Source: Deltaproteobacteria bacterium
GTDB lineage: Bacteria > Desulfobacterota > GWC2-55-46 > UBA9637 > GWC2-42-11
DNA: 64,000 nt
NCBI GenBank assembly: GCA_016223005.1
Contig: JACRPW010000044.1
Location: forward strand, 627 to 64,626
Direction: 5' to 3'
Part shown: positions 1 through 64,000 of the stretch, piece by piece
Position numbering within the stretch: the first letter of the stretch is position 1
Layout: the number at the start of each line of letters is the position of its first letter
Made by a program: the position numbers and the translations under genes
Notes under the pieces: model-generated
Database searches by the model: none
What the model was told of the DNA's origin: nothing
What the model saw: only the letters and a program-made list of their open reading frames with translations

Positions 1-1310
1 GCCCTTTTCCTGATTTAGTACTTCAAACAAGCCCGACAACTCCACAGCATCATTGATTTTGAATTGCTCTTCGCGTTTTTTATTGTATGATGCAATAGTT
101 TCACATACTTCCTTTAAATTTTTGTCTTTGCTCAACAAGCCATTTTGTATTCGGTCTTTTATATCGTGCCAGTTGGCAAAATACTTATCGGAAACTCTAT
201 CTACGGCAGCTTTCGACCAATAAATGTCGTCCCACTCTTCGGTTTGTTTCAGCCAGTCAATGAACCTGTAAATGGTTTGTACATCCTCCTTTGTTTATAC
301 AGCGTCTTGAAAGGCAGAAGTTTTCTGAAATCCTTTTCAACCCTTCGTGCCTGATTGTACAGGTTAATAAGTAAGTTATAATGCCCGATAATCCGATTGT
401 ATTCCTCTATTCCCGATTGCGACAAACACTCTGAAAATCTGGCAATTTCAAACATCTTCTCCTCAATGGGAGATGCTTCTATCATTTTATTTGTTTCGGC
501 ATCCTTTATATGTGTTGTTCTGTTGGCATCTTTCAAATATTGGTAGGCATTCAGGTACTCGTCTTTTCGTGAAAAAGTTACTTTCGCATTATCCTGTGAT
601 TTCTTCTTTTTCTTTTGAACTTTCCCCTCCAAAAACTGAATGCAGTTATCACAAAACTTGGGTAAGTTATCGTGTATAATCCGCGTAGCAACAGCAGTCG
701 CTTTTTCTTCTTTTTTATAGTAATTTTCCCTGTTTTGGTTGTAACCGGAGAAATAGGTGAAGAATTTTTCAAATGTTTTTAAGTGCGTTTCTAATTCCTT
801 TCTCTCGTTCTCATCATCTGTTAACTTCCTAATATTGTTTTTGATATACTTCAATATTCCTGCTTCGGTCAAACATTTGACGCCCTCTTTTTTTAAAACT
901 GGTTTTCCCTTATTGTCTTCTCCCGCCTTTTCTTTTAAAGGTTGTGTTCCAACATCGAAGGTTTTAACAACGGCTTCCCGAAGCGATTTTTCTTCTGAAG
1001 TAATCGTATTTTCTTTTTCCTTCTTCAGTTTGTATTTCTCAAAATATTTAGAGAAATCGATTTGTTTAGCTTCATCAGAAGTCAAGCTTCTGTTGATTAC
1101 CTGCTCGTGTATATGGTCCATAACAGGTTTCAGGGCTATGTACGCATCTTTTATTTTCCTGTCGTTTTCAAGGATATTTCCAAGCAATCTTGCCGCATCT
1201 TCTGCTGCAAGTGGTTTCCCATCTTTTCCGATAGGTTTCAGTTCAAACCTCAGCGTTTTGGAAATCTGGTATTTATTTGTAAACTTCTCAAAGATTGATT
1301 CATTTTCCAT
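1..1310 (-). CDS. cas12a: Cas12a (Cpf1) type V-A CRISPR effector, N-terminal ~435 codons only. The gene continues beyond the window start. There is an apparent -1 frameshift in an A-run near 294 (the listed ORF 249..1310 stops at 249 while a second frame continues open to position 1).
   Basis: The N-terminus MENESIFEKFTNKYQISKTLRFELKPIGKD matches the conserved Cas12a start (xEKFTNxYxLSKTLRFxxIPxGKT). FEKFFTYFSGYNQNRENYYKKEEKATAVATRIIHDNLPKF matches the Cas12a REC1 block (FxxFTTYFxGFxxNRxNxFSxExxSTxIxxRxIxxNLPKF). LYNQARRVEKDFRKLLPFKTLYKQ matches LYNQKxKxKLPKFKPLYKQ. The downstream frame reads FIDWLKQTEEWDDIYWSKAAVDRVSDKYF, consistent with continuation of Cas12a. An AAGGAGG ribosome-binding site lies 9 nt upstream of the ATG at 1310. 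Confidence 0.85.
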
Positions 1311-1373
1311 AGATTGTGTCCTCCTTATAAATGCGTTCTAATCAAAAATCCTCTCAAGTCGAACGAATAAATA

Positions 1374-1542
1374 AAAATAAGGGTTCATTCGTAAACCCCG
1401 CACCCCGCCCACAGGGCGGGGCCTTTTGGGTGCGGGGTAAAAAAGTTGAAATGTCAGGAAGGGGTGAGTGAAGTAGGTTGGGTTAGTTTTATCAACCCAA
1501 CCTTTGCAATAAACCATTGGATTTAGCGCTGCTCAACCCAAC
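1374..1542. repeat. Copy A of a ~170-nt structured direct repeat. It contains nested GC hairpins (ccccgcacc..ggtgcgggg enclosing cgccc-acag-ggcgg followed by cctttt) and a ggttgggtt/aacccaacc hairpin.
   Basis: About 93% identical to 2186..2355 in the same orientation. The inverted repeats were read directly from the sequence. Confidence 0.9.
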
Positions 1543-1583
1543 CTACAACCTACAAACCAAGCCAAAACGGCTGAGCTTCCCGC

Positions 1584-1853
1584 TTATATCTGCTCATCAT
1601 GTGCAGATTTTTCCTGCTTTACCCTCTCATGCAGACAAACCTTTATCAACGCCCCGCGATCAACACCGATCGCTTCACGGATTGTGTCAATGTCGTTAAC
1701 CAGTGATTCCGCAACATCCAGTGTAAGTCGCACCTTTTTCCCATGACGTATAAGCTTTGCCTTAGACATGTCAATAATGTCATGGATATCTTCACTGGAG
1801 TCAAAGCGGCGATCAAATTCAGCGCTGCTTTTAGCCGTTTTTTTCGTTTTCAT
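1584..1853 (-). CDS. brnA: BrnA-like antitoxin (ribbon-helix-helix/CopG-type), partner of the DUF497 toxin
   Basis: 89 aa with a KVRLTLDVAESLV beta-strand/helix pattern. It lies immediately downstream of BrnT and overlaps it by ~23 nt (toxin-first BrnTA organisation). Confidence 0.6.
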   Translation of the reverse strand: MKTKKTAKSSAEFDRRFDSSEDIHDIIDMSKAKLIRHGKKVRLTLDVAESLVNDIDTIREAIGVDRGALIKVCLHERVKQEKSAHDEQI

Positions 1854-2151
1854 ATAGTTCTACCTCCTTTTTGTTTGCCCGTCTGACCGAAATGATACGG
1901 ATTGCTTCATTGCGGTTGGTGTAAATTGCGATCCATATCTTCTTTTGGAGCTTGCCGATCACGATCCATATCTTCTTTTGGAGCTTGCTGATCACGATCC
2001 ATCTGTCTTCTACGGGATGTGGCGCATGGATTTCAATGCGGTTTTCATCCAGCCACAACTCTTTTGCCGTATCAAAGTCGATGCCGTGTGTAGATTTGTT
2101 TGAACTGCTCTTGTCGGAATCCCATTCAAACTTCATGGTGTTATTATACAT
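1831..2151 (-). CDS. brnT: BrnT toxin (DUF497/COG2929 RelE-like ribonuclease toxin). The likely real start is the internal MKFEWD at 2136. It contains a 33-bp in-frame tandem duplication.
   Basis: MKFEWDSDKSSSNKSTHGIDFDTAKELW...RIISVRRANKKE is the typical DUF497 signature. The duplicated 11-aa block is WIVISKLQKKI/WIVIGKLQKKI. Confidence 0.75.
   Translation of the reverse strand: MYNNTMKFEWDSDKSSSNKSTHGIDFDTAKELWLDENRIEIHAPHPVEDRWIVISKLQKKIWIVIGKLQKKIWIAIYTNRNEAIRIISVRRANKKEVELYENEKNG
1931..1996. repeat. 33-nt tandem duplication (2 full units plus a partial third) inside brnT
   Basis: atccatatcttcttttggagcttgccgatcacg is repeated with one mismatch. It is in-frame (11 codons). Confidence 0.9.
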
Positions 2152-2170
2152 ATTTTGTCCAGATTTTCAA
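2142..2170 (-). promoter_or_regulatory. Candidate sigma70 promoter for brnTA: TTGAAA-17-TATAAT, with the -10 ending 6 nt before the MKFEW ATG (leaderless or very short leader)
   Basis: On the minus strand the hexamers TTGAAA (2165-2170) and TATAAT (2142-2147) are separated by a 17-nt spacer. No SD sequence lies between the -10 and the ATG. Confidence 0.5.
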
Positions 2171-2185
2171 CATTTACTTATTATG

Positions 2186-2355
2186 AAAATAAGGGTTCAT
2201 TCGTAAACCCCGCACCCCGCCCACAGGGCGGCCTTTTGGGTGCGGGGTAAAAAAGTTGAAATGTCAGGAAGGGGTGAGTGAAGTAGGTTGGGTTGGTTTT
2301 ATCAACCCAATCTATTCTGCAATAAACCGTTGGGTTTCGCGCTGCTCAACCCAAC
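2186..2355. repeat. Copy B of the ~170-nt structured direct repeat
   Basis: Aligns with 1374..1542 with a few substitutions and a 2-nt indel. Confidence 0.9.
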
Positions 2356-2388
2356 ATATAAACTAAAATACGAAAGACGAAGAATAAG

Positions 2389-3174
2389 TTACACCCGCCA
2401 GTTATACAGGTCAAAATCCGCATCAGGGACATGCTCTGCTATATACCCCCTCTTTGGCCACCTCTCCAGAGAGATTTCGTCTTTGACTATTGTGATAAAA
2501 AATCTGATTTCATCATTCGTTTTAAGACCAAGTGCATTAAACGGCACAGCAATCTCCACAACATCCTTCACTGCTATCTCTTTAATCTCTGCTTTTTTAG
2601 TCCACTGCCCATCCCTATACTTTTCAAATATGTATGCCCATTCAATAGAGGGTCCATTTATCTGTGCCTCTACCTTAGAGTTTTCTGTGGAAAAAATGTT
2701 TATTGCAAAACCCCATCTTATATCAGAAGGCATAATCCCGCTTATGAAATCAAATCTGAAAAAGAGGCAGTCAAGATTAAAGCCGTAGTTTATGGAACTT
2801 AGTATGCTGCTAGTATCTTTTTCCATGTGCATGGCGCTTCCACCCCATCCGATATCTATCTTACCTGAAGAAAGCCACTCAAAATAATCGGTTATCTCAC
2901 CGTCAATAACAGGCATTATAAAAGATGTCGGTCTCGCAGCAGGTTCACAAACCCTTTCTTCTGAGATAATCGGAATATCAAGATTTGTCGGCGGCTCTTT
3001 ACCTATGAGCATATAAAGTTTTTTAAGATGCTTCCTGAACAGTTCATCAAATTCAATGTCATTCATTGATGAGTGTTCTTCCCCATACCACCAGAACCAG
3101 TCGCTCCCCTCCGCTGTATATATCTCCTCCCATGCCTCTTTAAGTTTTGAGATACTATCTTCACTTAATTCCAT
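2389..3174 (-). CDS. Glycoside hydrolase family 57, C-terminal portion. Probably the 3' part of a single GH57 gene separated from 3212..4501 by a frameshift.
   Basis: Its reading frame stays open upstream to 3219. The upstream ORF stops at 3212-3214, so the two frames abut within ~6 nt, which is the signature of an indel. The gene context is GH57. Confidence 0.55.
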   Translation of the reverse strand: MELSEDSISKLKEAWEEIYTAEGSDWFWWYGEEHSSMNDIEFDELFRKHLKKLYMLIGKEPPTNLDIPIISEERVCEPAARPTSFIMPVIDGEITDYFEWLSSGKIDIGWGGSAMHMEKDTSSILSSINYGFNLDCLFFRFDFISGIMPSDIRWGFAINIFSTENSKVEAQINGPSIEWAYIFEKYRDGQWTKKAEIKEIAVKDVVEIAVPFNALGLKTNDEIRFFITIVKDEISLERWPKRGYIAEHVPDADFDLYNWRV

Positions 3175-3211
3175 ACCGCCCTTTTTTAAGTTATTTTCAA
3201 ACAGAACCAGT

Positions 3212-4501
3212 TCATTCGCCTATCGTCACACACTTTATCAAATTATTACTGCTTATTTTTGAATACAGGGCATTTAAAAAATCATTCCCATCATTTTTAT
3301 AATATTCCCATGCATTTTCACCATCCAGAACTATTGTGACAAGATGACCCTCTATCTCGCTGCCAAGGGATTCCCTGATGTATAACAACCTTTCAACAAG
3401 GTCATCTGCAGCCTTTCCTGCATCCCATTTTGAATAAACAAACCCGATTAAGTCAGAAAGTATGCGGTCCCTGAAGACCATCGCAATCTCATTACCACCC
3501 TTCAGCATCTTATATGGTTTATACAATATATGCGGGTCAAGACATCTGTTGTTATCATCCCTCCTTATATGTTTGCCTAAAGACTGCTCCAGTATCCTCT
3601 CATCAGTTGCAATCCAGTTAATACCATGTCTTGCTATTAAAGATACTGCATCTTCACTTACACCCCCTTCTGGAGGCCACATACCAGCAGGCTTCTTGCC
3701 AAAGACATTTTCATGGTATCTAATGCCCTTTGCTATCTGCTCCATTGCATCTTCAGGGTGGACGAATCTTGAATTTGGCAAAACCACCCACGGCATTGCA
3801 TCTCTGGCAGAGTCAGTATCGCATAAAAGCGGCAGTATCGGATGATAGTACGGAGAGGTTGACAGTTCAATAATACCCAAGTCCTGCATTTTCCTGTATT
3901 CATGGATTATGATTTTTAAAATATCATACTGCTTTTCTATAAGCCTTGATTTTTCATCTTCTGTAAAATACTGCCCTTTTTTTTCAAGTCCTTTAAGAAA
4001 GTCATCGTCATCACGAAGTAAAGGGTCTATCCACGCAAGATTGAAAAGAACCTGCAGGTCCAGAAAGTCCTGCACAGCATAGTAGCGTATGGCTTCAGAG
4101 AAATTGCCATTGTATGAATGCAGCCCCCTTTTTTTAAGCAATTCCCAGTATCTTGGAAACGGCATTATCATATTCTCCCAGTTGGCAAAGAAAAACTTAT
4201 CTAAGAGAAATCTCTTGTCATCCAAAGTCAATATATCCGCAGGTTTTGTTGTAACATCCAGAAATCTATCCTTTGCCCTGCCTTCTGTGTAGTCTATGAG
4301 CTGCTCTAAAAGGGACGGCACAATATTGACTGTCTGGTGGATACTGGGATACCTTTCAAGTATATGCACCATATCATAATAATCCTTTGTCCCATGCAGT
4401 CTGACCCACGGCAGGGGATACCTGCCATCTACAGGGTCTTTATATAACGGCTGGTGCATATGCCAGAGAAATGCCACATGAATGGGTGAGTTGTCTTTCA
4501 T
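3212..4501 (-). CDS. Glycoside hydrolase family 57 catalytic domain (alpha-amylase / 4-alpha-glucanotransferase / branching-enzyme family), N-terminal portion
   Basis: The N-terminus VAFLWHMHQPLYKD carries the GH57 HQP motif, in a (beta/alpha)-barrel-like context. Confidence 0.7.
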   Translation of the reverse strand: MKDNSPIHVAFLWHMHQPLYKDPVDGRYPLPWVRLHGTKDYYDMVHILERYPSIHQTVNIVPSLLEQLIDYTEGRAKDRFLDVTTKPADILTLDDKRFLLDKFFFANWENMIMPFPRYWELLKKRGLHSYNGNFSEAIRYYAVQDFLDLQVLFNLAWIDPLLRDDDDFLKGLEKKGQYFTEDEKSRLIEKQYDILKIIIHEYRKMQDLGIIELSTSPYYHPILPLLCDTDSARDAMPWVVLPNSRFVHPEDAMEQIAKGIRYHENVFGKKPAGMWPPEGGVSEDAVSLIARHGINWIATDERILEQSLGKHIRRDDNNRCLDPHILYKPYKMLKGGNEIAMVFRDRILSDLIGFVYSKWDAGKAADDLVERLLYIRESLGSEIEGHLVTIVLDGENAWEYYKNDGNDFLNALYSKISSNNLIKCVTIGE

Positions 4502-4507
4502 GATCTA

Positions 4508-4996
4508 TCAATCTCTCATATTTACAAACTGCAGATTTATCTCCATATCCTTTGCCTTTAACATCTGGATAACTGCCTGAAGGTCATCCCTTTTCTTTCC
4601 TGTTACCCTTACCTGTTCATCCTGAATCTGCGGCTGAACCTTTATGTCACCGTCTTTTATAATCTTAACGATTTCCTTTGCCTTTTCAGTTGGTATGCCC
4701 TGTCTGATTTTTATCACCTGTCTCTTTAAACCGCCTGATGCATCTTCAATCTTTCCATATTCCAGTGCCTTTAAAGAAACACCCCTTTTCACCATCTTCC
4801 CTTGCAGAACATCTATAACTGCCATCAGTTTATAGTCATCGTCACCTATAACTATTATCTCCCCTTTCTTCTCCCACCTTATCTCACTCTTTGAACCTTT
4901 AAAATCATACCTCTGGCTGATTTCCTTTACAGCCTGATGAACCGCATTGTCAACCTCCTGTGTGTCTACCTTTGAAACAATATCAAAAGACGGCAT
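4508..4996 (-). CDS. yajQ: YajQ family nucleotide-binding protein (UPF0234)
   Basis: [19 protein letters not shown]... is the conserved YajQ N-terminus. Length is 162 aa. Confidence 0.85.
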
Positions 4997-5087
4997 ATCA
5001 TCTCCTCCTGATTGTCAGAAAATGCTATTCCGTAAAATAGCGATTAAAAACCTCGCTATTTTGCATTTTCTTCTATGTTGATAAAAT

Positions 5088-6479
5088 CTATCTCACATCT
5101 CCTCCAACAACTATCTCTGGTATGCGCAGTGTTGGCTGGGCATCTGAAACAGGCACACCCTGAGCATCCTTACCGCATGTGCCAATACCAAAACCTAAAT
5201 CACTGCCCACCATATCAATATCTTTCAGAACCTTTGGGCCATTCCCTGCTAATGTGGCGCCTCTCACAGGCTCTGATATTTTACCATTTTCTATGAGATA
5301 CCCCTCTGTAACCTCAAACACAAAATCACCATTTACCGTATTAACCTGCCCCCCTCCCATCTTTTTTACCAGAAGCCCCTTTTCAAGAGATGCGATTATC
5401 TCCTGCGGGCCTGTTTTACCCGGTGCAATCAGGGTATTTGTCATCCTTGGTATCGGTCTATGAAGGTAAGATTCCCGTCTGCCGTTGCCTGTAGACCTTT
5501 TCCCATCCTTCATTGCAGTAAGTCTATCATACATATAACCTTTAAGAATACCATTTTCAACAAGCACAGTCTTCTGCCCCTTTGTGCCCTCATCATCAAA
5601 AAAGAATGAACCCCGTTTATTTGGGATTGTCGCATCATCTATTACAGTTATAAGAGGGGATGCAACCTGTTCGCCAATCTTATTTGAATAGACTGAAAGG
5701 CACTGCTGTGATAAATCAGCCTCCAGTCCATGTCCTATTGCCTCATGAATCATTGTGCCGCCTGCACTGCTTGATAATATTACAGGCATCTTGCCGCCAG
5801 TCGCCATTCTTGAATTTAACAAGATAATTGCCCTTCGTGCCGCTGTTTCGGCAATCTGTTCAGGCGGCATATCTTCTAATATCTCTATACCCATGCAGCC
5901 GCCAACAGGTTCATAACCTGTTTGAAGGACATCACCCTCCACAGCAACAACATTCACAAAAAAGAGTATGCTTGTTTTATCTTCCTCTGCCCATGCACCT
6001 TCACTATTTATAACAGCCATCCTTCTTGCTCCATCACCATATACAACCTTAACCTGTTGGACCCTTTTATCTGTCCGCCTCGCTGCCATGTTTGCCCTGT
6101 TTACAATCTCAACCTTCTCTAAAAGGGGGATACTATGAGGAGGTATCTTTATAAAAAACCCTGCTGAAATATTTTTATGAGTGAGTGCAATATCCCTTTC
6201 TGTCTCTCCTTTTTTAACTGCCTGATTTACAGTTTCAGCAAGGGTAATCAGCCCTTTCTGTGAAATGTCATTTGTATATCCGTATGCGGTTTTATAATCA
6301 AATATAACCCTTATTCCGCAGCCGACATCCCTGCCAGATATAACCTTTTCAATCCTGTCTTCTTCGCAGACAATTGATGTATTTACAGTCTCTTCAAAGT
6401 ATATATCAGCAAAGTCTCCGCCTTTTTTGAGTGCAGTTTTCAGGATTTCAAACGGGTCAATACCCTTAATCAGTTCCAT
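5088..6479 (-). CDS. tldD: TldD/PmbA family metalloprotease. The listed ORF extends to 6581 but the likely start is MELIKGIDPF at 6479.
   Basis: HEAIGHGLEADL metal-binding motif. The N-terminal extension in the 6581 start has no homology and overlaps thiE. Confidence 0.85.
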   Translation of the reverse strand: MELIKGIDPFEILKTALKKGGDFADIYFEETVNTSIVCEEDRIEKVISGRDVGCGIRVIFDYKTAYGYTNDISQKGLITLAETVNQAVKKGETERDIALTHKNISAGFFIKIPPHSIPLLEKVEIVNRANMAARRTDKRVQQVKVVYGDGARRMAVINSEGAWAEEDKTSILFFVNVVAVEGDVLQTGYEPVGGCMGIEILEDMPPEQIAETAARRAIILLNSRMATGGKMPVILSSSAGGTMIHEAIGHGLEADLSQQCLSVYSNKIGEQVASPLITVIDDATIPNKRGSFFFDDEGTKGQKTVLVENGILKGYMYDRLTAMKDGKRSTGNGRRESYLHRPIPRMTNTLIAPGKTGPQEIIASLEKGLLVKKMGGGQVNTVNGDFVFEVTEGYLIENGKISEPVRGATLAGNGPKVLKDIDMVGSDLGFGIGTCGKDAQGVPVSDAQPTLRIPEIVVGGDVR

Positions 6480-6533
6480 TCCGATACCTCCAAGTCTATT
6501 GTTTTTTTTTAGCATACATTGTAATATATTTCC

Positions 6534-7151
6534 ATGCCAAAACAGATGCCAAAGTTCTATCCAATTATAGATACATCTCAAGTTTTGCTTTCAAGAATAG
6601 ATGACATTACAAGAACTATTATTCAAGCAGGTGCAAGGCTCATACAATTAAGAGGAAAAGACATTTCCACACGAAAGTTTGTTGACACTGCAAATATAAT
6701 AAGACCAATTGCAAAAAAAAACAACGCAGCATTTATTATAAACGACAGGGTTGATATTGCTGTGCTTGTTGGTGCAGACGGGGTTCATCTTGGGCAGGGA
6801 GATTTGCCGATAGAAGAGGCAAGAAGGCTCTTGGGAGATGAGAAAATCATCGGCATTTCAACGCACAATGAGGACGAGGCTAAAGATGCACAGACGAGAG
6901 GCGCTGATTATATTTCATTCGGACCGATATTTACTACCAAGACAAAAAAGGATGCGCAAGAGCCAAAGGGTATTCTTGAACTTAAAAAAATAAGGACAAA
7001 AGTAAATAGCCCCATTGCTGCAATCGGCGGCATAACTTTAGAAAACGCACAGGATGTATATAGGGCAGGGGCAGACTCTGCTGCGGTAATTTCAGATATT
7101 TTAAAATCAGATGATATAAAAGACAGGGTTAAAAGATTTATTAGTTTATGA
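6534..7151 (+). CDS. thiE: Thiamine-phosphate synthase
   Basis: FYPIID...AGARLIQLRGKD...GADGVHLGQGD...IAIGGI motifs. It overlaps thiD by ATGA. Confidence 0.9.
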   Translation: MPKQMPKFYPIIDTSQVLLSRIDDITRTIIQAGARLIQLRGKDISTRKFVDTANIIRPIAKKNNAAFIINDRVDIAVLVGADGVHLGQGDLPIEEARRLLGDEKIIGISTHNEDEAKDAQTRGADYISFGPIFTTKTKKDAQEPKGILELKKIRTKVNSPIAAIGGITLENAQDVYRAGADSAAVISDILKSDDIKDRVKRFISL

Positions 7152-7897
7152 GCACGGTATTAACCATAGCAGGTTCTGACCCATCAGGCGGGGCAGGTAT
7201 CCAGAGAGATTTAAGGGTATTCTCGGATTTTAAGTGCAATGGTCTTTCTGCAATAACCGCCCTCACTGCGCAAAATTCAAAAAAGGTAAATGCAGTTTTT
7301 CCTATTCCTGCCCGATTTGTCAAAAGACAGATTGGTGTACTTGTTGAAGAATATAAAATAGACGGCTTGAAGACAGGCATGCTTGCAGCAGAGGGGATAG
7401 TTAAGGTTGTTGTTGGATTTTTAAAAAGAAGGCAGCAGAAAAACATTGTTGTTGACCCTGTATTTGTCTCAACAAGCGGTTATCCGCTCCTTGAAAAAAA
7501 AGGGGTTGCAAGATTGAAAAGCGAACTAATCCCTCTTGCAGACATTGTTACGCCAAATCTCTTTGAGGCGCATATACTTTCTGGGATAAAAATTAATGGC
7601 ATTGATGAAATGCATTCTGCGGCAGAGAGGATTAAAAGACTTGGTTGTAAGGCTGTGCTTGTTAAGGGAGGACACCTCCATAAAATTTCAAATTCCAAAT
7701 CCCAAATTTCAAATGATGTGCTATATGATGGCGAGGAATTTAAATTGTTTAAAACAAGAAGGGTTCAAAAAGACTTGCACGGCACAGGGTGCATTCTGTC
7801 AGCAGGCATTGCAGCAGGGCTTGCAAATGGGCTGGATATGCAGTCTGCGATTAAAAAAGCAAAAAGGCATGTTACAAGGATGCTAATTCAAATATAG
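7148..7897 (+). CDS. thiD: Hydroxymethylpyrimidine/phosphomethylpyrimidine kinase. It contains a translated heptamer-repeat insertion (KISNSKSQISND).
   Basis: LTIAGSDPSGGAGIQRDL... and a C-terminal GTGCxLSAAIAA motif. The repeat ttcaaat/tccaaat/cccaaat/ttcaaat lies at 7687-7714. Confidence 0.9.
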   Translation: MSTVLTIAGSDPSGGAGIQRDLRVFSDFKCNGLSAITALTAQNSKKVNAVFPIPARFVKRQIGVLVEEYKIDGLKTGMLAAEGIVKVVVGFLKRRQQKNIVVDPVFVSTSGYPLLEKKGVARLKSELIPLADIVTPNLFEAHILSGIKINGIDEMHSAAERIKRLGCKAVLVKGGHLHKISNSKSQISNDVLYDGEEFKLFKTRRVQKDLHGTGCILSAGIAAGLANGLDMQSAIKKAKRHVTRMLIQI

Positions 7898-7918
7898 TAA
7901 GTAGTTACCGCTTACTGT

Positions 7919-8368
7919 TTACTGCTCACCGCTTACCGCTTTTGTGATTTCTATCTGTCTTGAATTCTCGCCTGTATAATAAAATTTTATAAGAATATAT
8001 TCTGGCGGTAAAAGAGGCAATCCCTTTTCTGCCCACTCAACAACTGTTACTACATCTGTATAAAAAAAATCCTCTATGCCTGCTTCGGTCAGTTCACTAA
8101 CACTGCCTAGCCTGTAAATGTCAATATGATATAAAGGCATCCTCCCCTTATATTCATTTACTATTGTAAAAGACGGGCTTTTGACAAGTTCATTTACACC
8201 AAGCCCTTTGGCAAGCCCTTGAACAAATGTTGTCTTGCCAGAGCCAAGGTCTCCGATAAGGGCAATAACATCACCTGCTTTAAGTTTAGCGCCAATCTTT
8301 TTGCCAAGTTTCCTTGTTTCTTCTTGAGAGTTTGTGTTAAAGATTTCTAGTTTCACGATATATCTCAA
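7919..8368 (-). CDS. tsaE: tRNA threonylcarbamoyladenosine biosynthesis ATPase TsaE (YjeE)
   Basis: Walker A GDLGSGKTTF and typical length. The C-terminus overlaps a ttaccgc-type short repeat. Confidence 0.8.
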   Translation of the reverse strand: MRYIVKLEIFNTNSQEETRKLGKKIGAKLKAGDVIALIGDLGSGKTTFVQGLAKGLGVNELVKSPSFTIVNEYKGRMPLYHIDIYRLGSVSELTEAGIEDFFYTDVVTVVEWAEKGLPLLPPEYILIKFYYTGENSRQIEITKAVSGEQ

Positions 8369-8417
8369 ACCTGAAGGTTTGAGTTACAAACCCTGTGCAA
8401 GTCTGTAACTCAAGGCT

Positions 8418-9962
8418 TTAGCCTTGATATTCATTTAAAACATTTGGCAGGCTCTTCAAAAGGTCTGTTGCGAGCATTCCAATCTTGCCGATTTTTTCTG
8501 TAACACAATCACCTGCAAGTCCATGCAGATACACACCAAGTCTTGCTGCATCTATAGATGAATAACCCTGCGCAATAAAACCTGCAATTATCCCTGTTAA
8601 AACATCTCCTGTGCCTGCTGTTGCCATACCGGAATTCCCTGTCATATTTATATAGACCCTGCCAGATGGCTCTGCAATTAGAGTCCTTGCACCCTTTAAT
8701 ACAACAATAACATTATTTTTAGTTGCAGCCTTTGATGCAATGTTTATTCTGTCAGACTGGACATCCCTTGCAGATATACCTAGTAACTTTGCCATCTCTC
8801 CCGGGTGTGGAGTTAAAACGATTGGTGCATTTGCATCCTTCAATATATCCAAAACTCCCCTTAACACATTTACCCCATCAGCATCAATGACCATAGGTAT
8901 CTTAATTTTCTGAACAAGTTTTATGACAAGTTCCTTTATATCTGAATTAGTAGTAAGACCCGGACCTATTGCAATCGCCTCTTTATCTAAAGATAGCGCC
9001 TTGATTTTGTCAAACGACATACTACCCATTGTCTTTGCCTTTGTTTCAGGAAGGGGCTCTGTCATAACCTCTGTGAGTTTTTTCTCCATAATATTATTAA
9101 GGCTTTTGGGTATTCCGAGTGTAACAAGCCCTGTTCCAACCCTCATGGCACCCAAACAAGTCATTGCTGCTGCCCCTGTTTTGCCAACAGAACCTGCCAG
9201 AACAAGGAGGTGACCGAAACTCCCTTTGTGAGAGTTTTCAGGTCTTTTCTTTAAAACACCTTTTATAAAATCAGGAGCAATGGTTTCATATTTAATGCCT
9301 GCTTCATCAATGAGTTTTTTAGGTATGCCAATATCAACTATTTCCACTTCTCCTGCATGAGCAGCGCCGGGATATATAAATAGACCAAGTTTTGGAAGCG
9401 TCATAGTAATAGTTATATCTGCCTTGACACATGCCCCAAGCACATTGCCTGTTGATGCGTCAAGACCTGTTGGCACATCTATAGCAGCAACTGGTTTGCC
9501 AATAGAATTTATAAACTCTATGACCTTTCTATGGATACCCGTTATAGCATTTTCAAGACCTGTGCCAAAGATTGCATCAACGAGCAGATGGCTGTGCCTT
9601 ATCTGAGAGGCATGTTTTTTAATGTCATCTGCTGTTTTGACTGCATAAATCCTGCCGTCCATTTTTTCCCAGATTTCAAGATTTGTCTTTGCATCACCTT
9701 TAACTTGAGACTCCTCTCCTATAAGATATACGGTTATCTCTGCGCCGCCGCTCAAGTGTCTTGCAATTACAAAACCATCCCCGCCATTATTGCCCTTGCC
9801 TGCAAATATGCTGACCTTCTGCATATTGCCGCCATACCTTCTTAAGATAATTTCAGCAGCCCCTCTCCCTGCATTTTCCATCAGCACAATGCCGGGGATG
9901 CCGTACCTTTTAATAGCGGTCTCGTCAAGTAATCTCACTGTTCTTGCATCCGCAACCTTCAT
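8418..9962 (-). CDS. nnr: Bifunctional NAD(P)H-hydrate epimerase/dehydratase Nnr (YjeF N- and C-domains). The likely start is MKVADARTV. The listed ORF starts at 9998.
   Basis: The N-terminal YjeF-N domain (GKGNNGGDG) is followed by the carbohydrate-kinase-like C domain (GxGDVLTG). Confidence 0.85.
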   Translation of the reverse strand: MKVADARTVRLLDETAIKRYGIPGIVLMENAGRGAAEIILRRYGGNMQKVSIFAGKGNNGGDGFVIARHLSGGAEITVYLIGEESQVKGDAKTNLEIWEKMDGRIYAVKTADDIKKHASQIRHSHLLVDAIFGTGLENAITGIHRKVIEFINSIGKPVAAIDVPTGLDASTGNVLGACVKADITITMTLPKLGLFIYPGAAHAGEVEIVDIGIPKKLIDEAGIKYETIAPDFIKGVLKKRPENSHKGSFGHLLVLAGSVGKTGAAAMTCLGAMRVGTGLVTLGIPKSLNNIMEKKLTEVMTEPLPETKAKTMGSMSFDKIKALSLDKEAIAIGPGLTTNSDIKELVIKLVQKIKIPMVIDADGVNVLRGVLDILKDANAPIVLTPHPGEMAKLLGISARDVQSDRINIASKAATKNNVIVVLKGARTLIAEPSGRVYINMTGNSGMATAGTGDVLTGIIAGFIAQGYSSIDAARLGVYLHGLAGDCVTEKIGKIGMLATDLLKSLPNVLNEYQG

Positions 9963-10099
9963 GCAAGCAAAAATATCACAGTGCATGTATGTTTGCAATC
10001 CCTTTGCAGTTATTTGTTCTGTAATTTGAAAATAAGAGGGGTGCCTCTTGAGATTATCTTGGGCAGTGAGTGATGGTAGCGTAAACCGTGCTATACTCC

Positions 10100-11350
10100 C
10101 TATTCCCTTATCTGACCATCACCATATATTATGAACTTCTGTGTGGTGAGTTCTTCAAGACCCATAGGTCCAAAGGCATGAATCTTGGTCGTTGATATGC
10201 CTATCTCTGCGCCAAGACCTAATTGAAATCCATCAGAAAATCTTGTTGAGGCATTGACAAGGACTGTGGATGAATTTACCTCTTTTAAAAACCTCTGGCT
10301 GTTCCTGTAATCCTTTGTGATTATGGACTCTGTATGCAAAGAGCCATATTTTCTAATATGCCTTATTGCCTCATCAATATCATCTACAACCTTTATTGCC
10401 AGAATTAGGTCAAGATACTCTGCATGCCAGTCTTCTTCTTTAGCCTCTTTTGCATAAGGTATAATCTTTCTTGTCTCTTCGCATCCCCGTATCTCAACAC
10501 CTGCTTCAGCATATCTCTTTCCCATCTCTGGTAGAAATCTTTCAGCAATATTTTTATGCACAAGGAGTGTCTCCATTGCATTACATACACCGGGTCTTTG
10601 CACCTTAGCATTGAAACAAATCCGGTAAGCCATATCCGTATCACTAGACTCGTCCACAAATATATGGCACACACCTTTATAATGCTTGATAACAGGGATT
10701 TTGGAATTTTCAACCACAAACCGTATAAGCCCCTCACCGCCCCTTGGTATAATCAGGTCAATATATTCTTCAAGTTTCAGCATTTCAAGAACCGCTTCTC
10801 TTTCTACCACAGGCACGACCTGTATGCATGTATCATTGACGCCCTCTTTCCTGCATGCATCCTTAAGAACCTTTGCTATGGCAAGGTTTGAATTTATCGC
10901 CTCACTGCCTCCCCTTAAGATTACTGCATTCCCTGACTTGAGACATAATGCTGCTGCATCAGCAGTAACATTAGGCCTTGCCTCATAGATAATACCTATA
11001 ACGCCCAAGGGAATCCGCATCTTGCCGACAACCAGACCATTCGGTCTTTTCCACATCCGCGTAATCTCACCAACAGGGTCAGGGAGTCCTGCAACCTCCC
11101 TTACACCGTCTGACATAGCATTTAAGACCTTGTCAGTGATTGTGAGTCTGTCAATCATTGCCGCAGACAGACCCTTTCCCTTTGCTAATGCCACATCTTT
11201 TGTGTTTGCCTCCTTTATGGCATCTGCATTTATAAGGAGTTCATCCGCCATTCTTAAAAGGGCATTATTTTTAATGCCTGTATTGAGATTGGCTAATTCA
11301 AAAGAGGCAGAGCGGCTATCTTTTGCTATTTGTAATATTATAGATTCCAT
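10100..11350 (-). CDS. proA: Gamma-glutamyl phosphate reductase
   Basis: Aldehyde dehydrogenase fold with the ProA-specific blocks ([12 protein letters not shown], catalytic Cys region). Length is 416 aa. Confidence 0.9.
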
Positions 11351-11406
11351 AGTCTTACAAAAAGGTTTTCAAGGCTAAAGCCTTGAGTTACTGTAACTCA
11401 AAGTCT

Positions 11407-12591
11407 TTAATCCGCCTGCCTCCTCAAAAATGTAGGCATATCAAGAATATCATCACCTGCTGAATTAAGGCTGCTCATCCTCGTCTGCCTTACGCCTTCC
11501 AAATTAAAAGGCTTATAACTTTTTTCTGTTTCAGGTTTTTTAGTTATACTGATTATCGGCGTTTCCAGCTCTGTTTTCATTTTTGGTTTCGTAGGTAGTG
11601 TTTTTTTTGAATGCTCTCTTATGCATTCTTCCCTGCCAAAACCTGTTGCAATCACTGTAACCCTTATCTCATCACCCATATTTTCATCTATTACAGCGCC
11701 GCAGATAATATTTGCATCCTCGTGTGCCTCCTCATGAATAAGGGAAGATGCCTCTTTAATCTCATGCAAAGCCATATCAGAAGAACCTGTGATATTTATA
11801 AGCACACCCATTGCACCATTTATGGATATATTTTCAAGGAGCGGACTGGATATTGCCTTTGTTGCTGCCTCAACAGCCCTGTTCTCGCCGCTGTGAGTGC
11901 CTGAGCCCATAAGTGCAAGCCCCATTTCTGCCATGATTGTCTTTACATCTGCAAAATCAACATTCATAAGACCATGGATTGTTATGACATCTGATATCCC
12001 TTTTACAGCCTGAAACAGCACCTCATCAGCCTTTTTAAAGGCATCCTGAAGGGATGTGTTCTTATTTGCTATGGAAAAGAGTCTTTCATTCGGGATTGTG
12101 ATAACTGTATCAACATAATTTTTCAATTCCTTTATACCCTCGTCTGCAAACCTTGCCCTTTGCCTGCCTTCGTGTACAAACGGCTTTGTCACAACTGCAA
12201 CTGTTAATGCGCCAATCTCTTTTGCAATCTCAGCAATTATAGGTGCGCCGCCTGTGCCTGTGCCTTTACCCATGCCAGCAGTTATAAATATCATGTCAGC
12301 GCCGTCAAGAACCTCTCTGATTCTGTCCCTGCTCTCAATCGCGGCATTTTTACCGATTTCAGGCCTTGCACCTGCACCAAGCCCCCTTGTCAACTGGACG
12401 CCAAGTTGAATCTTAACAGGGGACTTTGATACTGAAAGTGCCTGTGAGTCTGTGTTTGCAGTTACAAATTCAACACCCTCAAGCCTTTCATTTATCATGG
12501 TATTTACTGCATTTCCTCCTGCACCGCCAATACCTATAACCTTTATAATCGCCCTTTTGTGCAAACTATCTTCTAATTGGAACATAGGCAC
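11407..12591 (-). CDS. ftsZ: Cell division GTPase FtsZ
   Basis: GGGTGTG tubulin signature and IKVIGIGGAGGNAVN. Confidence 0.97.
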   Translation of the reverse strand: MPMFQLEDSLHKRAIIKVIGIGGAGGNAVNTMINERLEGVEFVTANTDSQALSVSKSPVKIQLGVQLTRGLGAGARPEIGKNAAIESRDRIREVLDGADMIFITAGMGKGTGTGGAPIIAEIAKEIGALTVAVVTKPFVHEGRQRARFADEGIKELKNYVDTVITIPNERLFSIANKNTSLQDAFKKADEVLFQAVKGISDVITIHGLMNVDFADVKTIMAEMGLALMGSGTHSGENRAVEAATKAISSPLLENISINGAMGVLINITGSSDMALHEIKEASSLIHEEAHEDANIICGAVIDENMGDEIRVTVIATGFGREECIREHSKKTLPTKPKMKTELETPIISITKKPETEKSYKPFNLEGVRQTRMSSLNSAGDDILDMPTFLRRQAD

Positions 12592-12677
12592 CTCCTTTTT
12601 ACTCGCTTTGCGAGAATTGTAAAATGGAAATTGTAAATTTTAAAATTCCCAATCTTCAATTTGCAATTTTCAATTAT

Positions 12678-13910
12678 TTAAAAAAACTCCCTCACCCACC
12701 CCTTCATCCTTGCAATGAGTTTATTAAATGTATTCCTATCCCCCCTTCCAAATCTGTTTTTTTGCGGCATCAGGTGACTATTTCCATATAGGACAAGCCC
12801 GACACCTGTTGAATACATTGGACTCCTTACCACATCCACAAGCCCGCCGATCCCTGTTGGCAATCCCCTCCTTACAGGCATATTAAATACCTGCTCTGCC
12901 AGTTCAACTATCCCGTCCATACTTGCAGTTCCGCCTGTAAGCACAATGCCTGATGCTGTCATGTTGTCATAACCTGAACTGCCTATCTCTGCACATACAA
13001 GTTGAAAAAGTTCCTCCATCCTTGGTTCTATAATCTCTGATAATATTTGCCTTGATACTGTCCTTGCCTGCCTCCCGCCTACACTCGGAACATCTATCAT
13101 CTCATCCCTGCCAACCATTGATGTCATTGCACAGCCGTATTTCTTTTTAATCTTCTCTGCCTCACTTATAGGGGTGCGAAGACCTACTGCAATATCCCCG
13201 GTAACCTGATTTCCTCCAAGAGATATAACCCCTGTATGTTTGATTGTCCCGCTGTGGTAGATGGCAATATCTGTTGTGCCTCCACCAACATCTATAAGGG
13301 CAACACCCAGGTCCTTCTCATCCGGGGCCAAAACCGCCTCGCTGCTTGCGATTTGCTGGAGGATAATATCAGCAACATCAAGTCCTGCCTTGTTTGCACT
13401 CTTTATAATATTCTGTGCTGATGTAACAGCAGCAGTGACTATATGGATTTTAACCTCTAACCTCACACCGCTCATGCCAAGGGGGTCAAGGATGCCATCC
13501 TGCTCATCCACTATATATTCCTGCGGGAGTATGTGAATTACCTCTCTGTCAGGCGGTATTGCAACTGCCTTGGCTGCGTCTATGACCCTGTCTATATCAG
13601 GTTTAGTCACCTCCTTGTCCTTGACTGCTATTACACCATGACTGTTAAACCCTTTTATATGTCCGCCTGCTATCCCTGTATAAACTGTGTTTATGCTGCA
13701 GCCTGCCATCAGTTCAGCCTCTTCTACAGCCTTTTTAATGGATTGGACAGTAGATTCAATATTCACAACAACACCCTTTCTAAGTCCTCTGGAAGGATGG
13801 CTGCCTATGCATATAATCTCAATGCCTTCTTCCTTTATTTCACCAACAATGGTGCATATTTTTGTTGTTCCTATATCCAGCCCAACAACAAGATTATCTT
13901 TTTTCCCCAT
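12678..13910 (-). CDS. ftsA: Cell division protein FtsA
   Basis: Actin-like ATPase. VGLDIGTTKI N-terminus and position between ftsQ and ftsZ. Confidence 0.95.
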   Translation of the reverse strand: MGKKDNLVVGLDIGTTKICTIVGEIKEEGIEIICIGSHPSRGLRKGVVVNIESTVQSIKKAVEEAELMAGCSINTVYTGIAGGHIKGFNSHGVIAVKDKEVTKPDIDRVIDAAKAVAIPPDREVIHILPQEYIVDEQDGILDPLGMSGVRLEVKIHIVTAAVTSAQNIIKSANKAGLDVADIILQQIASSEAVLAPDEKDLGVALIDVGGGTTDIAIYHSGTIKHTGVISLGGNQVTGDIAVGLRTPISEAEKIKKKYGCAMTSMVGRDEMIDVPSVGGRQARTVSRQILSEIIEPRMEELFQLVCAEIGSSGYDNMTASGIVLTGGTASMDGIVELAEQVFNMPVRRGLPTGIGGLVDVVRSPMYSTGVGLVLYGNSHLMPQKNRFGRGDRNTFNKLIARMKGWVREFF

Positions 13911-13932
13911 CTGTCATCACCACCTTTCTTAT

Positions 13933-14757
13933 TCAACTATTAGCCATCTTAACAACAACCCTTTTCCCATAATTCATATCTACTGTCTTTACATACTTAA
14001 TGGTACCGTTTAGTTCCTTTAACACCCTGTCAAGTCTTTCAAGTTTTTTTTGGAAGTTGTCAAATCCCATTTCAACCCTTACACCGCTGTCCATTGTATA
14101 TAGTGTTAAGCCGTAGACAGGGTCAACCTTTATCTCTGAAATGTCATCTGTGCCAAATATCTCTCTATCATCCAGCAGTTTTATTAAAAGGACAGCGTCA
14201 ATTATAAGTGATGATACCTTTTCATTATCTTCCACTCCGTCTTTTGAAATCCCAGCATTTATGACTGGCAAATCAAGGTCATCCTCCAAAGAAGCCCTTT
14301 TAAAAACAGAACCGCTCTCATCTATCAGGTAAAGTTCATCCATATTTATAAATGCAGCAGGGACCCTTTCCTTTATCTCCACAACCAACTTGTCAGGCAT
14401 CCTTCTTTTTATCTTTAATGTATTTATCCATGGATGCTTTCTGATATTTACTGCCATGTCATCTATACTGGCAGCAAGGATATTATCCCCTATACGAATG
14501 CCTGCCAGTTCCAGAATCTCATCTCTGGAAATCCTTTTGACGCCCTGTATATCTATCTCTTTTATCCGTAACAGCGGTGAGTTTAAAAGTTCCTCATAAA
14601 ATCTTTTGCCTGAAAAAGATATTGCTATGACTACTATTACTGCTGCTATGCCCTTAAATATCCTTTTAGACCTTCTGGACATACAGGTCTTTTTGACTCT
14701 TTTGAATAATGGTTCTTTCCTCCTAAAGTTTTTTGGTCTTTTAAATAACATGGGCAT
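13933..14757 (-). CDS. ftsQ: Cell division protein FtsQ/DivIB
   Basis: N-terminal TM segment, POTRA-like region and dcw position. Confidence 0.8.
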   Translation of the reverse strand: MPMLFKRPKNFRRKEPLFKRVKKTCMSRRSKRIFKGIAAVIVVIAISFSGKRFYEELLNSPLLRIKEIDIQGVKRISRDEILELAGIRIGDNILAASIDDMAVNIRKHPWINTLKIKRRMPDKLVVEIKERVPAAFINMDELYLIDESGSVFKRASLEDDLDLPVINAGISKDGVEDNEKVSSLIIDAVLLIKLLDDREIFGTDDISEIKVDPVYGLTLYTMDSGVRVEMGFDNFQKKLERLDRVLKELNGTIKYVKTVDMNYGKRVVVKMANS

Positions 14758-14760
14758 TTT

Positions 14761-15735
14761 TTAACCTTTATTCCTTACAGCCAAAAGCATCCTCTCAATA
14801 AGTTCTGTAAAATCTATGCCTGCACACCTTGCTGCCTTTGGCAGTAAACTCAGTTCTGTTAGACCAGGGACTGTGTTAAGTTCAAGAACATAGGGGTCAT
14901 TTTTTTTGTCAAGGCATACATCAACCCTTGCTGCGCCGCAGCACCCAAGGGCATTGTATGCATTAATGGCAGCCTCTTTTACCCTGCATTCAACCCCTTT
15001 CTCCAATGGTGCAGGCGCGATGTAATCTGTCATCCCTTTTGTATATTTTGACCTATAGTCATATAAACCTTTTTTGGGTTTTATCTCTACTACAGGCAAA
15101 GGTTCTCCGCTTAATATCCCTACAGTAACCTCCCTGCCCTGAATAAACCTTTCCAGGACAATCTTGTTATCAAACCTGAAGGCTTTTTTAATTGCCTTTT
15201 GCAAATCCTTTTTATCCTTTACAACAGTAAGCCCTATTGTTGAACCCTGCCTTGCAGGTTTTACTACAAGAGGAAATTTGTAATTTGTAGTTCGTAATTC
15301 GTAATTCTTAATTCCTAATTCGTAATTTCTTATAACCTGCCAATCAGGTGTTGGTATACCATGAAACCTAAAAATCTCCTTTGCTGCTGCCTTGTCAAAT
15401 GCCACTCCACTTGCAAGCACACCTGACCCTGTATATGGTATCCCCATTATCTCAAGGAGCCCCTGTATTGTGCCGTCTTCTCCATATTTGCCGTGTAGGG
15501 CGATAAATGCAAGTTTAATCTTCTTTTTCTCAATTACCTTTGCTGTATCCCTGCCTGCATCCACTGCAACCACTTTATAACCTTTACCCTTAAGCGCCTT
15601 ATATACAGCCATGCCTGAGCAGAGGGATACCTCCCTTTCAGATGACATCCCGCCCATCAAAACCCCTATTTTAAGTTTTTTTAAATTAGTAATTCGTAAT
15701 TCGTAATTCGTAATTTTTTTACTCCTCTCCGACAA
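14761..15735 (-). CDS. ddl: D-alanine--D-alanine ligase. It has a TTG start with a GAGGAGG SD. Heptamer-repeat peptides sit at the N-terminus (ITNYELRITN) and internally (NYELGIKNYELRTTNYKF).
   Basis: ATP-grasp Ddl motifs (KIGVLMGGMSSEREVSL, GSGVLASGVAFDK). The aattcgt-type repeats lie at 15684-15718 and 15275-15330. Confidence 0.92.
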   Translation of the reverse strand: MSERSKKITNYELRITNLKKLKIGVLMGGMSSEREVSLCSGMAVYKALKGKGYKVVAVDAGRDTAKVIEKKKIKLAFIALHGKYGEDGTIQGLLEIMGIPYTGSGVLASGVAFDKAAAKEIFRFHGIPTPDWQVIRNYELGIKNYELRTTNYKFPLVVKPARQGSTIGLTVVKDKKDLQKAIKKAFRFDNKIVLERFIQGREVTVGILSGEPLPVVEIKPKKGLYDYRSKYTKGMTDYIAPAPLEKGVECRVKEAAINAYNALGCCGAARVDVCLDKKNDPYVLELNTVPGLTELSLLPKAARCAGIDFTELIERMLLAVRNKG

Positions 15736-16660
15736 TCTTTATCTCCTCCTCAAGCAATACCCCTTTTTCCTTTAATACCCTATCCTTAATAATATTTATA
15801 AGTAACAGCACATCCTTTGTCTTTGCATCCCCAAGATTTACAATATAATTTGCGTGGACATCTGATACCATTGCATCACCTATCCTTGCACCCTTTAAAC
15901 CAACCTCATCTATGAGTTTGCCTGCGCAAAGCCCTTCAGGGTTTTTAAATATTGAGCCTGCATTCGGCAGGCGAACAGACTGGGTCTTTTCCCTCCTTTT
16001 AATAAATTCGTTCATTTGTTTTTCTATTATAGATACATCCCCTTTTTTAAATTTAAGATGAACCCTTGTAATTATATAATCCGGCTTAAGACTGCACGAC
16101 CTGTATGAAAAATGCAGTTCATCTCTTCTTATAAATATTTTACTGCCTCTTGTATCAGTCACATCAATCCCTGCCACAAGACTGCCTACATCAGCGCCGT
16201 ATGCACCTGCATTCATTGCCACTACCCCACCAATGGTTCCTGGTATTTGGACTGCAAATTCAAGCCCTGAAAGTCCCCTTTTACTACATTCATTCACAAT
16301 CTTTGCAAGTTTAACCCCTGCACCTGCGACCACATAGTCATCAGCCTGCCAGTATAAATCTTTAAATCCATCTGCGAGGTTTATTACAACACCCCTTATG
16401 CCGCCATCTCGGACAACAAGGTTTGTTCCAGCGCCAAGTAAAAAAACAGGGAAATCCTTTACATATGCAAACTTAAGTATCTCCTGAAGGTCATCTTCAT
16501 CCAGAGGAAACGCCATAACATCCGTAGGACCGCCTATTTTCATGGATGTCCACTCTTTCATCAGGACATCAAAGAGGATGCGTCCTTTGAAGTTGCAAGT
16601 TGCAAGCCTGCCCCTGTAAGCAGTAAACAGGGGTTGCAAGTTGCAAGTCTTATCTTTCAC
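15719..16660 (-). CDS. murB: UDP-N-acetylenolpyruvoylglucosamine reductase. The start is either GTG 16660 with a strong SD (which translates a repeat/hairpin element) or ATG 16561.
   Basis: FAD-binding MurB blocks (GGPTD, LLGAGTNLVV) and dcw position. Confidence 0.9.
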   Translation of the reverse strand: MKDKTCNLQPLFTAYRGRLATCNFKGRILFDVLMKEWTSMKIGGPTDVMAFPLDEDDLQEILKFAYVKDFPVFLLGAGTNLVVRDGGIRGVVINLADGFKDLYWQADDYVVAGAGVKLAKIVNECSKRGLSGLEFAVQIPGTIGGVVAMNAGAYGADVGSLVAGIDVTDTRGSKIFIRRDELHFSYRSCSLKPDYIITRVHLKFKKGDVSIIEKQMNEFIKRREKTQSVRLPNAGSIFKNPEGLCAGKLIDEVGLKGARIGDAMVSDVHANYIVNLGDAKTKDVLLLINIIKDRVLKEKGVLLEEEIKIVGEE

Positions 16661-16680
16661 TCTGTTAATTACCTCCTCTC

Positions 16681-18069
16681 TTAAACCTTGAAACTTGCAT
16701 CTTGAATCTTCTTTAAAATCTCATCCCCTATCTGCCATATATCACCTGCACCAAATGTAATAATCATATCATCAGACTTAACCATATCTGCCAGATAATT
16801 AGGCACATCCTTTTTATTAGGTATATACACAACATTTTTATGACCATACCCTTTGATTCCTTCAAACAAACCTTTACCTGTTACACCTTCAACCTTGCCC
16901 TCTCCGGCAGGGTATATATCAGTGAGTATGAGGATGTCTGCATCATTAAATGCAGAGAGAAATTCATTAAATAGGTCTTTTGTTCGTGTGTAGCGATGCG
17001 GCTGAAACACAGCGATAACCCGTTTATTCCAGCCGTCCTTTGCTGCCTTAAGGGTCGCCTTAATCTCCTCTGGATGGTGTCCATAATCATCAATAACTAT
17101 AACATCATCCACTGTCCCTCTTATCTGAAACCTCCGTTCAACGCCGCTAAAATCCTTAAGCCCATTTTTAATATCATCAAAATCCAAGCCGAGTTCTATA
17201 GCAACTGCGGCTGCAGCAAGGCAGTTATATACATTGTGGAGTCCAGGGGTATGAGTTAGAACGCAGCCAATTTTATCTGCCCTGTTCCATATTTCAAAGG
17301 ATGTTTCCATCCCATTAAATGAAATCCCTTTCGCATGATAGTCTGCCTGTGCAAAAAGCCCATAAGTTACATGTCTCCTCTCCACCTTTGGAATCAAAGA
17401 CTGCACATTTGGATGGTCAAGACACAAGACACTTAAACCATAAAACGGCACCTTGTTTATAAATGAGAGATAGGCACCTTTGACTTCGTCCATATCTTTA
17501 TAATGGTCCATGTGCTCCCTGTCTATATTTGTTACGACAGCAATTACAGGAGATAGTTTTACAAATGTCCCATCGCTTTCATCAGCCTCTGCAACAAGGA
17601 ACTCCCCGCTTCCAAGTTTTGCATTGGTTGCCATACTATTAAGCCTGCCGCCTATAACAACAGTGGGATCCATGCCAGCGATACTGAGTATCGTTGCAAT
17701 GATTGAGGTGGTCGTTGTCTTCCCATGCGTCCCTGCAACCAAAATCCCGTATTTCATCCGCATTAGTTCTGCAAGCATCTCTGCCCTTGGAATAACAGGC
17801 AAAAGTCTTTCATGGGCATGCCTTATCTCAGGGTTGTCCTCTTTCACTGCTGAGGAATAGACCACAACATCAGCGCCATCTATATTCTCTTTCTTATGGG
17901 ATATATGCACTGCTGCACCAAGAGATGCCAGCCGCTTTGTTATAGAAGATTCTTTCGCATCTGAGCCTGTAATCTTATATCCAAGGTTTAGAAGCACCTC
18001 TGCAATCCCGCTCATGCCTATTCCGCCTATCCCAACAAAATGTATATGTTTAATCCTCCCTTTATACAT
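16681..18069 (-). CDS. murC: UDP-N-acetylmuramate--L-alanine ligase
   Basis: IHFVGIGGIGMSGIAEVL N-terminus and GTHGKTTTTS P-loop. Confidence 0.95.
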   Translation of the reverse strand: MYKGRIKHIHFVGIGGIGMSGIAEVLLNLGYKITGSDAKESSITKRLASLGAAVHISHKKENIDGADVVVYSSAVKEDNPEIRHAHERLLPVIPRAEMLAELMRMKYGILVAGTHGKTTTTSIIATILSIAGMDPTVVIGGRLNSMATNAKLGSGEFLVAEADESDGTFVKLSPVIAVVTNIDREHMDHYKDMDEVKGAYLSFINKVPFYGLSVLCLDHPNVQSLIPKVERRHVTYGLFAQADYHAKGISFNGMETSFEIWNRADKIGCVLTHTPGLHNVYNCLAAAAVAIELGLDFDDIKNGLKDFSGVERRFQIRGTVDDVIVIDDYGHHPEEIKATLKAAKDGWNKRVIAVFQPHRYTRTKDLFNEFLSAFNDADILILTDIYPAGEGKVEGVTGKGLFEGIKGYGHKNVVYIPNKKDVPNYLADMVKSDDMIITFGAGDIWQIGDEILKKIQDASFKV

Positions 18070-19139
18070 GCATCCCTCTATAAATATCTTCTACAATAAT
18101 ACTAGCCGCATCAGGCATTCCCAATTGGTGTGCCCTTTCCTCAATCTCTTTTATCTTTACTAAATTTTCATAAAGTGAAGTCAATGCATGGGCAAGTTTT
18201 GCCCCATCCAGTTCTTCCTGTTTGAACATGACAGCAGCGCCTCTGTCTGCAAGATACCTTGCATTAACCTCCTGATGGTTGTCCGCAGCAAATGGATACG
18301 GGATAAGGATCGATGCCTTGCCAAGCGCCGTAATCTCTGCAATACTTGTTGCACCGCTCCTACAGATAATCAAGTCTGCCATTTTGTATGCATCTGCCAT
18401 ATCGTCAATAAAATTAAACACATTAGTTTTGAGTTTTGAGTTTATTGTATGTTTCTTTCACCCTCTCATAATCCTCTTCACCTGTCTGGTGGATGATATT
18501 TATTGAGCAATGTTTAAGATATTCCAGCGACTCAAGAAATATTGAGTTTATTGCCTTTGCACCTTGACTGCCTCCAAAAACCAGAATGGTGAATCCTTCG
18601 CCTTTCGCCTTTCGCCTTTCGCCTTTCGCCTTTAGTATTTCCTTCCTCACAGGATTTCCTGAAACTACCACCTTGCCCTTTGGAAAATATTTTTTTGCAT
18701 CAGGAAATGCAACAAATACCCTGTCAACAAACCTCCCAAGGTATCTGTTCGTAATGCCCGGCAGGGTATTTTGTTCAAGGATTATTGTCATAACCTTCAT
18801 AATCTTTGCAGCCGCTACAACTGGAAAGGCACTATACCCGCCTGCACCTACTACAAGGTCAGGCATATATCTTCTAATCAACTTTATAGATTTAAAAATC
18901 CCCATAAGTGCCTTTAAAATGGAAATCGCCCTATTTAATAATCCCTTTCCTTTCACACCTCCAACATCTAATGTCTCAAGATGGAAACCATATTTGTAGA
19001 GTATCTTTGCCTCCAGACCCTTCTTGCTCCCTATAAATGTAATCTCATTTCCAGAATCCCTTTCCTTAAAGATTTCTGCCAGTGCAATCGCTGGAAATAA
19101 ATGTCCTCCGGTTCCGCCTCCAGTTAGTATAATTTTCAA
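18062..19139 (-). CDS. murG: MurG glycosyltransferase. It is encoded as two ORFs in different frames (18423..19139 for the N-domain, 18062..18421 for the C-domain), joined at a 3-unit aaactca heptamer tract. Deleting one 7-nt unit restores a single frame.
   Basis: The N-ORF has GGGTGGHLFPAIALA. The C-ORF has FIDDMADAYKMADLIICRSGA, the conserved MurG C-terminal motif. The frames abut at 18424-18444. Confidence 0.85.
18424..18444. repeat. Heptamer tandem repeat (minus-strand aaactca x3) at the murG frame junction
   Basis: The + strand reads tagtttt gagtttt gagttta. Confidence 0.9.
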
Positions 19140-19141
19140 TA

Positions 19142-20245
19142 TTAAACACTCTCCTGACTTTTTTTGTAGATATTTAAGAGTATGCCCACACCTATCATAT
19201 TGATGACAAGTGATGAGCCTCCATAACTTATAAACGGCAGGACAAGCCCTTTTGTTGGCAATAGCCCTGTTACAACAGCCATATTCACAACTGCCTGAAG
19301 CGAGACAAGAAGTGTCACACCTATTGCCAGATAGGTGCCGTACAGGTCAGATGCAATTAAAGAAATCTTTATGCCTGATATAAGAAAAAGTATGTATAAA
19401 GAGATTACAATGCCAACACCAATAAGTCCAAGTTCCTCCCCAATAACAGAAAATATAAAGTCTGTATGTGCCTCAGGGAGATAAAATAGTTTCTGCTTAC
19501 CCTCACCCAGACCAACCCCCCATATACCACCAACACCAAATGCAAGAAAAGACTGGATAATCTGCCAACCATCGCCATGAAAGTCCTTCCATGGATCAAT
19601 AAAGACCATTATTCTGTCCACTATATAACCCTTCTTTAAGATAATGTAATATATAATAAGAACAAATATTGGCAAAAGGGCTGCTATATATCTTATCCGC
19701 ACCCCTGCGATAATCATCATGGCAAGCACAATAGCGCCAAGGGACAACATACCCCCAAAATCTTTCTCAAAATATATCAGAGAGAGTATAATGCCCGGTA
19801 TGATGATGTGAGGCAAGAAACCTATTTTAAAGGTTTTTATCTTTTCATTTTTTGTGGAGAGGGAATAGGCAAGGTATATAATAATTGATAATTTTGCAAG
19901 TTCAGAGGGTTGAAATGTCCAGTTGCCTATTTTAAGCCATCTTCTTGCACCACCAGCCATATAACCGATTCCCGGAATAAGAACCAATATGAGCAGAACT
20001 GTAGAGATTATGAGAAGCGGATACACAAGACCTTTATAAGTGTGATAGGAAATCCGTGTTGTTATGTAAAATATAGTAAATGCAATAACCAATGAAACCA
20101 GATGTTTGCTTACAAACAGATACTCGTTTCCATATCTCTTAATTGCCATGATATAGGTAGTTGAATATATCATTACAAAACCGGCTGCAAGAAGCAGAAG
20201 TGTTGCAATTATCAATAACTTGTCTATTTCCCGTGCCTTAATCAC
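19142..20245 (-). CDS. ftsW: Lipid II flippase/peptidoglycan polymerase FtsW (SEDS family)
   Basis: Multi-TM SEDS protein located between murD and murG. Confidence 0.9.
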   Translation of the reverse strand: MIKAREIDKLLIIATLLLLAAGFVMIYSTTYIMAIKRYGNEYLFVSKHLVSLVIAFTIFYITTRISYHTYKGLVYPLLIISTVLLILVLIPGIGYMAGGARRWLKIGNWTFQPSELAKLSIIIYLAYSLSTKNEKIKTFKIGFLPHIIIPGIILSLIYFEKDFGGMLSLGAIVLAMMIIAGVRIRYIAALLPIFVLIIYYIILKKGYIVDRIMVFIDPWKDFHGDGWQIIQSFLAFGVGGIWGVGLGEGKQKLFYLPEAHTDFIFSVIGEELGLIGVGIVISLYILFLISGIKISLIASDLYGTYLAIGVTLLVSLQAVVNMAVVTGLLPTKGLVLPFISYGGSSLVINMIGVGILLNIYKKSQESV

Positions 20246-21663
20246 AGCGCCTCTACCAATTTTTTAAAGACATCCCCTCTCTCCTCATAACTCTTAAACA
20301 TATCAAAACTTGAACATGCAGGGGAAAGGAGGACTATGTCTCCGCTTTTTGCTGTATTGTGTGCCTTTTTAACAGCATCTTCCATTGACAAGGCGAATAC
20401 AGTCTCTGTGCAGGCACCCAGCGCCTTTTTCATCTTCTGTCTTGCCTCTCCTATAAGTATCAAGAGTTTGACCTTTTCCTTTATCAAATCTTTAAGCACA
20501 CTGTAGTCGCCGCCTTTGTCCTTACCACCTGCTATTAGGACAATTGGCGCATTAAACCCCTCCAGACACTTCTGCAAGGCGCCGATATTTGTGCCTTTTG
20601 AATCATCGTAATAGGAAACACCGTTGATCTCTCTTGCAAACTCTACCCTGTGCGGCAGGGCATCAAAGGCATTTATGATTTTGATTACTTCATCATCCTT
20701 TAAACCGCACATTTTTGCTGCCGCTATTACAGCCATTATGTTTTCTATGTTATGGATACCCTTAAGTTTGAAACCGACAGTTGGATATATTTCTTTTGCG
20801 CCATCAAGAGAATAAACAATCCTGTTATCCTTATAATAAACCCCCTCTTCCAGAACATGGGTGCTGCTGAAAGGGATGATACGGATTTGAGATTTGAGAT
20901 TTGAGATTTGAGATTTTATAACCGGGTCATCTATATTCACAACCGCAATATCCCCTTGCCCCTGATTTTTGAATATATTAAATTTTGCATCCGCATATTC
21001 CTTAAAATTTGCGTATCTGTCCAGATGGTCCTCGGTAATGTTCAGAAGTATAGAAATATACGGCTTAAACCGTCTTATGCCCTCCAGTTGAAAACTGCTT
21101 ACCTCTGCTACCACATAATCAGACCTTTCTTTTCCCATGGCATAGTCAATCAGAGGAGTACCAATATTGCCGCCCACAAAGACATCTCTGCCTGCATCAC
21201 TCAAAACCCTGCCCAGCAGTGCTGTGGTTGTAGTTTTGCCATTTGTTCCTGTAACAGCAATAATAGGGGTGTCTATAAAATTATATGCCAGTTCAATCTC
21301 GCTTATAACCTCAATACCTTTCTTTCTTGCCCCCTGTATAGGTTCTATACTTGACGGCACACCCGGGCTTAAGATTATAAGGTCTGCCTCTGTAAAAATA
21401 TCTGCCGGGTGTTTACCTGCTGCAACCTTTACCCCTTCCATGTCATCTGAATAAGGCAGGTCTTCTATTGGTTTTAAGTCTGTTACAGTAACAACTGCCC
21501 CCTTTTCCTTCAGGAACCTTATGGTAGAAAGTCCTGTAGATGCAAGACCGACAACAAGGACATGCTTGCCTTTCAGGTCAAACTGATTAATGCGAGAAAC
21601 GATGTAACGCGGGAAACGATGTAAGGTTTCCTGCCTTTCCTGCCTTTCCCGCCTTTCTCGCAT
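20242..21663 (-). CDS. murD: UDP-N-acetylmuramoylalanine--D-glutamate ligase. The ATG 21663 start with a GAGGTG SD gives a repeat-encoded N-terminal extension (MRERRERQERQETLHRF). There is an internal KSQISNLKSQI heptamer insertion.
   Basis: Mur ligase blocks (GTNGKTTTTAL). The gatttga x4 repeat lies at 20884-20911. Confidence 0.92.
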   Translation of the reverse strand: MRERRERQERQETLHRFPRYIVSRINQFDLKGKHVLVVGLASTGLSTIRFLKEKGAVVTVTDLKPIEDLPYSDDMEGVKVAAGKHPADIFTEADLIILSPGVPSSIEPIQGARKKGIEVISEIELAYNFIDTPIIAVTGTNGKTTTTALLGRVLSDAGRDVFVGGNIGTPLIDYAMGKERSDYVVAEVSSFQLEGIRRFKPYISILLNITEDHLDRYANFKEYADAKFNIFKNQGQGDIAVVNIDDPVIKSQISNLKSQIRIIPFSSTHVLEEGVYYKDNRIVYSLDGAKEIYPTVGFKLKGIHNIENIMAVIAAAKMCGLKDDEVIKIINAFDALPHRVEFAREINGVSYYDDSKGTNIGALQKCLEGFNAPIVLIAGGKDKGGDYSVLKDLIKEKVKLLILIGEARQKMKKALGACTETVFALSMEDAVKKAHNTAKSGDIVLLSPACSSFDMFKSYEERGDVFKKLVEAL

Positions 21664-21667
21664 TACT

Positions 21668-22765
21668 TCACCTCAGTTTAAGTGTAGATATTGCTATCAA
21701 AGAAAGTATTATTGAAATTATCCAGAATCTGACAATAATCTTGGGTTCAGCCCATCCCTTGAGTTCAAAATGGTGATGGATTGGTGCCATAAGGAGAACC
21801 CTCTTCCCGCGGATCTTATAAGAGCCAACCTGAAATATTACAGAGAGCGCCTCTACAACAAAAATCCCTCCCACCAATACCAGAAGGATTTCATGCTTTG
21901 TAATAACAGCAAGTGTTCCAATAGCGCTGCCAAGTGCAAGAGAGCCTACATCACCCATAAATACCTGAGCAGGATATGTATTGAACCAGAGGAAACCAAG
22001 ACTCGCACCAACCATTGCACCTGCAAATATTGTAAGTTCACCGCTTTTTGCCACATAAAGTATCTGCAGATAGTTGGCGATTTTTATGTTTCCTGTCAGG
22101 TATGCAAGGAGCATATATGTTGCAGAAACTATCATTACAGGTCCTATAGCAAGTCCATCAAGCCCGTCTGTAAGATTCACTGCATTGGACGCACCTACTA
22201 CAACAAGCATGACAAACGGTATGTAAAAGACCCCCATGTCTATCATAACCTCTTTAAAAAAAGGCACTGTTACACGGGTATCAAACCCATTAAGGTACAG
22301 AAATAGGGCAACTGCAAACGCTATTAGAAACTGTCCTAAAAGTTTGTATGGGGGCAGAAGCCCGCGGCTGTCCCTTTTCACCAATTTGATATAATCATCA
22401 ATAAAACCGACTGCACCAAAGCCGAGGGTAATGAGGACAAGGAGCCAGACATAAAGATTTGTGAGGTTTGCCCACAGGAGTGTGGGTATAACAACTGCAA
22501 ATATTATGAGTGTCCCCCCCATAGTGGGAGTGCCTTCTTTACTTATATGATTCGGGGGGCCGTCCTTTCTTATGACCTGACCGACTTGCATCTCAGAAAG
22601 TTTCCTTATAATGTAGGGACCCAGAATAAAACTCAGAAGCAGGGCTGTAATAACAGCATAGATTGCCCTGAATGTAATATACTGAAATACATTAAAGACC
22701 GTATGATATGTGTGTAACGGATATAGTAAATGGTAAAGCATTAGTCGCTTCGCTCCATTGTCCAT
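21668..22765 (-). CDS. mraY: Phospho-N-acetylmuramoyl-pentapeptide transferase
   Basis: Polytopic membrane protein with MraY motifs ([10 protein letters not shown]). Confidence 0.95.
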
Positions 22766-22821
22766 CGGAAATTGTAGATTTTAAATTTTATAAACATTTT
22801 GCAATTCCCAATTCCCAATCT

Positions 22822-24039
22822 TCACTTTACAATGTCGTATTGTAACCTTTCAATTATCTCTTCCATGCCGACTGCCCTTGAACCTTTCACAAGCAGGATG
22901 TCTCCATTTTTCAAAATCTTTTCTAAGGCATTAACAACCTCTGATTTATTGTTAAGCGTTTGAACACATTTTTTATCCATTCCTGCCTTAATCGCGCCGT
23001 CTGCAATATCTTTTTTGAATTCACCCACAACAAATAAAAGGTCTAATCCTAATCCGCCTGCAACTTTGCCTATATATCTGTGCCTTTCTTTTGATGCATC
23101 CCCAAGTTCCAGCATATCACCCAGCACAGCGATTTTTCTGCCTTTCATCTCCGAAAGGCTTCTTAAGGATGCCTCAACAGATGCAGGATTTGCATTGTAT
23201 GTGTCATCTATGACTGTAATATCATTTTCAAGTTTAATCGGCCCCATCCTTCCATACAGGGGTTTATAGTTTTTAAGCCCATCAATAATATTTTGCTTCT
23301 TTGCGCCAATGGCAAGGCTTGCCGCAATTGCAGCAGCGGCATTTGAAAGATTATGAACGCCGTATCCATTTATATTTACCTCTGTATTGTCTCCATTCAC
23401 ATTAAATACTGCGGACATGCCGCCGTTATTCTTTGAATATTCTTTAAGAAAAACATCGGCATTAGATTTAATGCTGAATGTAATCTTTTTTTGCTTTATA
23501 GATTCTGCTATTTTTACAATCCACGGGTCATCCATATTTATTACAACAACACCATCCTCTCTGAGCCCCGAAAATATTTCACCTTTAGCAGATGCAACAC
23601 CATCAATATCTCCGAGTGTCTTCAGATGTGCTGAACCAATATTAGTCAGAAGGGCAATATCAGGCTTGCAGATACTTGTAAGTTTTGTCATCTCACCCTT
23701 TTCGCTTATACCAAGTTCTACAACTGCAATATCGTGTATGTTGTTCATCTTAAGCAGTGTAAGGGGCAGACCTATCAGGTTGTTCAGATTACCCTCTGTC
23801 TTCAGGACACAATGGGATTGCCTGAGTATTGAGGCTATCATCTCCTTTGTTGTTGTCTTGCCGCAACTGCCGCTGACTGCAATCAAGGGCACAGGGTGTC
23901 TCTCCCGCCAGTATCGTGCAAGATTGCCGAGAGCGGAAATTCCGTTAATGGCATCTATGATTTCTTTTGCTGTCAGTTCAAACATACAAACATTAGTGTC
24001 AGTGATTAGTGTCAGTGTCAGTAAAATCTTGCCTCTCAC
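22822..24039 (-). CDS. murF: UDP-MurNAc-tripeptide--D-alanyl-D-alanine ligase. The likely start is MFELTAKE near 23988.
   Basis: Mur ligase with a GSCGKTTTKEM P-loop. Confidence 0.9.
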   Translation of the reverse strand: MRGKILLTLTLITDTNVCMFELTAKEIIDAINGISALGNLARYWRERHPVPLIAVSGSCGKTTTKEMIASILRQSHCVLKTEGNLNNLIGLPLTLLKMNNIHDIAVVELGISEKGEMTKLTSICKPDIALLTNIGSAHLKTLGDIDGVASAKGEIFSGLREDGVVVINMDDPWIVKIAESIKQKKITFSIKSNADVFLKEYSKNNGGMSAVFNVNGDNTEVNINGYGVHNLSNAAAAIAASLAIGAKKQNIIDGLKNYKPLYGRMGPIKLENDITVIDDTYNANPASVEASLRSLSEMKGRKIAVLGDMLELGDASKERHRYIGKVAGGLGLDLLFVVGEFKKDIADGAIKAGMDKKCVQTLNNKSEVVNALEKILKNGDILLVKGSRAVGMEEIIERLQYDIVK

Positions 24040-24060
24040 TGTCCACTGACACTGACACTA
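23994..24060. repeat. Long hairpin whose arms are themselves tandem tgtcag(t) repeats (agtgtcagtgtcagt ... actgacactgacact) in the murF-murE spacer. The right arm overlaps the murE stop.
   Basis: The two arms form a 15-nt inverted repeat with no mismatches and a ~22-nt loop. Confidence 0.85.
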
Positions 24061-25548
24061 TTCATTATTCATTGCCTTTCTAACTTCTTCCACATCATCA
24101 AATGGTATCTTTTTATCACCGATAATTTGATATTTTTCATGCCCTTTTCCGGCAATAACTATAAAATCCCCTGCCTCTGCAATAGTTACTGCCTTTTCAA
24201 TTGCCTCTTTCCTATCAGGAATTATCATGTAGTCTTGACCCTTGACCCCTGCCTCTATCTCCTTTATAATTGCAAGCGGGTCTTCATCTCTCGGATTGTC
24301 AGATGTAATTATTGTAATATTGGAGAACCTTGCTGCAATTTCCCCCATAATGGGTCTCTTGCCTCTATCCCTGTTACCACCGCAGCCAAACACTGTGATT
24401 ACCCTTGCCCCTGCCACATCCCTTATTGTTGTAAGAAGCCTTTCAAGTGCATCACCTGTATGGGCATAGTCAATAACTGCCTGAAAGCCTTTCTTTGACG
24501 AAACCCTTTCAATCCTGCCTTCCACAGTTTTAAGATTTGAGATGCCTTTTTCAATGACATCTATTTTCAAACCCAATCCGATCCCGGCACCAACCGCTGC
24601 CATTATATTTTGCAAGTTATGCTTGCCTAAAAGTTTTGATGAGATATGAATACTGCCAATAGGTGTTGATAAAGAAGCCTCAATTCCGTTATCTGTAAAA
24701 TCCATTTTTTTAGGGAATATATTGCCCATTGCCTCTGCGTTAAGACTATATTCAATAGTTTTGACTTTTGACTTCGGGGCACCCACGATAGTGGGTCGTT
24801 TGACTTTTAATAATCTTCCCCATTCATCATCTATGTTAATTACTGCAAAACAATCTTCTGACTGCGGCAGAAACTCCTCAAACAGTCTTGCCTTGCTCTC
24901 AAAATAATCCTCCATAGTCTTGTGATAATCAAGGTGGTCCTGTGTAAGGTTTGTAAATACCCCTCCCTTAAAGATACAGCCGTCCACCCTCTTCTGGGAA
25001 AGGGCATGTGATGAGACCTCCATAACACAGTTGGTAACACCATTATCCGCCATATCTTTTAAGAGCCTCTGCAAATCAGGAGACTCAGGTGTTGTATGGG
25101 ATGCATCCAGTATCTTCCCCCTGTATCTGTAATTTATTGTGCCTATCACACCCGATTCCAGACCCGCCTGTTTAAGTATAGATTCAATCAGAAATGTCGT
25201 TGTTGTCTTGCCATTTGTTCCGGTAACACCTACAAGATTGAGTTTTCTTGAAGGCTCTCCATAAAACCTGCATGCAAGTTTTGCCATCGCATCTCTTGAA
25301 TCAGGCACAATAATCTCTGGGACTTTAACAGCACTGTCTATCCTTTCTGATACAATTGCTGCTGCACCATTTTTCACTGCATCAGGAATAAAGTTATAGC
25401 CATCTGTATTCTCCCCTTTTAGCGCTGCGAACAGGGAACCCTTTTTTACATCTCTGGAGTTATATGCAATACCCTTTATCTCTATATCCTCATTTAAGTT
25501 TTGAATTTCAAATGGTGATAAAACTTCTAATAAATCTTTTAATTTCAC
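24058..25548 (-). CDS. murE: UDP-MurNAc-L-Ala-D-Glu--2,6-diaminopimelate ligase
   Basis: Mur ligase GVTGTNGKTTTT, with a DNPR motif in the C-terminal domain. Confidence 0.93.
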   Translation of the reverse strand: MKLKDLLEVLSPFEIQNLNEDIEIKGIAYNSRDVKKGSLFAALKGENTDGYNFIPDAVKNGAAAIVSERIDSAVKVPEIIVPDSRDAMAKLACRFYGEPSRKLNLVGVTGTNGKTTTTFLIESILKQAGLESGVIGTINYRYRGKILDASHTTPESPDLQRLLKDMADNGVTNCVMEVSSHALSQKRVDGCIFKGGVFTNLTQDHLDYHKTMEDYFESKARLFEEFLPQSEDCFAVINIDDEWGRLLKVKRPTIVGAPKSKVKTIEYSLNAEAMGNIFPKKMDFTDNGIEASLSTPIGSIHISSKLLGKHNLQNIMAAVGAGIGLGLKIDVIEKGISNLKTVEGRIERVSSKKGFQAVIDYAHTGDALERLLTTIRDVAGARVITVFGCGGNRDRGKRPIMGEIAARFSNITIITSDNPRDEDPLAIIKEIEAGVKGQDYMIIPDRKEAIEKAVTIAEAGDFIVIAGKGHEKYQIIGDKKIPFDDVEEVRKAMNNE

Positions 25549-25560
25549 CCGAAAATACCT

Positions 25561-25611
25561 CTTTCGCCTTTCGCCGTGAAAAGCATGCTTTTCACCCTTA
25601 CGCCTTTAGCC
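25561..25611. repeat. Mini-palindrome element: cgccttt-type direct repeats flanking the palindrome gtgaaaagcatgcttttcac (murE-ftsI spacer). It is homologous to 50666-50710.
   Basis: The 20-nt palindrome is identical in both copies, and the flanks are related. Confidence 0.9.
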
Positions 25612-25615
25612 TGCC

Positions 25616-27589
25616 TCACTGAAATCTCACCTCACACACAACACCTGGGCTGAGATTTGCTCCAGGCATCGGGCTCTGATAAAATGCCCTGCCGCTCCCA
25701 ACAACCTTTACCTCCATAGGTATTTCCCTTAAAATCTTAAGAACCTGCCTGATTGTCTTGTCTTTCAAGTCAGGCATTGCATAATTTCCTTCATCTGAGT
25801 AACTATCAAAAGCAGCACTGCTGTCTTCAAAGAACCTTTTATTAGAAGTGCTAACAAAGGAATCACTTACATATCTTTCTGCCTTTCCGTCATTTGTATA
25901 AATGCCAAGATATGGCAAGACCTGTTTTGAAATCTCTCTAAAAACAGGCGCAGCAACCTGTCCGCCGTAAAAGACCCCGCGCGGTTCATCCAAGATGATA
26001 AGGATAACTATCCCCGGATTATCTGCTGGCACAAATCCTATAAATGAACTCATATATCTGTCTTCCAGGTACCCTCCTGTTAAAAGGTTTGCCTTCTGCG
26101 CGGTTCCTGTCTTGCCTGCAACTTCAAAACCATCTACCTGCGCCTTAATACCTGACCCTCCGGTATTTGTTACTGTTTTTAAGACCTCTGTAACCTTTTT
26201 TGCCGTGTCTTCGCTTATTACGCGTCTTTGAATCTCAGGGGTAAACTCTTTTACTATCTTGCCTTCGCTATCAATAATTCTTTTGACTATGATTGGTTTC
26301 ATAAGATAACCGCCATTTGCAATTGATGAAAATGCGGCGGCGAGTTGAATGCCTGTAATAGAAATCCCTTGTCCAAATGATATTGTATCAATAGAAACAC
26401 CTGACCATCTTTTTGGGTGCTGGACACTGCCTGCTATTTCACCCGGCAGGTCAATATTTGCCTTTGAACCAAACCCAAAACCCTTTATATATCTATAGAA
26501 TGCCTCCTTGCCCAGTTTTTCACCAATCTTTGCCGCACCTATATTGCTTGAATGTCTTATTATGTCCGTTACAGAAAGCCATCCAAATTTCCTGTCGTGT
26601 GCATCATGGATTACCCTGTCAAAAACCTTATATTCACCGTTCTCGCAAAAAAATATATCTGTTTGTTTTGCAACTCCTTCCTCAAATGCTGCTGCTATCA
26701 GAAAGGTCTTGAATGTCGAGCCTGGTTCAAACGCGTCTGAAACCAGCCTGTTTTTCCAGAGGTGCGCACGATACTGCAAGAAGGTATTTGGGTCAAAAGA
26801 AGGCAGGTCTGCCATAGCAAGAACCTCACCCGTTTTAGGGTCCATGACCATTGCCGTGCCTCCCTTTGCCCCTGTTGATGCAACAGCCTTTCCCAACTCC
26901 TTTTCTGTTATATATTGAACAGTCTTGTCAATTGTAAGGACAATATCCATACCTCTGGATATCCTTACCCTGTCCACATTATTATTCAGTGTTATGGCAT
27001 CTCCGTTGGCATCTTTCTCATCAATAATGACCCTTCCGCTGCCCTGAAGATAAGCATCAAACTTAAATTCTATGCCCTCCAGGCCGTTTGAGTCAAGTCC
27101 TGTGAAACCTATGATATCACTTGCCAGCCGAAAATTCGGATAGACCCTTTTATCTTCTGTCAGGATACCTACACCCTTTATCTTCAACTCCTTCCTTTCA
27201 GAAATCTTTTGAAAATCAACCTTTCTTTTTATCCACACAAACGGCTTATCTCTATTTATCTTCTCTATTATCTCACTCTTGTTCATCGCAGTTACAGGTG
27301 CAAGCGCCTTCACAACATCACCACGGTTTTCAATATGCTGGGGCTGTACATAAATAGAAGCAGCATCCATAGAAACAGCCATATCTTTCATGTTTCTGTC
27401 ATATATCGTGCCGCGCCTCGGTAAAAGTGTTTCCTCTTTCAATCGCTGTTTTAATGCAATCGCCTTAAATTTTGGACTGTCGACAACCTGAAATTGAAAT
27501 GCCCGTATAAAAACAATAGAAAATGCCACAAAAAAAAGGAGCATCGCTATAAATATTCTGAACTTGAGCCATGTCTTAAACCTGTTCAT
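25616..27589 (-). CDS. ftsI: Peptidoglycan transpeptidase FtsI/PBP (class B penicillin-binding protein)
   Basis: N-terminal TM segment, dimerisation domain, and the STFK, SSN and KTGT transpeptidase motifs. Confidence 0.93.
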   Translation of the reverse strand: MNRFKTWLKFRIFIAMLLFFVAFSIVFIRAFQFQVVDSPKFKAIALKQRLKEETLLPRRGTIYDRNMKDMAVSMDAASIYVQPQHIENRGDVVKALAPVTAMNKSEIIEKINRDKPFVWIKRKVDFQKISERKELKIKGVGILTEDKRVYPNFRLASDIIGFTGLDSNGLEGIEFKFDAYLQGSGRVIIDEKDANGDAITLNNNVDRVRISRGMDIVLTIDKTVQYITEKELGKAVASTGAKGGTAMVMDPKTGEVLAMADLPSFDPNTFLQYRAHLWKNRLVSDAFEPGSTFKTFLIAAAFEEGVAKQTDIFFCENGEYKVFDRVIHDAHDRKFGWLSVTDIIRHSSNIGAAKIGEKLGKEAFYRYIKGFGFGSKANIDLPGEIAGSVQHPKRWSGVSIDTISFGQGISITGIQLAAAFSSIANGGYLMKPIIVKRIIDSEGKIVKEFTPEIQRRVISEDTAKKVTEVLKTVTNTGGSGIKAQVDGFEVAGKTGTAQKANLLTGGYLEDRYMSSFIGFVPADNPGIVILIILDEPRGVFYGGQVAAPVFREISKQVLPYLGIYTNDGKAERYVSDSFVSTSNKRFFEDSSAAFDSYSDEGNYAMPDLKDKTIRQVLKILREIPMEVKVVGSGRAFYQSPMPGANLSPGVVCEVRFQ

Positions 27590-27945
27590 TGTTGGGTTTG
27601 TTCTTTTATCCTTATAATCTGTTCCTGCGATGGATATACTAATCCCAATTCTGTCCTTGCTATCCTGTCTATCCTGTCAGGTGATTTCAGGGAAGTAATC
27701 TCTATATTCAATAACCCCTTTTCCTTCAGAAGATTTTTTCGTTCCAGTTCCACCCTTGATATCTCGTAACCAAGATTTATAGTCAAAAGCCTGCTCCACA
27801 CATAAAAAAGTGTAACCATTGCAATAACTGTTATTACGATGATTGCAGAAAATAAAAACCATGGGCTGTTAACATCCCTCTTATCTTTAACCCTTTGGCG
27901 TCCAAGGACACCGGTAAAAGAATTTTTTTTTAATATCGCCTGCAT
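27586..27945 (-). CDS. ftsL: Cell division protein FtsL
   Basis: Small bitopic protein with a coiled coil, located between rsmH and ftsI. Confidence 0.7.
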   Translation of the reverse strand: MQAILKKNSFTGVLGRQRVKDKRDVNSPWFLFSAIIVITVIAMVTLFYVWSRLLTINLGYEISRVELERKNLLKEKGLLNIEITSLKSPDRIDRIARTELGLVYPSQEQIIRIKEQTQQ

Positions 27946-27962
27946 CTTCTTGACCCTTGACC

Positions 27963-28898
27963 CTATATCCTCTCCGCCGCCCTCATCTTTGCACTCCGCG
28001 CACGGGGATTATTTTTTATTTCAGTTTCAGATGGTATTACAGGTTTTTTTGTAATAACCTTCACTAGCGGCACCCTTTCACAAATACACATGGGCAGGTC
28101 AGGGGGACAGATGCACACCTTTTCCAGAGACCTGAATCTTTCTTTTACTATCCTGTCTTCCAAAGAATGATATGAAATAACAACGAATCTGCCTTCATGG
28201 GCAAGAAGGGATACACCTTCATCTATCGCTCTTTTAAGATTTTCAAGTTCATTATTCACCTTAATTCTGATTGCCTGAAATGTCTTTGTGGCAGGATGTA
28301 TGCTGGTGGGATGGTATCTTACAGGTATTGCCGAGTATACAATATCTGCAAGTTCTTTTGTGGTTGTTATCTTACAAACCCTCCTCTTTTCCACAATCTT
28401 CTTTGCTATCCTTCTTGCCCACCTCTCTTCCCCATACTGATAAATAACATCACCTAAGTCTTGTTCAGAAAGACCATTAACCAGATCACAGGCTGAAGTG
28501 CCTTTTGTCCTGTCCATCCTCATATCAAGATACCCTTCATGCCTGAAACTAAAGCCCCTTTCAGGTTTTTCAAAATGGTAAGAAGACACACCAAGGTCAA
28601 GGAGTATCCCATTAACTTCTATTACATGATGTTCTTCAAGTATAGACTTTATATCTGCAAAGTTTCCCCTTATTATAGTTACCCTTGAAATGTCTTCTAT
28701 TAACCTTTTTTCTGCAGCCAAGACCGCATCTTCATCCCAATCAATGCCTATGACCTTTCCATCAGGTTTTATTGCATTAAGTATGTTTAGTGTATGTCCA
28801 CCTCCCCCTAATGTTCCGTCAACATATGTATTACCCGGGCTGCAATTTAAAAATCTTACAACCTCCCCTGACAATACTGATGTGTGTTCAAAATCCAC
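27963..28898 (-). CDS. rsmH: 16S rRNA m4C1402 methyltransferase RsmH (MraW)
   Basis: HTSVLSGEV...DGTLGGGGH SAM-binding N-terminus. Confidence 0.95.
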   Translation of the reverse strand: MDFEHTSVLSGEVVRFLNCSPGNTYVDGTLGGGGHTLNILNAIKPDGKVIGIDWDEDAVLAAEKRLIEDISRVTIIRGNFADIKSILEEHHVIEVNGILLDLGVSSYHFEKPERGFSFRHEGYLDMRMDRTKGTSACDLVNGLSEQDLGDVIYQYGEERWARRIAKKIVEKRRVCKITTTKELADIVYSAIPVRYHPTSIHPATKTFQAIRIKVNNELENLKRAIDEGVSLLAHEGRFVVISYHSLEDRIVKERFRSLEKVCICPPDLPMCICERVPLVKVITKKPVIPSETEIKNNPRARSAKMRAAERI

Positions 28899-28900
28899 TC

Positions 28901-29347
28901 CTAAAGCCCCAAACTCGCAAGGGCATCGCGGACATCATGGGCATCAAAGTTCTCCTGAGATTTTACTATTACAGATTCCCACCGTGTCTTACTCCATATC
29001 TCAATCCTTTTAAGCATCCCCACAAACACAATATCCTTTTCCAGTTTTGCATAATCCCGCAGTACCTGTGGAATGAGCAGACGACCAAGTTTATCAATAC
29101 AGCACTCTGCAGCCCCTGAATAAAAGAACCTTAAAAACTGGGCAGGTTCCTTTTTCAGCATTGATAAGTTTGATGCCTTTTGTTCAATAATCTCCCATTC
29201 AGAAAATGGATAGGCAACAAGACAGCCGTCATAGTTAGTGACTATAAGCCTTTCCTCATATTTATCCTTTAATATTTCACGGAATTTTGAAGGAACGCTA
29301 ACCCTTCCTTTTGCATCTATGGTGTGTTCAAATCTGCCTCTGAACAT
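28901..29347 (-). CDS. mraZ: Transcriptional regulator MraZ. The likely start is MFRGRFEH. The listed ORF extends to 29398.
   Basis: Duplicated MraZ domain (DAKGRVSVP / DKLGRLLIP). It is the first gene of the dcw cluster. Confidence 0.9.
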   Translation of the reverse strand: MFRGRFEHTIDAKGRVSVPSKFREILKDKYEERLIVTNYDGCLVAYPFSEWEIIEQKASNLSMLKKEPAQFLRFFYSGAAECCIDKLGRLLIPQVLRDYAKLEKDIVFVGMLKRIEIWSKTRWESVIVKSQENFDAHDVRDALASLGL

Positions 29348-29554
29348 GGTGGTTACAAGATTTACCTTTCTTGAATTTATTCTACCCCTGTCCCCCACCC
29401 AAATAAAAACTTATCCACTTTATACCACTTTATCCCACTGTGGCTAAACTATATGCCTCTTGGCAATTCTTGTCAAGTAAATTTTTAAGCAAATTTTAAG
29501 AGTTTTTTTATAATATTTTAGGACTTGAATAAATCCTTAAGAGTGCTATTATAA

Positions 29555-30328
29555 ATGGGCAATATGGTTATTGTTATAGACATAGGCAATACAAATATCG
29601 TAATCGGTGTTTATGATAAAGGTGAATTAGTCCATCACTGGCGGATAGGAACAAAAAAGGCACGTACCGCGGATGAATACGGCATTATGATGATGGACCT
29701 GTTAAATTTTGCAAGGATAAAGACTGCGGATATAAAAGGCGCTATAATCTCCTGTGTTGTCCCGCCGCTAACTGATACATTCTCTGATATGTCAGAAAGA
29801 TATTTTGGAATCAAACCCTTGATAGTTGGACCAGGCATAAAAACAGGCATACCGATTTTGACTGATAATCCAAAAGAGGTTGGTGCTGACAGGATTGTAA
29901 ATGCTGTGGCTGCATACGACAAATACCACTCTGCAGTGATTGTTGTTGATTTTGGCACAGCAACCACATTTGACTACATATCGCCAAAGGGTGAATATAT
30001 GGGCGGGGCAATTGCCCCTGGCATAGGCATATCAACTGATGCGCTCTCTCAAAGGGCTTCAAAACTACCAAGGATTGAGATTGCAAAGCCAAAGAGATTG
30101 GTTGGCAAAAATACAATAGACAGTATGCAGGCAGGCATTTTCTATGGTTATGCAGGGCTTGTAGATGGAATTGCAAAAAGGATGTCCGATGAGGTTGGAA
30201 CAAAGCCAATGCTCGTTGCAACAGGGGGCTTTGCAAAACTTATCACCTCTGAAAGTAAAATCATAAGAGATATAGATGAGTTCCTTACATTAAAGGGCTT
30301 ACTCATTATTTATGAAAGGAATTTATAA
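29555..30328 (+). CDS. coaX: Type III pantothenate kinase
   Basis: [15 protein letters not shown]-terminus and ASKHA fold. Confidence 0.9.
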
Positions 30329-30344
30329 TAGACAAGGAGATACT

Positions 30345-32441
30345 ATGGAAATCCCCATTGATAAAAAAAGAAATATTACTGTCATTGGCCACAGCGGGGC
30401 AGGCAAGACCACTTTGATGGAATCTATGCTGTTTGATACAAAATCCACTGATAAAATCGGCAGGGTAGATAATGGCTCTTCTGTTTTGGATTTTGAGCCA
30501 GAAGAGATTAAGAGAAAAATCACAATATCCGCAAAGGTGCATTGCTACGAGTGGGATAAGTGTTTAGTAAATATTATAGATTCGCCCGGATATTCGGATT
30601 TTATCCATGATACCAGAGATTGTCTTATGGTCGCAGGCGGAGCAGTCGTTATCCTGTCTGCCATATCCGGGGTAAAGGTTGCCACAGAAGAGGTATGGAA
30701 ATTTGCAGACGAATACGCAGTTTCAAGGATTGCCTTTGTAAACAAGATGGATAAGGAATATGCAAATTTTTTAAGGGCTGTAGATGATATGGAAAAGGTA
30801 TTAAATGTCAAAGGTGTCCCTGTGCAGATTCCGATTGGCATCGCCGAGGATTTTAAAGGTGTGGTTGACCTTATGCACATGAAGGCACTTATTTACAAGG
30901 ATGACCTCTCTGGCACTTACGAAACAAAGGATATCCCTCAGGAACTTATGGAAGATGCAGGGAAGATGCGTGAGCATATGATTGAACTGATTGCTGAAAT
31001 AGATGATGCGCTTACTGAAAAGTATCTAAATGGTGAGAAGTTAACAATAGATGAACTCACAATGGGGTTAAAAGAAGGCACCCTCGCAAGGAGATTTGTG
31101 CCTGTGGTATGCGGTTCTGCATTCAAGAATATAGGCATACAGTCTTTAATGGACATGATAAATATGTGCCTGCCATCACCCATGGAAAAGGGGATTGTGC
31201 GGGGTGTAATAAAAGGTAAAAATCCTGTAACAGGTGAAGAGGTTGAAAGGCATCCGTCTCTTGATGAGCCTTTTTCTGCATTTGTATTCAAAACTACGGT
31301 TGACCCATATACAGGAAGATTAAATATCTTCCGCATACATTCAGGCAGGATAAAATCAGATTCTACGGTCTTAAATTCTTCTAATGGTGTAAAGGAAAAG
31401 ATAAGTCACCTCTATCGTGTTCAGGGGAAAAAACTGAAAGAGATAGGGACAGCAGGTGCAGGTGATATTGTTGCTGTTGCAAAGTTTAAGGATACTGGCA
31501 CAGGCGACACCCTTTGTGATGAGCATCACCCTGTCATTTTTCCAACAATACCACCTGTTAATGCCGTGCTTTCGTATGCAATCACTCCAAAGACAAAATC
31601 TGATGAAGATAAACTGCACCCTGCCATATTAAAACTTATGGACGAAGACCCGACAATAAAATTCTCAAGAGAAGATGAGACAAAGGAGTTTATACTATCG
31701 GGTGTGGGGCAGGTTCATCTTGAGGTGTCTATTGACAAGATGAAAAGGAAATACGGGGTTGATGTTGAATTAAATATCCCGCGGGTGCCTTACAAAGAGA
31801 CAATCCGCTCATCTGTAAAAATACAGGGTAGATATAAAAAACAATCAGGCGGCAGGGGGCAATACGGCGACTGCTGGTTGGAATTAAAGCCGATGCCAAG
31901 AGGCGCAGGATTTGAATTTATTGACAATATCGTAGGCGGTGTTATTCCAAGACAGTATATCCCTGCTGTTGAAAAGGGCGTTGTTGAGGCAATGCACAGC
32001 GGCATACTTGCAGGCTATCCTGCTGTTGATGTTCAGGTTACTTTGTATGATGGCTCATACCACTCTGTTGACTCCTCTGAGATGGCATTTAAAATCGCAG
32101 GCTCAATGGCTTTTAAAAAGGCTATGGAGATGGCTCATCCTGTCCTTCTTGAACCCGTAATGAGAGTGGAAATAAATGTGCCTGATGAAAGTATGGGTGA
32201 TGTTATAGGAGACATAAACTCAAGACGGGGTAAGATACAAGGTGTTGAACCAAAGGCAAACAGCCAGACAATAAAGGCAGTTGTGCCAATGGCAGAGGTT
32301 CTGAAATATACATCAGATTTAAGAGGCATGACAGGTGACAGGGGCATGTTTACAATGGAGTTTTCGCATTATGAAGATGTGCCGACACACCTTTCACAGA
32401 AGATAATAATTGCTGCAAAGGCAGGGAAAGAGAAGGAATAG
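30345..32441 (+). CDS. Elongation factor G family GTPase (EF-G paralog). The likely start is MEIPIDKKRN. The listed ORF starts at 30312.
   Basis: GHSGAGKTTL and DSPGYSDF G-motifs. The five-domain EF-G architecture runs through the C-terminal domains. Confidence 0.85.
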   Translation: MEIPIDKKRNITVIGHSGAGKTTLMESMLFDTKSTDKIGRVDNGSSVLDFEPEEIKRKITISAKVHCYEWDKCLVNIIDSPGYSDFIHDTRDCLMVAGGAVVILSAISGVKVATEEVWKFADEYAVSRIAFVNKMDKEYANFLRAVDDMEKVLNVKGVPVQIPIGIAEDFKGVVDLMHMKALIYKDDLSGTYETKDIPQELMEDAGKMREHMIELIAEIDDALTEKYLNGEKLTIDELTMGLKEGTLARRFVPVVCGSAFKNIGIQSLMDMINMCLPSPMEKGIVRGVIKGKNPVTGEEVERHPSLDEPFSAFVFKTTVDPYTGRLNIFRIHSGRIKSDSTVLNSSNGVKEKISHLYRVQGKKLKEIGTAGAGDIVAVAKFKDTGTGDTLCDEHHPVIFPTIPPVNAVLSYAITPKTKSDEDKLHPAILKLMDEDPTIKFSREDETKEFILSGVGQVHLEVSIDKMKRKYGVDVELNIPRVPYKETIRSSVKIQGRYKKQSGGRGQYGDCWLELKPMPRGAGFEFIDNIVGGVIPRQYIPAVEKGVVEAMHSGILAGYPAVDVQVTLYDGSYHSVDSSEMAFKIAGSMAFKKAMEMAHPVLLEPVMRVEINVPDESMGDVIGDINSRRGKIQGVEPKANSQTIKAVVPMAEVLKYTSDLRGMTGDRGMFTMEFSHYEDVPTHLSQKIIIAAKAGKEKE

Positions 32442-32765
32442 ATACAATCTATACTCTATCAGGGTTCGCGATACACTTACTATCTTTACATATCGGCTTC
32501 CCAGAGTTACTGATTTAGGTGTTGGTGCTGGTTTCTGAACAGGTGGTTGAACTACTTTTGGTGGCGGTGGTGGTGCCGGTGGTTGTATTTTCTTTTGCTC
32601 AAGTGCTTTTTGCATCTGTATCAACTGTGCCTCTGCATTTTTCAGGACACTTTGCATTTCTTGTATTTGCTGCGGAGTCGCTTGAGCACCCTGTAAATTC
32701 TTGTTAGGCACTGAAAATATTACAACTACAAATACAATTAAAAAATTTGCAAATAACCTTTTCAT
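32394..32765 (-). CDS. Hypothetical small secreted protein (signal peptide, coiled coil, Pro-rich PPAPPPPPK tract)
   Basis: ORF with an N-terminal hydrophobic signal-like segment. It overlaps the EF-G 3' end convergently by ~48 nt. No homology call was made. Confidence 0.35.
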   Translation of the reverse strand: MKRLFANFLIVFVVVIFSVPNKNLQGAQATPQQIQEMQSVLKNAEAQLIQMQKALEQKKIQPPAPPPPPKVVQPPVQKPAPTPKSVTLGSRYVKIVSVSRTLIEYRLYLFLLFPCLCSNYYLL

Positions 32766-33109
32766 AATCTAACCCTCCTGTTTTTAACAGGGTGTTGAAA
32801 AAATCTTCTCCAACGGAAAAAGTGTCATGCCCGCGAAAGCGGGCATCCAGTAACATATTGAAAAAACTGCACGTCAAAGGGGGTCAAATCTTTTCCTTTC
32901 TATGCAGGAAAAGGGGACAGATTTATTTAATTGACAGGAAAAGGGGAGACAGGAAAATCTTTTCCTTTCTATGGGGTATCCTCCTTTTATGTGTTCTTTT
33001 GGCTATGGGAAGGATACCCCTTTCTTATCTCTAACACAAACTATGATACATTACCGCTACTTTTAAAGTTTGGTATGTTTAACAATTCTGTGATAGTATT
33101 TAGCTGCGT

Positions 33110-33185
33110 CGGATTTCACCTCCCGGTATGTATTGTTGTCAGCAAAACTATACCAGATACGGCTGAAATCCGATGCACTTTTTTA
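33110..33185 (+). terminator. Intrinsic-terminator-like structure: 10-bp stem tcggatttca/tgaaatccga enclosing a sub-hairpin, followed by TTTTTT
   Basis: Inverted repeat and T-run read directly. It sits in a 600-nt gene-poor region ~235 nt upstream of the OppF-like ATPase start. Confidence 0.5.
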
Positions 33186-33419
33186 TCTCATTGATATTGC
33201 ACGGCTTTTAGTCATATGTTACACTAATACCAACTTTTTTATGAAAGAACCAACAATTTTCTCATATGAACTTGAACTTAATAATGAATTGATTAGAAAG
33301 AGCGCCTAACAATCAAATCCATGAGACGGTGCGCTAGCCCGCCTGTGATTTAAGCCGTTATTATGATAAATTATGAACGAAATAGGGGAAGTGTCCCTGT
33401 ATTTTCTGTATTTTGTAAT

Positions 33420-34409
33420 ATGGGTAACTTACTTACAATAAAAAACTTAAAAAAGCACTTCCATGTGAGCAGGGGGATATTTGATAGACACGGCAGCACA
33501 GTGTATGCTGTTGACGGTGTGGGTCTATCTGTAAAAAAGGGCGAGACCTTTGGTCTTGTCGGAGAATCAGGGTGCGGCAAATCAACACTTGCAAGGGTTG
33601 TGATGCGGCTTATAGAACCAACAGGTGGGAGTATCATCTTCGATGGTCGTGATATATCATCTCTATCGCAAAGAGAGATGATTCCGATTAGAAGAAAGGT
33701 GCAGATGATATTTCAAGACCCTTATGCATCTTTAAACCCGAGGATGACAGTTGGGGATATTATTGGAGAGGCACTTATAATACACAAACTTGCAGAAAGT
33801 AATGTTCAGAAGAATAATATTGTTGCAAAACTTATGGATGTGGTTGGTCTTCCAAAGGATTCTATAAACCGCTACCCGCATGAATTCAGCGGAGGTCAGA
33901 GACAGAGAGTCGGCATAGCAAGGGCGCTTGCAGTAAAACCTGATTTAATCATTGCAGATGAACCTATATCTGCCCTTGATGTATCTATTCAGGCACAGAT
34001 TCTAAACTTGTTACAGGATTTGCAGAAGGAATTTAATCTCACATACCTTTTTATAGCCCATGATTTAAGGGTTGTGGAGTATATAAGCGACAGGATTGCG
34101 GTTATGTATCTTGGAAAGATCGTTGAACTCGGAAATGCCAGCGATGTTTATAATCACCCTGTCCATCCATATACTGAGTCGCTTTTGTCTTCTATACCAA
34201 TACTGGGGACAGATTTGAAATCTGTCCCCACTGTCCACAAAAAAAAGAAGAGGATAATACTTAAAGGTGACATACCAAGCCCTATGAACCCGCCTTCAGG
34301 CTGTGCATTTCACACAAGGTGTATATATGCACAGGAAAGGTGCAAGATAGAAGCACCGCTGCTGACAGAAAGGGATGGAAGGGTTGCGTCATGCCACTTC
34401 CCGTTATAA
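33420..34409 (+). CDS. ABC transporter ATP-binding protein, oligopeptide/dipeptide (OppF/DppF-like) family with a Cys-containing C-terminal extension. No cognate permease is adjacent. The listed ORF starts at 33363.
   Basis: Walker A GESGCGKST, ABC signature LSGGQRQRV, Walker B IIADEP, and a C-terminal CAFHTRC...C tail. Confidence 0.85.
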   Translation: MGNLLTIKNLKKHFHVSRGIFDRHGSTVYAVDGVGLSVKKGETFGLVGESGCGKSTLARVVMRLIEPTGGSIIFDGRDISSLSQREMIPIRRKVQMIFQDPYASLNPRMTVGDIIGEALIIHKLAESNVQKNNIVAKLMDVVGLPKDSINRYPHEFSGGQRQRVGIARALAVKPDLIIADEPISALDVSIQAQILNLLQDLQKEFNLTYLFIAHDLRVVEYISDRIAVMYLGKIVELGNASDVYNHPVHPYTESLLSSIPILGTDLKSVPTVHKKKKRIILKGDIPSPMNPPSGCAFHTRCIYAQERCKIEAPLLTERDGRVASCHFPL

Positions 34410-34420
34410 GAGGAGGAAAG

Positions 34421-35392
34421 ATGAAAAAGATTATGGTTACAGGATGTGCAGGGTTTATAGGCTGCATGGTTGCGAGAAAACTACTTGATGAAGACATTCA
34501 TGTAATAGGCATTGACAATCTAAATAACTATTATGATGTAACCTTGAAAACCCATCGTCTTGATGGGTTAAAGAGGTATAAAAACTTTACATTCAATCCT
34601 CTTGATATAGAAAACCTGAAAGCTATGGAGGATATATTCAGGCACAATAATCTTCTGGCTGTTATAAATCTTGCTGCAAGGGCAGGTGTCAGATACAGCA
34701 TGGAAAATCCGCATGTCTATATGACTACCAATGCCAATGGCACATTAAATCTCCTTGAACTTATGAAAAAATATGGTATAAAAAAGATGGTCCTTGCCTC
34801 TACATCATCTCTGTATGCAGGACAGAAAATCCCATTTTCAGAAGACCTGCCTGTTAATACCCCTATTTCACCTTATGCAGCATCAAAAAAGGCGGCAGAG
34901 GTAATGGCATATACATACCATTACCTTTATGGGCTGGACATATCAGTGGTGCGGTATTTTACTGTGTATGGACCTGCAGGCAGACCTGACATGAGTATAT
35001 TCAGATTCATAAAATGGATAGACGAAGGGGTGCCTTTAGAACTGTTTGGCGATGGTTCACAAAGCAGAGACTTTACCTATATAGATGATATAGCGAATGG
35101 GACAATAAAGGGGCTTAAAAGTCTTGGATATGAAATAATAAATCTGGGCGGCGGAAAAGAGCCGACATCACTCAATTATGTAATAGATAGACTTGAAGGA
35201 TACTTAGGCAAAAAGGCTAAAATAGATTACAAACCATTTCATAAGGCTGATATGACAAAGACCGAAGCAGATATAACAAAGGCAAAGAAACTCATTGACT
35301 GGGAACCTCAGACTGACTTAGATGAAGGGTTAAAAAAGACAGTTGACTGGTATATTGAAAACAGTGATTGGCTAAAAGAAATAAAAATTTAA
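34421..35392 (+). CDS. NAD-dependent nucleotide-sugar epimerase (UDP-glucuronate 4-epimerase-like SDR). The GAGGAGG SD precedes the ATG at 34421.
   Basis: GCAGFIG Rossmann motif, YxxxK (YAASKKA), and IDNLNNYYD typical of the Cap1J/LpsL family. Confidence 0.8.
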   Translation: MKKIMVTGCAGFIGCMVARKLLDEDIHVIGIDNLNNYYDVTLKTHRLDGLKRYKNFTFNPLDIENLKAMEDIFRHNNLLAVINLAARAGVRYSMENPHVYMTTNANGTLNLLELMKKYGIKKMVLASTSSLYAGQKIPFSEDLPVNTPISPYAASKKAAEVMAYTYHYLYGLDISVVRYFTVYGPAGRPDMSIFRFIKWIDEGVPLELFGDGSQSRDFTYIDDIANGTIKGLKSLGYEIINLGGGKEPTSLNYVIDRLEGYLGKKAKIDYKPFHKADMTKTEADITKAKKLIDWEPQTDLDEGLKKTVDWYIENSDWLKEIKI

Positions 35393-35408
35393 CTGCAAGG
35401 AGTGTGCA

Positions 35409-35918
35409 ATAGATAACGAGAATATTAATTGGTATGCTGTTCATGTCAGGTCAAGACATGAGTTTAAGGTATTTGAGCATCTGACGAGGTCAGGGATAGA
35501 TACATTTCTTCCTGTAGTGGAAAGGCTTTCCAGATGGAAGGACAGGAAGAAGTTAATAGATTTCCCGCTTTTCCCGGGTTATATGTTTGTGCATATCCAA
35601 AAGGTTTATGATACCATGCTCTCTGTTCTCAAAACACCGGGTGTTGTAAGGATGCTTGGGCTTTCTGCATCTGAGCCATATCCTGTGCCTGAAGAACAAA
35701 TCATATCTTTAAAAAAACTTATTGCATGCAAGCAAGACATTGACCCTTACCCGTATCTCAAGGAAGGGAAGATGATTAGAATAAAAAGCGGGCCTTTTAA
35801 AGGCATTGAAGGAATACTTGCAAAAAAGCATGACAAACACATGCTTGTAATTTCTATTGATGTCTTACAGCGGGGTGTTGCGGTAAGAATAGCAGCATCT
35901 GATGTGGAGATGATTTAA
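35409..35918 (+). CDS. NusG-family transcription antiterminator paralog (UpxY/LoaP-like: NGN domain plus KOW). The NGN domain is encoded upstream of the listed ATG (35517). The reading frame opens at 35385 with no canonical start codon; ATA 35409 follows an AAGGAG SD.
   Basis: Upstream in-frame translation reads NINWYAVHVRSRHEFKVFEHLTRSGIDTFLPVVE (NGN motif). The C-terminus has a KOW-like GKMIRIKSGPFKGIEGIL. Confidence 0.6.
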   Translation: MDNENINWYAVHVRSRHEFKVFEHLTRSGIDTFLPVVERLSRWKDRKKLIDFPLFPGYMFVHIQKVYDTMLSVLKTPGVVRMLGLSASEPYPVPEEQIISLKKLIACKQDIDPYPYLKEGKMIRIKSGPFKGIEGILAKKHDKHMLVISIDVLQRGVAVRIAASDVEMI

Positions 35919-35952
35919 AGGCGGGAAAGGCTGGAAAAAAGGGGGACTCAAA

Positions 35953-37257
35953 ATGGAATTGGTTCAGATGATTAAGTCAAAGAGTGCCAGAATTGGCATA
36001 ATTGGTCTTGGGTATGTTGGACTTCCGCTTGTTATTGAATTCTGTAAGGCAGGATTCAAGGTTACAGGCTTTGATGTGGATAATGAAAAGGTAGAACTGT
36101 TAAAACAGGGCAAGAGTTATATAAAACATATTGACTCAAAACTCATAACTCAAAACTCAAAACTCTTCATTCCAACAACCGATTTTAGTCAGTTGTCAAC
36201 TATGGACTGCATCATTATATGCGTTCCCACACCGCTGAATAAATACCGCGAACCTGATATGTCATATGTTTTTAATACAACTAAGACCATTGCGAAGTAT
36301 CTAAAAAGAGGTCAGATTATAATTCTGGAATCAACTACATATCCAGGCACAACAGATGAAGATGTAAAAGAAATACTTGAGGAATCAGGGTTAAAGGCAG
36401 GAGAGGACTTTTATCTTGCATTTTCTCCTGAGAGAGAAGACCCGAACAACAGGGATTTTTCCACAAGCACAATTCCTAAGGTTGTTGGCGGTTTCACCCC
36501 AAAATGTCTTGAGATAGCCCGAACACTTTATGACAATATAGTTGTTAAGACAGTCCCTGTTTCATCTACAAGAACTGCTGAGGCGACTAAACTCCTTGAA
36601 AATATCTATCGCGCAGTAAACATTGCCCTTGTGAATGAACTCAAAATGCTATTTGACAGGATGGGGATTGATGTATGGGAGGTAATAGAGGCATCAAAGA
36701 CAAAGCCTTTTGGCTTTCAGGCATTCTATCCGGGACCAGGACTCGGTGGGCACTGCATTCCGGTTGACCCCTTCTATCTTACATGGAAGGCGCGGGAATA
36801 TGACTTTTCAACAAGGTTTATTGAACTTGCAGGCGAGATAAATACGAATATGCCCTATTATGTTGTTCAAAGGACTATAGAGGCATTGAACGAAAGAGGT
36901 AAGAGTATAAATGGTGCAAAGGTTTTGATATTAGGGCTTGCATATAAAAAAGATGTGGATGACCCAAGAGAATCCCCGTCTTTCAGACTTATAGAGTTGT
37001 TGGAGGGAAAAGGTGCAATTGTTGATTATAATGACCCCTACATACCAAAGGCGCCAAAGATGAGAAGGCATAAGATTAATAAGGAATCTGTCCTATTAAC
37101 AAAGGAAAATCTGGCGGGATATGACTGTATTGTTATAGCGACTGACCATTCAAGTTATGATGCAGAGTTTATAGTGAATAATTCAAATCTTATAATTGAT
37201 ACCAGAAATCTTGTCGGCAAAAAAGGCATAAAGGATAGGAGGGTGGTAAAGGCATGA
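35953..37257 (+). CDS. Nucleotide-sugar dehydrogenase (UDP-glucose / UDP-N-acetylhexosamine 6-dehydrogenase family) with an in-frame ctcaaaa x5 repeat insertion (KLITQNSKLF)
   Basis: IGLGYVGLP NAD-binding motif and catalytic GGHCIPVDP. Confidence 0.85.
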   Translation: MELVQMIKSKSARIGIIGLGYVGLPLVIEFCKAGFKVTGFDVDNEKVELLKQGKSYIKHIDSKLITQNSKLFIPTTDFSQLSTMDCIIICVPTPLNKYREPDMSYVFNTTKTIAKYLKRGQIIILESTTYPGTTDEDVKEILEESGLKAGEDFYLAFSPEREDPNNRDFSTSTIPKVVGGFTPKCLEIARTLYDNIVVKTVPVSSTRTAEATKLLENIYRAVNIALVNELKMLFDRMGIDVWEVIEASKTKPFGFQAFYPGPGLGGHCIPVDPFYLTWKAREYDFSTRFIELAGEINTNMPYYVVQRTIEALNERGKSINGAKVLILGLAYKKDVDDPRESPSFRLIELLEGKGAIVDYNDPYIPKAPKMRRHKINKESVLLTKENLAGYDCIVIATDHSSYDAEFIVNNSNLIIDTRNLVGKKGIKDRRVVKA

Positions 37258-38687
37258 TAGTAAGTGAAAAGATATTCAGGGAATACGATATACGCGGAGA
37301 GGTAGGGAAAGATATTGATAGAGATATTGCTATCTCCATTGGTAAGGCATTTGCCTCTTTTGTCAGAGTGAAAATCCCTGATGCGAGGTGTGTAAGTGTT
37401 GGAAGGGATGTGAGGATAAGTTCAGATGATTTAGCATCAGGGGTAATGGAGGGGATAGCCTCTTCGGGTCTTGATGTATATGATGTCGGGGTTTGTCCAA
37501 CACCGCTTCAATACTTTTCTCTGTTTCACCTAAATCTTGATGGCGGCATAATGGTTACAGGCAGCCATAATCCGCCTGAATATAATGGCTTTAAGATAAG
37601 TATCGGCAAAGACACTATTCACGGTGAGGATATACAAAGGATAAAAGAGGAGATACTAAAAGGAGAGTCAGTGATTTCCGGAAAGATAGGAGATATTAAA
37701 AGATATAACATAACTACAGCATATAAGGACTATATGCTGAAAGAGTTTTTATATCTTAATGATTCAAGGTTTAAAAGGTTAAAGATAGTTGTAGATGCTG
37801 GTAACGGCACAGGAGGTATTGTTGCCCCTGAAATCTTAAGTGCGATAGGCTGTGAAGTGACACCGCTTTATTGCGAGCCTGATGGAAATTTTCCAAATCA
37901 TCACCCAGACCCTACAGTAGTTGAATACATACAGGATTTGATTGGCAAGACTAAAGAGTTGGGTGCAGATATGGGGGTTGGATATGATGGTGATGCTGAC
38001 AGAATTGGAATAGTAAATAGAGATGGTGGTATTGTATGGGGCGACCAATTGATGATAATCTTAAGCCGTGAGATATTAAAACAGAGAAAAGGTGCAAAGA
38101 TAATTGCTGATGTTAAATGTTCTCAAATTCTGTTTGATGATGTGAAAAACCACGGCGGCATACCGATTATGTGGAAGACAGGGCATTCACTTATAAAGCA
38201 AAAGATGCGGGATGAAGGGGCGGTTGTTGCAGGGGAATTCAGCGGACATATATTTATCAAGGACAGATATTTTGGATATGATGATGCAATCTATACTACC
38301 TTAAGACTTGTAGAAATCATGAAGAATACAGGCAGTGATATAAAGAAACTTCTTTCTGATATTCCAAATATGTATTATACACCCGAGATAAGGATTGATT
38401 GTCCTGATGAAATAAAAAAAGATGTGGTTAAACAGATTGTATCCAGATTTATAGGATATAAAAAAAATGGCGGATGTGAATATAATATTAAGGATGTGAA
38501 TACAATAGACGGCGTCAGGATTACATTTGAAAACGGGTGGGGGCTTTTAAGGACAAGCAACACACAGCCGGTAGTGGTTATGCGGGTTGAGGCAGAAGAC
38601 AAGGAGAGTTTAAACAGTTACAGGCTGTTTCTTGAGAATGAACTTAAAAATGCACCTGTCTGCCGACAGGCAGGGAGGACAGTGTAA
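37254..38687 (+). CDS. Phosphomannomutase/phosphoglucomutase (alpha-D-phosphohexomutase)
   Basis: Active-site TGSHNPPEYNGFK and the domain order of the PMM/PGM family. Confidence 0.9.
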   Translation: MIVSEKIFREYDIRGEVGKDIDRDIAISIGKAFASFVRVKIPDARCVSVGRDVRISSDDLASGVMEGIASSGLDVYDVGVCPTPLQYFSLFHLNLDGGIMVTGSHNPPEYNGFKISIGKDTIHGEDIQRIKEEILKGESVISGKIGDIKRYNITTAYKDYMLKEFLYLNDSRFKRLKIVVDAGNGTGGIVAPEILSAIGCEVTPLYCEPDGNFPNHHPDPTVVEYIQDLIGKTKELGADMGVGYDGDADRIGIVNRDGGIVWGDQLMIILSREILKQRKGAKIIADVKCSQILFDDVKNHGGIPIMWKTGHSLIKQKMRDEGAVVAGEFSGHIFIKDRYFGYDDAIYTTLRLVEIMKNTGSDIKKLLSDIPNMYYTPEIRIDCPDEIKKDVVKQIVSRFIGYKKNGGCEYNIKDVNTIDGVRITFENGWGLLRTSNTQPVVVMRVEAEDKESLNSYRLFLENELKNAPVCRQAGRTV

Positions 38688-38688
38688 G

Positions 38689-40134
38689 ATGAAGGCAATA
38701 ATCCTTGCAGGTGGAAGCGGGACAAGGCTTTGGCCCTTGTCCAGAAGGAACTATCCCAAACAGTTTCTAAAACTAAACGGCGATAAGTCCCTTCTTCAGC
38801 AGACAGTGGAAAGATTGTCAGGTGCAGTTCAACTTGAGGACATTATCGTAATGACGAACAGTAATTATAAATTCCATGTGCTGTCAGACCTTCAGGCTCT
38901 TAACTCTAAACTCTCAACTCTGAACTCTAATATCATCCTTGAACCAGCGGCAAGAAATACTGCGCCTGCTATTGCGCTAGGGGTTAAATATTGTCTTGAA
39001 AGACTCGGCTGTGATTATGATGAAATAATATTCCTGTCGCCTTCAGACCACATCATCAAACCCAATGACAAGTTCACAGAATACCTTGCATCTGCAAAGG
39101 CTATTGCAGAGAAAGGCTATATAGTAACATTTGGGATAAAACCGGATAGACCTGAGACAGGATATGGATATATAAAAGTCAGAAGTCAGGAGCCTGCCCC
39201 CGCAGGCTTCAATCGGGGGTCAGAAGTCAGAAGTCAGGAATTCTTGAGAGTTGAAAGGTTTGTGGAAAAACCAGATGTAGAGACTGCAAGACGTTATTTA
39301 GATGAAGGGAATTACTACTGGAATTCAGGCATGTTTGCATTCAGTATAGGCACAATGATTAAGGAATTTGAAAGACATGCACCGGCAATAAGTAATATGC
39401 TAACTAAAAGTTTTGACGAGATGCTGTCAAACTTTAAGGATATGCCTGATGTATCCATAGACTACGCTGTAGCAGAAAAATCAAAGGATGTTGTAACAGT
39501 CCCCCTTGATTTATACTGGAATGACATTGGCTCATGGGATTCATTGTGTGATGTTATGGATAAGGATGAAGATGGAAATATCAAAAAGGGTGATGTTATT
39601 GCTATAGACACAAAAAATACCCTGATAATAGGAAATAAAAGGCTTATATCAACCATTGGACTTAATGACTGTCTTATAGTTGAAACTGACGATGCTGTGC
39701 TTATAGCAAGAAAAGGAGAGACTCAAAAGGTTAAAGATATAGTTAGAAAGTTAAAGGCAGATGGCAGAAAAGAGGCAGAAGAACATGTTACCACATATAG
39801 GCCATGGGGCAGTTATACAGTGCTTGAAGAGGGGGAGCGGTATAAGATAAAAAGGATTGTTGTTTACCCAAATAAAAAGTTAAGCCTGCAGATGCACCAT
39901 CACAGGAGCGAACACTGGGTTGTTGTGAAAGGAACTGCACGGGTGACAGTTGGCGATATAAAAAGGACTATCCATGAAAACGAATCTGCATATGTCCCTA
40001 AATCAACTGTCCATAGACTTGAAAACCCCGGCAAAGTGCCTCTAGAGATAATAGAGGTTCAAAATGGTGAATATGTTGGAGAAGATGATATTGTGAGGGT
40101 TGATGATGATTATGGGAGACAAAAACTTACTTGA
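38689..40134 (+). CDS. manC: Mannose-1-phosphate guanylyltransferase / mannose-6-phosphate isomerase (ManC type, cupin C-terminus). It carries an in-frame insertion of a heptamer/mini-palindrome element.
   Basis: MKAIILAGGSGTRLWPLSR N-terminus and C-terminal cupin. The ORF listed from 38632 is an upstream extension overlapping the PMM gene. Confidence 0.88.
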   Translation: MKAIILAGGSGTRLWPLSRRNYPKQFLKLNGDKSLLQQTVERLSGAVQLEDIIVMTNSNYKFHVLSDLQALNSKLSTLNSNIILEPAARNTAPAIALGVKYCLERLGCDYDEIIFLSPSDHIIKPNDKFTEYLASAKAIAEKGYIVTFGIKPDRPETGYGYIKVRSQEPAPAGFNRGSEVRSQEFLRVERFVEKPDVETARRYLDEGNYYWNSGMFAFSIGTMIKEFERHAPAISNMLTKSFDEMLSNFKDMPDVSIDYAVAEKSKDVVTVPLDLYWNDIGSWDSLCDVMDKDEDGNIKKGDVIAIDTKNTLIIGNKRLISTIGLNDCLIVETDDAVLIARKGETQKVKDIVRKLKADGRKEAEEHVTTYRPWGSYTVLEEGERYKIKRIVVYPNKKLSLQMHHHRSEHWVVVKGTARVTVGDIKRTIHENESAYVPKSTVHRLENPGKVPLEIIEVQNGEYVGEDDIVRVDDDYGRQKLT

Positions 40135-40260
40135 CAGTATGCAACGGTATTTTGTATTCTAACAATCTTTAAATCAGTGTAAACCTAGTTAGAAAATCTG
40201 CAACTGTTTAGATTGTTAGAAATAACGGCTAAACATCATTGAAATTTGTAAGGGGATTTT

Positions 40261-41613
40261 ATGTTTGATGGATTAAGTGATAGATTAAACAGTATATTTA
40301 AAAGGCTTAAGGGATACGGAAGGCTGTCTGAGGTAAACATTCAAGAGGCGCTCAAGGATGTCAGGATGTCACTTCTTGAGGCTGATGTCAATTTCAAGGT
40401 TGTAAAGGACTTTATTCAGAAGGTTAAGGATAGGGCAGTTGGCAAAGATGTGTTAGACAGCCTGACACCGGGGCAGCAGATTGTTAAGATTGTCAGAGAT
40501 GAACTCACAGATATACTCGGCGGTACTGTATCATCTCTTAACCTCGGGACAAAACCGCCTGCAGTAATTATGTTAGTTGGGCTTCAGGGTTCAGGAAAAA
40601 CAACCACAGCAGCAAAACTCGCAAGGCATCTGCGTGGGAAAGGCAGGAGACCCTATCTTGTTCCGGCTGATGTGTATAGACCTGCTGCAATCCTGCAGCT
40701 GAGGAAACTATCTAAAGAAATAGATATAGATGTGTTTGAAGACGATGCCTTTAAAATGCCTCAGGATATATGCCATGAGGCACTCAGGATTGCCAAAATA
40801 AAAGGTTATGATACTGTCATTATTGATACAGCAGGCAGGCTGCATATTGACAAATCCCTTATGGATGAATTAAAGGACTTAAAAGAAATACTAAATCCTA
40901 AAGAGATACTCTTTGTTGCAGATGCAATGACAGGACAGGATGCTGTGAACACAGCAGCAGGATTTAACAGCGATATTGACATTACAGGTGTTATTCTTAC
41001 AAAACTAGATGGTGATGCAAGGGGTGGTGCGGCACTTTCTATGGTGACTGTCACCGGAAAACCCATAAAGTTTATTGGAGCAGGGGAAAAGGTTGATGCT
41101 ATTGAGGTTTTCTATCCTGATAGACTCGCAGGCAGGATACTTGGTATGGGTGATGTCCTTACGCTCATTGAAAAGGCAGAGGCAGTAGTTGATAAAGAAA
41201 AGGCAAAGATTATGGAAGAGAAACTCCGCAAGAATTTATTTACACTTGAGGATTTTAAGGAGCAGTTAAGTCAGATAAAAAAAATAGGGTCTTTGGAGAG
41301 CATACTTTCAATGGTGCCTGGTTTTAAACAAATTAAGATGACCCGCGATGTTAATCCTGATCCTAAAGAACTTGTGAGGATAGAGGCGATAATAAATTCC
41401 ATGACAATGAAGGAAAGGGTAAAGCCTGATATCCTTAATGCCAGTAGGAAAAAACGGATAGCAAATGGAAGCGGCACAACTGTTCAGGATGTTAATAAAC
41501 TTATAAAGCAATATCTTCAGGCAAGACAGATGATGAAGAAATTTGCTAATATAGGTCCAAAGGCAATGACGGGGCAGGCATTAAAGGTTTTGAGGGGTGG
41601 CATGCCGTTTTAA
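40261..41613 (+). CDS. ffh: Signal recognition particle protein Ffh
   Basis: NG domain GLQGSGKTTT and Met-rich M domain. Confidence 0.97.
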   Translation: MFDGLSDRLNSIFKRLKGYGRLSEVNIQEALKDVRMSLLEADVNFKVVKDFIQKVKDRAVGKDVLDSLTPGQQIVKIVRDELTDILGGTVSSLNLGTKPPAVIMLVGLQGSGKTTTAAKLARHLRGKGRRPYLVPADVYRPAAILQLRKLSKEIDIDVFEDDAFKMPQDICHEALRIAKIKGYDTVIIDTAGRLHIDKSLMDELKDLKEILNPKEILFVADAMTGQDAVNTAAGFNSDIDITGVILTKLDGDARGGAALSMVTVTGKPIKFIGAGEKVDAIEVFYPDRLAGRILGMGDVLTLIEKAEAVVDKEKAKIMEEKLRKNLFTLEDFKEQLSQIKKIGSLESILSMVPGFKQIKMTRDVNPDPKELVRIEAIINSMTMKERVKPDILNASRKKRIANGSGTTVQDVNKLIKQYLQARQMMKKFANIGPKAMTGQALKVLRGGMPF

Positions 41614-41661
41614 TGGTGTAACCACCTGAAATGTCAATGATTTCATGATAAACAAAAGGAG

Positions 41662-41943
41662 GTGATAAATAAAGTGGCTGTTAAATTACGGCTTACAAGG
41701 CTTGGTGCAAAGAAAAAACCATTTTACAGGATAGTGGCTGCGGATTCAGATTCTCCAAGGGATGGAAAATTTATTGAGGTTGTTGGCACCTATGACCCAA
41801 ATAAGAATCCTGCAAAGGCTGACCTCAATGAGGGTCTTGTCCTGAAATGGCTTGATAGGGGCGCTGTTCCGACAGAGACTGTAAAAAACCTGTTCAAGAA
41901 GGCAGGCATTTTTAACAAAACATCTGGGAGACTATCAGCGTAA
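41662..41943 (+). CDS. rpsP: 30S ribosomal protein S16
   Basis: [22 protein letters not shown] start with an AAAGGAGGTG SD. Confidence 0.93.
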
Positions 41944-42001
41944 CCTTTTTCTGATTGGGCTAATATAAACGCATTAAAACTAAACTTACGGAGGTGTAAC
42001 G

Positions 42002-42232
42002 GTGAAGGAACTTATTGAGTATATAGCAAAGGCGCTTGTAGACCATCCTGATAAGGTAAGGGTCGGTGAGATCATGGGTGAGAATACCTCGGTCATTGAG
42101 CTCATTGTTGCAAAGGAGGACCTTGGTAAGGTGATAGGCAAGGAAGGCAGAACTGCACGGGCAATGAGAGTAATTCTCACGGCAGTGTCAACAAAACTAA
42201 AGAAGAGGGCAGTTCTGGAGATAGTTGAGTAA
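42002..42232 (+). CDS. khpA: KH-domain RNA-binding protein (KhpA/YlqC, UPF0109)
   Basis: [18 protein letters not shown] motif. Conserved position between rpsP and rimM. Confidence 0.85.
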
Positions 42233-42257
42233 AAGATTGCCAACTGCTTTTTAAAAG

Positions 42258-42800
42258 ATGTCCAAAAAACCTGCTGAAAACCTTTGTGAAGAGGGCGCAG
42301 ACCTTGTTTTGATAGGCAGGGTTGTTGGTGTTCACGGCATAAACGGTGAAATAAAAATCTTACCTTATGGGGACCGTGAACAGAAGAAGTGGAGGGCAAT
42401 CTATCTAAAAAAGAATGCCTTGCAGAAGAGGTATAGGATAAAGGGGATAAGACCTCACAAAGGTGTGCTGCTGGTCAGTCTTTACGGCTGTGATACCAGA
42501 AATGATGCAGACACATTGATAGATTCAGAGGCTTTAATAGAAAGGTCAGAATTACCAAAACTTCCAAAAGGTGAATATTATCATTTTGAACTTGAGGGCA
42601 CCATGGTTTTTACTGAGGACAATACCTTTATTGGCACAATAGAAGGCATATTGTCAACACGGGGGGGTAGCGATGTTTATATTGTTAAAGGTAGTTCAGG
42701 TGAGATATTGGTTCCAGCAGTGGATAATATTATCGTAAGTATTGATACAGATAAAAAGAGGATGATTGTCAGACCGCCAGAAGGTCTCTTTAAGAAATGA
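42258..42800 (+). CDS. rimM: 16S rRNA processing protein RimM
   Basis: LIGRVVGVHGINGEIKI PRC-barrel N-terminal motif. Confidence 0.9.
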   Translation: MSKKPAENLCEEGADLVLIGRVVGVHGINGEIKILPYGDREQKKWRAIYLKKNALQKRYRIKGIRPHKGVLLVSLYGCDTRNDADTLIDSEALIERSELPKLPKGEYYHFELEGTMVFTEDNTFIGTIEGILSTRGGSDVYIVKGSSGEILVPAVDNIIVSIDTDKKRMIVRPPEGLFKK

Positions 42801-43534
42801 GATTTGATGTATTAAGCATCTTCCCTGATTTTTTTAAGTCACCATTAAGTCAGACTATACTTAAGCGGGCTATAGAAAAAGGACTGATAAGTGTAAATAT
42901 TAACAATATAAGGGATTATGCCTCTGGCAGGCATAAAAGTACAGACGACTATCCGTATGGCGGCGGCAAAGGGATGATAATGATGGCAGAGCCAATCATC
43001 TCTGCTGTAGAGGATATAAGGTCAAAGATTGAGAGCAAGGCTTCCCTTAAAATAATCCTTACTACGCCTCAGGGGAAATTGCTTGAACAGGGTATAGTAA
43101 GAAAACTTGCTGGTTTTAAAAATATTATAATAATATGTGGAAGATATGAGGGTATTGATGAGAGGGTAAGGACTATTCTAAATCCTGAAGAGATATCTAT
43201 AGGTGATTATGTCTTAAGCGGTGGTGAACTCCCTGCTATTGTAATTATTGATGCGGTTTCCAGAAATATACCCGGTGTTGTTGGTTCAGAGGTATCGGTT
43301 GAGACAGACACATTTTCAGGAGGTCTTCTTAAATATCCTCAATGGACAAGACCCGAGGAGTTCATGGGTTTGAGAGTGCCTTCTGTACTTCTTTCAGGCA
43401 ATCATAAGGAGATAGAAAGATGGCGAAGGCAAGAAACAATAAAGAAAACACTTGAAAAAAGACCTGACCTTCTGGAAAAGGCAGAGGTTTCAGAAGATGA
43501 TAAAATAATAATAAGTGAATTAAAAAAGCAATAG
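42797..43534 (+). CDS. trmD: tRNA (guanine37-N1)-methyltransferase
   Basis: [14 protein letters not shown]-terminus and SPOUT fold. Confidence 0.95.
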
Positions 43535-43542
43535 GAGGAATT

Positions 43543-43884
43543 ATGGGAATAATAGAGAGTATAGAAAAGGACTACCTTCGCACAGATATCCCTGAGTTAA
43601 GGATAGGAGATACAGCGAGGGTTAATGTCAGGATAAAAGAAGGGGAAAAGGAAAGGGTTCAGCAGTTTGAGGGGATAGTGATAAGTAAGAGGGGAAGTGG
43701 ACTAAAAGCAACATTTACTGTCCGAAAGGTTTCTTATGGTATTGGCGTTGAAAGGACATTCCCGCTTCACTCCCCTGCCCTTGAAACAATAAAGGTCATA
43801 AGTCATGGGCAGGTTAGAAGGGCTAAACTTTACTATATCCGTAATCTCAAGGGTAAGGCAGCAAGGATTAAAGAAAAGGTGTAA
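43543..43884 (+). CDS. rplS: 50S ribosomal protein L19
   Basis: Conserved L19 sequence. Operon rpsP-rimM-trmD-rplS. Confidence 0.95.
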
Positions 43885-43959
43885 GGACAGAGTCAAAGCT
43901 AAAAAATCATTCTCCACGGTACTCTGACTCTTTGACCCTCTGACTCTCCGACTCTAAGT

Positions 43960-44580
43960 ATGATGAATTCCTATGAACTGGAAGCACTGAAAAATGGCTT
44001 CAAAATTATTGCAGGTGTAGATGAGGCTGGAAGGGGTCCACTGGCAGGGCCTGTGGTTGCTGCTGCTGTAATATTTCCTTTTGATGCCTGCAATAAACCT
44101 AGAGAGTTCCTCAATCTTGGGATAAACGACTCAAAAAAACTAACCCCTCTTAAAAGGGAAAATCTTTGCAATAAAATCTTTCAAAATGCCCGTTCTGTAG
44201 GAATCGGGATTGCATGGCCTGATTATATAGAACAAGTCAATATCAATGTTGCCACGCAGAAGGCAATGGTAAATGCTGTTTCTAAATTGATGCCGTCTCC
44301 TGATTTTCTGTTAATTGACGGCATTTATGGAATTCCATACAATATCAGTCAAAGAACAATTATAGGTGGTGATGCTGCCAGTGTAAGTGTGGCTGCTGCA
44401 TCTATTATTGCAAAGGTTGCAAGGGATAGAATAATGAGCGGGTATCATAATCTACTGCCTGATTACAGGTTTGCAAAACATAAAGGTTATGGGACATTAG
44501 ACCACTGTACGTTTATAGAAAAGTATGGTCCCTCTTCAATACACAGGAGGGGTTTCAAAGGCGTAAGAGAGCATACATGA
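43960..44580 (+). CDS. rnhB: Ribonuclease HII
   Basis: IAGVDEAGRGPLAGPVV active-site motif. Confidence 0.93.
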   Translation: MMNSYELEALKNGFKIIAGVDEAGRGPLAGPVVAAAVIFPFDACNKPREFLNLGINDSKKLTPLKRENLCNKIFQNARSVGIGIAWPDYIEQVNINVATQKAMVNAVSKLMPSPDFLLIDGIYGIPYNISQRTIIGGDAASVSVAAASIIAKVARDRIMSGYHNLLPDYRFAKHKGYGTLDHCTFIEKYGPSSIHRRGFKGVREHT

Positions 44581-44945
44581 ATGATGCACGGATTACATTA
44601 GGGAAGACAGGGGAGTTGGCAGCCATTTCATTTTTACAGAGGCATGGTCTTAAGATAATAGAGCAGAATTATAAATGCCGGTATGGTGAGATTGATATTA
44701 TTGCTAAGGATAAAGATATAATTGCCTTTGTTGAGGTAAAGACAAGAAAAAACCTTTCCTGCGGGATTCCTCAGATGGCGGTTGATTTAAGGAAACAGAG
44801 GCAAATGTCAAAGGTTGCATCACATTATATCAGATGCAGGAGGGCTGTAAATATCCCTGCCAGATTTGATGTTATTGCAATAAATCTTGCAGACGGACCT
44901 GCAAAAATAGAATATATAAAGGATGCCTTTGAAATGTGTCTTTAA
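44577..44945 (+). CDS. yraN: YraN family (UPF0102) predicted endonuclease
   Basis: GELAAISFLQRHGLKII...GEIDIIA signature. It follows rnhB, as in many genomes. Confidence 0.85.
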   Translation: MNDARITLGKTGELAAISFLQRHGLKIIEQNYKCRYGEIDIIAKDKDIIAFVEVKTRKNLSCGIPQMAVDLRKQRQMSKVASHYIRCRRAVNIPARFDVIAINLADGPAKIEYIKDAFEMCL

Positions 44946-44968
44946 AAATCAAAAAAATCAAAAAAATC

Positions 44969-44998
44969 TTGACAAATATTATGACAAATTAGTAGTAT
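44969..44998 (+). promoter_or_regulatory. Candidate sigma70 promoter TTGACA-18-TAGTAT upstream of the lipoprotein gene
   Basis: Hexamers read directly. A GAAAGGAGGTG SD precedes the ATG 45052. Confidence 0.4.
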
Positions 44999-45051
44999 TC
45001 AACATCAAATTCTATATTCAGATAGAAATCTGAAAGGAGGTGAGATTTTAG

Positions 45052-45240
45052 ATGAAGAGGATTTATAGTCTGATTGTTGTATTATTGTTAGTATCTCCTA
45101 TGTTTCTTGCTGCTTCATGCGGTAAGAAGGCAGAGGAAACAAAGCCAGCAGAAACAGCAGCTCCAGCAGCACCTGCAGCACCAGCCCCAGAGGCAGCACC
45201 AGCAGCACCAGCCCCAGAGGCAGCACCAGCAAAGAAGTAA
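45052..45240 (+). CDS. Small Ala/Pro-rich lipoprotein (lipobox LAASC) built from 21-nt tandem repeats
   Basis: Signal peptide plus Cys lipobox. The unit PAAPAPEAA is repeated; the DNA repeats lie at 45175-45232. Confidence 0.6.
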   Translation: MKRIYSLIVVLLLVSPMFLAASCGKKAEETKPAETAAPAAPAAPAPEAAPAAPAPEAAPAKK

Positions 45241-45289
45241 CTTATATGCCGGGTATAAGATAGGGAAGGGAGAGGTAATTATTCATTCA

Positions 45290-46609
45290 TTACTTTTTCT
45301 CTTTCCTATCAATATCTTCCTTTATTACCTTCTCGTATCCTATATCCTTTGGTCTATAATATCTTTTGTCTTTAAGTTTTTCAGGCAGATAATCCTGTTT
45401 GACATCTCTCTTTTCATAATCATGCGGATATTTATACCCCTTTCCATAACCGAGTTCTTTCATAAGTTTTGTCGGTGCATTTCTTATGTGCAGAGGCACA
45501 GGCAAACTGCCCTTTTCCCTTACATCTTCCAAAGCCCCAAGATACGCAGTATAAGAGGCATTGCTCTTTGGCGCTGTTGCAAGATATGCGACACCCTGTG
45601 CAAGCGGTATCCAGCCCTCTGGCATGCCGACAAAATCAAATGCGTCCTTAACTGAAATTGCAACCCTTAAAGCGTTTGGGTCAGCATTACCAATGTCTTC
45701 TGATGCGAATATTACCATCCTTCTTGCAATGAATAAAGGGTCTTCGCCTGCCTCAAGCATTCTTGCAAGATAATATAATGCAGCATCCGGATCGCTTCCG
45801 CGCATAGATTTTATGAATGCCGATATGACATTGTAATGCTCCTCACCGTCCTTATCATACAATAGCGCCTTTTTCTGGATTGCCTCATGGATTATCTCAG
45901 ATGTAATATGTCTTGTGCCGTCTTTATCAGGGGCAGTAGTCATAACCGCTGCCTCAATTGTATTAAGGGCGCTCCTCCCATCTCCATGAGAGTATTCTGC
46001 AATTATATCTATTGCGCCATCTCCAATATTTAACCTGTATTTGCCTAAACCCATTTCCTTATCATCTATTGCCCTCTGGATAATCTTTTTAATATCTTCC
46101 TGCAAAAGTTGTTTTAAAAGCAGAACCTTGCATCTTGAAAGGAGCGGCGCATTCATCTCAAATGACGGGTTTTCTGTAGTAGCGCCGATGAGGGTTATTG
46201 TGCCGTCCTCCACATGATGAAGAAATGCATCCTGCTGGGATTTGTTAAATCTGTGGATTTCATCAACAAAAAGGATTGTCTTTCTCTTATGGTAAACAAA
46301 TTCGTCTTTTGCCTCTTTTATGACCTCTCTTATTTCCTTTACACCTGAAAGGACTGCTGAAAATGATATAAACCTGCTCCCTGTTGACTCTGCAATTATA
46401 TTTGCAATGGTTGTCTTACCTGTACCCGGAGGTCCCCAGAGTATTATTGAAGGGACATCTTTTCTTTCAATCAGATTTCTTAAAAATCTGCCCTTTGCAA
46501 CAAGATGCCCCTGCCCTACAAATTCATCAAGGTTTTTTGGACGCATCCTGTCTGCGAGAGGCGCAGGCGGTCTTGCAGGCTCACTCGGTTTAACATCAAA
46601 TAATTCCAC
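45290..46609 (-). CDS. rarA: Replication-associated recombination protein A (RarA/MgsA, AAA+ ATPase)
   Basis: Walker A GPPGTGKTT, and the RarA C-terminal domains. Confidence 0.93.
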   Translation of the reverse strand: MELFDVKPSEPARPPAPLADRMRPKNLDEFVGQGHLVAKGRFLRNLIERKDVPSIILWGPPGTGKTTIANIIAESTGSRFISFSAVLSGVKEIREVIKEAKDEFVYHKRKTILFVDEIHRFNKSQQDAFLHHVEDGTITLIGATTENPSFEMNAPLLSRCKVLLLKQLLQEDIKKIIQRAIDDKEMGLGKYRLNIGDGAIDIIAEYSHGDGRSALNTIEAAVMTTAPDKDGTRHITSEIIHEAIQKKALLYDKDGEEHYNVISAFIKSMRGSDPDAALYYLARMLEAGEDPLFIARRMVIFASEDIGNADPNALRVAISVKDAFDFVGMPEGWIPLAQGVAYLATAPKSNASYTAYLGALEDVREKGSLPVPLHIRNAPTKLMKELGYGKGYKYPHDYEKRDVKQDYLPEKLKDKRYYRPKDIGYEKVIKEDIDRKEKK

Positions 46610-46629
46610 GAATTTAATATAGCATAAAA

Positions 46630-46655
46630 CCTAAAAATAGACATTGATTTTTGGG
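46630..46655. repeat. 26-bp palindromic element CCCAAAAATAGACATTGATTTTTGGG, copy 1 of 3 (the others are 62357-62384 and 63898-63924). All three are promoter-proximal.
   Basis: 9-nt inverted arms around an 8-nt core. The three copies are near-identical. Confidence 0.85.
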
Positions 46656-46809
46656 AAAACCTGCCTGTCTGCCGTGCCAACGGCACAGGCAGGCAAGTTT
46701 GTCCAATAGCGAGGTTTTTAATCGCTACTTTACGGATAAAATTTTGATTTTGAAAATACGCAGGCAATATGCTATCTTGCAGGAAAACTGAATTATTGGG
46801 AGGAATATT

Positions 46810-48615
46810 TTGTCAGGGCATATTATAGAAAATCTTGGGGATTGGAAAAGGGACGTTTACTGTGGAGATACAACTGCGCCTCATATCGGGAAAGAGATAA
46901 TGCTTATGGGCTGGGTTCAAAGGCGGCGCGACCACGGGAACTTGATATTTATTGATTTGCGGGACAGGACAGGCATTGTTCAGGTTGTATTCAATCCTGA
47001 ATTTGAAAAATTAGTCCACGAAAAGGCGCATCATATAAGAAATGAATTTGTCATCGCAGTTAAAGGCATTGTTTCAAAAAGACCGGCAGGCACTGAAAAT
47101 CCTGATTTAAGGACAGGCGCGATTGAAGTCCATGTCAAAGAATTGAAGATTTTAAATGAGTCTCAGCCGCTCCCATTTCTTATTGAAGATGATATTGACG
47201 CTACTGAAAATATAAGGCTGAAATACAGGTATCTTGATTTGAGAAGGCCTGCCTTGCAGAAAAACCTTATCCTGCGCCACAAAATATGCAAGGTGGTGCG
47301 GGATTTTCTTTCTGATAAAGGAGGCTTCATTGAACTTGAAACGCCTATGCTTACAAAATCAACGCCTGAAGGCGCAAGGGACTATCTTGTGCCGAGCAGA
47401 TTAAACCCCGGACATTTCTATGCACTGCCTCAGTCCCCGCAATTATTTAAACAAATATTGATGGTATCTGGCTTTGACAGGTATTTTCAGATTGTCCGGT
47501 GTTTCAGAGATGAGGACTTAAGGGCGGACAGACAGCCTGAATTTACACAGATAGACGCTGAGATGAGTTTTGTTGACAAGGAAGATGTAATGGACATAAT
47601 GGAAAAACTCATTGCAGAGGTCTTTGAAAAGGCAGCGGATAAAAAACTTTGCCTGCCATTTCCAAGATTGACATACAAAGAGGCAATAAGCAGGTTCGGG
47701 CTTGATAACCCTGATACAAGGTTCGGGCTTGAGTTAAAGGATGTTACAGAGATTGTCCGAAATTCAGACTTTAAGGTATTCAAAGATGCTGTCCATAAAC
47801 GCGGAATTGTCCAGATAATCAATGCAAAAAACTGCGCTGAATTTTCAAGAAAGGAACTTGATGAATTAACAGAACTCGCTGCAACTTACGGCGCAAAGGG
47901 TCTTGCGTGGGTCAAAATCACAAAAGATGGCTGGCAGTCGCCTATTGCAAAGTTTTTAAAAGATGCAGAAAAAGATGGCATTGTAAAAACCACAGATGCT
48001 GTTATAGGTGATTTGCTCCTTTTTGCTGCTGATGTGCCGAAGGTCGTGAATACAACGCTTGGCAGAATCAGGCTCAACCTTGCTGAGAGACTGAACCTTA
48101 TACCAAAAGACACCTTTAATTTTGTATGGGTAACAGACTTCCCTCTCCTTGAATATGATGAAGAAGAAAAGAGGTTTGTTGCAGTCCATCATCCTTTCAC
48201 AGCGCCTGTAGATGAGGATACTCCTAAACTTGATGTCAATCCCATTGAGGCAAGGGCAAAGGCTTATGACCTTGTCCTAAACGGCTCTGAAATCGGCGGC
48301 GGAAGCATAAGGATACACAGACAGGATATTCAGTCAAAGATATTTGACAAACTCGGCATATCAAAGGATGAGGCAAGGCTTAAATTCGGCTTTCTACTGG
48401 ATGCCCTCGAATTCGGCACCCCCCCTCACGGCGGCATTGCATTCGGACTTGACAGGCTCTGCGCAATAATCTGCAATGCACAGTCCATAAGGGATGTCAT
48501 AGCATTTCCAAAAACCCAGAAAGGCACATGCCTTATGACAGAAGCACCATCACTTGTAGAAAAGAAACAGATGGATGAACTGTTTATAAGATTAAAAACA
48601 GAGGTTCCCAAATAA
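46810..48615 (+). CDS. aspS: Aspartate--tRNA ligase
   Basis: Class II aaRS motifs ([31 protein letters not shown]). TTG start. Confidence 0.95.
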
Positions 48616-48685
48616 AACATTCATGCCGACAAGTTGGCACAAAGGAGAATGAAAATATTATCAACCCCTCGGAGGGTATTTTCAA

Positions 48686-49324
48686 GTGAAAATCTCAGAG
48701 ATATTTTTCAGTATACAGGGGGAGTCAAGTTATGCAGGGCTCCCCTGTATTTTTATAAGGCTTGCAGGGTGTAACCTGCGATGTGTTTACTGCGATACGG
48801 TTTATGCACAAGATATGGAGCAGGGCTATGAGATGCCTATTGATGAGATTCTGCATGAGGTAAAAAAATTCAAATGCAAGATGGTTGAAATAACAGGCGG
48901 CGAGCCGCTTATGCAGGATGAGGCCGTGCCTCTTATAAATAAACTATTTGCATTAAAATATAAAGTTCTTCTTGAAACAAACGGTACAATAAGTTTAAAA
49001 GGCATAGACAAACGGGTTGTAAAAATCATGGATATAAAAACGCCCGGAGGCGGATTTGCACAGGATTTTATGGAAGGAAATCTAAAATATCTTAAAAAAA
49101 ATGATGAGATAAAGTTTGTTCTTATGGACAGAAACGACTATGAATGGGCAAAGGAAATTATAAAAAGATATTCCCTAGACAAAAAGACAAAGGTATTATT
49201 ATCTGCTGCCCACAAGAAACTATCCCTTGATAAACTTTCAAAATGGATTTTAGAAGATGGACTGCATGCAAGACTACAGCCGCAGATGCATAAAATTATT
49301 TGGGGAGAAAAAAGAGGAGTTTAA
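48686..49324 (+). CDS. queE: 7-carboxy-7-deazaguanine synthase QueE (radical SAM)
   Basis: CNLRCVYCDT radical-SAM cluster motif, and EIFFSIQGES N-terminus. Confidence 0.9.
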   Translation: MKISEIFFSIQGESSYAGLPCIFIRLAGCNLRCVYCDTVYAQDMEQGYEMPIDEILHEVKKFKCKMVEITGGEPLMQDEAVPLINKLFALKYKVLLETNGTISLKGIDKRVVKIMDIKTPGGGFAQDFMEGNLKYLKKNDEIKFVLMDRNDYEWAKEIIKRYSLDKKTKVLLSAAHKKLSLDKLSKWILEDGLHARLQPQMHKIIWGEKRGV

Positions 49325-49403
49325 TTGTTATATGTCCTTGCATAAGTAAGATGTCATTGCGAGGATTTTTGTTCCGAAGCAATCTCTAATTATTTGATTT
49401 TAT

Positions 49404-49479
49404 TGGAGCGGGCGACGGGATTCGAACCCGCGACCCCAACCTTGGCAAGGTTGTGCTCTACCAGCTGAGCTACACCCGC
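49404..49479 (-). tRNA. tRNA-Gly (anticodon GCC), CCA encoded
   Basis: The reverse complement folds as a cloverleaf: GCGGGUG acceptor, anticodon loop UUGCCAA, T-loop GGUUCGAAUCC. Confidence 0.9.
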
Positions 49480-49624
49480 TTAAAGACAGTGAATAGTTAT
49501 TAGTAAGTGGTGTTTAGTAAATACTAGACAAAAACTTTTTTACATTAATTCCTGTAAAGATTAATAATAACTTGTTTTAGAATTTATCATACTATATAAT
49601 GCTGTCAAGATTTTTTTCTATCAT

Positions 49625-50356
49625 ATGGATAAATCCCAAGAGGAAATTCAGAAACCAAAAAACTGGTTTGAGAGTCTGGACTGTGCTATAGAGGGTGCTA
49701 TCTTCGCTGTAAAGACTGAACGGCACATGAGGTATCACTATGTAATTGCTGCTGTTATCCTGCTGACAAGTCTTCTGCTGAATCTGACAACAACTGAATT
49801 TCTCATATTTGCCCTTTCCATAGTGCTGCTCTTATTTGCTGAGATGTTTAATACTGCAATAGAGCATCTGGGTAACATCATTTGGGAGAAACATCACATC
49901 TTCATAAAACAGGCAAAGGATATAGCAGCAGGTGCAGTTCTAATATCTTCTATTGGAGTTTTCCTTACATCTTATGTAATATTTTCAAAATATCTGTACC
50001 GTCCTGCTGAACTATTTCTAATAGGGGTAAAGACATTGTCAGGTCATATAGCAATTATATCACTGCTTTTCGTTTTTATTGCTGTTGTCTTCTCAAAGGC
50101 ATATTTACATAAAGGAAGACCGCTTCACGGGGGTATGCCAAGCGGTCATTCTGCAGTTGCATTTTCTCTGTGGGTATCAATATCGCTTATTACAGTAAAC
50201 CCTTTGGTGACAATTTTATCATTCGTTATGGCTGTCATGGTCAGCCAAAGCAGGCTCATTGGCCGCATCCATACTTTCTTTGAAGTATTTATGGGCGCTC
50301 TGCTGGGAGCAGGTCTCACATTTCTAATCTTTTACCTTTTTTCAAATACCCTCTGA
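49625..50356 (+). CDS. Fusion protein: prokaryotic diacylglycerol kinase (DgkA) N-domain plus a PAP2-family phosphatase C-domain
   Basis: The N-terminal half has the DgkA-like AIEGAIFAVKTERHMRYH...EMFNTAIEHL. The C-terminal half has PAP2 motifs KGRPLHGGMPSGHS...SRLIGRIHT. Confidence 0.7.
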   Translation: MDKSQEEIQKPKNWFESLDCAIEGAIFAVKTERHMRYHYVIAAVILLTSLLLNLTTTEFLIFALSIVLLLFAEMFNTAIEHLGNIIWEKHHIFIKQAKDIAAGAVLISSIGVFLTSYVIFSKYLYRPAELFLIGVKTLSGHIAIISLLFVFIAVVFSKAYLHKGRPLHGGMPSGHSAVAFSLWVSISLITVNPLVTILSFVMAVMVSQSRLIGRIHTFFEVFMGALLGAGLTFLIFYLFSNTL

Positions 50357-52026
50357 TGTCAAATAAATCAATAATAGCATCTGTTATATCAGGCACTATT
50401 ATGATATTTGCATTCCCGCCTTTTGATATATGGGTTATAGGTTGGTTTGGCATGGCGCCTTTATTCTTTGCCATTTATGATAAAAAGCCGTTGCAGGCAT
50501 TTGCACTGGGCTTTATCTGGGGCATTGTTTTTTTTCTCGGCACTGTTTACTGGGTTGTAAACTCAATGGTAAATTACGGTGGTGTGCCTGTATGGGCAAG
50601 TGTGCTGGCGCTTCTGCTTCTTGTAATTGTCTTAAGCCTTTACCCTGCTGTATTCGCTTATTTTACCTTTAGCCGTGAAAAGCATGCTTTTCACCCTTCA
50701 GCCTTTCGCCTGATTTTTATCCCTTTCCTCTGGGTCAGTCTTGAATTTGTGCGGACATATCTTTTTACAGGCTTTCCTTGGGTCTTACTTGGTTATTCAC
50801 AAACAGCATTCCTCCCAATAATGCAGATTGCTGATATAACAGGTGTCTATGGTGTATCGTTTTTGATAATCATGGTCAATGTTTTTCTATTCAATTGCGG
50901 ACTGCAGATTGCAGATTGCGGATTTAAAATTAAAATTTCTAAAATGGAATGGATTATAGTATTTTCGGTTTTAATCCTTGTCTTTGGTTATGGTCATTTA
51001 AGGATTGGACAGATTGATAATTTAACTAAAAACTGGAGGCAGATTAAGATAGGTATTGCCCAGGGCAATATAGATCAGGCGCAGAAATGGGACCCTGCAC
51101 ATCAGGAAGGAACGATAGATATTTACAGGCAGATTAGTATAGACATTGCACAAAATGAAAAGGACATTGACCTTATTATATGGCCAGAAACAGCCACACC
51201 ATTTTATCTTCAGTCTGATGAAAAATTCGGTCCGCTTATCTTTGATATAGCAAAAACTCTGGCAGTAAACCTTATTACAGGAAGTCCTGCGCATGAGTAT
51301 ACATCTGATGGTAAAACTATAAATTACTATAACAGCGTGTTTCTGATTTCAAAGCAGGGAGGCATTGTCAATAGATACGATAAAGTCCATCTCGTGCCTT
51401 TCGGCGAATATGTCCCTTTTAAAAGATTTCTTCCATTTGAAAAACTTGTTGCAGGTGTCGGGGATTTCAGTTCAGGAAAAAACTTCAAGCCCCTTGCATT
51501 AAATAATGATGATACATTTGGCATCCTCATATGTTTTGAGGCAATATTTCCTGACATAGCAAGGCAGCTTTTGAAAAATGGCGCAGACTTTTTAATCACA
51601 GTAACAAATGATGCATGGTTTGGAAGGTCATCTGCACCATATCAGCACCTATCCCAATCATTAGTGCGGGCTGTTGAAGGCAGGACATTTTTAATCCGCT
51701 CTGCCAATACAGGTATAAGCGCAGTGATTGACCCTGTTGGAAGGATAAAGGTTAAAAGCGGACTGTTTACAAGAGAAGGTTTAGTAGATACAATATCATT
51801 AAAAGAAAGGTCTTTCACAACATTTTATACCCGATATGGCGATGTGTTTGCCATTGGATGCATATTCATCTCAATAGTTATATTTATTACTAATGCAAGA
51901 AAAAGGGGGCAGACTTGCCTATTGACATTTGCCCTCTTTATCTTCTCTATCACCTTTTTTACCTCTGCCGTCCCCTTTTCTTATTTTTCTTATTGGTCCC
52001 CTTTTCTTGTTTTCTTATTATCCTAA
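50356..52026 (+). CDS. lnt: Apolipoprotein N-acyltransferase (CN-hydrolase). It carries an in-frame mini-palindrome insertion (FSREKHAFHPSAFRL) and a heptamer-repeat insertion (GLQIADCGFKIKI).
   Basis: Multi-TM N-terminal domain plus CN-hydrolase with E...K...C (ILICFEAIFPD). The repeats lie at 50666-50710 and 50894-50935. Confidence 0.88.
   Translation: MSNKSIIASVISGTIMIFAFPPFDIWVIGWFGMAPLFFAIYDKKPLQAFALGFIWGIVFFLGTVYWVVNSMVNYGGVPVWASVLALLLLVIVLSLYPAVFAYFTFSREKHAFHPSAFRLIFIPFLWVSLEFVRTYLFTGFPWVLLGYSQTAFLPIMQIADITGVYGVSFLIIMVNVFLFNCGLQIADCGFKIKISKMEWIIVFSVLILVFGYGHLRIGQIDNLTKNWRQIKIGIAQGNIDQAQKWDPAHQEGTIDIYRQISIDIAQNEKDIDLIIWPETATPFYLQSDEKFGPLIFDIAKTLAVNLITGSPAHEYTSDGKTINYYNSVFLISKQGGIVNRYDKVHLVPFGEYVPFKRFLPFEKLVAGVGDFSSGKNFKPLALNNDDTFGILICFEAIFPDIARQLLKNGADFLITVTNDAWFGRSSAPYQHLSQSLVRAVEGRTFLIRSANTGISAVIDPVGRIKVKSGLFTREGLVDTISLKERSFTTFYTRYGDVFAIGCIFISIVIFITNARKRGQTCLLTFALFIFSITFFTSAVPFSYFSYWSPFLVFLLS
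50666..50710. repeat. Second copy of the gtgaaaagcatgcttttcac mini-palindrome element, inside lnt and translated in-frame
   Basis: Same palindrome with cctttagcc / ccttcagcctttcgcc flanks. Confidence 0.9.
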
Positions 52027-52212
52027 CCTGTCTTCTAAATGTCAATAATGACAAAAATATTCTTGCTTTTAGCAATAATCTATCATATAAATTTTGTTCC
52101 GTATAATTCTTACTGCACTCTACACTTGGTATGGGTTTAAGTGTTAATCTGTATCAGGAGACAAGTCTGGAACGGCAGCAGCAACAAACAGTCAAAGGGA
52201 GGAAGTGAAGCA

Positions 52213-53796
52213 ATGAGGGTTCTCATAAGCGACAGCATGTCTGACAAGTGCGTTGAGATATTAAAGAATGTTTCAGGCATTCAGGTTGATGTCAATACAA
52301 AACTAAAGCCAGAGGAATTAAAAAATATTATAAAGGATTATCACGGCCTTGTTGTAAGGAGCGCGACAAAGGTTACAAAAGAGATTATTGATGCTGCGGA
52401 TAACCTTAAGGTTATTGGCAGGGCTGGGACAGGCGTTGACAACATTGACATAAATGCCGCGACAAAAAGGGGCATTGTTGTGATGAACACCCCGGGCGGC
52501 AATACAATAACAACTGCTGAACATGCAGTATCAATGCTCCTTTCCCTGTCAAGAAAGATACCGCAGGCAACAGCATCCATGAGAAAAGGCGAGTGGGAAA
52601 AGAAAAGGTTTGAAGGCACAGAGGTTACAGGAAAGACCCTGGGCATATTAGGTGTTGGGAATATCGGCAGTGTTGTTGCTGACAGGGCAATTGGCTTAAA
52701 GATGAATGTGATTGCATACGACCCGTTTATTTCAGAGGAGGCTGCTAACAGGCTTGGGATTGAGGTTGTATCATTAGACGCACTTTATAAAAGGAGCGAC
52801 TTTATATCTATCCATGTGCCTTTGACAAACGAGACAAAAAATATGGTGAATAAAGATGCCTTTGCAAATATGAAAAAGGGCGTAAAACTCATAAACTGTG
52901 CCAGAGGTGGCATTGTAAATGAAAAGGATTTGGCTGATGCGATAAAAAAAGGCATTGTCTCAGGCGCTGCATTTGATGTTTTTGAAAAAGAACCGACGCC
53001 AGCAGATAATCCTCTTCTGCAGATGGAAGAGGTAATCCTGACCCCCCACCTCGGCGCTTCAACATTTGAGGCGCAGGAGAGCGTTGCAATTGCAATTGCA
53101 GAGCAGATTGCAGAATATCTTTCAAAAGGCACAATAAGAAATGCTGTGAATGTGCCGTCTGTGCCTACTGAACTATTGTTGACACTTGGGCAGTATATAA
53201 CCCTTGCTGAAAAACTTGGTAGCCTTCAGGGGCAGATACTCAAAGGCGGGATAGAGGAGATAGTAGTTGAATATACAGGTGATGTTGCAAATTATGATGT
53301 TGCATCTGTTACCATATCAGCACTGAAAGGCGTCCTTGACCAGGTGCTTGACCAGCAGGTAAACTTTGTAAATGCCCCGTTTATAGCAAAGGAACGAGGC
53401 ATAAAGGTTATTGAAACAAAAAGTTCCAGAACAATAGACTTTGCAAGCACAATTACAATAAAGGTTAAGACAAAGGAAAAGGAGAATCTTGTTGAAGGCG
53501 CCTTATTTGGCAAGAAGGATTTAAGGATAGTTAGAATAAATGAATTCTTTATAGATGCGGTTCCGGATGGTTATCTGCTGCTCCTCCATAATTATGATAA
53601 ACCAGGGGTTATAGGCAATATCGGGACACTCCTCGGTAAAAGCAATATAAATATTGCAAGACTCCATCTCGGCAGAGAGTCTATCGGAGGTGAGGCTGTC
53701 TCTGTCTGGAATGTGGACACCCCTGTTTCTGAAAATGTTATGGGAAAACTTCTTAAACTTCCAAACATAATCTCTGTAAAGGTTGTAAGATTATAA
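52213..53796 (+). CDS. serA: D-3-phosphoglycerate dehydrogenase with a C-terminal ACT domain. The likely start is MRVLISDS. The listed ORF starts at 52141.
   Basis: 2-hydroxyacid dehydrogenase GxGxxG (GILGVGNIGS), with catalytic R/E/H residues. Confidence 0.9.
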   Translation: MRVLISDSMSDKCVEILKNVSGIQVDVNTKLKPEELKNIIKDYHGLVVRSATKVTKEIIDAADNLKVIGRAGTGVDNIDINAATKRGIVVMNTPGGNTITTAEHAVSMLLSLSRKIPQATASMRKGEWEKKRFEGTEVTGKTLGILGVGNIGSVVADRAIGLKMNVIAYDPFISEEAANRLGIEVVSLDALYKRSDFISIHVPLTNETKNMVNKDAFANMKKGVKLINCARGGIVNEKDLADAIKKGIVSGAAFDVFEKEPTPADNPLLQMEEVILTPHLGASTFEAQESVAIAIAEQIAEYLSKGTIRNAVNVPSVPTELLLTLGQYITLAEKLGSLQGQILKGGIEEIVVEYTGDVANYDVASVTISALKGVLDQVLDQQVNFVNAPFIAKERGIKVIETKSSRTIDFASTITIKVKTKEKENLVEGALFGKKDLRIVRINEFFIDAVPDGYLLLLHNYDKPGVIGNIGTLLGKSNINIARLHLGRESIGGEAVSVWNVDTPVSENVMGKLLKLPNIISVKVVRL

Positions 53797-53865
53797 AAAA
53801 AAGTTAAAGAGTTTAAGAGTAAAAGCAAAAACAGTTGAGGAGTTAAATACTCCTAATCCTAAACT

Positions 53866-54861
53866 ATGGTTAGTCAACTAAACATATCCCTCCCGCAGGG
53901 TGTCCGTGATATACTCCCTGAAGAGGCTGAAAAGGCAAGGCATGTTGAGGATGCTGTAATTTCAGTTTTTGAGAAAAATGGATTTAAGCAGGTTATTACG
54001 CCGCTTCTGGAATATCTTGATGTTGTATTGCTTGGATTGGGCGCTGAACTAAAGGACAAGATATTTAAGTTTGTTGAGTCTGTTTCAGGTAAAATAATAG
54101 CCATAAGACCTGACATCACGCCGCAGGTGGCTAGAATGGTTGCCGCACGGATGAAAGATTATCCGCTGCCGCTCAAGTTGTGCTATAATGAAAACATTGT
54201 CAGATATGATGACCTTCGTGCAGGAACACCTGTAGAACTCCGTCAGATAGGTGCAGAATACATAGGTGAAGACTCTTCAAAGGCAGATGCAGAGATTATA
54301 TCAACTGCCATAGAGGCGATGAAGAAGACGAAGGTAATGGGTTTCAAGATTGATATAGGGCATATAGGTTTTTTTAAAGGACTTATGGAGGATATTAAGG
54401 CTAACAAATCCATTGAAAAAAGTATCAGACGATCTGTGCTTATAAAAGACAGTTCGTCTTTAAAAGAGATACTGTCTTCTGTTAAAGATAGTGATTCAAA
54501 AAGAATCATTGCTGAACTGCCCTTTATGTTTGGCGGAAAAGAAGTTATAGGCAGGGTCAAACCTCTTGTGAAGGCAGAATCTGCCAGAAAGGCATTGGAT
54601 GATATTGCAAAAGTTATTGAGATACTCAAGAAGAGGAAAATGGAACAGTATGTAACCGTTGACCTCGGTGAGGTAAGGGGTTTTGATTATTATACAGGCA
54701 TAATATTTGAAGGCTTTGCAAAAGGTGTTGGCAAAGCACTGCTTCGGGGTGGACGATACGATAATCTCTTGGGAAAATACGGCTATCCATGCCCTGCAAC
54801 CGGTTTTGCAATTAATATAGAAAGTGTAGCGGCAGCAATAAAAAAAGAGAATGGGGTTTAA
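53866..54861 (+). CDS. hisZ: ATP phosphoribosyltransferase regulatory subunit HisZ (HisRS paralog)
   Basis: LPQGVRDILPEEA class-II HisRS-like N-terminus without an anticodon-binding domain. A short-form hisG is present at 63159. Confidence 0.85.
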   Translation: MVSQLNISLPQGVRDILPEEAEKARHVEDAVISVFEKNGFKQVITPLLEYLDVVLLGLGAELKDKIFKFVESVSGKIIAIRPDITPQVARMVAARMKDYPLPLKLCYNENIVRYDDLRAGTPVELRQIGAEYIGEDSSKADAEIISTAIEAMKKTKVMGFKIDIGHIGFFKGLMEDIKANKSIEKSIRRSVLIKDSSSLKEILSSVKDSDSKRIIAELPFMFGGKEVIGRVKPLVKAESARKALDDIAKVIEILKKRKMEQYVTVDLGEVRGFDYYTGIIFEGFAKGVGKALLRGGRYDNLLGKYGYPCPATGFAINIESVAAAIKKENGV

Positions 54862-56157
<1,296 letters not shown>

Positions 56158-56164
56158 TTGTTAA

Positions 56165-56255
56165 GGAGAGATGTCCGAGCGGCCGAAGGAGCACGACTGG
56201 AAATCGTGTGTGCGCTAATACCGTACCGAGGGTTCAAATCCCTCTCTCTCCGCCA
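56165..56255 (+). tRNA. tRNA-Ser (anticodon GGA) with a long variable arm, CCA encoded
   Basis: GGAGAGA/TCTCTCC acceptor, anticodon loop CUGGAAA, T-arm GAGGGTTCAAATCCCTC. Confidence 0.9.
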
Positions 56256-56348
56256 GATTGAGTTGAGAGTTAAGGAGTTATGGAGTTACTGTTTTTGTTT
56301 TTACTCCTAAACTCTTTAACTCCGAACCGTAGTTAATTGTGGTTAGTA

Positions 56349-56456
56349 TTGATAGCCGGGTCTTGCGCAGCGGTTAGGTTGCGAACCCCGCCAGGTCCGG
56401 AAGGAAGCAACGGCAGTAACTCTATTCCGGGTGCCGCAAGTCTGCCTGGCTATCAA
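56349..56456 (+). ncRNA. ffs: Signal recognition particle RNA (4.5S/ffs, small bacterial type)
   Basis: Conserved domain IV motif CCAGGUCCGGAAGGAAGCA. The terminal helix is gatagcc...ggctatc. It has the conserved position immediately upstream of dnaX. Confidence 0.85.
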
Positions 56457-56511
56457 TAATAACCACAAGATTATTTCAAATCTTAAATCTTAAATTTGAA
56501 ATTACAAAATT

Positions 56512-58095
56512 ATGTCCTATCTCGTACTTGCAAGAAAATGGAGACCACAGGTCTTTGAAGATGTTATTGGGCAGAGGCATGTCAGCCAAACCCTTCAAAA
56601 TGCCATTACATCAAAAAGGGTTGCCCATGCATACCTTTTTTCTGGACCAAGAGGCGTTGGAAAAACAACCGTTGCCCGTATCTTTGCAAAGGCATTAAAC
56701 TGTCTTAATGGCCCAGCCCCTGTTCCGTGCAATGAATGCCAGATATGCAGGGATATAACCCGCAGTTCCTCTGTTGATGTCCTTGAAATAGACGGTGCAT
56801 CCAATACCGGCGTGGATAGTATAAGGGAACTACGGGAAACAGTTAAGTATCTTCCTTCTATGGGAAGATACAGGATTTATATAATAGATGAGGTGCATAT
56901 GCTCTCAAATAACGCATTTAACGCACTTCTAAAAACCCTTGAAGAACCGCCAGCCCATACAATCTTTATGTTTGCAACTACCGAACCTCACAAGATTCCA
57001 AATACAATCCTCTCGCGGTGCCAGAGATTTGATTTTAAGAGGATACCGCTGAAAGATGTGCAAACACAGTTAAGGCATATTGCCGCATCAGAAGGCATTG
57101 ATATAAGTGATACCGCGATTTTTCTTCTGGCAAATGAGTCTGAAGGTAGCATGAGGGATTCCCAGAGCCTCTTGGACCAGGTCATATCATTTTCAGGCAG
57201 TAAAATCTCTGATGAAGATGTTATGAATGCCCTTGGTATCATGGATAGAAAACTTTTGTTCCAGTTTGCTGACTCCATCATAAAAAGGGACGATGAGACG
57301 GTTCTGAATTTAATTGAAAATATATATAACTTTGGGTATGATCTTAAAAGATTTTGCCAGTCGCTCCTTGAGTATTTCAGAAATCTTGTTGTAATAAAGA
57401 CAGTTAAAGATGGGAAGGATGTCCTTGATGTGCCTGATATTGAGATTCTAGAACTCCAAAAACTGGCAAAAGATACCTCTTTTTTAAATCTGCAAATGCT
57501 GTTTAACATCCTCTATCGCGGTTTTGAGGATGTTTCAAGGTCGGCACTGCCTCGTTTTATTTTTGAAATGACAGCGCTTCGCATGACACATATTGACTCA
57601 TCTGAATCATTGACAGATATTATTAAAAAACTTGATACCCTGTCATCAGGAAGCACAGGAAAAGAAGAACAGAAAGTAAAAGGTAACAACAACTTGGCAG
57701 ATGTTGTTTCTGATATGCCATATTCAAGTTCTAACAAGGAAATATCAGTTTTTGGTTTTAAATCGTCAGGCAGTAGCAGTGATTTGTGGAAAAAACTTGT
57801 TGCATTTATAAAAAAGAAAAAACCTGCACTGGCATCTCACCTTGAGTTTGCAGTGCCTGATGTGATTAATGAAAAAGATATTTCAGTAAGGGTCAAGGAC
57901 GGCCATTACTATACATATCTTGTCAACAACAAGGATAACTTTTCAAAACTGTGTGAGGAGTTCTTTGGTAAACAGATGGTAATTGAGATAAGGGCAGGTA
58001 AAGATGAAAATGAGACTGTAAGTGCCAAAAATGAAACTATGGAAGACCCTATTATTAAGGATGCCTTGAAGATATTTGGCGGAAGGATTGTATAA
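56512..58095 (+). CDS. dnaX: DNA polymerase III subunit gamma/tau
   Basis: AAA+ GPRGVGKTT, Zn module CNECQIC, SRC motif. Confidence 0.95.
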   Translation: MSYLVLARKWRPQVFEDVIGQRHVSQTLQNAITSKRVAHAYLFSGPRGVGKTTVARIFAKALNCLNGPAPVPCNECQICRDITRSSSVDVLEIDGASNTGVDSIRELRETVKYLPSMGRYRIYIIDEVHMLSNNAFNALLKTLEEPPAHTIFMFATTEPHKIPNTILSRCQRFDFKRIPLKDVQTQLRHIAASEGIDISDTAIFLLANESEGSMRDSQSLLDQVISFSGSKISDEDVMNALGIMDRKLLFQFADSIIKRDDETVLNLIENIYNFGYDLKRFCQSLLEYFRNLVVIKTVKDGKDVLDVPDIEILELQKLAKDTSFLNLQMLFNILYRGFEDVSRSALPRFIFEMTALRMTHIDSSESLTDIIKKLDTLSSGSTGKEEQKVKGNNNLADVVSDMPYSSSNKEISVFGFKSSGSSSDLWKKLVAFIKKKKPALASHLEFAVPDVINEKDISVRVKDGHYYTYLVNNKDNFSKLCEEFFGKQMVIEIRAGKDENETVSAKNETMEDPIIKDALKIFGGRIV

Positions 58096-58207
58096 AGATG
58101 TCTGATTACACAGATTACAAAGGCAGATTACGCAGATTAGAAAAGATTAGTTTTAAATCGGTGTAATCGTTTTTAAAAATCTGTGTAATCATTTATAGGG
58201 AGGATAG

Positions 58208-58519
58208 ATGAAGAATCTGGGTAATATATTGAAACAGGCACAAAAGATGCAGGAAAAGATGGCACAGGTTCAGCAGGAACTTGCTGCCAAAACCATTGAA
58301 TCTTCTTCAGGAGGCGGCATGGTTACTGCTGTTGTAAACGGCAAGCAGGAACTTGTATCTATAAAGATTGACCCTTCTGTTGTAAATGCCGATGATGTGG
58401 AAATGCTTCAGGATCTGGTTGCGGCTGCTGTAAACAGCGCTATAAAAAAATCACAGGAGATGATGTCTGAAGAGATGGGCAAGGTAACAGGGGGACTCAA
58501 TATCCCTGGACTATTTTAA
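58208..58519 (+). CDS. ybaB: Nucleoid-associated protein YbaB/EbfC
   Basis: MQEKMAQVQQELA...GGGMV conserved YbaB sequence. The dnaX-ybaB-recR synteny is present. Confidence 0.92.
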   Translation: MKNLGNILKQAQKMQEKMAQVQQELAAKTIESSSGGGMVTAVVNGKQELVSIKIDPSVVNADDVEMLQDLVAAAVNSAIKKSQEMMSEEMGKVTGGLNIPGLF

Positions 58520-58558
58520 ACTGTTTTTACCTTACCTTTGAGTTTTGCAATTTGATTT

Positions 58559-59173
58559 TTGAGTTATTTTTATATGGCATACTATGCAGAGCCGATAATG
58601 AGGCTTGTTCAGGAACTTTCAAGACTGCCGGGTATAGGAGAAAAGACCGCAACCCGTCTTGCAATATACATCCTGAATTCCTCTAATGGATACGCAGAGG
58701 CGCTTGTTAAAAGTCTTCTGGATGTAAAACAGAATATAAAGGCATGTTCAGTCTGTTTTAATATGACAGACAGGGACACTTGTTCAATATGCAGTAATAC
58801 AGGAAGAAATCATGAGATTATATGCCTTGTTGAAGGCATAAACGACCTTGCTGCTATTGAAAAGGCAGGCAGATATAAAGGCACCTACCATGTCCTGCAT
58901 GGCGTAATCTCTCCTTTAAAGGGTATAGGTCCTGATGATATAGGGGTAGCGGAACTGCTTAAAAGGGTTCATGCCGGAAATATTAAAGAGGTTATAATCG
59001 CAACAAACCCCACTGTTGACGGAGAGGCAACTGCCCTTTATATTACAAAGGTTTTAAAACCATCAGGCATAAAGATTACAAGGCTCGCAACAGGCATCCC
59101 AATGGGAAGCGATATTGAATATATAGATAGTGCAACACTTAGCATGGCAATAGATGGAAGAAGGGAGATATGA
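58559..59173 (+). CDS. recR: Recombination protein RecR
   Basis: HhH LPGIGEKTA, C4 zinc finger CSVC...CSIC, Toprim. Confidence 0.95.
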   Translation: MSYFYMAYYAEPIMRLVQELSRLPGIGEKTATRLAIYILNSSNGYAEALVKSLLDVKQNIKACSVCFNMTDRDTCSICSNTGRNHEIICLVEGINDLAAIEKAGRYKGTYHVLHGVISPLKGIGPDDIGVAELLKRVHAGNIKEVIIATNPTVDGEATALYITKVLKPSGIKITRLATGIPMGSDIEYIDSATLSMAIDGRREI

Positions 59174-59176
59174 TTT

Positions 59177-59764
59177 TTGGAGGTTGAAATGGCTGATTAC
59201 ACTGAGATAAGATGGCATGGAAGGGCACAGCAGGGCATTGTTACTGCGGCAAAGGTTCTGGCAGAGGCGGCATTATCCAGCGGCAAGTATGTTCAGGCGT
59301 TTCCTGAGTTTGGTCCAGAAAGGATGGGCGCTCCTGTCAGGGCGTTCAACAGGATTTCATCGGAACCAATCAGGATTCATGGACAGGTAACCAATCCCCA
59401 TATCATCCTTATAGTTGACCCAACCCTTATAGGCACGGTAAATGTTACAGAAGGCACACCTCAAAATGCAGTATTTATCATAAATACCCCGAAACTACCT
59501 GATGAGATGAAGAAAAAACTATCACTGGGCAGCCATGCAAGGGTCTTCACCATTGATGCAAGCAAGATATCAATTGAGTGTATCGGCAGGCATATACCGA
59601 ATACGCCGATGCTCGGTGCAATGGCAAAGGCAACAGGTGTAGTAAGTGTTGATGCACTGACAGATGACTTTAAAGAGAACTATGCAAAGAAATATAGTCC
59701 AAAGGTTATAGAGGGAAATATTAGTGCTATCAGGCATGGCTTTGAACAGGTAAGGGAGGGCTAG
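59177..59764 (+). CDS. porC: Pyruvate:ferredoxin (2-oxoacid) oxidoreductase gamma subunit
   Basis: EIRWHGRAQQGIVTAAKVLAEAA, the canonical gamma-subunit N-terminus. Confidence 0.88.
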   Translation: MEVEMADYTEIRWHGRAQQGIVTAAKVLAEAALSSGKYVQAFPEFGPERMGAPVRAFNRISSEPIRIHGQVTNPHIILIVDPTLIGTVNVTEGTPQNAVFIINTPKLPDEMKKKLSLGSHARVFTIDASKISIECIGRHIPNTPMLGAMAKATGVVSVDALTDDFKENYAKKYSPKVIEGNISAIRHGFEQVREG

Positions 59765-59897
59765 ACGACATTCTGCGAATGTCGAATTGTAAATTGAAGA
59801 TTGAAAATTGGGAATTTGAAAATGTTTATAAAATTTAAAATCTAATATTTACAATTTTCATTTTACAATTTGAGCGAAGCGAACAAAGGGAGGGCTG

Positions 59898-60197
59898 ATG
59901 AAAAGGGGCTGGAAAGAGACGCCAATAAGGGGCATTATACTTGAGGCAGGCAGTTCCCATGATTATGCAACAGGCGGATGGCGGAAAATAAAGCCTGTCC
60001 TTGACAGTGCAAAGTGTATAGACTGTATGCTCTGCTGGGTCTTCTGCCCTGATTCTGCTGTTATAGTTGAAAATGGAAAGATGCTCGGCTTTGACCTTGA
60101 ACACTGCAAAGGGTGCGGTATATGTGCAGAGGAATGTCCTGACAAGGTCAAGGCAATCACAATGCTTGCAGAGGAAGAAGAGGAGGAGATAGCATGA
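59898..60197 (+). CDS. porD: Pyruvate:ferredoxin oxidoreductase delta subunit (2x[4Fe-4S] ferredoxin)
   Basis: CIDCMLCWVFCP and CKGCGICAEECP cluster motifs. Confidence 0.88.
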   Translation: MKRGWKETPIRGIILEAGSSHDYATGGWRKIKPVLDSAKCIDCMLCWVFCPDSAVIVENGKMLGFDLEHCKGCGICAEECPDKVKAITMLAEEEEEEIA

Positions 60198-61396
60198 CTG
60201 CAGAAAAAAAGGCTAAATGCTCTACAGGGCTTACAGGAAACATCGCTGTTGCCTATGCAATGAAGCAAATCAACCCTGATGTAGTCGCAGCGTATCCCAT
60301 AACCCCTTCAACAACTGTTGTAGAAGAATTTTCCAGTTATGTTGCAGATGGCGCTGTTACCACAGAATTAATTACAGTTGAAAGCGAGCATTCTGCTATG
60401 AGCGCATGCATAGGCGCTGCTGCGGCAGGCGCAAGGGTTATGACAGCCACTTCTTCGCAGGGTCTTGCACTTATGTGGGAGATGCTTTATATCGCATCGG
60501 GCATGAGGCTTCCTATTGTTATGACATGCGTGAATAGGGCATTGTCAGCGCCTTTAAATATCCACTGCGACCATTCTGATTCAATGGGCGCAAGGGATTC
60601 GGGCTGGATTCAACTTTATTCAGAGACTGTTCAGGAGGCATACGATAATGTCGTACAGGCTGTAAGGATTGCAGAGCATGGGAATTTGCTGCTTCCTGTA
60701 ATGGTCTGCCTTGACGGGTTCATCACAAGCCATTCCATTGAAAATCTCTGTGTCTTTGATGATGACACTGTAAAGGGTTTTATAGGTGAATACAAACTAA
60801 ATCAGCCGTCGCTTCTGGATGTTGAACACCCCACATCATACGGCGCGGTAGCACTGCCTGATTCATATATAGAGAGCAGGAGACAACTGGCAGAGGCAAT
60901 GATAAATGCAAAGGATGTTATAACGGATGTTGCAAAGGAGTATGAAAAGGTGTCAGGCAGGCATTACGGACTTATGGAAAGGTATATGATGGATGATGCA
61001 GATGCGGCAATAGTCATAATGAGTTCTGCTGCAGGCACAACAAAGGTTGCTGTGGATGAGATGAGGAAAAGGGGATTAAAGGTCGGGCTTTTAAAACCAA
61101 GGGTCTTCAGACCATTCCCATATATTGAAATTGCGGATGCCCTTAAAAATATAAAGTCTGTTGCAGTCCTTGACAGGGCTGACTCTTACAGTTCATTTGG
61201 CGGACCATTATTTACAGAAATCAGGTCATCTTTATACGAACTTGACAAGAGACCAAAAATCATCAGCAGGATTTTCGGTCTGGGCGGCAGGGAATATGGT
61301 GTTCAGGATGCTGTCAAGATATTTGAAGAACTTTTGAAAATAAAGGAAACAGGCAAGGTTGATAAATTGTATAACTATATAACTGTGAGGGAATAA
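60194..61396 (+). CDS. porA: Pyruvate:ferredoxin oxidoreductase alpha subunit
   Basis: GNIAVAYAMKQINPDVVAAYPITPST, the typical alpha N-terminus. Confidence 0.9.
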   Translation: MTAEKKAKCSTGLTGNIAVAYAMKQINPDVVAAYPITPSTTVVEEFSSYVADGAVTTELITVESEHSAMSACIGAAAAGARVMTATSSQGLALMWEMLYIASGMRLPIVMTCVNRALSAPLNIHCDHSDSMGARDSGWIQLYSETVQEAYDNVVQAVRIAEHGNLLLPVMVCLDGFITSHSIENLCVFDDDTVKGFIGEYKLNQPSLLDVEHPTSYGAVALPDSYIESRRQLAEAMINAKDVITDVAKEYEKVSGRHYGLMERYMMDDADAAIVIMSSAAGTTKVAVDEMRKRGLKVGLLKPRVFRPFPYIEIADALKNIKSVAVLDRADSYSSFGGPLFTEIRSSLYELDKRPKIISRIFGLGGREYGVQDAVKIFEELLKIKETGKVDKLYNYITVRE

Positions 61397-62329
61397 ATGG
61401 CTACTTTAAAAGAACTTACAGGTAAAAAGGAATTATTTGCAGGCGGGCACCGTCTATGTTCAGGGTGCGGCATACCGCCTATAGTAAGACTGATACTTCG
61501 GTCAACCGAGCACCCCATTGTTGCATCAACTGCAACAGGGTGTCTTGAGGTGGGCACCAGCATATATCCATATACATCATGGAGGATACCGTGGATACAT
61601 AGTGCATTTGAAAACACTGCTGCAACCATCAGCGGGATTGAGACAGCATACAGGGCATTAAAAAAAAGAGGCAGACTTCCTGCTGATAAGGAAATAAAGT
61701 TTGTTGCATTCGGCGGTGACGGCGGCACCTATGACATAGGGCTTCAGGCTTTATCAGGTGCTTTGGAAAGGAGACACTCTTTCCTCTATGTGTGTTATGA
61801 CAACGGGGCATACATGAACACAGGTATCCAGAGGTCAAGTTCAACCCCATTCGGTGCAAACACAACCACATCACCTGTCGGAGAGGTAATACCCGGAAAA
61901 CAGGAATTCAGGAAAGACCTTACAAAAATCGTAATTGCCCACAATGTTCCATATGCGGCACAGGCATCACCGCATAACTGGAAAGACCTGAACAACAAGG
62001 CACAGAAGGCACTGGCAATAAATGGGCCTACATTTTTAAATATTATTTCACCCTGTCCGCTCGGCTGGTATACAAAGCCTGAAGAATCCATAGAGATTGC
62101 AAAGGTCGCTGTAGATACATGCTTCTGGCCGCTTTATGAAGTTGAAAACAGCATATTAAAGGTCAATTATAAACCAAAGGAAAAAAGAGCAATAGAAGAC
62201 TGGCTCAAGATGCAGGGAAGGTTTAAGCATTTATTCTTACCGAACAACAAATGGATGATTGACAAATTTCAGGAATATATCAATAAAGAATGGGAAAGAC
62301 TTTTAATGCTTGATGGAAAGCAGGTGTAA
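61397..62329 (+). CDS. porB: Pyruvate:ferredoxin oxidoreductase beta subunit (TPP-binding)
   Basis: CSGCG...GGDGGTYDIG TPP-binding motif. Confidence 0.9.
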   Translation: MATLKELTGKKELFAGGHRLCSGCGIPPIVRLILRSTEHPIVASTATGCLEVGTSIYPYTSWRIPWIHSAFENTAATISGIETAYRALKKRGRLPADKEIKFVAFGGDGGTYDIGLQALSGALERRHSFLYVCYDNGAYMNTGIQRSSSTPFGANTTTSPVGEVIPGKQEFRKDLTKIVIAHNVPYAAQASPHNWKDLNNKAQKALAINGPTFLNIISPCPLGWYTKPEESIEIAKVAVDTCFWPLYEVENSILKVNYKPKEKRAIEDWLKMQGRFKHLFLPNNKWMIDKFQEYINKEWERLLMLDGKQV

Positions 62330-62398
62330 GTTTCAGATAAGAAGGTTTTTTTAAGTCCCCAAAAATAGACATTGATTTTTGGGGAAAGTCAAATAACC

Positions 62399-62426
62399 TT
62401 GACAATACCATCTTATCTGTTACAAT
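62399..62426 (+). promoter_or_regulatory. Candidate sigma70 promoter TTGACA-16-TACAAT for rpsU
   Basis: Consensus -35, 16-nt spacer, near-consensus -10, ~70 nt upstream of the rpsU ATG with a GAGGAGGGGGTG SD. Confidence 0.5.
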
Positions 62427-62497
62427 CTGATATCCGATTTATGTGCCTAATATTTTTATTTTAACTATTTTTGCATAGAGGAGGGGGTGAAAAATGA

Positions 62498-62695
62498 ATG
62501 CCGGGTATTAGGGTTAAAGACAACGAGTCATTTGAGAGTGCCCTTAAAAGGTTTAAAAAACAGTGTGAAAAGGCAGGGATACTCTCTGAGATTAAAAAAC
62601 GGGAACATTATGAAAAACCGAGTGTAAAAAAGAAAAAAAAGACAATTGCAGCAAGGAAACGGGCTGCAAAGAAGGTTAAAAGAAGAGAGTTTTAA
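62498..62695 (+). CDS. rpsU: 30S ribosomal protein S21
   Basis: [21 protein letters not shown], highly conserved S21. Confidence 0.95.
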
Positions 62696-62697
62696 AG

Positions 62698-63162
62698 ATG
62701 CCGCTAAGAGAAGATTTGATAAATCAGATGAATCAGGCTGCAAAGTCACAGAATAAAGGGAAACTTGGAACATTACGGTTTATTCTTGCAGCAGTAAAAA
62801 ACAAAGAAATAGAACTTAAGAAAAGGGAAAGCGGACTATCTGACGAGGAGATTATTTATGTAATCTCCAGCATGATAAAGCAGAGGCTTGATTCTATTGA
62901 GCAGTTTCAAAAAGGGGGGCGTGAGGACCTTGTCCAAAAGGAATTAGCAGAACTTGCTATCCTTAAAACATTCATGCCCCCTCAACTCTCCAGAGAAGAG
63001 GTAATAACAATTGTCGAGCAAACTGCAGTCAATATAAATGCAGCAGGACTTCGCGACATGGGAAGGCTTATGAAAGAGGTAATGCCAAAACTTATCGGCA
63101 AGGCAGATGGGAAATTGATAAGTGATGCAGTAAAAGAGGTGCTAGCTTCATTGCAGCATTAA
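62698..63162 (+). CDS. yqeY: GatB/YqeY domain protein
   Basis: YqeY-family sequence immediately after rpsU, the conserved pairing. Confidence 0.8.
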   Translation: MPLREDLINQMNQAAKSQNKGKLGTLRFILAAVKNKEIELKKRESGLSDEEIIYVISSMIKQRLDSIEQFQKGGREDLVQKELAELAILKTFMPPQLSREEVITIVEQTAVNINAAGLRDMGRLMKEVMPKLIGKADGKLISDAVKEVLASLQH

Positions 63163-63821
63163 CCGCCAATCACAGTTTCTAACCCTTCTATAATCTCTTT
63201 TATCCGTTCTGGCTTTATTTTCAAGGATGCCCTATTTACAATAAGTTTACTTGTAACCCTCATGATTTCTTCAACCTCAACAAGACCATTCTTCTTGAGT
63301 GTCTCACCTGTTGATACAAGGTCAACAATCCTTTCAGACAAACCAAGTATCGGTGCAAGCTCAATTGAACCATAAAGTTTTATAATATCAACCTGAATGC
63401 CTTTATCTAAAAAATATTTGAGCGTAATATTTGGATATTTGGTTGCTACCCTTATATGTGTCCAGTGGTGAGGATTATCCTTTTTGCCAAGTTCCTTTGG
63501 CTCTGCAACTATCATTTTGCAAAAGCCTATGCCCATATCAATGGGTTCGTAGACATCCCTGCCCTGTTCAAGGAGAACATCCCTGCCGACTATACCCATG
63601 TCTGCAGCACCGTATTCAACATAGGTCGGCACATCCTGTGCCCTTACAACCATAAATTTCACATTAGATTTTTTATCTTCAAAAATGAGTTTTCTGCTGT
63701 CATCAAGTATGCCCTTTACCTGTATGCCAATCTTTTTAAAGAGACTAACTGCCTCTTTCATTACCCGTCCCTTTGGCAAGGCTATTGTCAATGGTTCTTG
63801 TATTTTCTTTAAAGATTTCAT
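63159..63821 (-). CDS. hisG: ATP phosphoribosyltransferase, short form (HisZ-dependent)
   Basis: LTIALPKGRV N-terminus, ~220 aa without the C-terminal regulatory domain. Confidence 0.92.
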   Translation of the reverse strand: MKSLKKIQEPLTIALPKGRVMKEAVSLFKKIGIQVKGILDDSRKLIFEDKKSNVKFMVVRAQDVPTYVEYGAADMGIVGRDVLLEQGRDVYEPIDMGIGFCKMIVAEPKELGKKDNPHHWTHIRVATKYPNITLKYFLDKGIQVDIIKLYGSIELAPILGLSERIVDLVSTGETLKKNGLVEVEEIMRVTSKLIVNRASLKIKPERIKEIIEGLETVIGG

Positions 63822-64000
63822 ATCTGTATTATTTGAGTATTAGTTGAGTGTGTAATTTAGCATGGTAGTGTCGTATTGTCAATCAATTGGAAAACCACCC
63901 AAAAATAGACATTGATTTTTGGGGAAACCACTGTAATTTAAAAATTTATGCATATTTATGTTGACTAGGATTGTTAAAAGTTGTATTAAATAGTTGTTAA

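Follow-up and report, generated by a model that had tools for sequence, protein, structure and literature searches.

Results and discussion

Gene order at the locus

The window, by which we mean the whole stretch of 64,000 nucleotides analysed here (contig JACRPW010000044.1, from a deltaproteobacterium), carries a gene for a NusG paralog of the UpxY family, referred to below as upxY. It stands third in a tight, co-directional run, without a separate leader. The genes of the run are as follows:

33420..34409, forward strand: OppF/DppF-like ABC ATPase, first of the co-directional run (NF008453, 409 bits); syntenic in the related locus L001
34421..35392, forward strand: SDR-family NAD-dependent sugar epimerase/dehydratase (Pfam Epimerase and GDP_Man_Dehyd; NCBIfam)
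35409..35918, forward strand: UpxY-family NusG paralog as read from the proposed start, 169 codons and the stop TAA at 35916-35918
35953..37257, forward strand: nucleotide-sugar dehydrogenase (TIGR03026, 445 bits)
37254..38687, forward strand: PMM/PGM (NF046027, 484 bits, under its cutoff of 600)
38689..40134, forward strand: ManC GMP/PMI (TIGR01479, 588 bits)

The gaps are 11 nt between the ATPase and epimerase genes, 16 nt between the epimerase gene and upxY and 34 nt between upxY and the dehydrogenase gene, and past manC lie ffh and rpsP. An earlier note on this DNA placed the NusG paralog at the head of the cluster, with the epimerase, dehydrogenase, PMM and manC genes following. The last three do follow it, but the epimerase gene (34421-35392) lies upstream, as does the ATPase gene, and upxY therefore does not head the run.

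The sole sizeable non-coding stretch of the block is a region of 650 nt (32766-33420) ahead of the ATPase gene, which contains a promoter-like site (32931-32958) and a weak terminator-like hairpin (33382-33400). Comparison of this region with the L001 locus revealed no similarity.

The protein encoded by upxY

The window protein belongs to the UpxY family of specialised NusG paralogs and is built from an NGN and a KOW domain. Among the NCBIfam models for UpxY, RfaH, LoaP and housekeeping NusG, that for UpxY (NF033644) is the only one passed, with 130.4 bits (cutoff 100) and with residues 8-164 lying on model positions 1-162 of 164. The RfaH models TIGR01955 (83.6 bits, cutoff 144.5) and NF006534 (63.6 bits, cutoff 124), the LoaP model NF033641 (77.7 bits, cutoff 125) and the housekeeping NusG model TIGR00922 (50.8 bits, cutoff 135.7) are not passed. 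The UpxY-type character originally suggested for the protein is borne out. Pfam matches the NusG NGN domain at E = 7e-23 and gives no KOW match at E < 0.01. The AlphaFold2 model (pLDDT 86.9, pTM 0.79) comprises an NGN domain at residues 6-106 and a five-strand, KOW-type barrel at 121-168, and the best PDB matches found for it by Foldseek are NusG and RfaH chains, RfaH complexes included. The gene does not lie in a secE-nusG-rplK context, and the nearest homologs, which are annotated as UpxY-family or NusG proteins, belong to Thermodesulfovibrionales and Nitrospirota MAGs and to Dissulfurispira thermophila, a cultivable member of the Thermodesulfovibrionia whose ortholog (P0006) is 68% identical.

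Specialised NusG paralogs act against pausing and termination in long operons for polysaccharides or secondary metabolites, and the UpxY proteins are operon-specific antiterminators that are recruited at ops sites in the leader (PMC7819879, PMC11685472). By analogy, the window protein probably works like UpxY or RfaH.

An ops-like site or UpxY-target hairpin had been proposed for the 5' leader of upxY. Since the upstream genes adjoin at gaps of 11 and 16 nt, there is no directly upstream leader that could hold such an element, and neither the RfaH nor the Bacteroides type of ops motif was found. The 12-nt RfaH ops sequence GGCGGTAGnnTG has no match in the window with one mismatch or fewer; the matches that do occur all carry two mismatches and are at chance level (32, against 22 +/- 4.6 expected). 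The Bacteroides-type GCGNAGC is absent from the 500 nt upstream of the gene in the window, in L001 and in most orthologs. K-mers enriched upstream of the orthologs were considered as recruitment elements and discarded, as they belong to conserved upstream coding genes and not to leaders. An Rfam scan of the window returned an SRP RNA and two tRNAs, all located elsewhere, and nothing near upxY. The recruitment site may be lineage-specific and of another sequence.

The start region and its conservation

Direct reading of the window places a TAA stop at 35382-35384, after which the upxY frame is open from 35385. The codons from this point are AAA TTT AAC TGC AAG GAG TGT GCA ATA (35409) GAT AAC GAG, and they continue with AAT ATT (35424) AAT TGG (35430) TAT GCT GTT CAT GTC. 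The features of the region are:

35390..35392, forward strand: stop codon TAA of the epimerase/dehydratase gene, 16 nt ahead of the ATA
35397..35402, forward strand: Shine-Dalgarno (SD) sequence AAGGAG, 6 nt (TGTGCA) from the ATA by direct reading
35409..35411, forward strand: ATA, put forward as the initiation codon and situated 7 codons ahead of the W in WYAVHV
35424..35426, forward strand: ATT, an alternative near-cognate start, 2 codons before the W and also present in L001

The upxY frame contains no ATG, GTG or TTG ahead of 35517, which bears out the earlier note both in the lack of a canonical start between 35385 and the NGN domain and in the AAGGAG placed 6 nt ahead of the ATA. The codon at 35517 is, however, a GTG and not the ATG that it had been taken for, and the earliest in-frame ATG is at 35583. 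Three boundaries agree that the NGN domain begins upstream of any canonical start: the Pfam alignment of the domain opens at residue 7 when the protein is read from the ATA, the first position of the NCBIfam UpxY model is the W at 35430, and strand beta1 of the AlphaFold2 model spans residues 6-13, so that the NGN profile and the onset of beta1 fall at 35424-35430. A run of 15 start-less codons has a chance of about 0.5; what gives weight to the absent start is therefore the position of the domain boundary, together with conservation between species, rather than the length of the run.

Three short contigs from three sequencing runs (L002-L004) have the same DNA as the window over the start region, the ATA included; in the protein search they are represented by a truncated gene call of 133 aa (P0002), which is 99% identical to the window protein. 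The L001 locus comes from another project and a second species, and its protein (P0001) has 80% amino acid identity to that of the window. The gene order at L001 is that of the window (ABC ATPase, epimerase, NusG paralog, NDP-sugar dehydrogenase, PMM, ManC), and the syntenic epimerase/dehydratases are 82% identical. Apart from P0001 and P0002, the protein search yielded no relative above 75% identity.

The start region of L001 reads TAA CCCT AAGGAG TCTGCAT ATA GAT AGA GAG AAT ATT AAT TGG, with the TAA at 6023-6025 and the ATA at 6043, a layout like that of the window. The AAGGAG is kept, as are both the ATA and the ATT, and a 1-nt insertion makes the spacer 7 nt rather than 6 nt. As a result, the upxY frame is shifted from that of the epimerase gene by +1 in the window and by -1 in L001. 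In the window it meets a stop 9 codons ahead of the ATA, and in L001 it reaches back to a TTG within the epimerase gene, which the gene caller used; P0001 is thus a spurious, TTG-extended gene call of 183 aa for the L001 ortholog. Because the spacer indel makes the upstream frame differ between the species, nothing upstream is coding in both, which confines the start to the interval from the SD sequence to the W, where ATA and ATT are the only near-cognate codons.

Only two species are found to carry the ATA start, and the clade is small. The pattern ENINWYAVH, with which further members of this clade were sought in the JGI metagenomes, gave no matches there, and the pattern HEFKV[FY]EHL gave one chance match (L060) that is not a NusG gene.

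Assignment of the start codon

Canonical starts, ATG or GTG, lie 2-20 codons before the W in all of the approximately 50 orthologs retrieved from reference genomes. In two of them (L066 and L067) the region reads GGAGG-CTGCGCA-ATG GAT AAT GAA ... TGG TAT, and in the DNA alignment the ATA of the window is paired with this ATG, the SD sequence, the spacer, the start and the next three codons all matching up. Seven codons before the W stand an ATG in L017 and a GTG in L038, with a one-codon offset in the DNA alignment. Two family members, L061 and L063, are without a nearby canonical start. The exact 169-aa product of an ATA start is present at NCBI as MBI5682565.1, a "UpxY family transcription antiterminator" whose start was called by an automated, homology-guided choice.

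The lack of a canonical start is genuine and is shared by the two species, and the GenBank/NCBI annotation already uses the ATA. We consider it likely that translation of upxY begins at the ATA at 35409. This codon is favoured over the ATT by its distance of 6-7 nt from the SD sequence, as against 21-22 nt for the ATT, by its positional homology with the ATG of L066 and L067, by the starts of L017 and L038, which equally lie 7 codons before the W, and by the NCBI product that begins there, the ATT-started product being absent from the protein collection searched.

A start at the ATT at 35424, which would give a protein of 164 residues beginning M-N-W-Y-A-V and would leave the ATA and the following four codons as a 5' untranslated spacer, appears unlikely. 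This codon is common to the window and L001, and AUU is the best documented of the natural non-canonical starts of bacteria, as in infC and pcnB (PMC5499595). Moreover, the family member P0085 begins MNWYAVHV, which makes a lead of two residues before the W viable. The five codons from ATA to ATT show no synonymous changes between the window and L001 and hence carry no coding signal of their own. Against this reading, the ATT has no SD sequence of its own and its distance from the only one present is far beyond functional spacing, the orthologous ATG with its SD sequence and spacer aligns with the ATA instead, and no indel falls in the 15 nt that separate ATA from ATT, whereas the 16 nt upstream of the ATA contain one.

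Far less probable still is a sequencing or assembly error, or the decay of a pseudogene, in which a change from ATG to ATA would have inactivated upxY. A single G-to-A change from an ancestral ATG would indeed yield ATA, and gene callers without homology guidance shorten upxY to the 133 aa of P0002. The ATA base is, however, the same in four assemblies of the window's population and in the second species from another project, the SD sequence is conserved, and the upxY open reading frame is intact in both species. The substitution rates between the window and L001, estimated by the Nei-Gojobori method, are also at odds with a pseudogene:

NusG paralog, whole gene: dN/dS 0.19, dS 0.57
36 codons upstream of the GTG at 35517: dN/dS 0.41, dS 0.29
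Epimerase: dN/dS 0.16, dS 0.68
NDP-sugar dehydrogenase: dN/dS 0.10, dS 0.94

A dN/dS of 0.19 at a dS of 0.57 points to purifying selection throughout the divergence, and judging from these substitutions the whole upxY gene, its start-less part included, has been under such selection since the species split. Error and pseudogene are rejected on these grounds (the identity of L002-L004, the ATA of L001 and the dN/dS value), and of the two possibilities raised by the earlier note, a rare-start gene or a local error, it is a rare start at the ATA that the comparative evidence upholds.

An epimerase-NusG fusion made by programmed frameshifting, for which the 8 nt shared by the upxY frame and the end of the epimerase gene (35385-35392) might speak, and a protein of 133 residues begun at the GTG at 35517, the first canonical start in the frame, are together just as improbable. 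A conserved fusion is rejected because the two species would need different shifts, +1 for the window and -1 for L001, and the stop at 35382 leaves 8 nt for it, with no slippery motif. The GTG start is rejected because, in the AlphaFold model, it would strip the NGN fold of beta1, alpha1 and beta2, because the 36 codons before it rank, at 95% nucleotide identity, with the best conserved parts of the block, and because none of the approximately 50 orthologs starts at this position. Orthologs with an NGN domain beginning at 35517 are the observation that the earlier note had named as decisive against its proposal, and the proposal survives this check. Taken jointly, the error, pseudogene, fusion and truncated forms remain very unlikely.

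A model for AUA initiation

In the model favoured here, with translation starting at the ATA, a functional NusG paralog of the UpxY family, 169 residues in length, would be made from 35409-35918. The initiation context is favourable, in that it combines a consensus SD sequence, optimal spacing, a nearby upstream stop and no significant RNA structure, folding of the region being close to that of shuffled sequence (z-scores of -0.2 and +1.5). Initiation at the AUA would be driven by the AAGGAG sequence at its optimal spacing of 6 nt and probably aided by ribosomes that finish the epimerase gene at its stop, 16 nt upstream, through a translational coupling suggested by the relatives and by E. coli. 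A tightly adjoining upstream gene is also found in the orthologs L065, L066 and L067. The AUA itself would be the descendant of an ancestral AUG by a third-position change from G to A, kept in at least two species.

Two of the three positions of AUA pair with the anticodon of the initiator tRNA. In E. coli reporters AUA supports approximately 1-2% of the initiation seen with AUG (bioRxiv 10.1101/063800), and in vitro, within a good mRNA context, it can be efficient and competes well (PMC5499595). By analogy with E. coli, an AUA start may lead to low-level synthesis, which would suit a regulator of which little is needed. The NGN domain of the protein would then, as in its characterised relatives, bind the elongating RNA polymerase and lessen pausing or termination in polysaccharide-related operons.

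AUA may have been selected as a weak start or may be merely tolerated. We are doubtful that the conserved AUA, 16 nt past the epimerase stop, serves as a device of regulation that keeps the antiterminator sub-stoichiometric, and is not simply a mutation that has been tolerated. Were it such a device, synthesis of the antiterminator would depend on translation of the epimerase gene and on the stringency of start codon selection (IF3 level, ppGpp, nutrient state), and read-through of the polysaccharide operon would be tied to the growth state. In that case, the family members L061 and L063 would suggest that weak starts have been selected repeatedly within this family of regulators.

Implications for gene annotation

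AUA is among the rarest of annotated bacterial start codons, accounting for roughly 0.01% of annotated starts. Genes that begin with it are missed by ab initio callers, which in the present case produced the 133-aa stump P0002 and the spurious 183-aa P0001. The locus makes a clean comparative case: its SD sequence, spacer and start line up with those of orthologs that begin at ATG, an indel that breaks the frame lies just upstream, and the homology-guided GenBank call is borne out. The upxY gene of the window is, furthermore, a concrete candidate for AUA initiation outside the model organisms. Its start codon aside, it encodes an ordinary specialised NusG paralog and opens no new mechanism.

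Comparison with known systems

Among the closest known counterparts is the UpxY family of the capsular-polysaccharide operons of Bacteroides (NF033644; PMC11685472). The window protein, like those of Bacteroides, scores above the family cutoff over the full length of the model, and the two have in common the NGN and KOW architecture and an association with sugar or polysaccharide genes; the orthologs of the window upxY in Thermodesulfovibrionales and Nitrospirota MAGs likewise precede polysaccharide-type genes. There are, nevertheless, clear differences. In Bacteroides, upxY is the first gene of its operon and follows a leader with an ops-type site for pausing and recruitment, whereas in the window it is third and has no such leader, and the ops-type sequence YGCGNAGCR does not occur upstream of it. 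The gene directly downstream is that for the inhibitor UpxZ in Bacteroides and that for the NDP-sugar dehydrogenase (TIGR03026) in the window. The Bacteroidales homologs, which belong to a different phylum, are approximately 32% identical to the window protein, and the window gene differs in its ATA start. The window gene thus passes the sequence test for UpxY but is without the operon-level hallmarks of the Bacteroides system.

RfaH (TIGR01955) and LoaP (NF033641) share the two-domain fold, though the window protein scores below the cutoffs of both. By analogy, a common mode of action may be presumed, in which the NGN domain sits on the clamp of RNA polymerase and brings about processive antipausing or antitermination. 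In autoinhibited RfaH the C-terminal domain is an alpha-hairpin, whereas that of the window protein is modelled as a beta-barrel.

In a passage of PMC5499595 that cites 10.1101/063800, natural non-canonical starts are put at approximately 0.004-0.024% of annotated starts. Among them are the AUU starts of infC and pcnB in E. coli and rare annotated AUA, AUC and CUG starts. The start of infC and pcnB is AUU where that of the window upxY is probably AUA, conserved in two species only, and infC follows an autoregulatory logic through IF3 for which no counterpart is known in upxY. What the three genes have in common is a near-cognate AUN start, preceded by a good SD sequence, in a gene for a regulatory protein of presumably low abundance.

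Conservation at the 5'-end of the NusG paralog

Comparison of the NusG paralog (upxY family) with its counterpart in L001, a second species with the same gene order, shows 93-95% nucleotide identity over window positions 35408-35481, the first ~25 codons, within a block that is 79% identical as a whole. Synonymous divergence is also lower at this end, with a dS of 0.29 in the first 36 codons and 0.67 in the remainder of the gene. This high 5'-identity may reflect selection acting on the initiation region or may be due to chance, the latter being possible because several further 60-nt windows are as highly conserved.

Start codons in other family members

Two further upxY-like genes, P0087 (L061:1313-1966) and P0034 (L063:1501-2085), have no canonical start codon close to the NGN domain. 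In P0087 the only near candidates are ATT codons lying 12 and 7 codons before the tryptophan that begins the domain, and the closest ATG is 47 codons upstream. P0034 has an ATA 11 codons and an ATT 5 codons before this residue, and no canonical start lies closer than the TTG found 39 codons upstream; a GGG aligns with the ATG of its close relative in L065. Non-canonical starts may recur in the family, or these two genes may carry long N-terminal extensions.

The ortholog P0097 (L064:182-670) has lost the codons for YAVHVKS through a ~20-nt deletion, which shifts the frame inside the NGN domain, and the gene caller has placed its start at an internal TTG; either it is a pseudogene carrying a frameshift or the sequence is misassembled here.

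Small, non-biosynthetic genes lie directly 3' of the upxY-like gene in several orthologous loci (L061-L064). These are nucleotidyltransferase genes in L062 and L063, accompanied by a HEPN-type (HepT) gene in L063 but not L062, and a 23S_rRNA_IVP/bAvd four-helix-bundle gene in L061 and L064.

Genomic context

The non-coding region and the structural RNAs matched by Rfam in the window (one small SRP RNA and two tRNAs) are as follows:

32766-33420, non-coding region of 650 nt upstream of the ABC ATPase gene
32827-32846, strong GC hairpin, terminator-like on the minus strand
32886-32904 and 32955-32973, perfect direct repeat of 19 nt
33382-33400, weak terminator-like hairpin immediately 5' of the ATPase start
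49407-49479, tRNA
56165-56252, tRNA
56354-56454, small SRP RNA

The non-coding region also carries repeated 'caggaaaagggga' units; its repeats and hairpins are not conserved in L001. The SRP RNA lies ~15 kb downstream of ffh (40261-41613).

Directly 5' of the sugar genes is a single OppF/DppF-type ABC ATPase gene (33420-34409), with no permease or binding-protein gene in its vicinity. L001 has two OppF/DppF-type ATPase genes at the equivalent place, likewise without transporter partners; in both the window and L001, orphan ATPases thus accompany the nucleotide-sugar operon, a conserved association.

Follow-up and report, generated by a model that had tools for sequence, protein, structure and literature searches.

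The window, i.e., the whole 64-kb stretch of DNA analyzed here, contains a 26-nt palindrome, hereafter P1, next to rarA/MgsA and aspS, next to rpsU, and next to hisG; Pfam upheld the identities of these genes as well as that of yqeY. Three copies of the palindrome had been predicted and they are real, with three matches on the + strand and none expected by chance (CCCAAAAATAGACATTGATTTTTGGG had 0 matches in 100 dinucleotide-preserving shuffles). Copies 2 and 3 match CCCAAAAATAGACATTGATTTTTGGG exactly (0 mismatches; 62358-62383 and 63898-63923), and copy 1 (46630-46655) carries a single mismatch, CCT for CCC. The coordinates originally given for copy 1 were correct, while those of copies 2 and 3 were 1 to 2 nt too wide because an extra C or G had been counted in. 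A conserved, asymmetric center of 8 nt, AGACATTG, separates the two arms of P1, which are perfect inverted repeats of each other over 9 bp (10 bp in copy 2). Copies 2 and 3 consist of P1 alone (solo units) and are identical across 28 nt; copy 3 recurs in two Logan contigs, L121 and L122, that come from the organism of the window. Copy 1 opens a complete element of 106 nt (46630-46735) with the duplication ATAAAA, and the segment from 46626 to 46740 is predicted to fold into three hairpins (-43.4 kcal/mol, z = -5.6); the smallest element available for comparison measures 85 nt (L043). The right end of this element corresponds to a second palindrome, P3, of which the window holds one solo module in addition to its three P1 copies. 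The solo P3 is predicted to form an RNA hairpin of -10.5 kcal/mol, and a flanking duplication was looked for around it and none was seen.

Table 1. P1 and P3 features and their flanking repeats in the 64-kb window
Feature	Position	Strand	Remarks
Solo P3 module (GCAAAATAGCGAGGTTTTTAATCGCTATTTTACGG)	5030..5064	-	Spacer between a pmbA/tldD-like gene (5088-6581) and a DUF520 gene (4508-4996)
Left target-site duplication ATAAAA, copy 1	46624..46629	.	Same hexamer abuts both element ends
P1 palindrome copy 1 (CCTAAAAATAGACATTGATTTTTGGG), left terminus of complete short MITE	46630..46655	+	1 mismatch; central hairpin and P3 terminus follow
Central GC-rich hairpin of short MITE (cctgcctgtctgccgtgccaacggcacaggcagg)	46660..46693	+	Reduced form of the long central stem of related genomes
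P3-like right terminal palindrome (GTCCAATAGCGAGGTTTTTAATCGCTACTTTACGG), MITE right terminus	46701..46735	+	Matches family P3 module
Right target-site duplication ATAAAA, copy 1	46736..46741	.	Abuts element end
Left direct repeat AAGTC, solo P1 copy 2	62353..62357	.	AAGTC/CCC...GGGGA/AAGTC
Solo P1 copy 2, 26-nt palindrome + GA	62358..62385	+	28 nt past the stop of the 2-oxoacid:ferredoxin oxidoreductase beta gene; 15 nt ahead of rpsU -35
Right direct repeat AAGTC, solo P1 copy 2	62386..62390	.	AAGTC/CCC...GGGGA/AAGTC
Left direct repeat AAACCA, solo P1 copy 3	63892..63897	.	AAACCA/CCC...GGGG/AAACCA
Solo P1 copy 3, 26-nt palindrome + G	63898..63924	+	15 nt from hisG -35 (- strand, 63882-63877)
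Right direct repeat AAACCA, solo P1 copy 3	63925..63930	.	AAACCA/CCC...GGGG/AAACCA

Composite elements bounded by P1 and P3

A scan for further family members was performed on one genome per species with the pattern CCYAAAAAT-N8-ATTTTTGGG. This count of copies and of their positions relative to genes, which the original prediction had proposed, yielded at least 57 family copies in at least 13 assemblies, with AGACTTTG or AGACATTG as the center and with every intergenic arrangement represented. Single assemblies contained at least 16 (NC_groundwater_1906), at least 8 (_1932), at least 7 (GWF2_42_12), and at least 6 copies (GWC2_42_11), and the hosts among the matches listed were nearly all groundwater MAGs assigned to "Deltaproteobacteria" or Thermodesulfobacteriota. 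The family was unmatched in the viral contigs and plasmids searched. Rfam recognized only the SRP RNA and two tRNAs in the window and returned 0 matches on six element-bearing loci.

In 42 of the at least 57 copies, P1 is the left terminus of a noncoding element of 85 to 335 nt, in which it is followed by further, conserved modules and by P3, always in the identical orientation. The P1 consensus is CCCAAAAAT-AGACWTTG-ATTTTTGGG, and the full element ends on its right side with P3 (...CGCTATTTTACGG), whose consensus is GTAAAATAGCGA-GGTTTTTAA-TCGCTATTTTAC-GG. The middle of the element, from P1 to P3, is made up of a long imperfect central hairpin and of swappable GC-rich hairpin modules, and no ORF lies between the element ends, be it in the composites or in the 106-nt window copy, in line with the small size (about 30 to 300 bp) of MITEs and their lack of coding capacity. 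The outermost bases form short, imperfect terminal inverted repeats (CCCAAAAATAG / CCGTAAAATAG): the left end, CCCAAAAATAGAC, and the reverse complement of the right end, CCGTAAAATAGCG, are identical at 9/13 positions, which are conserved among copies. Hybrid units such as CCCAAAAATAGATATTGATTTTTACGG were also seen, indicating that the right arm of P1 and the P3 terminus are interchangeable.

Target-site duplications and the origin of solo units

In 29/42 composites, the CCC... and ...ACGG boundaries are precisely bordered by exact direct repeats of 5 nt or more, against a chance expectation of about 0.002 per element. These duplications measured 5 nt (n = 18), 6 nt (n = 10), or 7 nt (n = 1), and their sequences were all different; flanking direct repeats were likewise present at 3/3 window copies. 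The empty sites reconstructed from them were AT-rich only (68% AT in the duplication), with no strong motif. A filled and an empty version of an otherwise collinear site could also be compared in two related genomes: a block of 255 nt in L048 takes the position that is occupied by just "TT" in L029, and the 400-nt flanks on each side are 90 to 95% identical. The junction is not a clean duplication (GGG/element/GAGG in L048 versus TT in the empty site), and the two genomes have diverged after the insertion. Given the terminal inverted repeats, the 5- to 6-bp duplications, and the filled versus empty site, P1 is very probably the left end of a small noncoding mobile element (MITE) that has spread through intergenic DNA in uncultured bacteria from groundwater.

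Across the approximately 60 family loci (8 kb each) and the window, no transposase ORF paired with matching ends was found, so that we only infer mobilization in trans. The enzyme moving the element would be a DDE-type transposase encoded by an insertion sequence whose ends match, and the inverted-repeat arms of P1 and P3 may be its binding sites. As a guess, the donor could belong to a family that generates 5- to 6-bp duplications, e.g., IS1634, IS1380, or Tn3; IS1634 and IS1380 are put forward on the sole basis of the duplication length and the C-rich end that we take to be theirs in ISfinder.

Of 10 solo P1 units, 5 to 6 are flanked by direct repeats that measure 5 nt or more and lie at a distance of 0 to 2 nt from the palindrome (AAGTC in window copy 2 and AAACCA in copy 3, as well as L029, L095, and L101), and a clear duplication is missing at the remaining 4 to 5. 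Window copies 2 and 3 are probably remnants of full elements deleted in situ, whose interior may have been lost by replication slippage between the direct repeats ...ATTTTTGGGG and ...ATTTTACGG plus the duplication. On our own reading of the sequences, this model exactly reproduces four junctions (L029, L095, L101, and window copy 3), and the junction of copy 2 is one A off the simple prediction. It is conceivable, yet rather doubtful, that the solo P1 of 26 to 28 nt is itself mobile, i.e., an ultra-short MITE in which both palindrome arms serve as ends, so that copies 2 and 3 would be independent insertions. The 5- to 6-bp repeats that border the palindrome directly or at up to 2 nt and the 28-nt identity of the two window units are compatible with such a unit, as is the agreement of the P1 right arm with the left terminus at 9/9 terminal bases, equal to the true right terminus. 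However, the right boundary of solo units varies (26, 27, or 28 nt) and hybrid ...TTTTTACGG ends are found, and both of these features are predicted by slippage between two right-arm direct repeats. Moreover, a DNA of 26 bp is below any substrate that we know to be synapsed by a DDE transposase.

Gene context, promoter spacing, and RNA folding

The palindrome had originally been interpreted as a possible operator for a dimeric transcription factor. In such a scheme, P1 would act as an operator or as a class I activator site coregulating rpsU, hisG, and aspS/rarA, and its perfect 9- to 10-bp inverted repeat would suit a dimer. For copies 2 and 3, the distance to a strong -35 hexamer is also exactly 15 nt, i.e., to the -35 of rpsU (TTGACA, 62399-62404; -10 TACAAT) and to that of hisG on the opposite strand, which places the center of the palindrome at about -62/-63, and -35-like hexamers cluster 12 to 16 nt off the element ends across the family. 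The proposal that all copies are next to promoters therefore holds for copies 2 and 3 and fails for the palindrome of copy 1, which is separated by 20 nt from the start codon of rarA and by about 94 nt from the -35-like hexamer of aspS (TTGAAA, 46750); the other end of this element (46735) is the one found 14 nt away from the aspS hexamer.

Several observations make coregulation through P1 highly improbable. The copies are identical over 26 to 28 nt, including the asymmetric center, unlike the sites of a regulon, they are flanked by target-site duplications, and the genes next to them are functionally unrelated. Orthologous regions of relatives lack P1: in a syntenic relative (L123) it precedes neither rpsU nor hisG, in L104 it does not precede hisG, and L085 has none on the 5' side of rarA and instead carries a P1 after the rarA stop codon. 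One P1-adjacent -35-like hexamer (L048) faces a gene reading towards it and is already present in the empty site. According to crude ORF calls, copies lie between tandem genes, either in the orientation of the genes (19) or opposite to it (13), between divergent genes (8), and between convergent genes (6); the family also occupies convergent spacers, operon spacers right before ribosome-binding sites, and 3' gene ends. In 7 cases the stop codon of the upstream ORF (TAG or TGA) lies within P1, and at least one copy follows a tRNA. Copies mostly inside genes or at 3' ends had been named as evidence for a generic repeat, and this pattern was found in part, in the form of copies at 3' ends.

The spacing to -35 hexamers deserves separate consideration. 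Counting TTG-type hexamers with at least 5/6 positions of TTGACA from the outward-facing P1-left and P3-right ends, we found 20 at offsets 12 to 16 versus 23 over the 43 offsets from 17 to 59, from which about 2.7 would be expected at 12 to 16. This clustering is not accounted for by MITE status alone. The fixed spacing would follow if element ends had been recruited into promoters as upstream modules, be it UP-element-like T-tracts or a bend site, or if the transposase targeted DNA just upstream of -35 hexamers. Such an explanation draws on the excess itself, on its occurrence at both ends and in both orientations, on the spacing of window copies 1, 2, and 3 (14, 15, and 15 nt), and on the outward sequence shared by both termini, ...CTATTTT(T/A)(G/C)GG. 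We nevertheless consider it unlikely, as only about 19% of element ends have a hexamer at 12 to 16 nt, about one-third of the spaced cases face no gene start, many ends adjoin ribosome-binding sites or 3' gene ends, and the empty sites show nothing beyond AT richness.

It had further been argued that the AT-rich arms of P1 would hardly form a stable terminator stem. The predicted RNA hairpin is, however, fairly stable (-14.4 kcal/mol versus -6.0 +/- 2.4 for shuffles); a U-tail is indeed missing after P1. A function in RNA, be it as terminator, mRNA-stabilizing hairpin, or processing site, like REP/ERIC sequences in transcripts, would benefit from a hairpin that is stable whichever strand is transcribed (-14.4 and -13.8 kcal/mol), from the A-tract/stem/T-tract layout of P3, and from copies located in operon spacers 5 to 20 nt ahead of start codons, which must be cotranscribed. 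However, the lack of a U-tail speaks against it, and a terminator scan gave no candidate for copies 1 and 2 and, for copy 3, just a marginal one with a weak tail on the - (noncoding) strand. Neither orientation is favored with respect to the flanking genes (19 versus 13), and the transcripts predicted for the adjacent genes do not include copies 2 and 3, which sit upstream of the -35 hexamers. Taken together, these points make a role in RNA very unlikely.

Relation to known repeats and mobile elements

As the second original suggestion, P1 was seen as a dispersed REP-like element. It is indeed a dispersed repeat, but its duplications and terminal inverted repeats set it apart from REPs and indicate a MITE moved by a cut-and-duplicate (DDE-type) transposase. 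A REP/REPIN-type element mobilized by a RAYT (Y1 HUH) transposase would equally be a short, intergenic, multicopy palindrome, and the mosaic, modular longer element recalls BIMEs. REPs usually have a GTAG head and a GC-rich stem, whereas the arms of P1 are AT-rich and the GTAG head is absent. From what is established on IS200/IS605 and REP/RAYT, HUH Y1 enzymes are not known to make target-site duplications and none are known at REPs, so that the 5- to 6-bp duplications around the elements leave this origin scarcely credible.

The definition of MITEs and the 5- to 6-bp duplications of Tn3-derived MITEs and IS1634 have been described previously (PMC4133298, PMC3281130), and prokaryotic examples include Chunjie of Geobacter uraniireducens and the Correia element CREE of Neisseria (PMC10969869). 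Like prokaryotic MITEs (PMC10969869, PMC4133298), the P1/P3 element is small, noncoding, and multicopy, has terminal inverted repeats and flanking direct repeats, is mostly intergenic, folds into long hairpins, varies in size with truncated copies, and is sometimes found within operons or beside promoters. It differs from known MITEs in that each terminus is a local palindrome (P1 and P3), and from the Correia element in its duplication of 5 to 6 bp instead of TA. No sequence similarity was found to the described MITE families that could be tested; Chunjie is likened to it by description, its ends being outside the comparison. Tn3-derived MITEs (TIMEs) and IS1634 share with it 5- to 6-bp duplications of AT-rich targets, and TIMEs are likewise nonautonomous, with a size of a few hundred base pairs. 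As a candidate relative, the TIME was rejected because its 38-bp repeats start with GGGG (PMC4133298), compared with CCC/CCG here and ends that are alike over about 11 to 13 nt; TIMEs are also usually single copy, in contrast to the many copies per genome of the P1/P3 family.

Mosaic intergenic repeats are known from the BIMEs of E. coli (REP clusters) and the pneumococcal BOX/RUP/SPRITE clusters (PMC10969869). The P1/P3 family resembles them in its interchangeable short palindromic units, in variants that arise by swapped or nested hairpin modules, and in modules that also occur alone (solo P1 and solo P3). It has no sequence in common with these modules and, unlike REP/BIME, possesses transposon-type ends and target duplications. 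By analogy, solo P1 units recall solo LTRs, in which a terminal repeat is kept with the original target duplication and the interior is lost between directly repeated ends. Unlike in solo LTRs, the repeats are only about 10 nt long here, which would point to replication slippage or microhomology deletion rather than homologous recombination.

Being most probably a spreading mobile element, P1 would be an ordinary genomic parasite and not a gene control site, and any effect on the rpsU, hisG, and aspS promoters would be a by-product of where the element landed.

The palindrome and the full element

The original prediction of three copies of a 26-base palindrome, here termed P1, was borne out. 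The sequence CCCAAAAATAGACATTGATTTTTGGG was matched without mismatch upstream of rpsU and hisG (window copies 2 and 3) and with one mismatch (CCT) between rarA and aspS (window copy 1), and gave 0 matches in 100 dinucleotide-preserving shuffles of the window. A repeat finder grouped the three copies as a 33-nt family (D8). P1 has an asymmetric 8-nt centre between arms that form a perfect 9-bp inverted repeat (10 bp in window copy 2). Of the earlier view that it forms no stable terminator stem, the absence of a terminator stood, as there is no U-tail, but the stem is not weak: its RNA folding energy (-14.4 kcal/mol) lies well below that of shuffles (-6.0 +/- 2.4), and the value for DNA is -9.9 kcal/mol. 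A consensus scan for intrinsic terminators was without any match at window copies 1 and 2, and Rfam at gathering thresholds, applied to the window and six element-bearing loci, returned SRP RNA and tRNAs only. An IHF site was set aside on sequence inspection as an imperfect match: the minus strand reads AATCAA-NNNN-TAT against the consensus WATCAANNNNTTR, of which the core fits and TTR does not.

A single genome from each bacterial and archaeal species was scanned with the pattern CCYAAAAAT-N8-ATTTTTGGG. Among the matches listed, the centres AGACTTTG and AGACATTG predominate, with at least 57 copies carrying one or the other in at least 13 assemblies; nearly all of these are in groundwater "Deltaproteobacteria bacterium" MAGs and a few in Thermodesulfobacteriota MAGs, while other phyla showed unrelated centres, the expected chance background. 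Carrier MAGs are NC_groundwater_1906, _1932, _1018, _1931 and _1933, GWC2_42_11, GWF2_42_12 and RIFCSPHIGHO2_02_FULL_43_33. An exact P1 with centre AGACTTTG was also seen on DUFZ01000060.1, a contig assigned to the bin of Candidatus Woesearchaeota archaeon UBA10194; a bacterial contig placed in the wrong bin seems a likelier explanation than transfer. The organism of the window is present in groundwater metagenomes that include SRR12113394/5, and exact-protein look-ups gave two 1-kb Logan contigs only for HisG and no match for RpsU.

Downstream of P1, 42 copies (composites) carry a long hairpin and, at the right end, a second palindrome, P3 (GTAAAATAGCGA-GGTTTTTAA-TCGCTATTTTAC-GG), in an orientation that never varies. 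The central imperfect hairpin (GAAACCTGC-AAG-TTGCCTGCCA ... TGGCAGGCAA-ATC-GCAGGTTT) has an interior of interchangeable GC-rich hairpin modules, and composites range from 85 nt (locus L043) to 335 nt (L062). Comparison of variants suggests that these nested modules were replaced rather than simply inserted with duplications of their own. A P3 standing alone in the window lies in a 91-nt spacer, with the start codon of the DUF520 gene 34 nt further on, and has an A-tract, stem and T-tract layout. It showed no flanking duplication and may be what is left of an element, or may serve as a weak terminator or attenuator.

Features of the window and of related loci (L-numbers)
Feature	Position	Strand	Remarks
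Solo P3	5030-5064	-	between pmbA/tldD-like gene and DUF520 gene
rarA/MgsA	45290-46609	-	Pfam
Window copy 1, P1	46630-46655	+	one mismatch
Window copy 1, complete short element	46630-46735		P1, 34-nt GC-rich hairpin, slightly degenerate P3
Window copy 1, duplication	46624-46629, 46736-46741		ATAAAA
aspS	46810-48615	+	Pfam
2-oxoacid:ferredoxin oxidoreductase beta subunit	61397-62329	+	Pfam
Window copy 2	62358-62383	+	P1 alone; AAGTC / CCC...GGGGA / AAGTC
Predicted empty site, copy 2	62353-62390		TTTTTAAGTCAAATAACCTTGACA
rpsU	62498-62695		Pfam
yqeY	62698-63162		Pfam
hisG	63159-63821	-	Pfam
Window copy 3	63898-63923	+	P1 alone; AAACCA / CCC...GGGG / AAACCA
Predicted empty site, copy 3	63892-63930		TTGGAAAACCACTGTAATTT
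~185-nt repeat	1371-1555, 2183-2368		D2, D13, D14
TTCGTAA-type runs	15277-15327, 15679-15715		
52-nt repeat	25562-25613, 50661-50712		D12; second copy inside ORF 50356-52026
CTGGGGACAGATTTGAAATCTGTCCCCAC module	34203-34231		in ABC ATPase, 33363-34409
GCAGCACCAGC-type repeat	45130-45230		D1; in ORF 45107-45655
Exact P1	L060 3715-3740		archaeal bin
CCAAAAAATGCA-NN-TGCATTTTTTGG sites	L006 ~3440, L013 ~2890, L096 ~4650		
GTTCAAGTTTAATTTTTAAAAACTTGAAC palindrome	L123 3640-3680		hisG-uvrA spacer
GACTTCT, CAAGACT, AGAAATT runs	L104 1830-1870; L084, L106, L048 spacers		
Solo P1	L029		direct repeat GTAAAA
Solo P1	L095		direct repeat AAGTGT
Solo P1	L101		direct repeat GAAGA

Several other repeats were seen. 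The 29-nt palindromic module CTGGGGACAGATTTGAAATCTGTCCCCAC, identical to an internal GC-rich module of the L062 and L088 composites, lies in the oligo_HPY domain of an oligopeptide-type ABC ATPase coding sequence; this domain has 74 residues against a 65-position profile, which suggests that a small palindromic unit inserted in frame, reminiscent of the Rickettsia palindromic elements. A second palindrome family, CCAAAAAATGCA-NN-TGCATTTTTTGG, with similar arms and another centre, is intergenic near the elements in related MAGs and may represent a different element that a related enzyme recognises. The two ~185-nt copies, 810 nt apart and 86-98% identical, include GC-rich palindromic stretches such as CCCCGCCCACAGGGCGG, and the 52-nt repeat (88% identity) has the palindrome CGTGAAAAGCATGCTTTTCACC at its centre. 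Directly downstream of rarA, a 9-nt periodic GCAGCACCAGC-type repeat encodes an Ala/Pro-rich low-complexity protein stretch, and short tandem repeats of 7-8 nt are frequent in the intergenic spacers of the lineage.

Target duplications and genomic placement

Exact direct repeats abut the outer boundaries of the element (before CCC and after ACGG) in 29 of the 42 composites, with lengths of 5 nt (n = 18), 6 nt (n = 10) or 7 nt (n = 1). All 29 differ in sequence (e.g., ATTAA, AATGC, TTTCC, ACAGA, TGATCT), and the chance expectation is ~0.002 per element. The ends form terminal inverted repeats, CCCAAAAATAGAC being outermost on the left and CCGTAAAATAGCG the right end read inward. Anchored comparison of two related loci further revealed a filled and an empty site: L048 carries a 255-nt block containing the element where L029 has two bases, between collinear flanks (400 nt each) of 90-95% identity. 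A pristine duplication is lacking at the junction, in keeping with the divergence of both genomes. Since duplications, terminal inverted repeats and a filled/empty site are the defining features of MITEs (PMC4133298; reviewed in PMC10969869), the element is a transposable one of the MITE type, with P1 as its palindromic left end. The family is previously undescribed, Chunjie having been compared by description only, and is limited, among the matches listed, to an uncultured groundwater Thermodesulfobacteriota-like lineage; the window holds it once complete and twice as a solo unit.

P1 had been proposed to be either a regulator-binding operator or a dispersed REP-like element. With genes called crudely from ORFs, all copies are intergenic apart from two flags at contig edges; 19 lie between tandem genes with the element in the same orientation, 13 between tandem genes with the element in the opposite orientation, 8 between divergent and 6 between convergent genes. 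The stop codon of the upstream ORF (TAG or TGA) falls within P1 in seven cases, placing the element at the very end of the gene, and several elements end 5-20 nt ahead of a ribosome-binding site and start codon and must therefore be transcribed within operons. At L080, the element lies 14 nt after a tRNA gene. Orthologous sites also differ. P1 is absent upstream of rpsU and hisG in L123, a metagenomic locus with rpsU-yqeY-hisG synteny and 73% YqeY identity; this is the closest relative recovered, with different upstream neighbours and unalignable spacers, so that it documents absence of P1 and not a precise empty site. Its divergent hisG-uvrA spacer holds another palindrome, GTTCAAGTTTAATTTTTAAAAACTTGAAC, roughly at the window P1 position. 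L104 has no P1 upstream of hisG, L085 has one 22 nt past the rarA stop codon and none on the rarA 5' side, and GWC2_42_11 carries a full element upstream of a tRNA-Ser promoter where the window has a 7-nt spacer. Placement in all gene arrangements, some convergent, and non-conservation at orthologous sites indicate a mobile repeat, and the operator claim was not supported. Dispersal was confirmed, but the target duplications show that the element is no REP. It resembles prokaryotic MITEs such as Chunjie, Correia and TIMEs and, in its modular make-up, BIME and BOX-type mosaics.

Solo units and promoter proximity

Direct repeats flank 5 or 6 of 10 true solo P1 units, compared to ~0.01 expected per element when three boundary offsets are permitted. 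The right boundary of solo P1 falls at 26, 27 or 28 nt, and hybrid units joining the P1 left arm to a P3-type terminus (e.g., CCCAAAAATAGATATTGATTTTTACGG) were found, both of which fit in-place loss of the element interior. On this view a solo P1 would be a full element shortened by slippage between its two right arms, which are direct repeats of each other: ...ATTTTTGGGG(AAAC) and ...ATTTTACGG plus duplication. This model yields exact junctions for L029, L095, L101 and window copy 3, and is off by one A at window copy 2. Slippage is more likely than autonomous transposition of the 26-28 nt palindrome with its two arms serving as ends; if such a palindrome were transposition-competent alone, it would be about the shortest mobile DNA described.

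The promoter proximity noted earlier is genuine, although the claim that all copies adjoin promoters stood only in part. At window copy 2, 15 nt separate the end of the palindrome from the rpsU -35 that follows (TTGACA-16-TACAAT); the start of window copy 3 is likewise 15 nt from the opposite-strand hisG -35 (TTGACA-17-TAAATT). In window copy 1 it is the P3 end that is close, with a gap of 14 nt to the -35-like TTGAAA ahead of aspS. Across the family, hexamers with at least 5/6 match to TTGACA were counted outward from the P1-left and P3-right ends: 20 occurred at offsets 12-16 versus ~2.7 expected, and 23 across the 43 offsets 17-59, so that a -35-like hexamer stands at fixed spacing next to ~19% of ends, in either element orientation. 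Credible promoters face genes or tRNAs at L042, L087, L115, L022, L050 and L002; at L048, L034 and L072 the hexamers are wrong-facing or within coding sequence, and that of L048 is already there in the empty site. Reconstructed target sites are 68% AT without a strong motif. Possible causes are a preference for AT-rich or bent targets upstream of promoters, selective retention, or co-option of the termini as upstream promoter elements, none of which makes P1 a regulator-binding operator. Three readings are, judged jointly, unlikely: that the transposase targets promoter-upstream DNA (perhaps RNA-polymerase-bound or UP-element DNA), that the T-tract termini are instead retained through acting as upstream promoter modules, or that the palindrome transposes alone. 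On present evidence, the fixed -35 spacing is only a minority pattern.

Parent transposase and significance

The family loci and the window were searched for two inverted ends lying no more than 4 kb from each other and flanked by a 5-bp duplication; the largest such pair spanned 335 nt, with no autonomous copy, and all-against-all BLASTP of 381 ORFs from the family loci gave no multicopy transposase-like ORF. No viral-contig or plasmid relative of the element was found either. Because the sequence searched held neither an autonomous copy nor such a relative, the transposase is one that we infer. IS1380 elements make 4-5 bp duplications and have CC ends. Duplications of 5-6 bp are made by Tn3-family elements, their miniature derivatives and the IS1634 family (PMC4133298, PMC3281130). 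Tn3 ends begin with GGGG, unlike those of the present MITE.

Should the -35 spacing reflect promoter-directed insertion or co-option, the family would be a tidy bacterial transposon homing to, or tuning, promoters. In annotation of this lineage, a perfect palindrome beside a promoter is to be taken as a transposon end and not as an operator. The family also serves as a marker of recent insertions and deletions and could aid strain tracking and MAG-binning checks.
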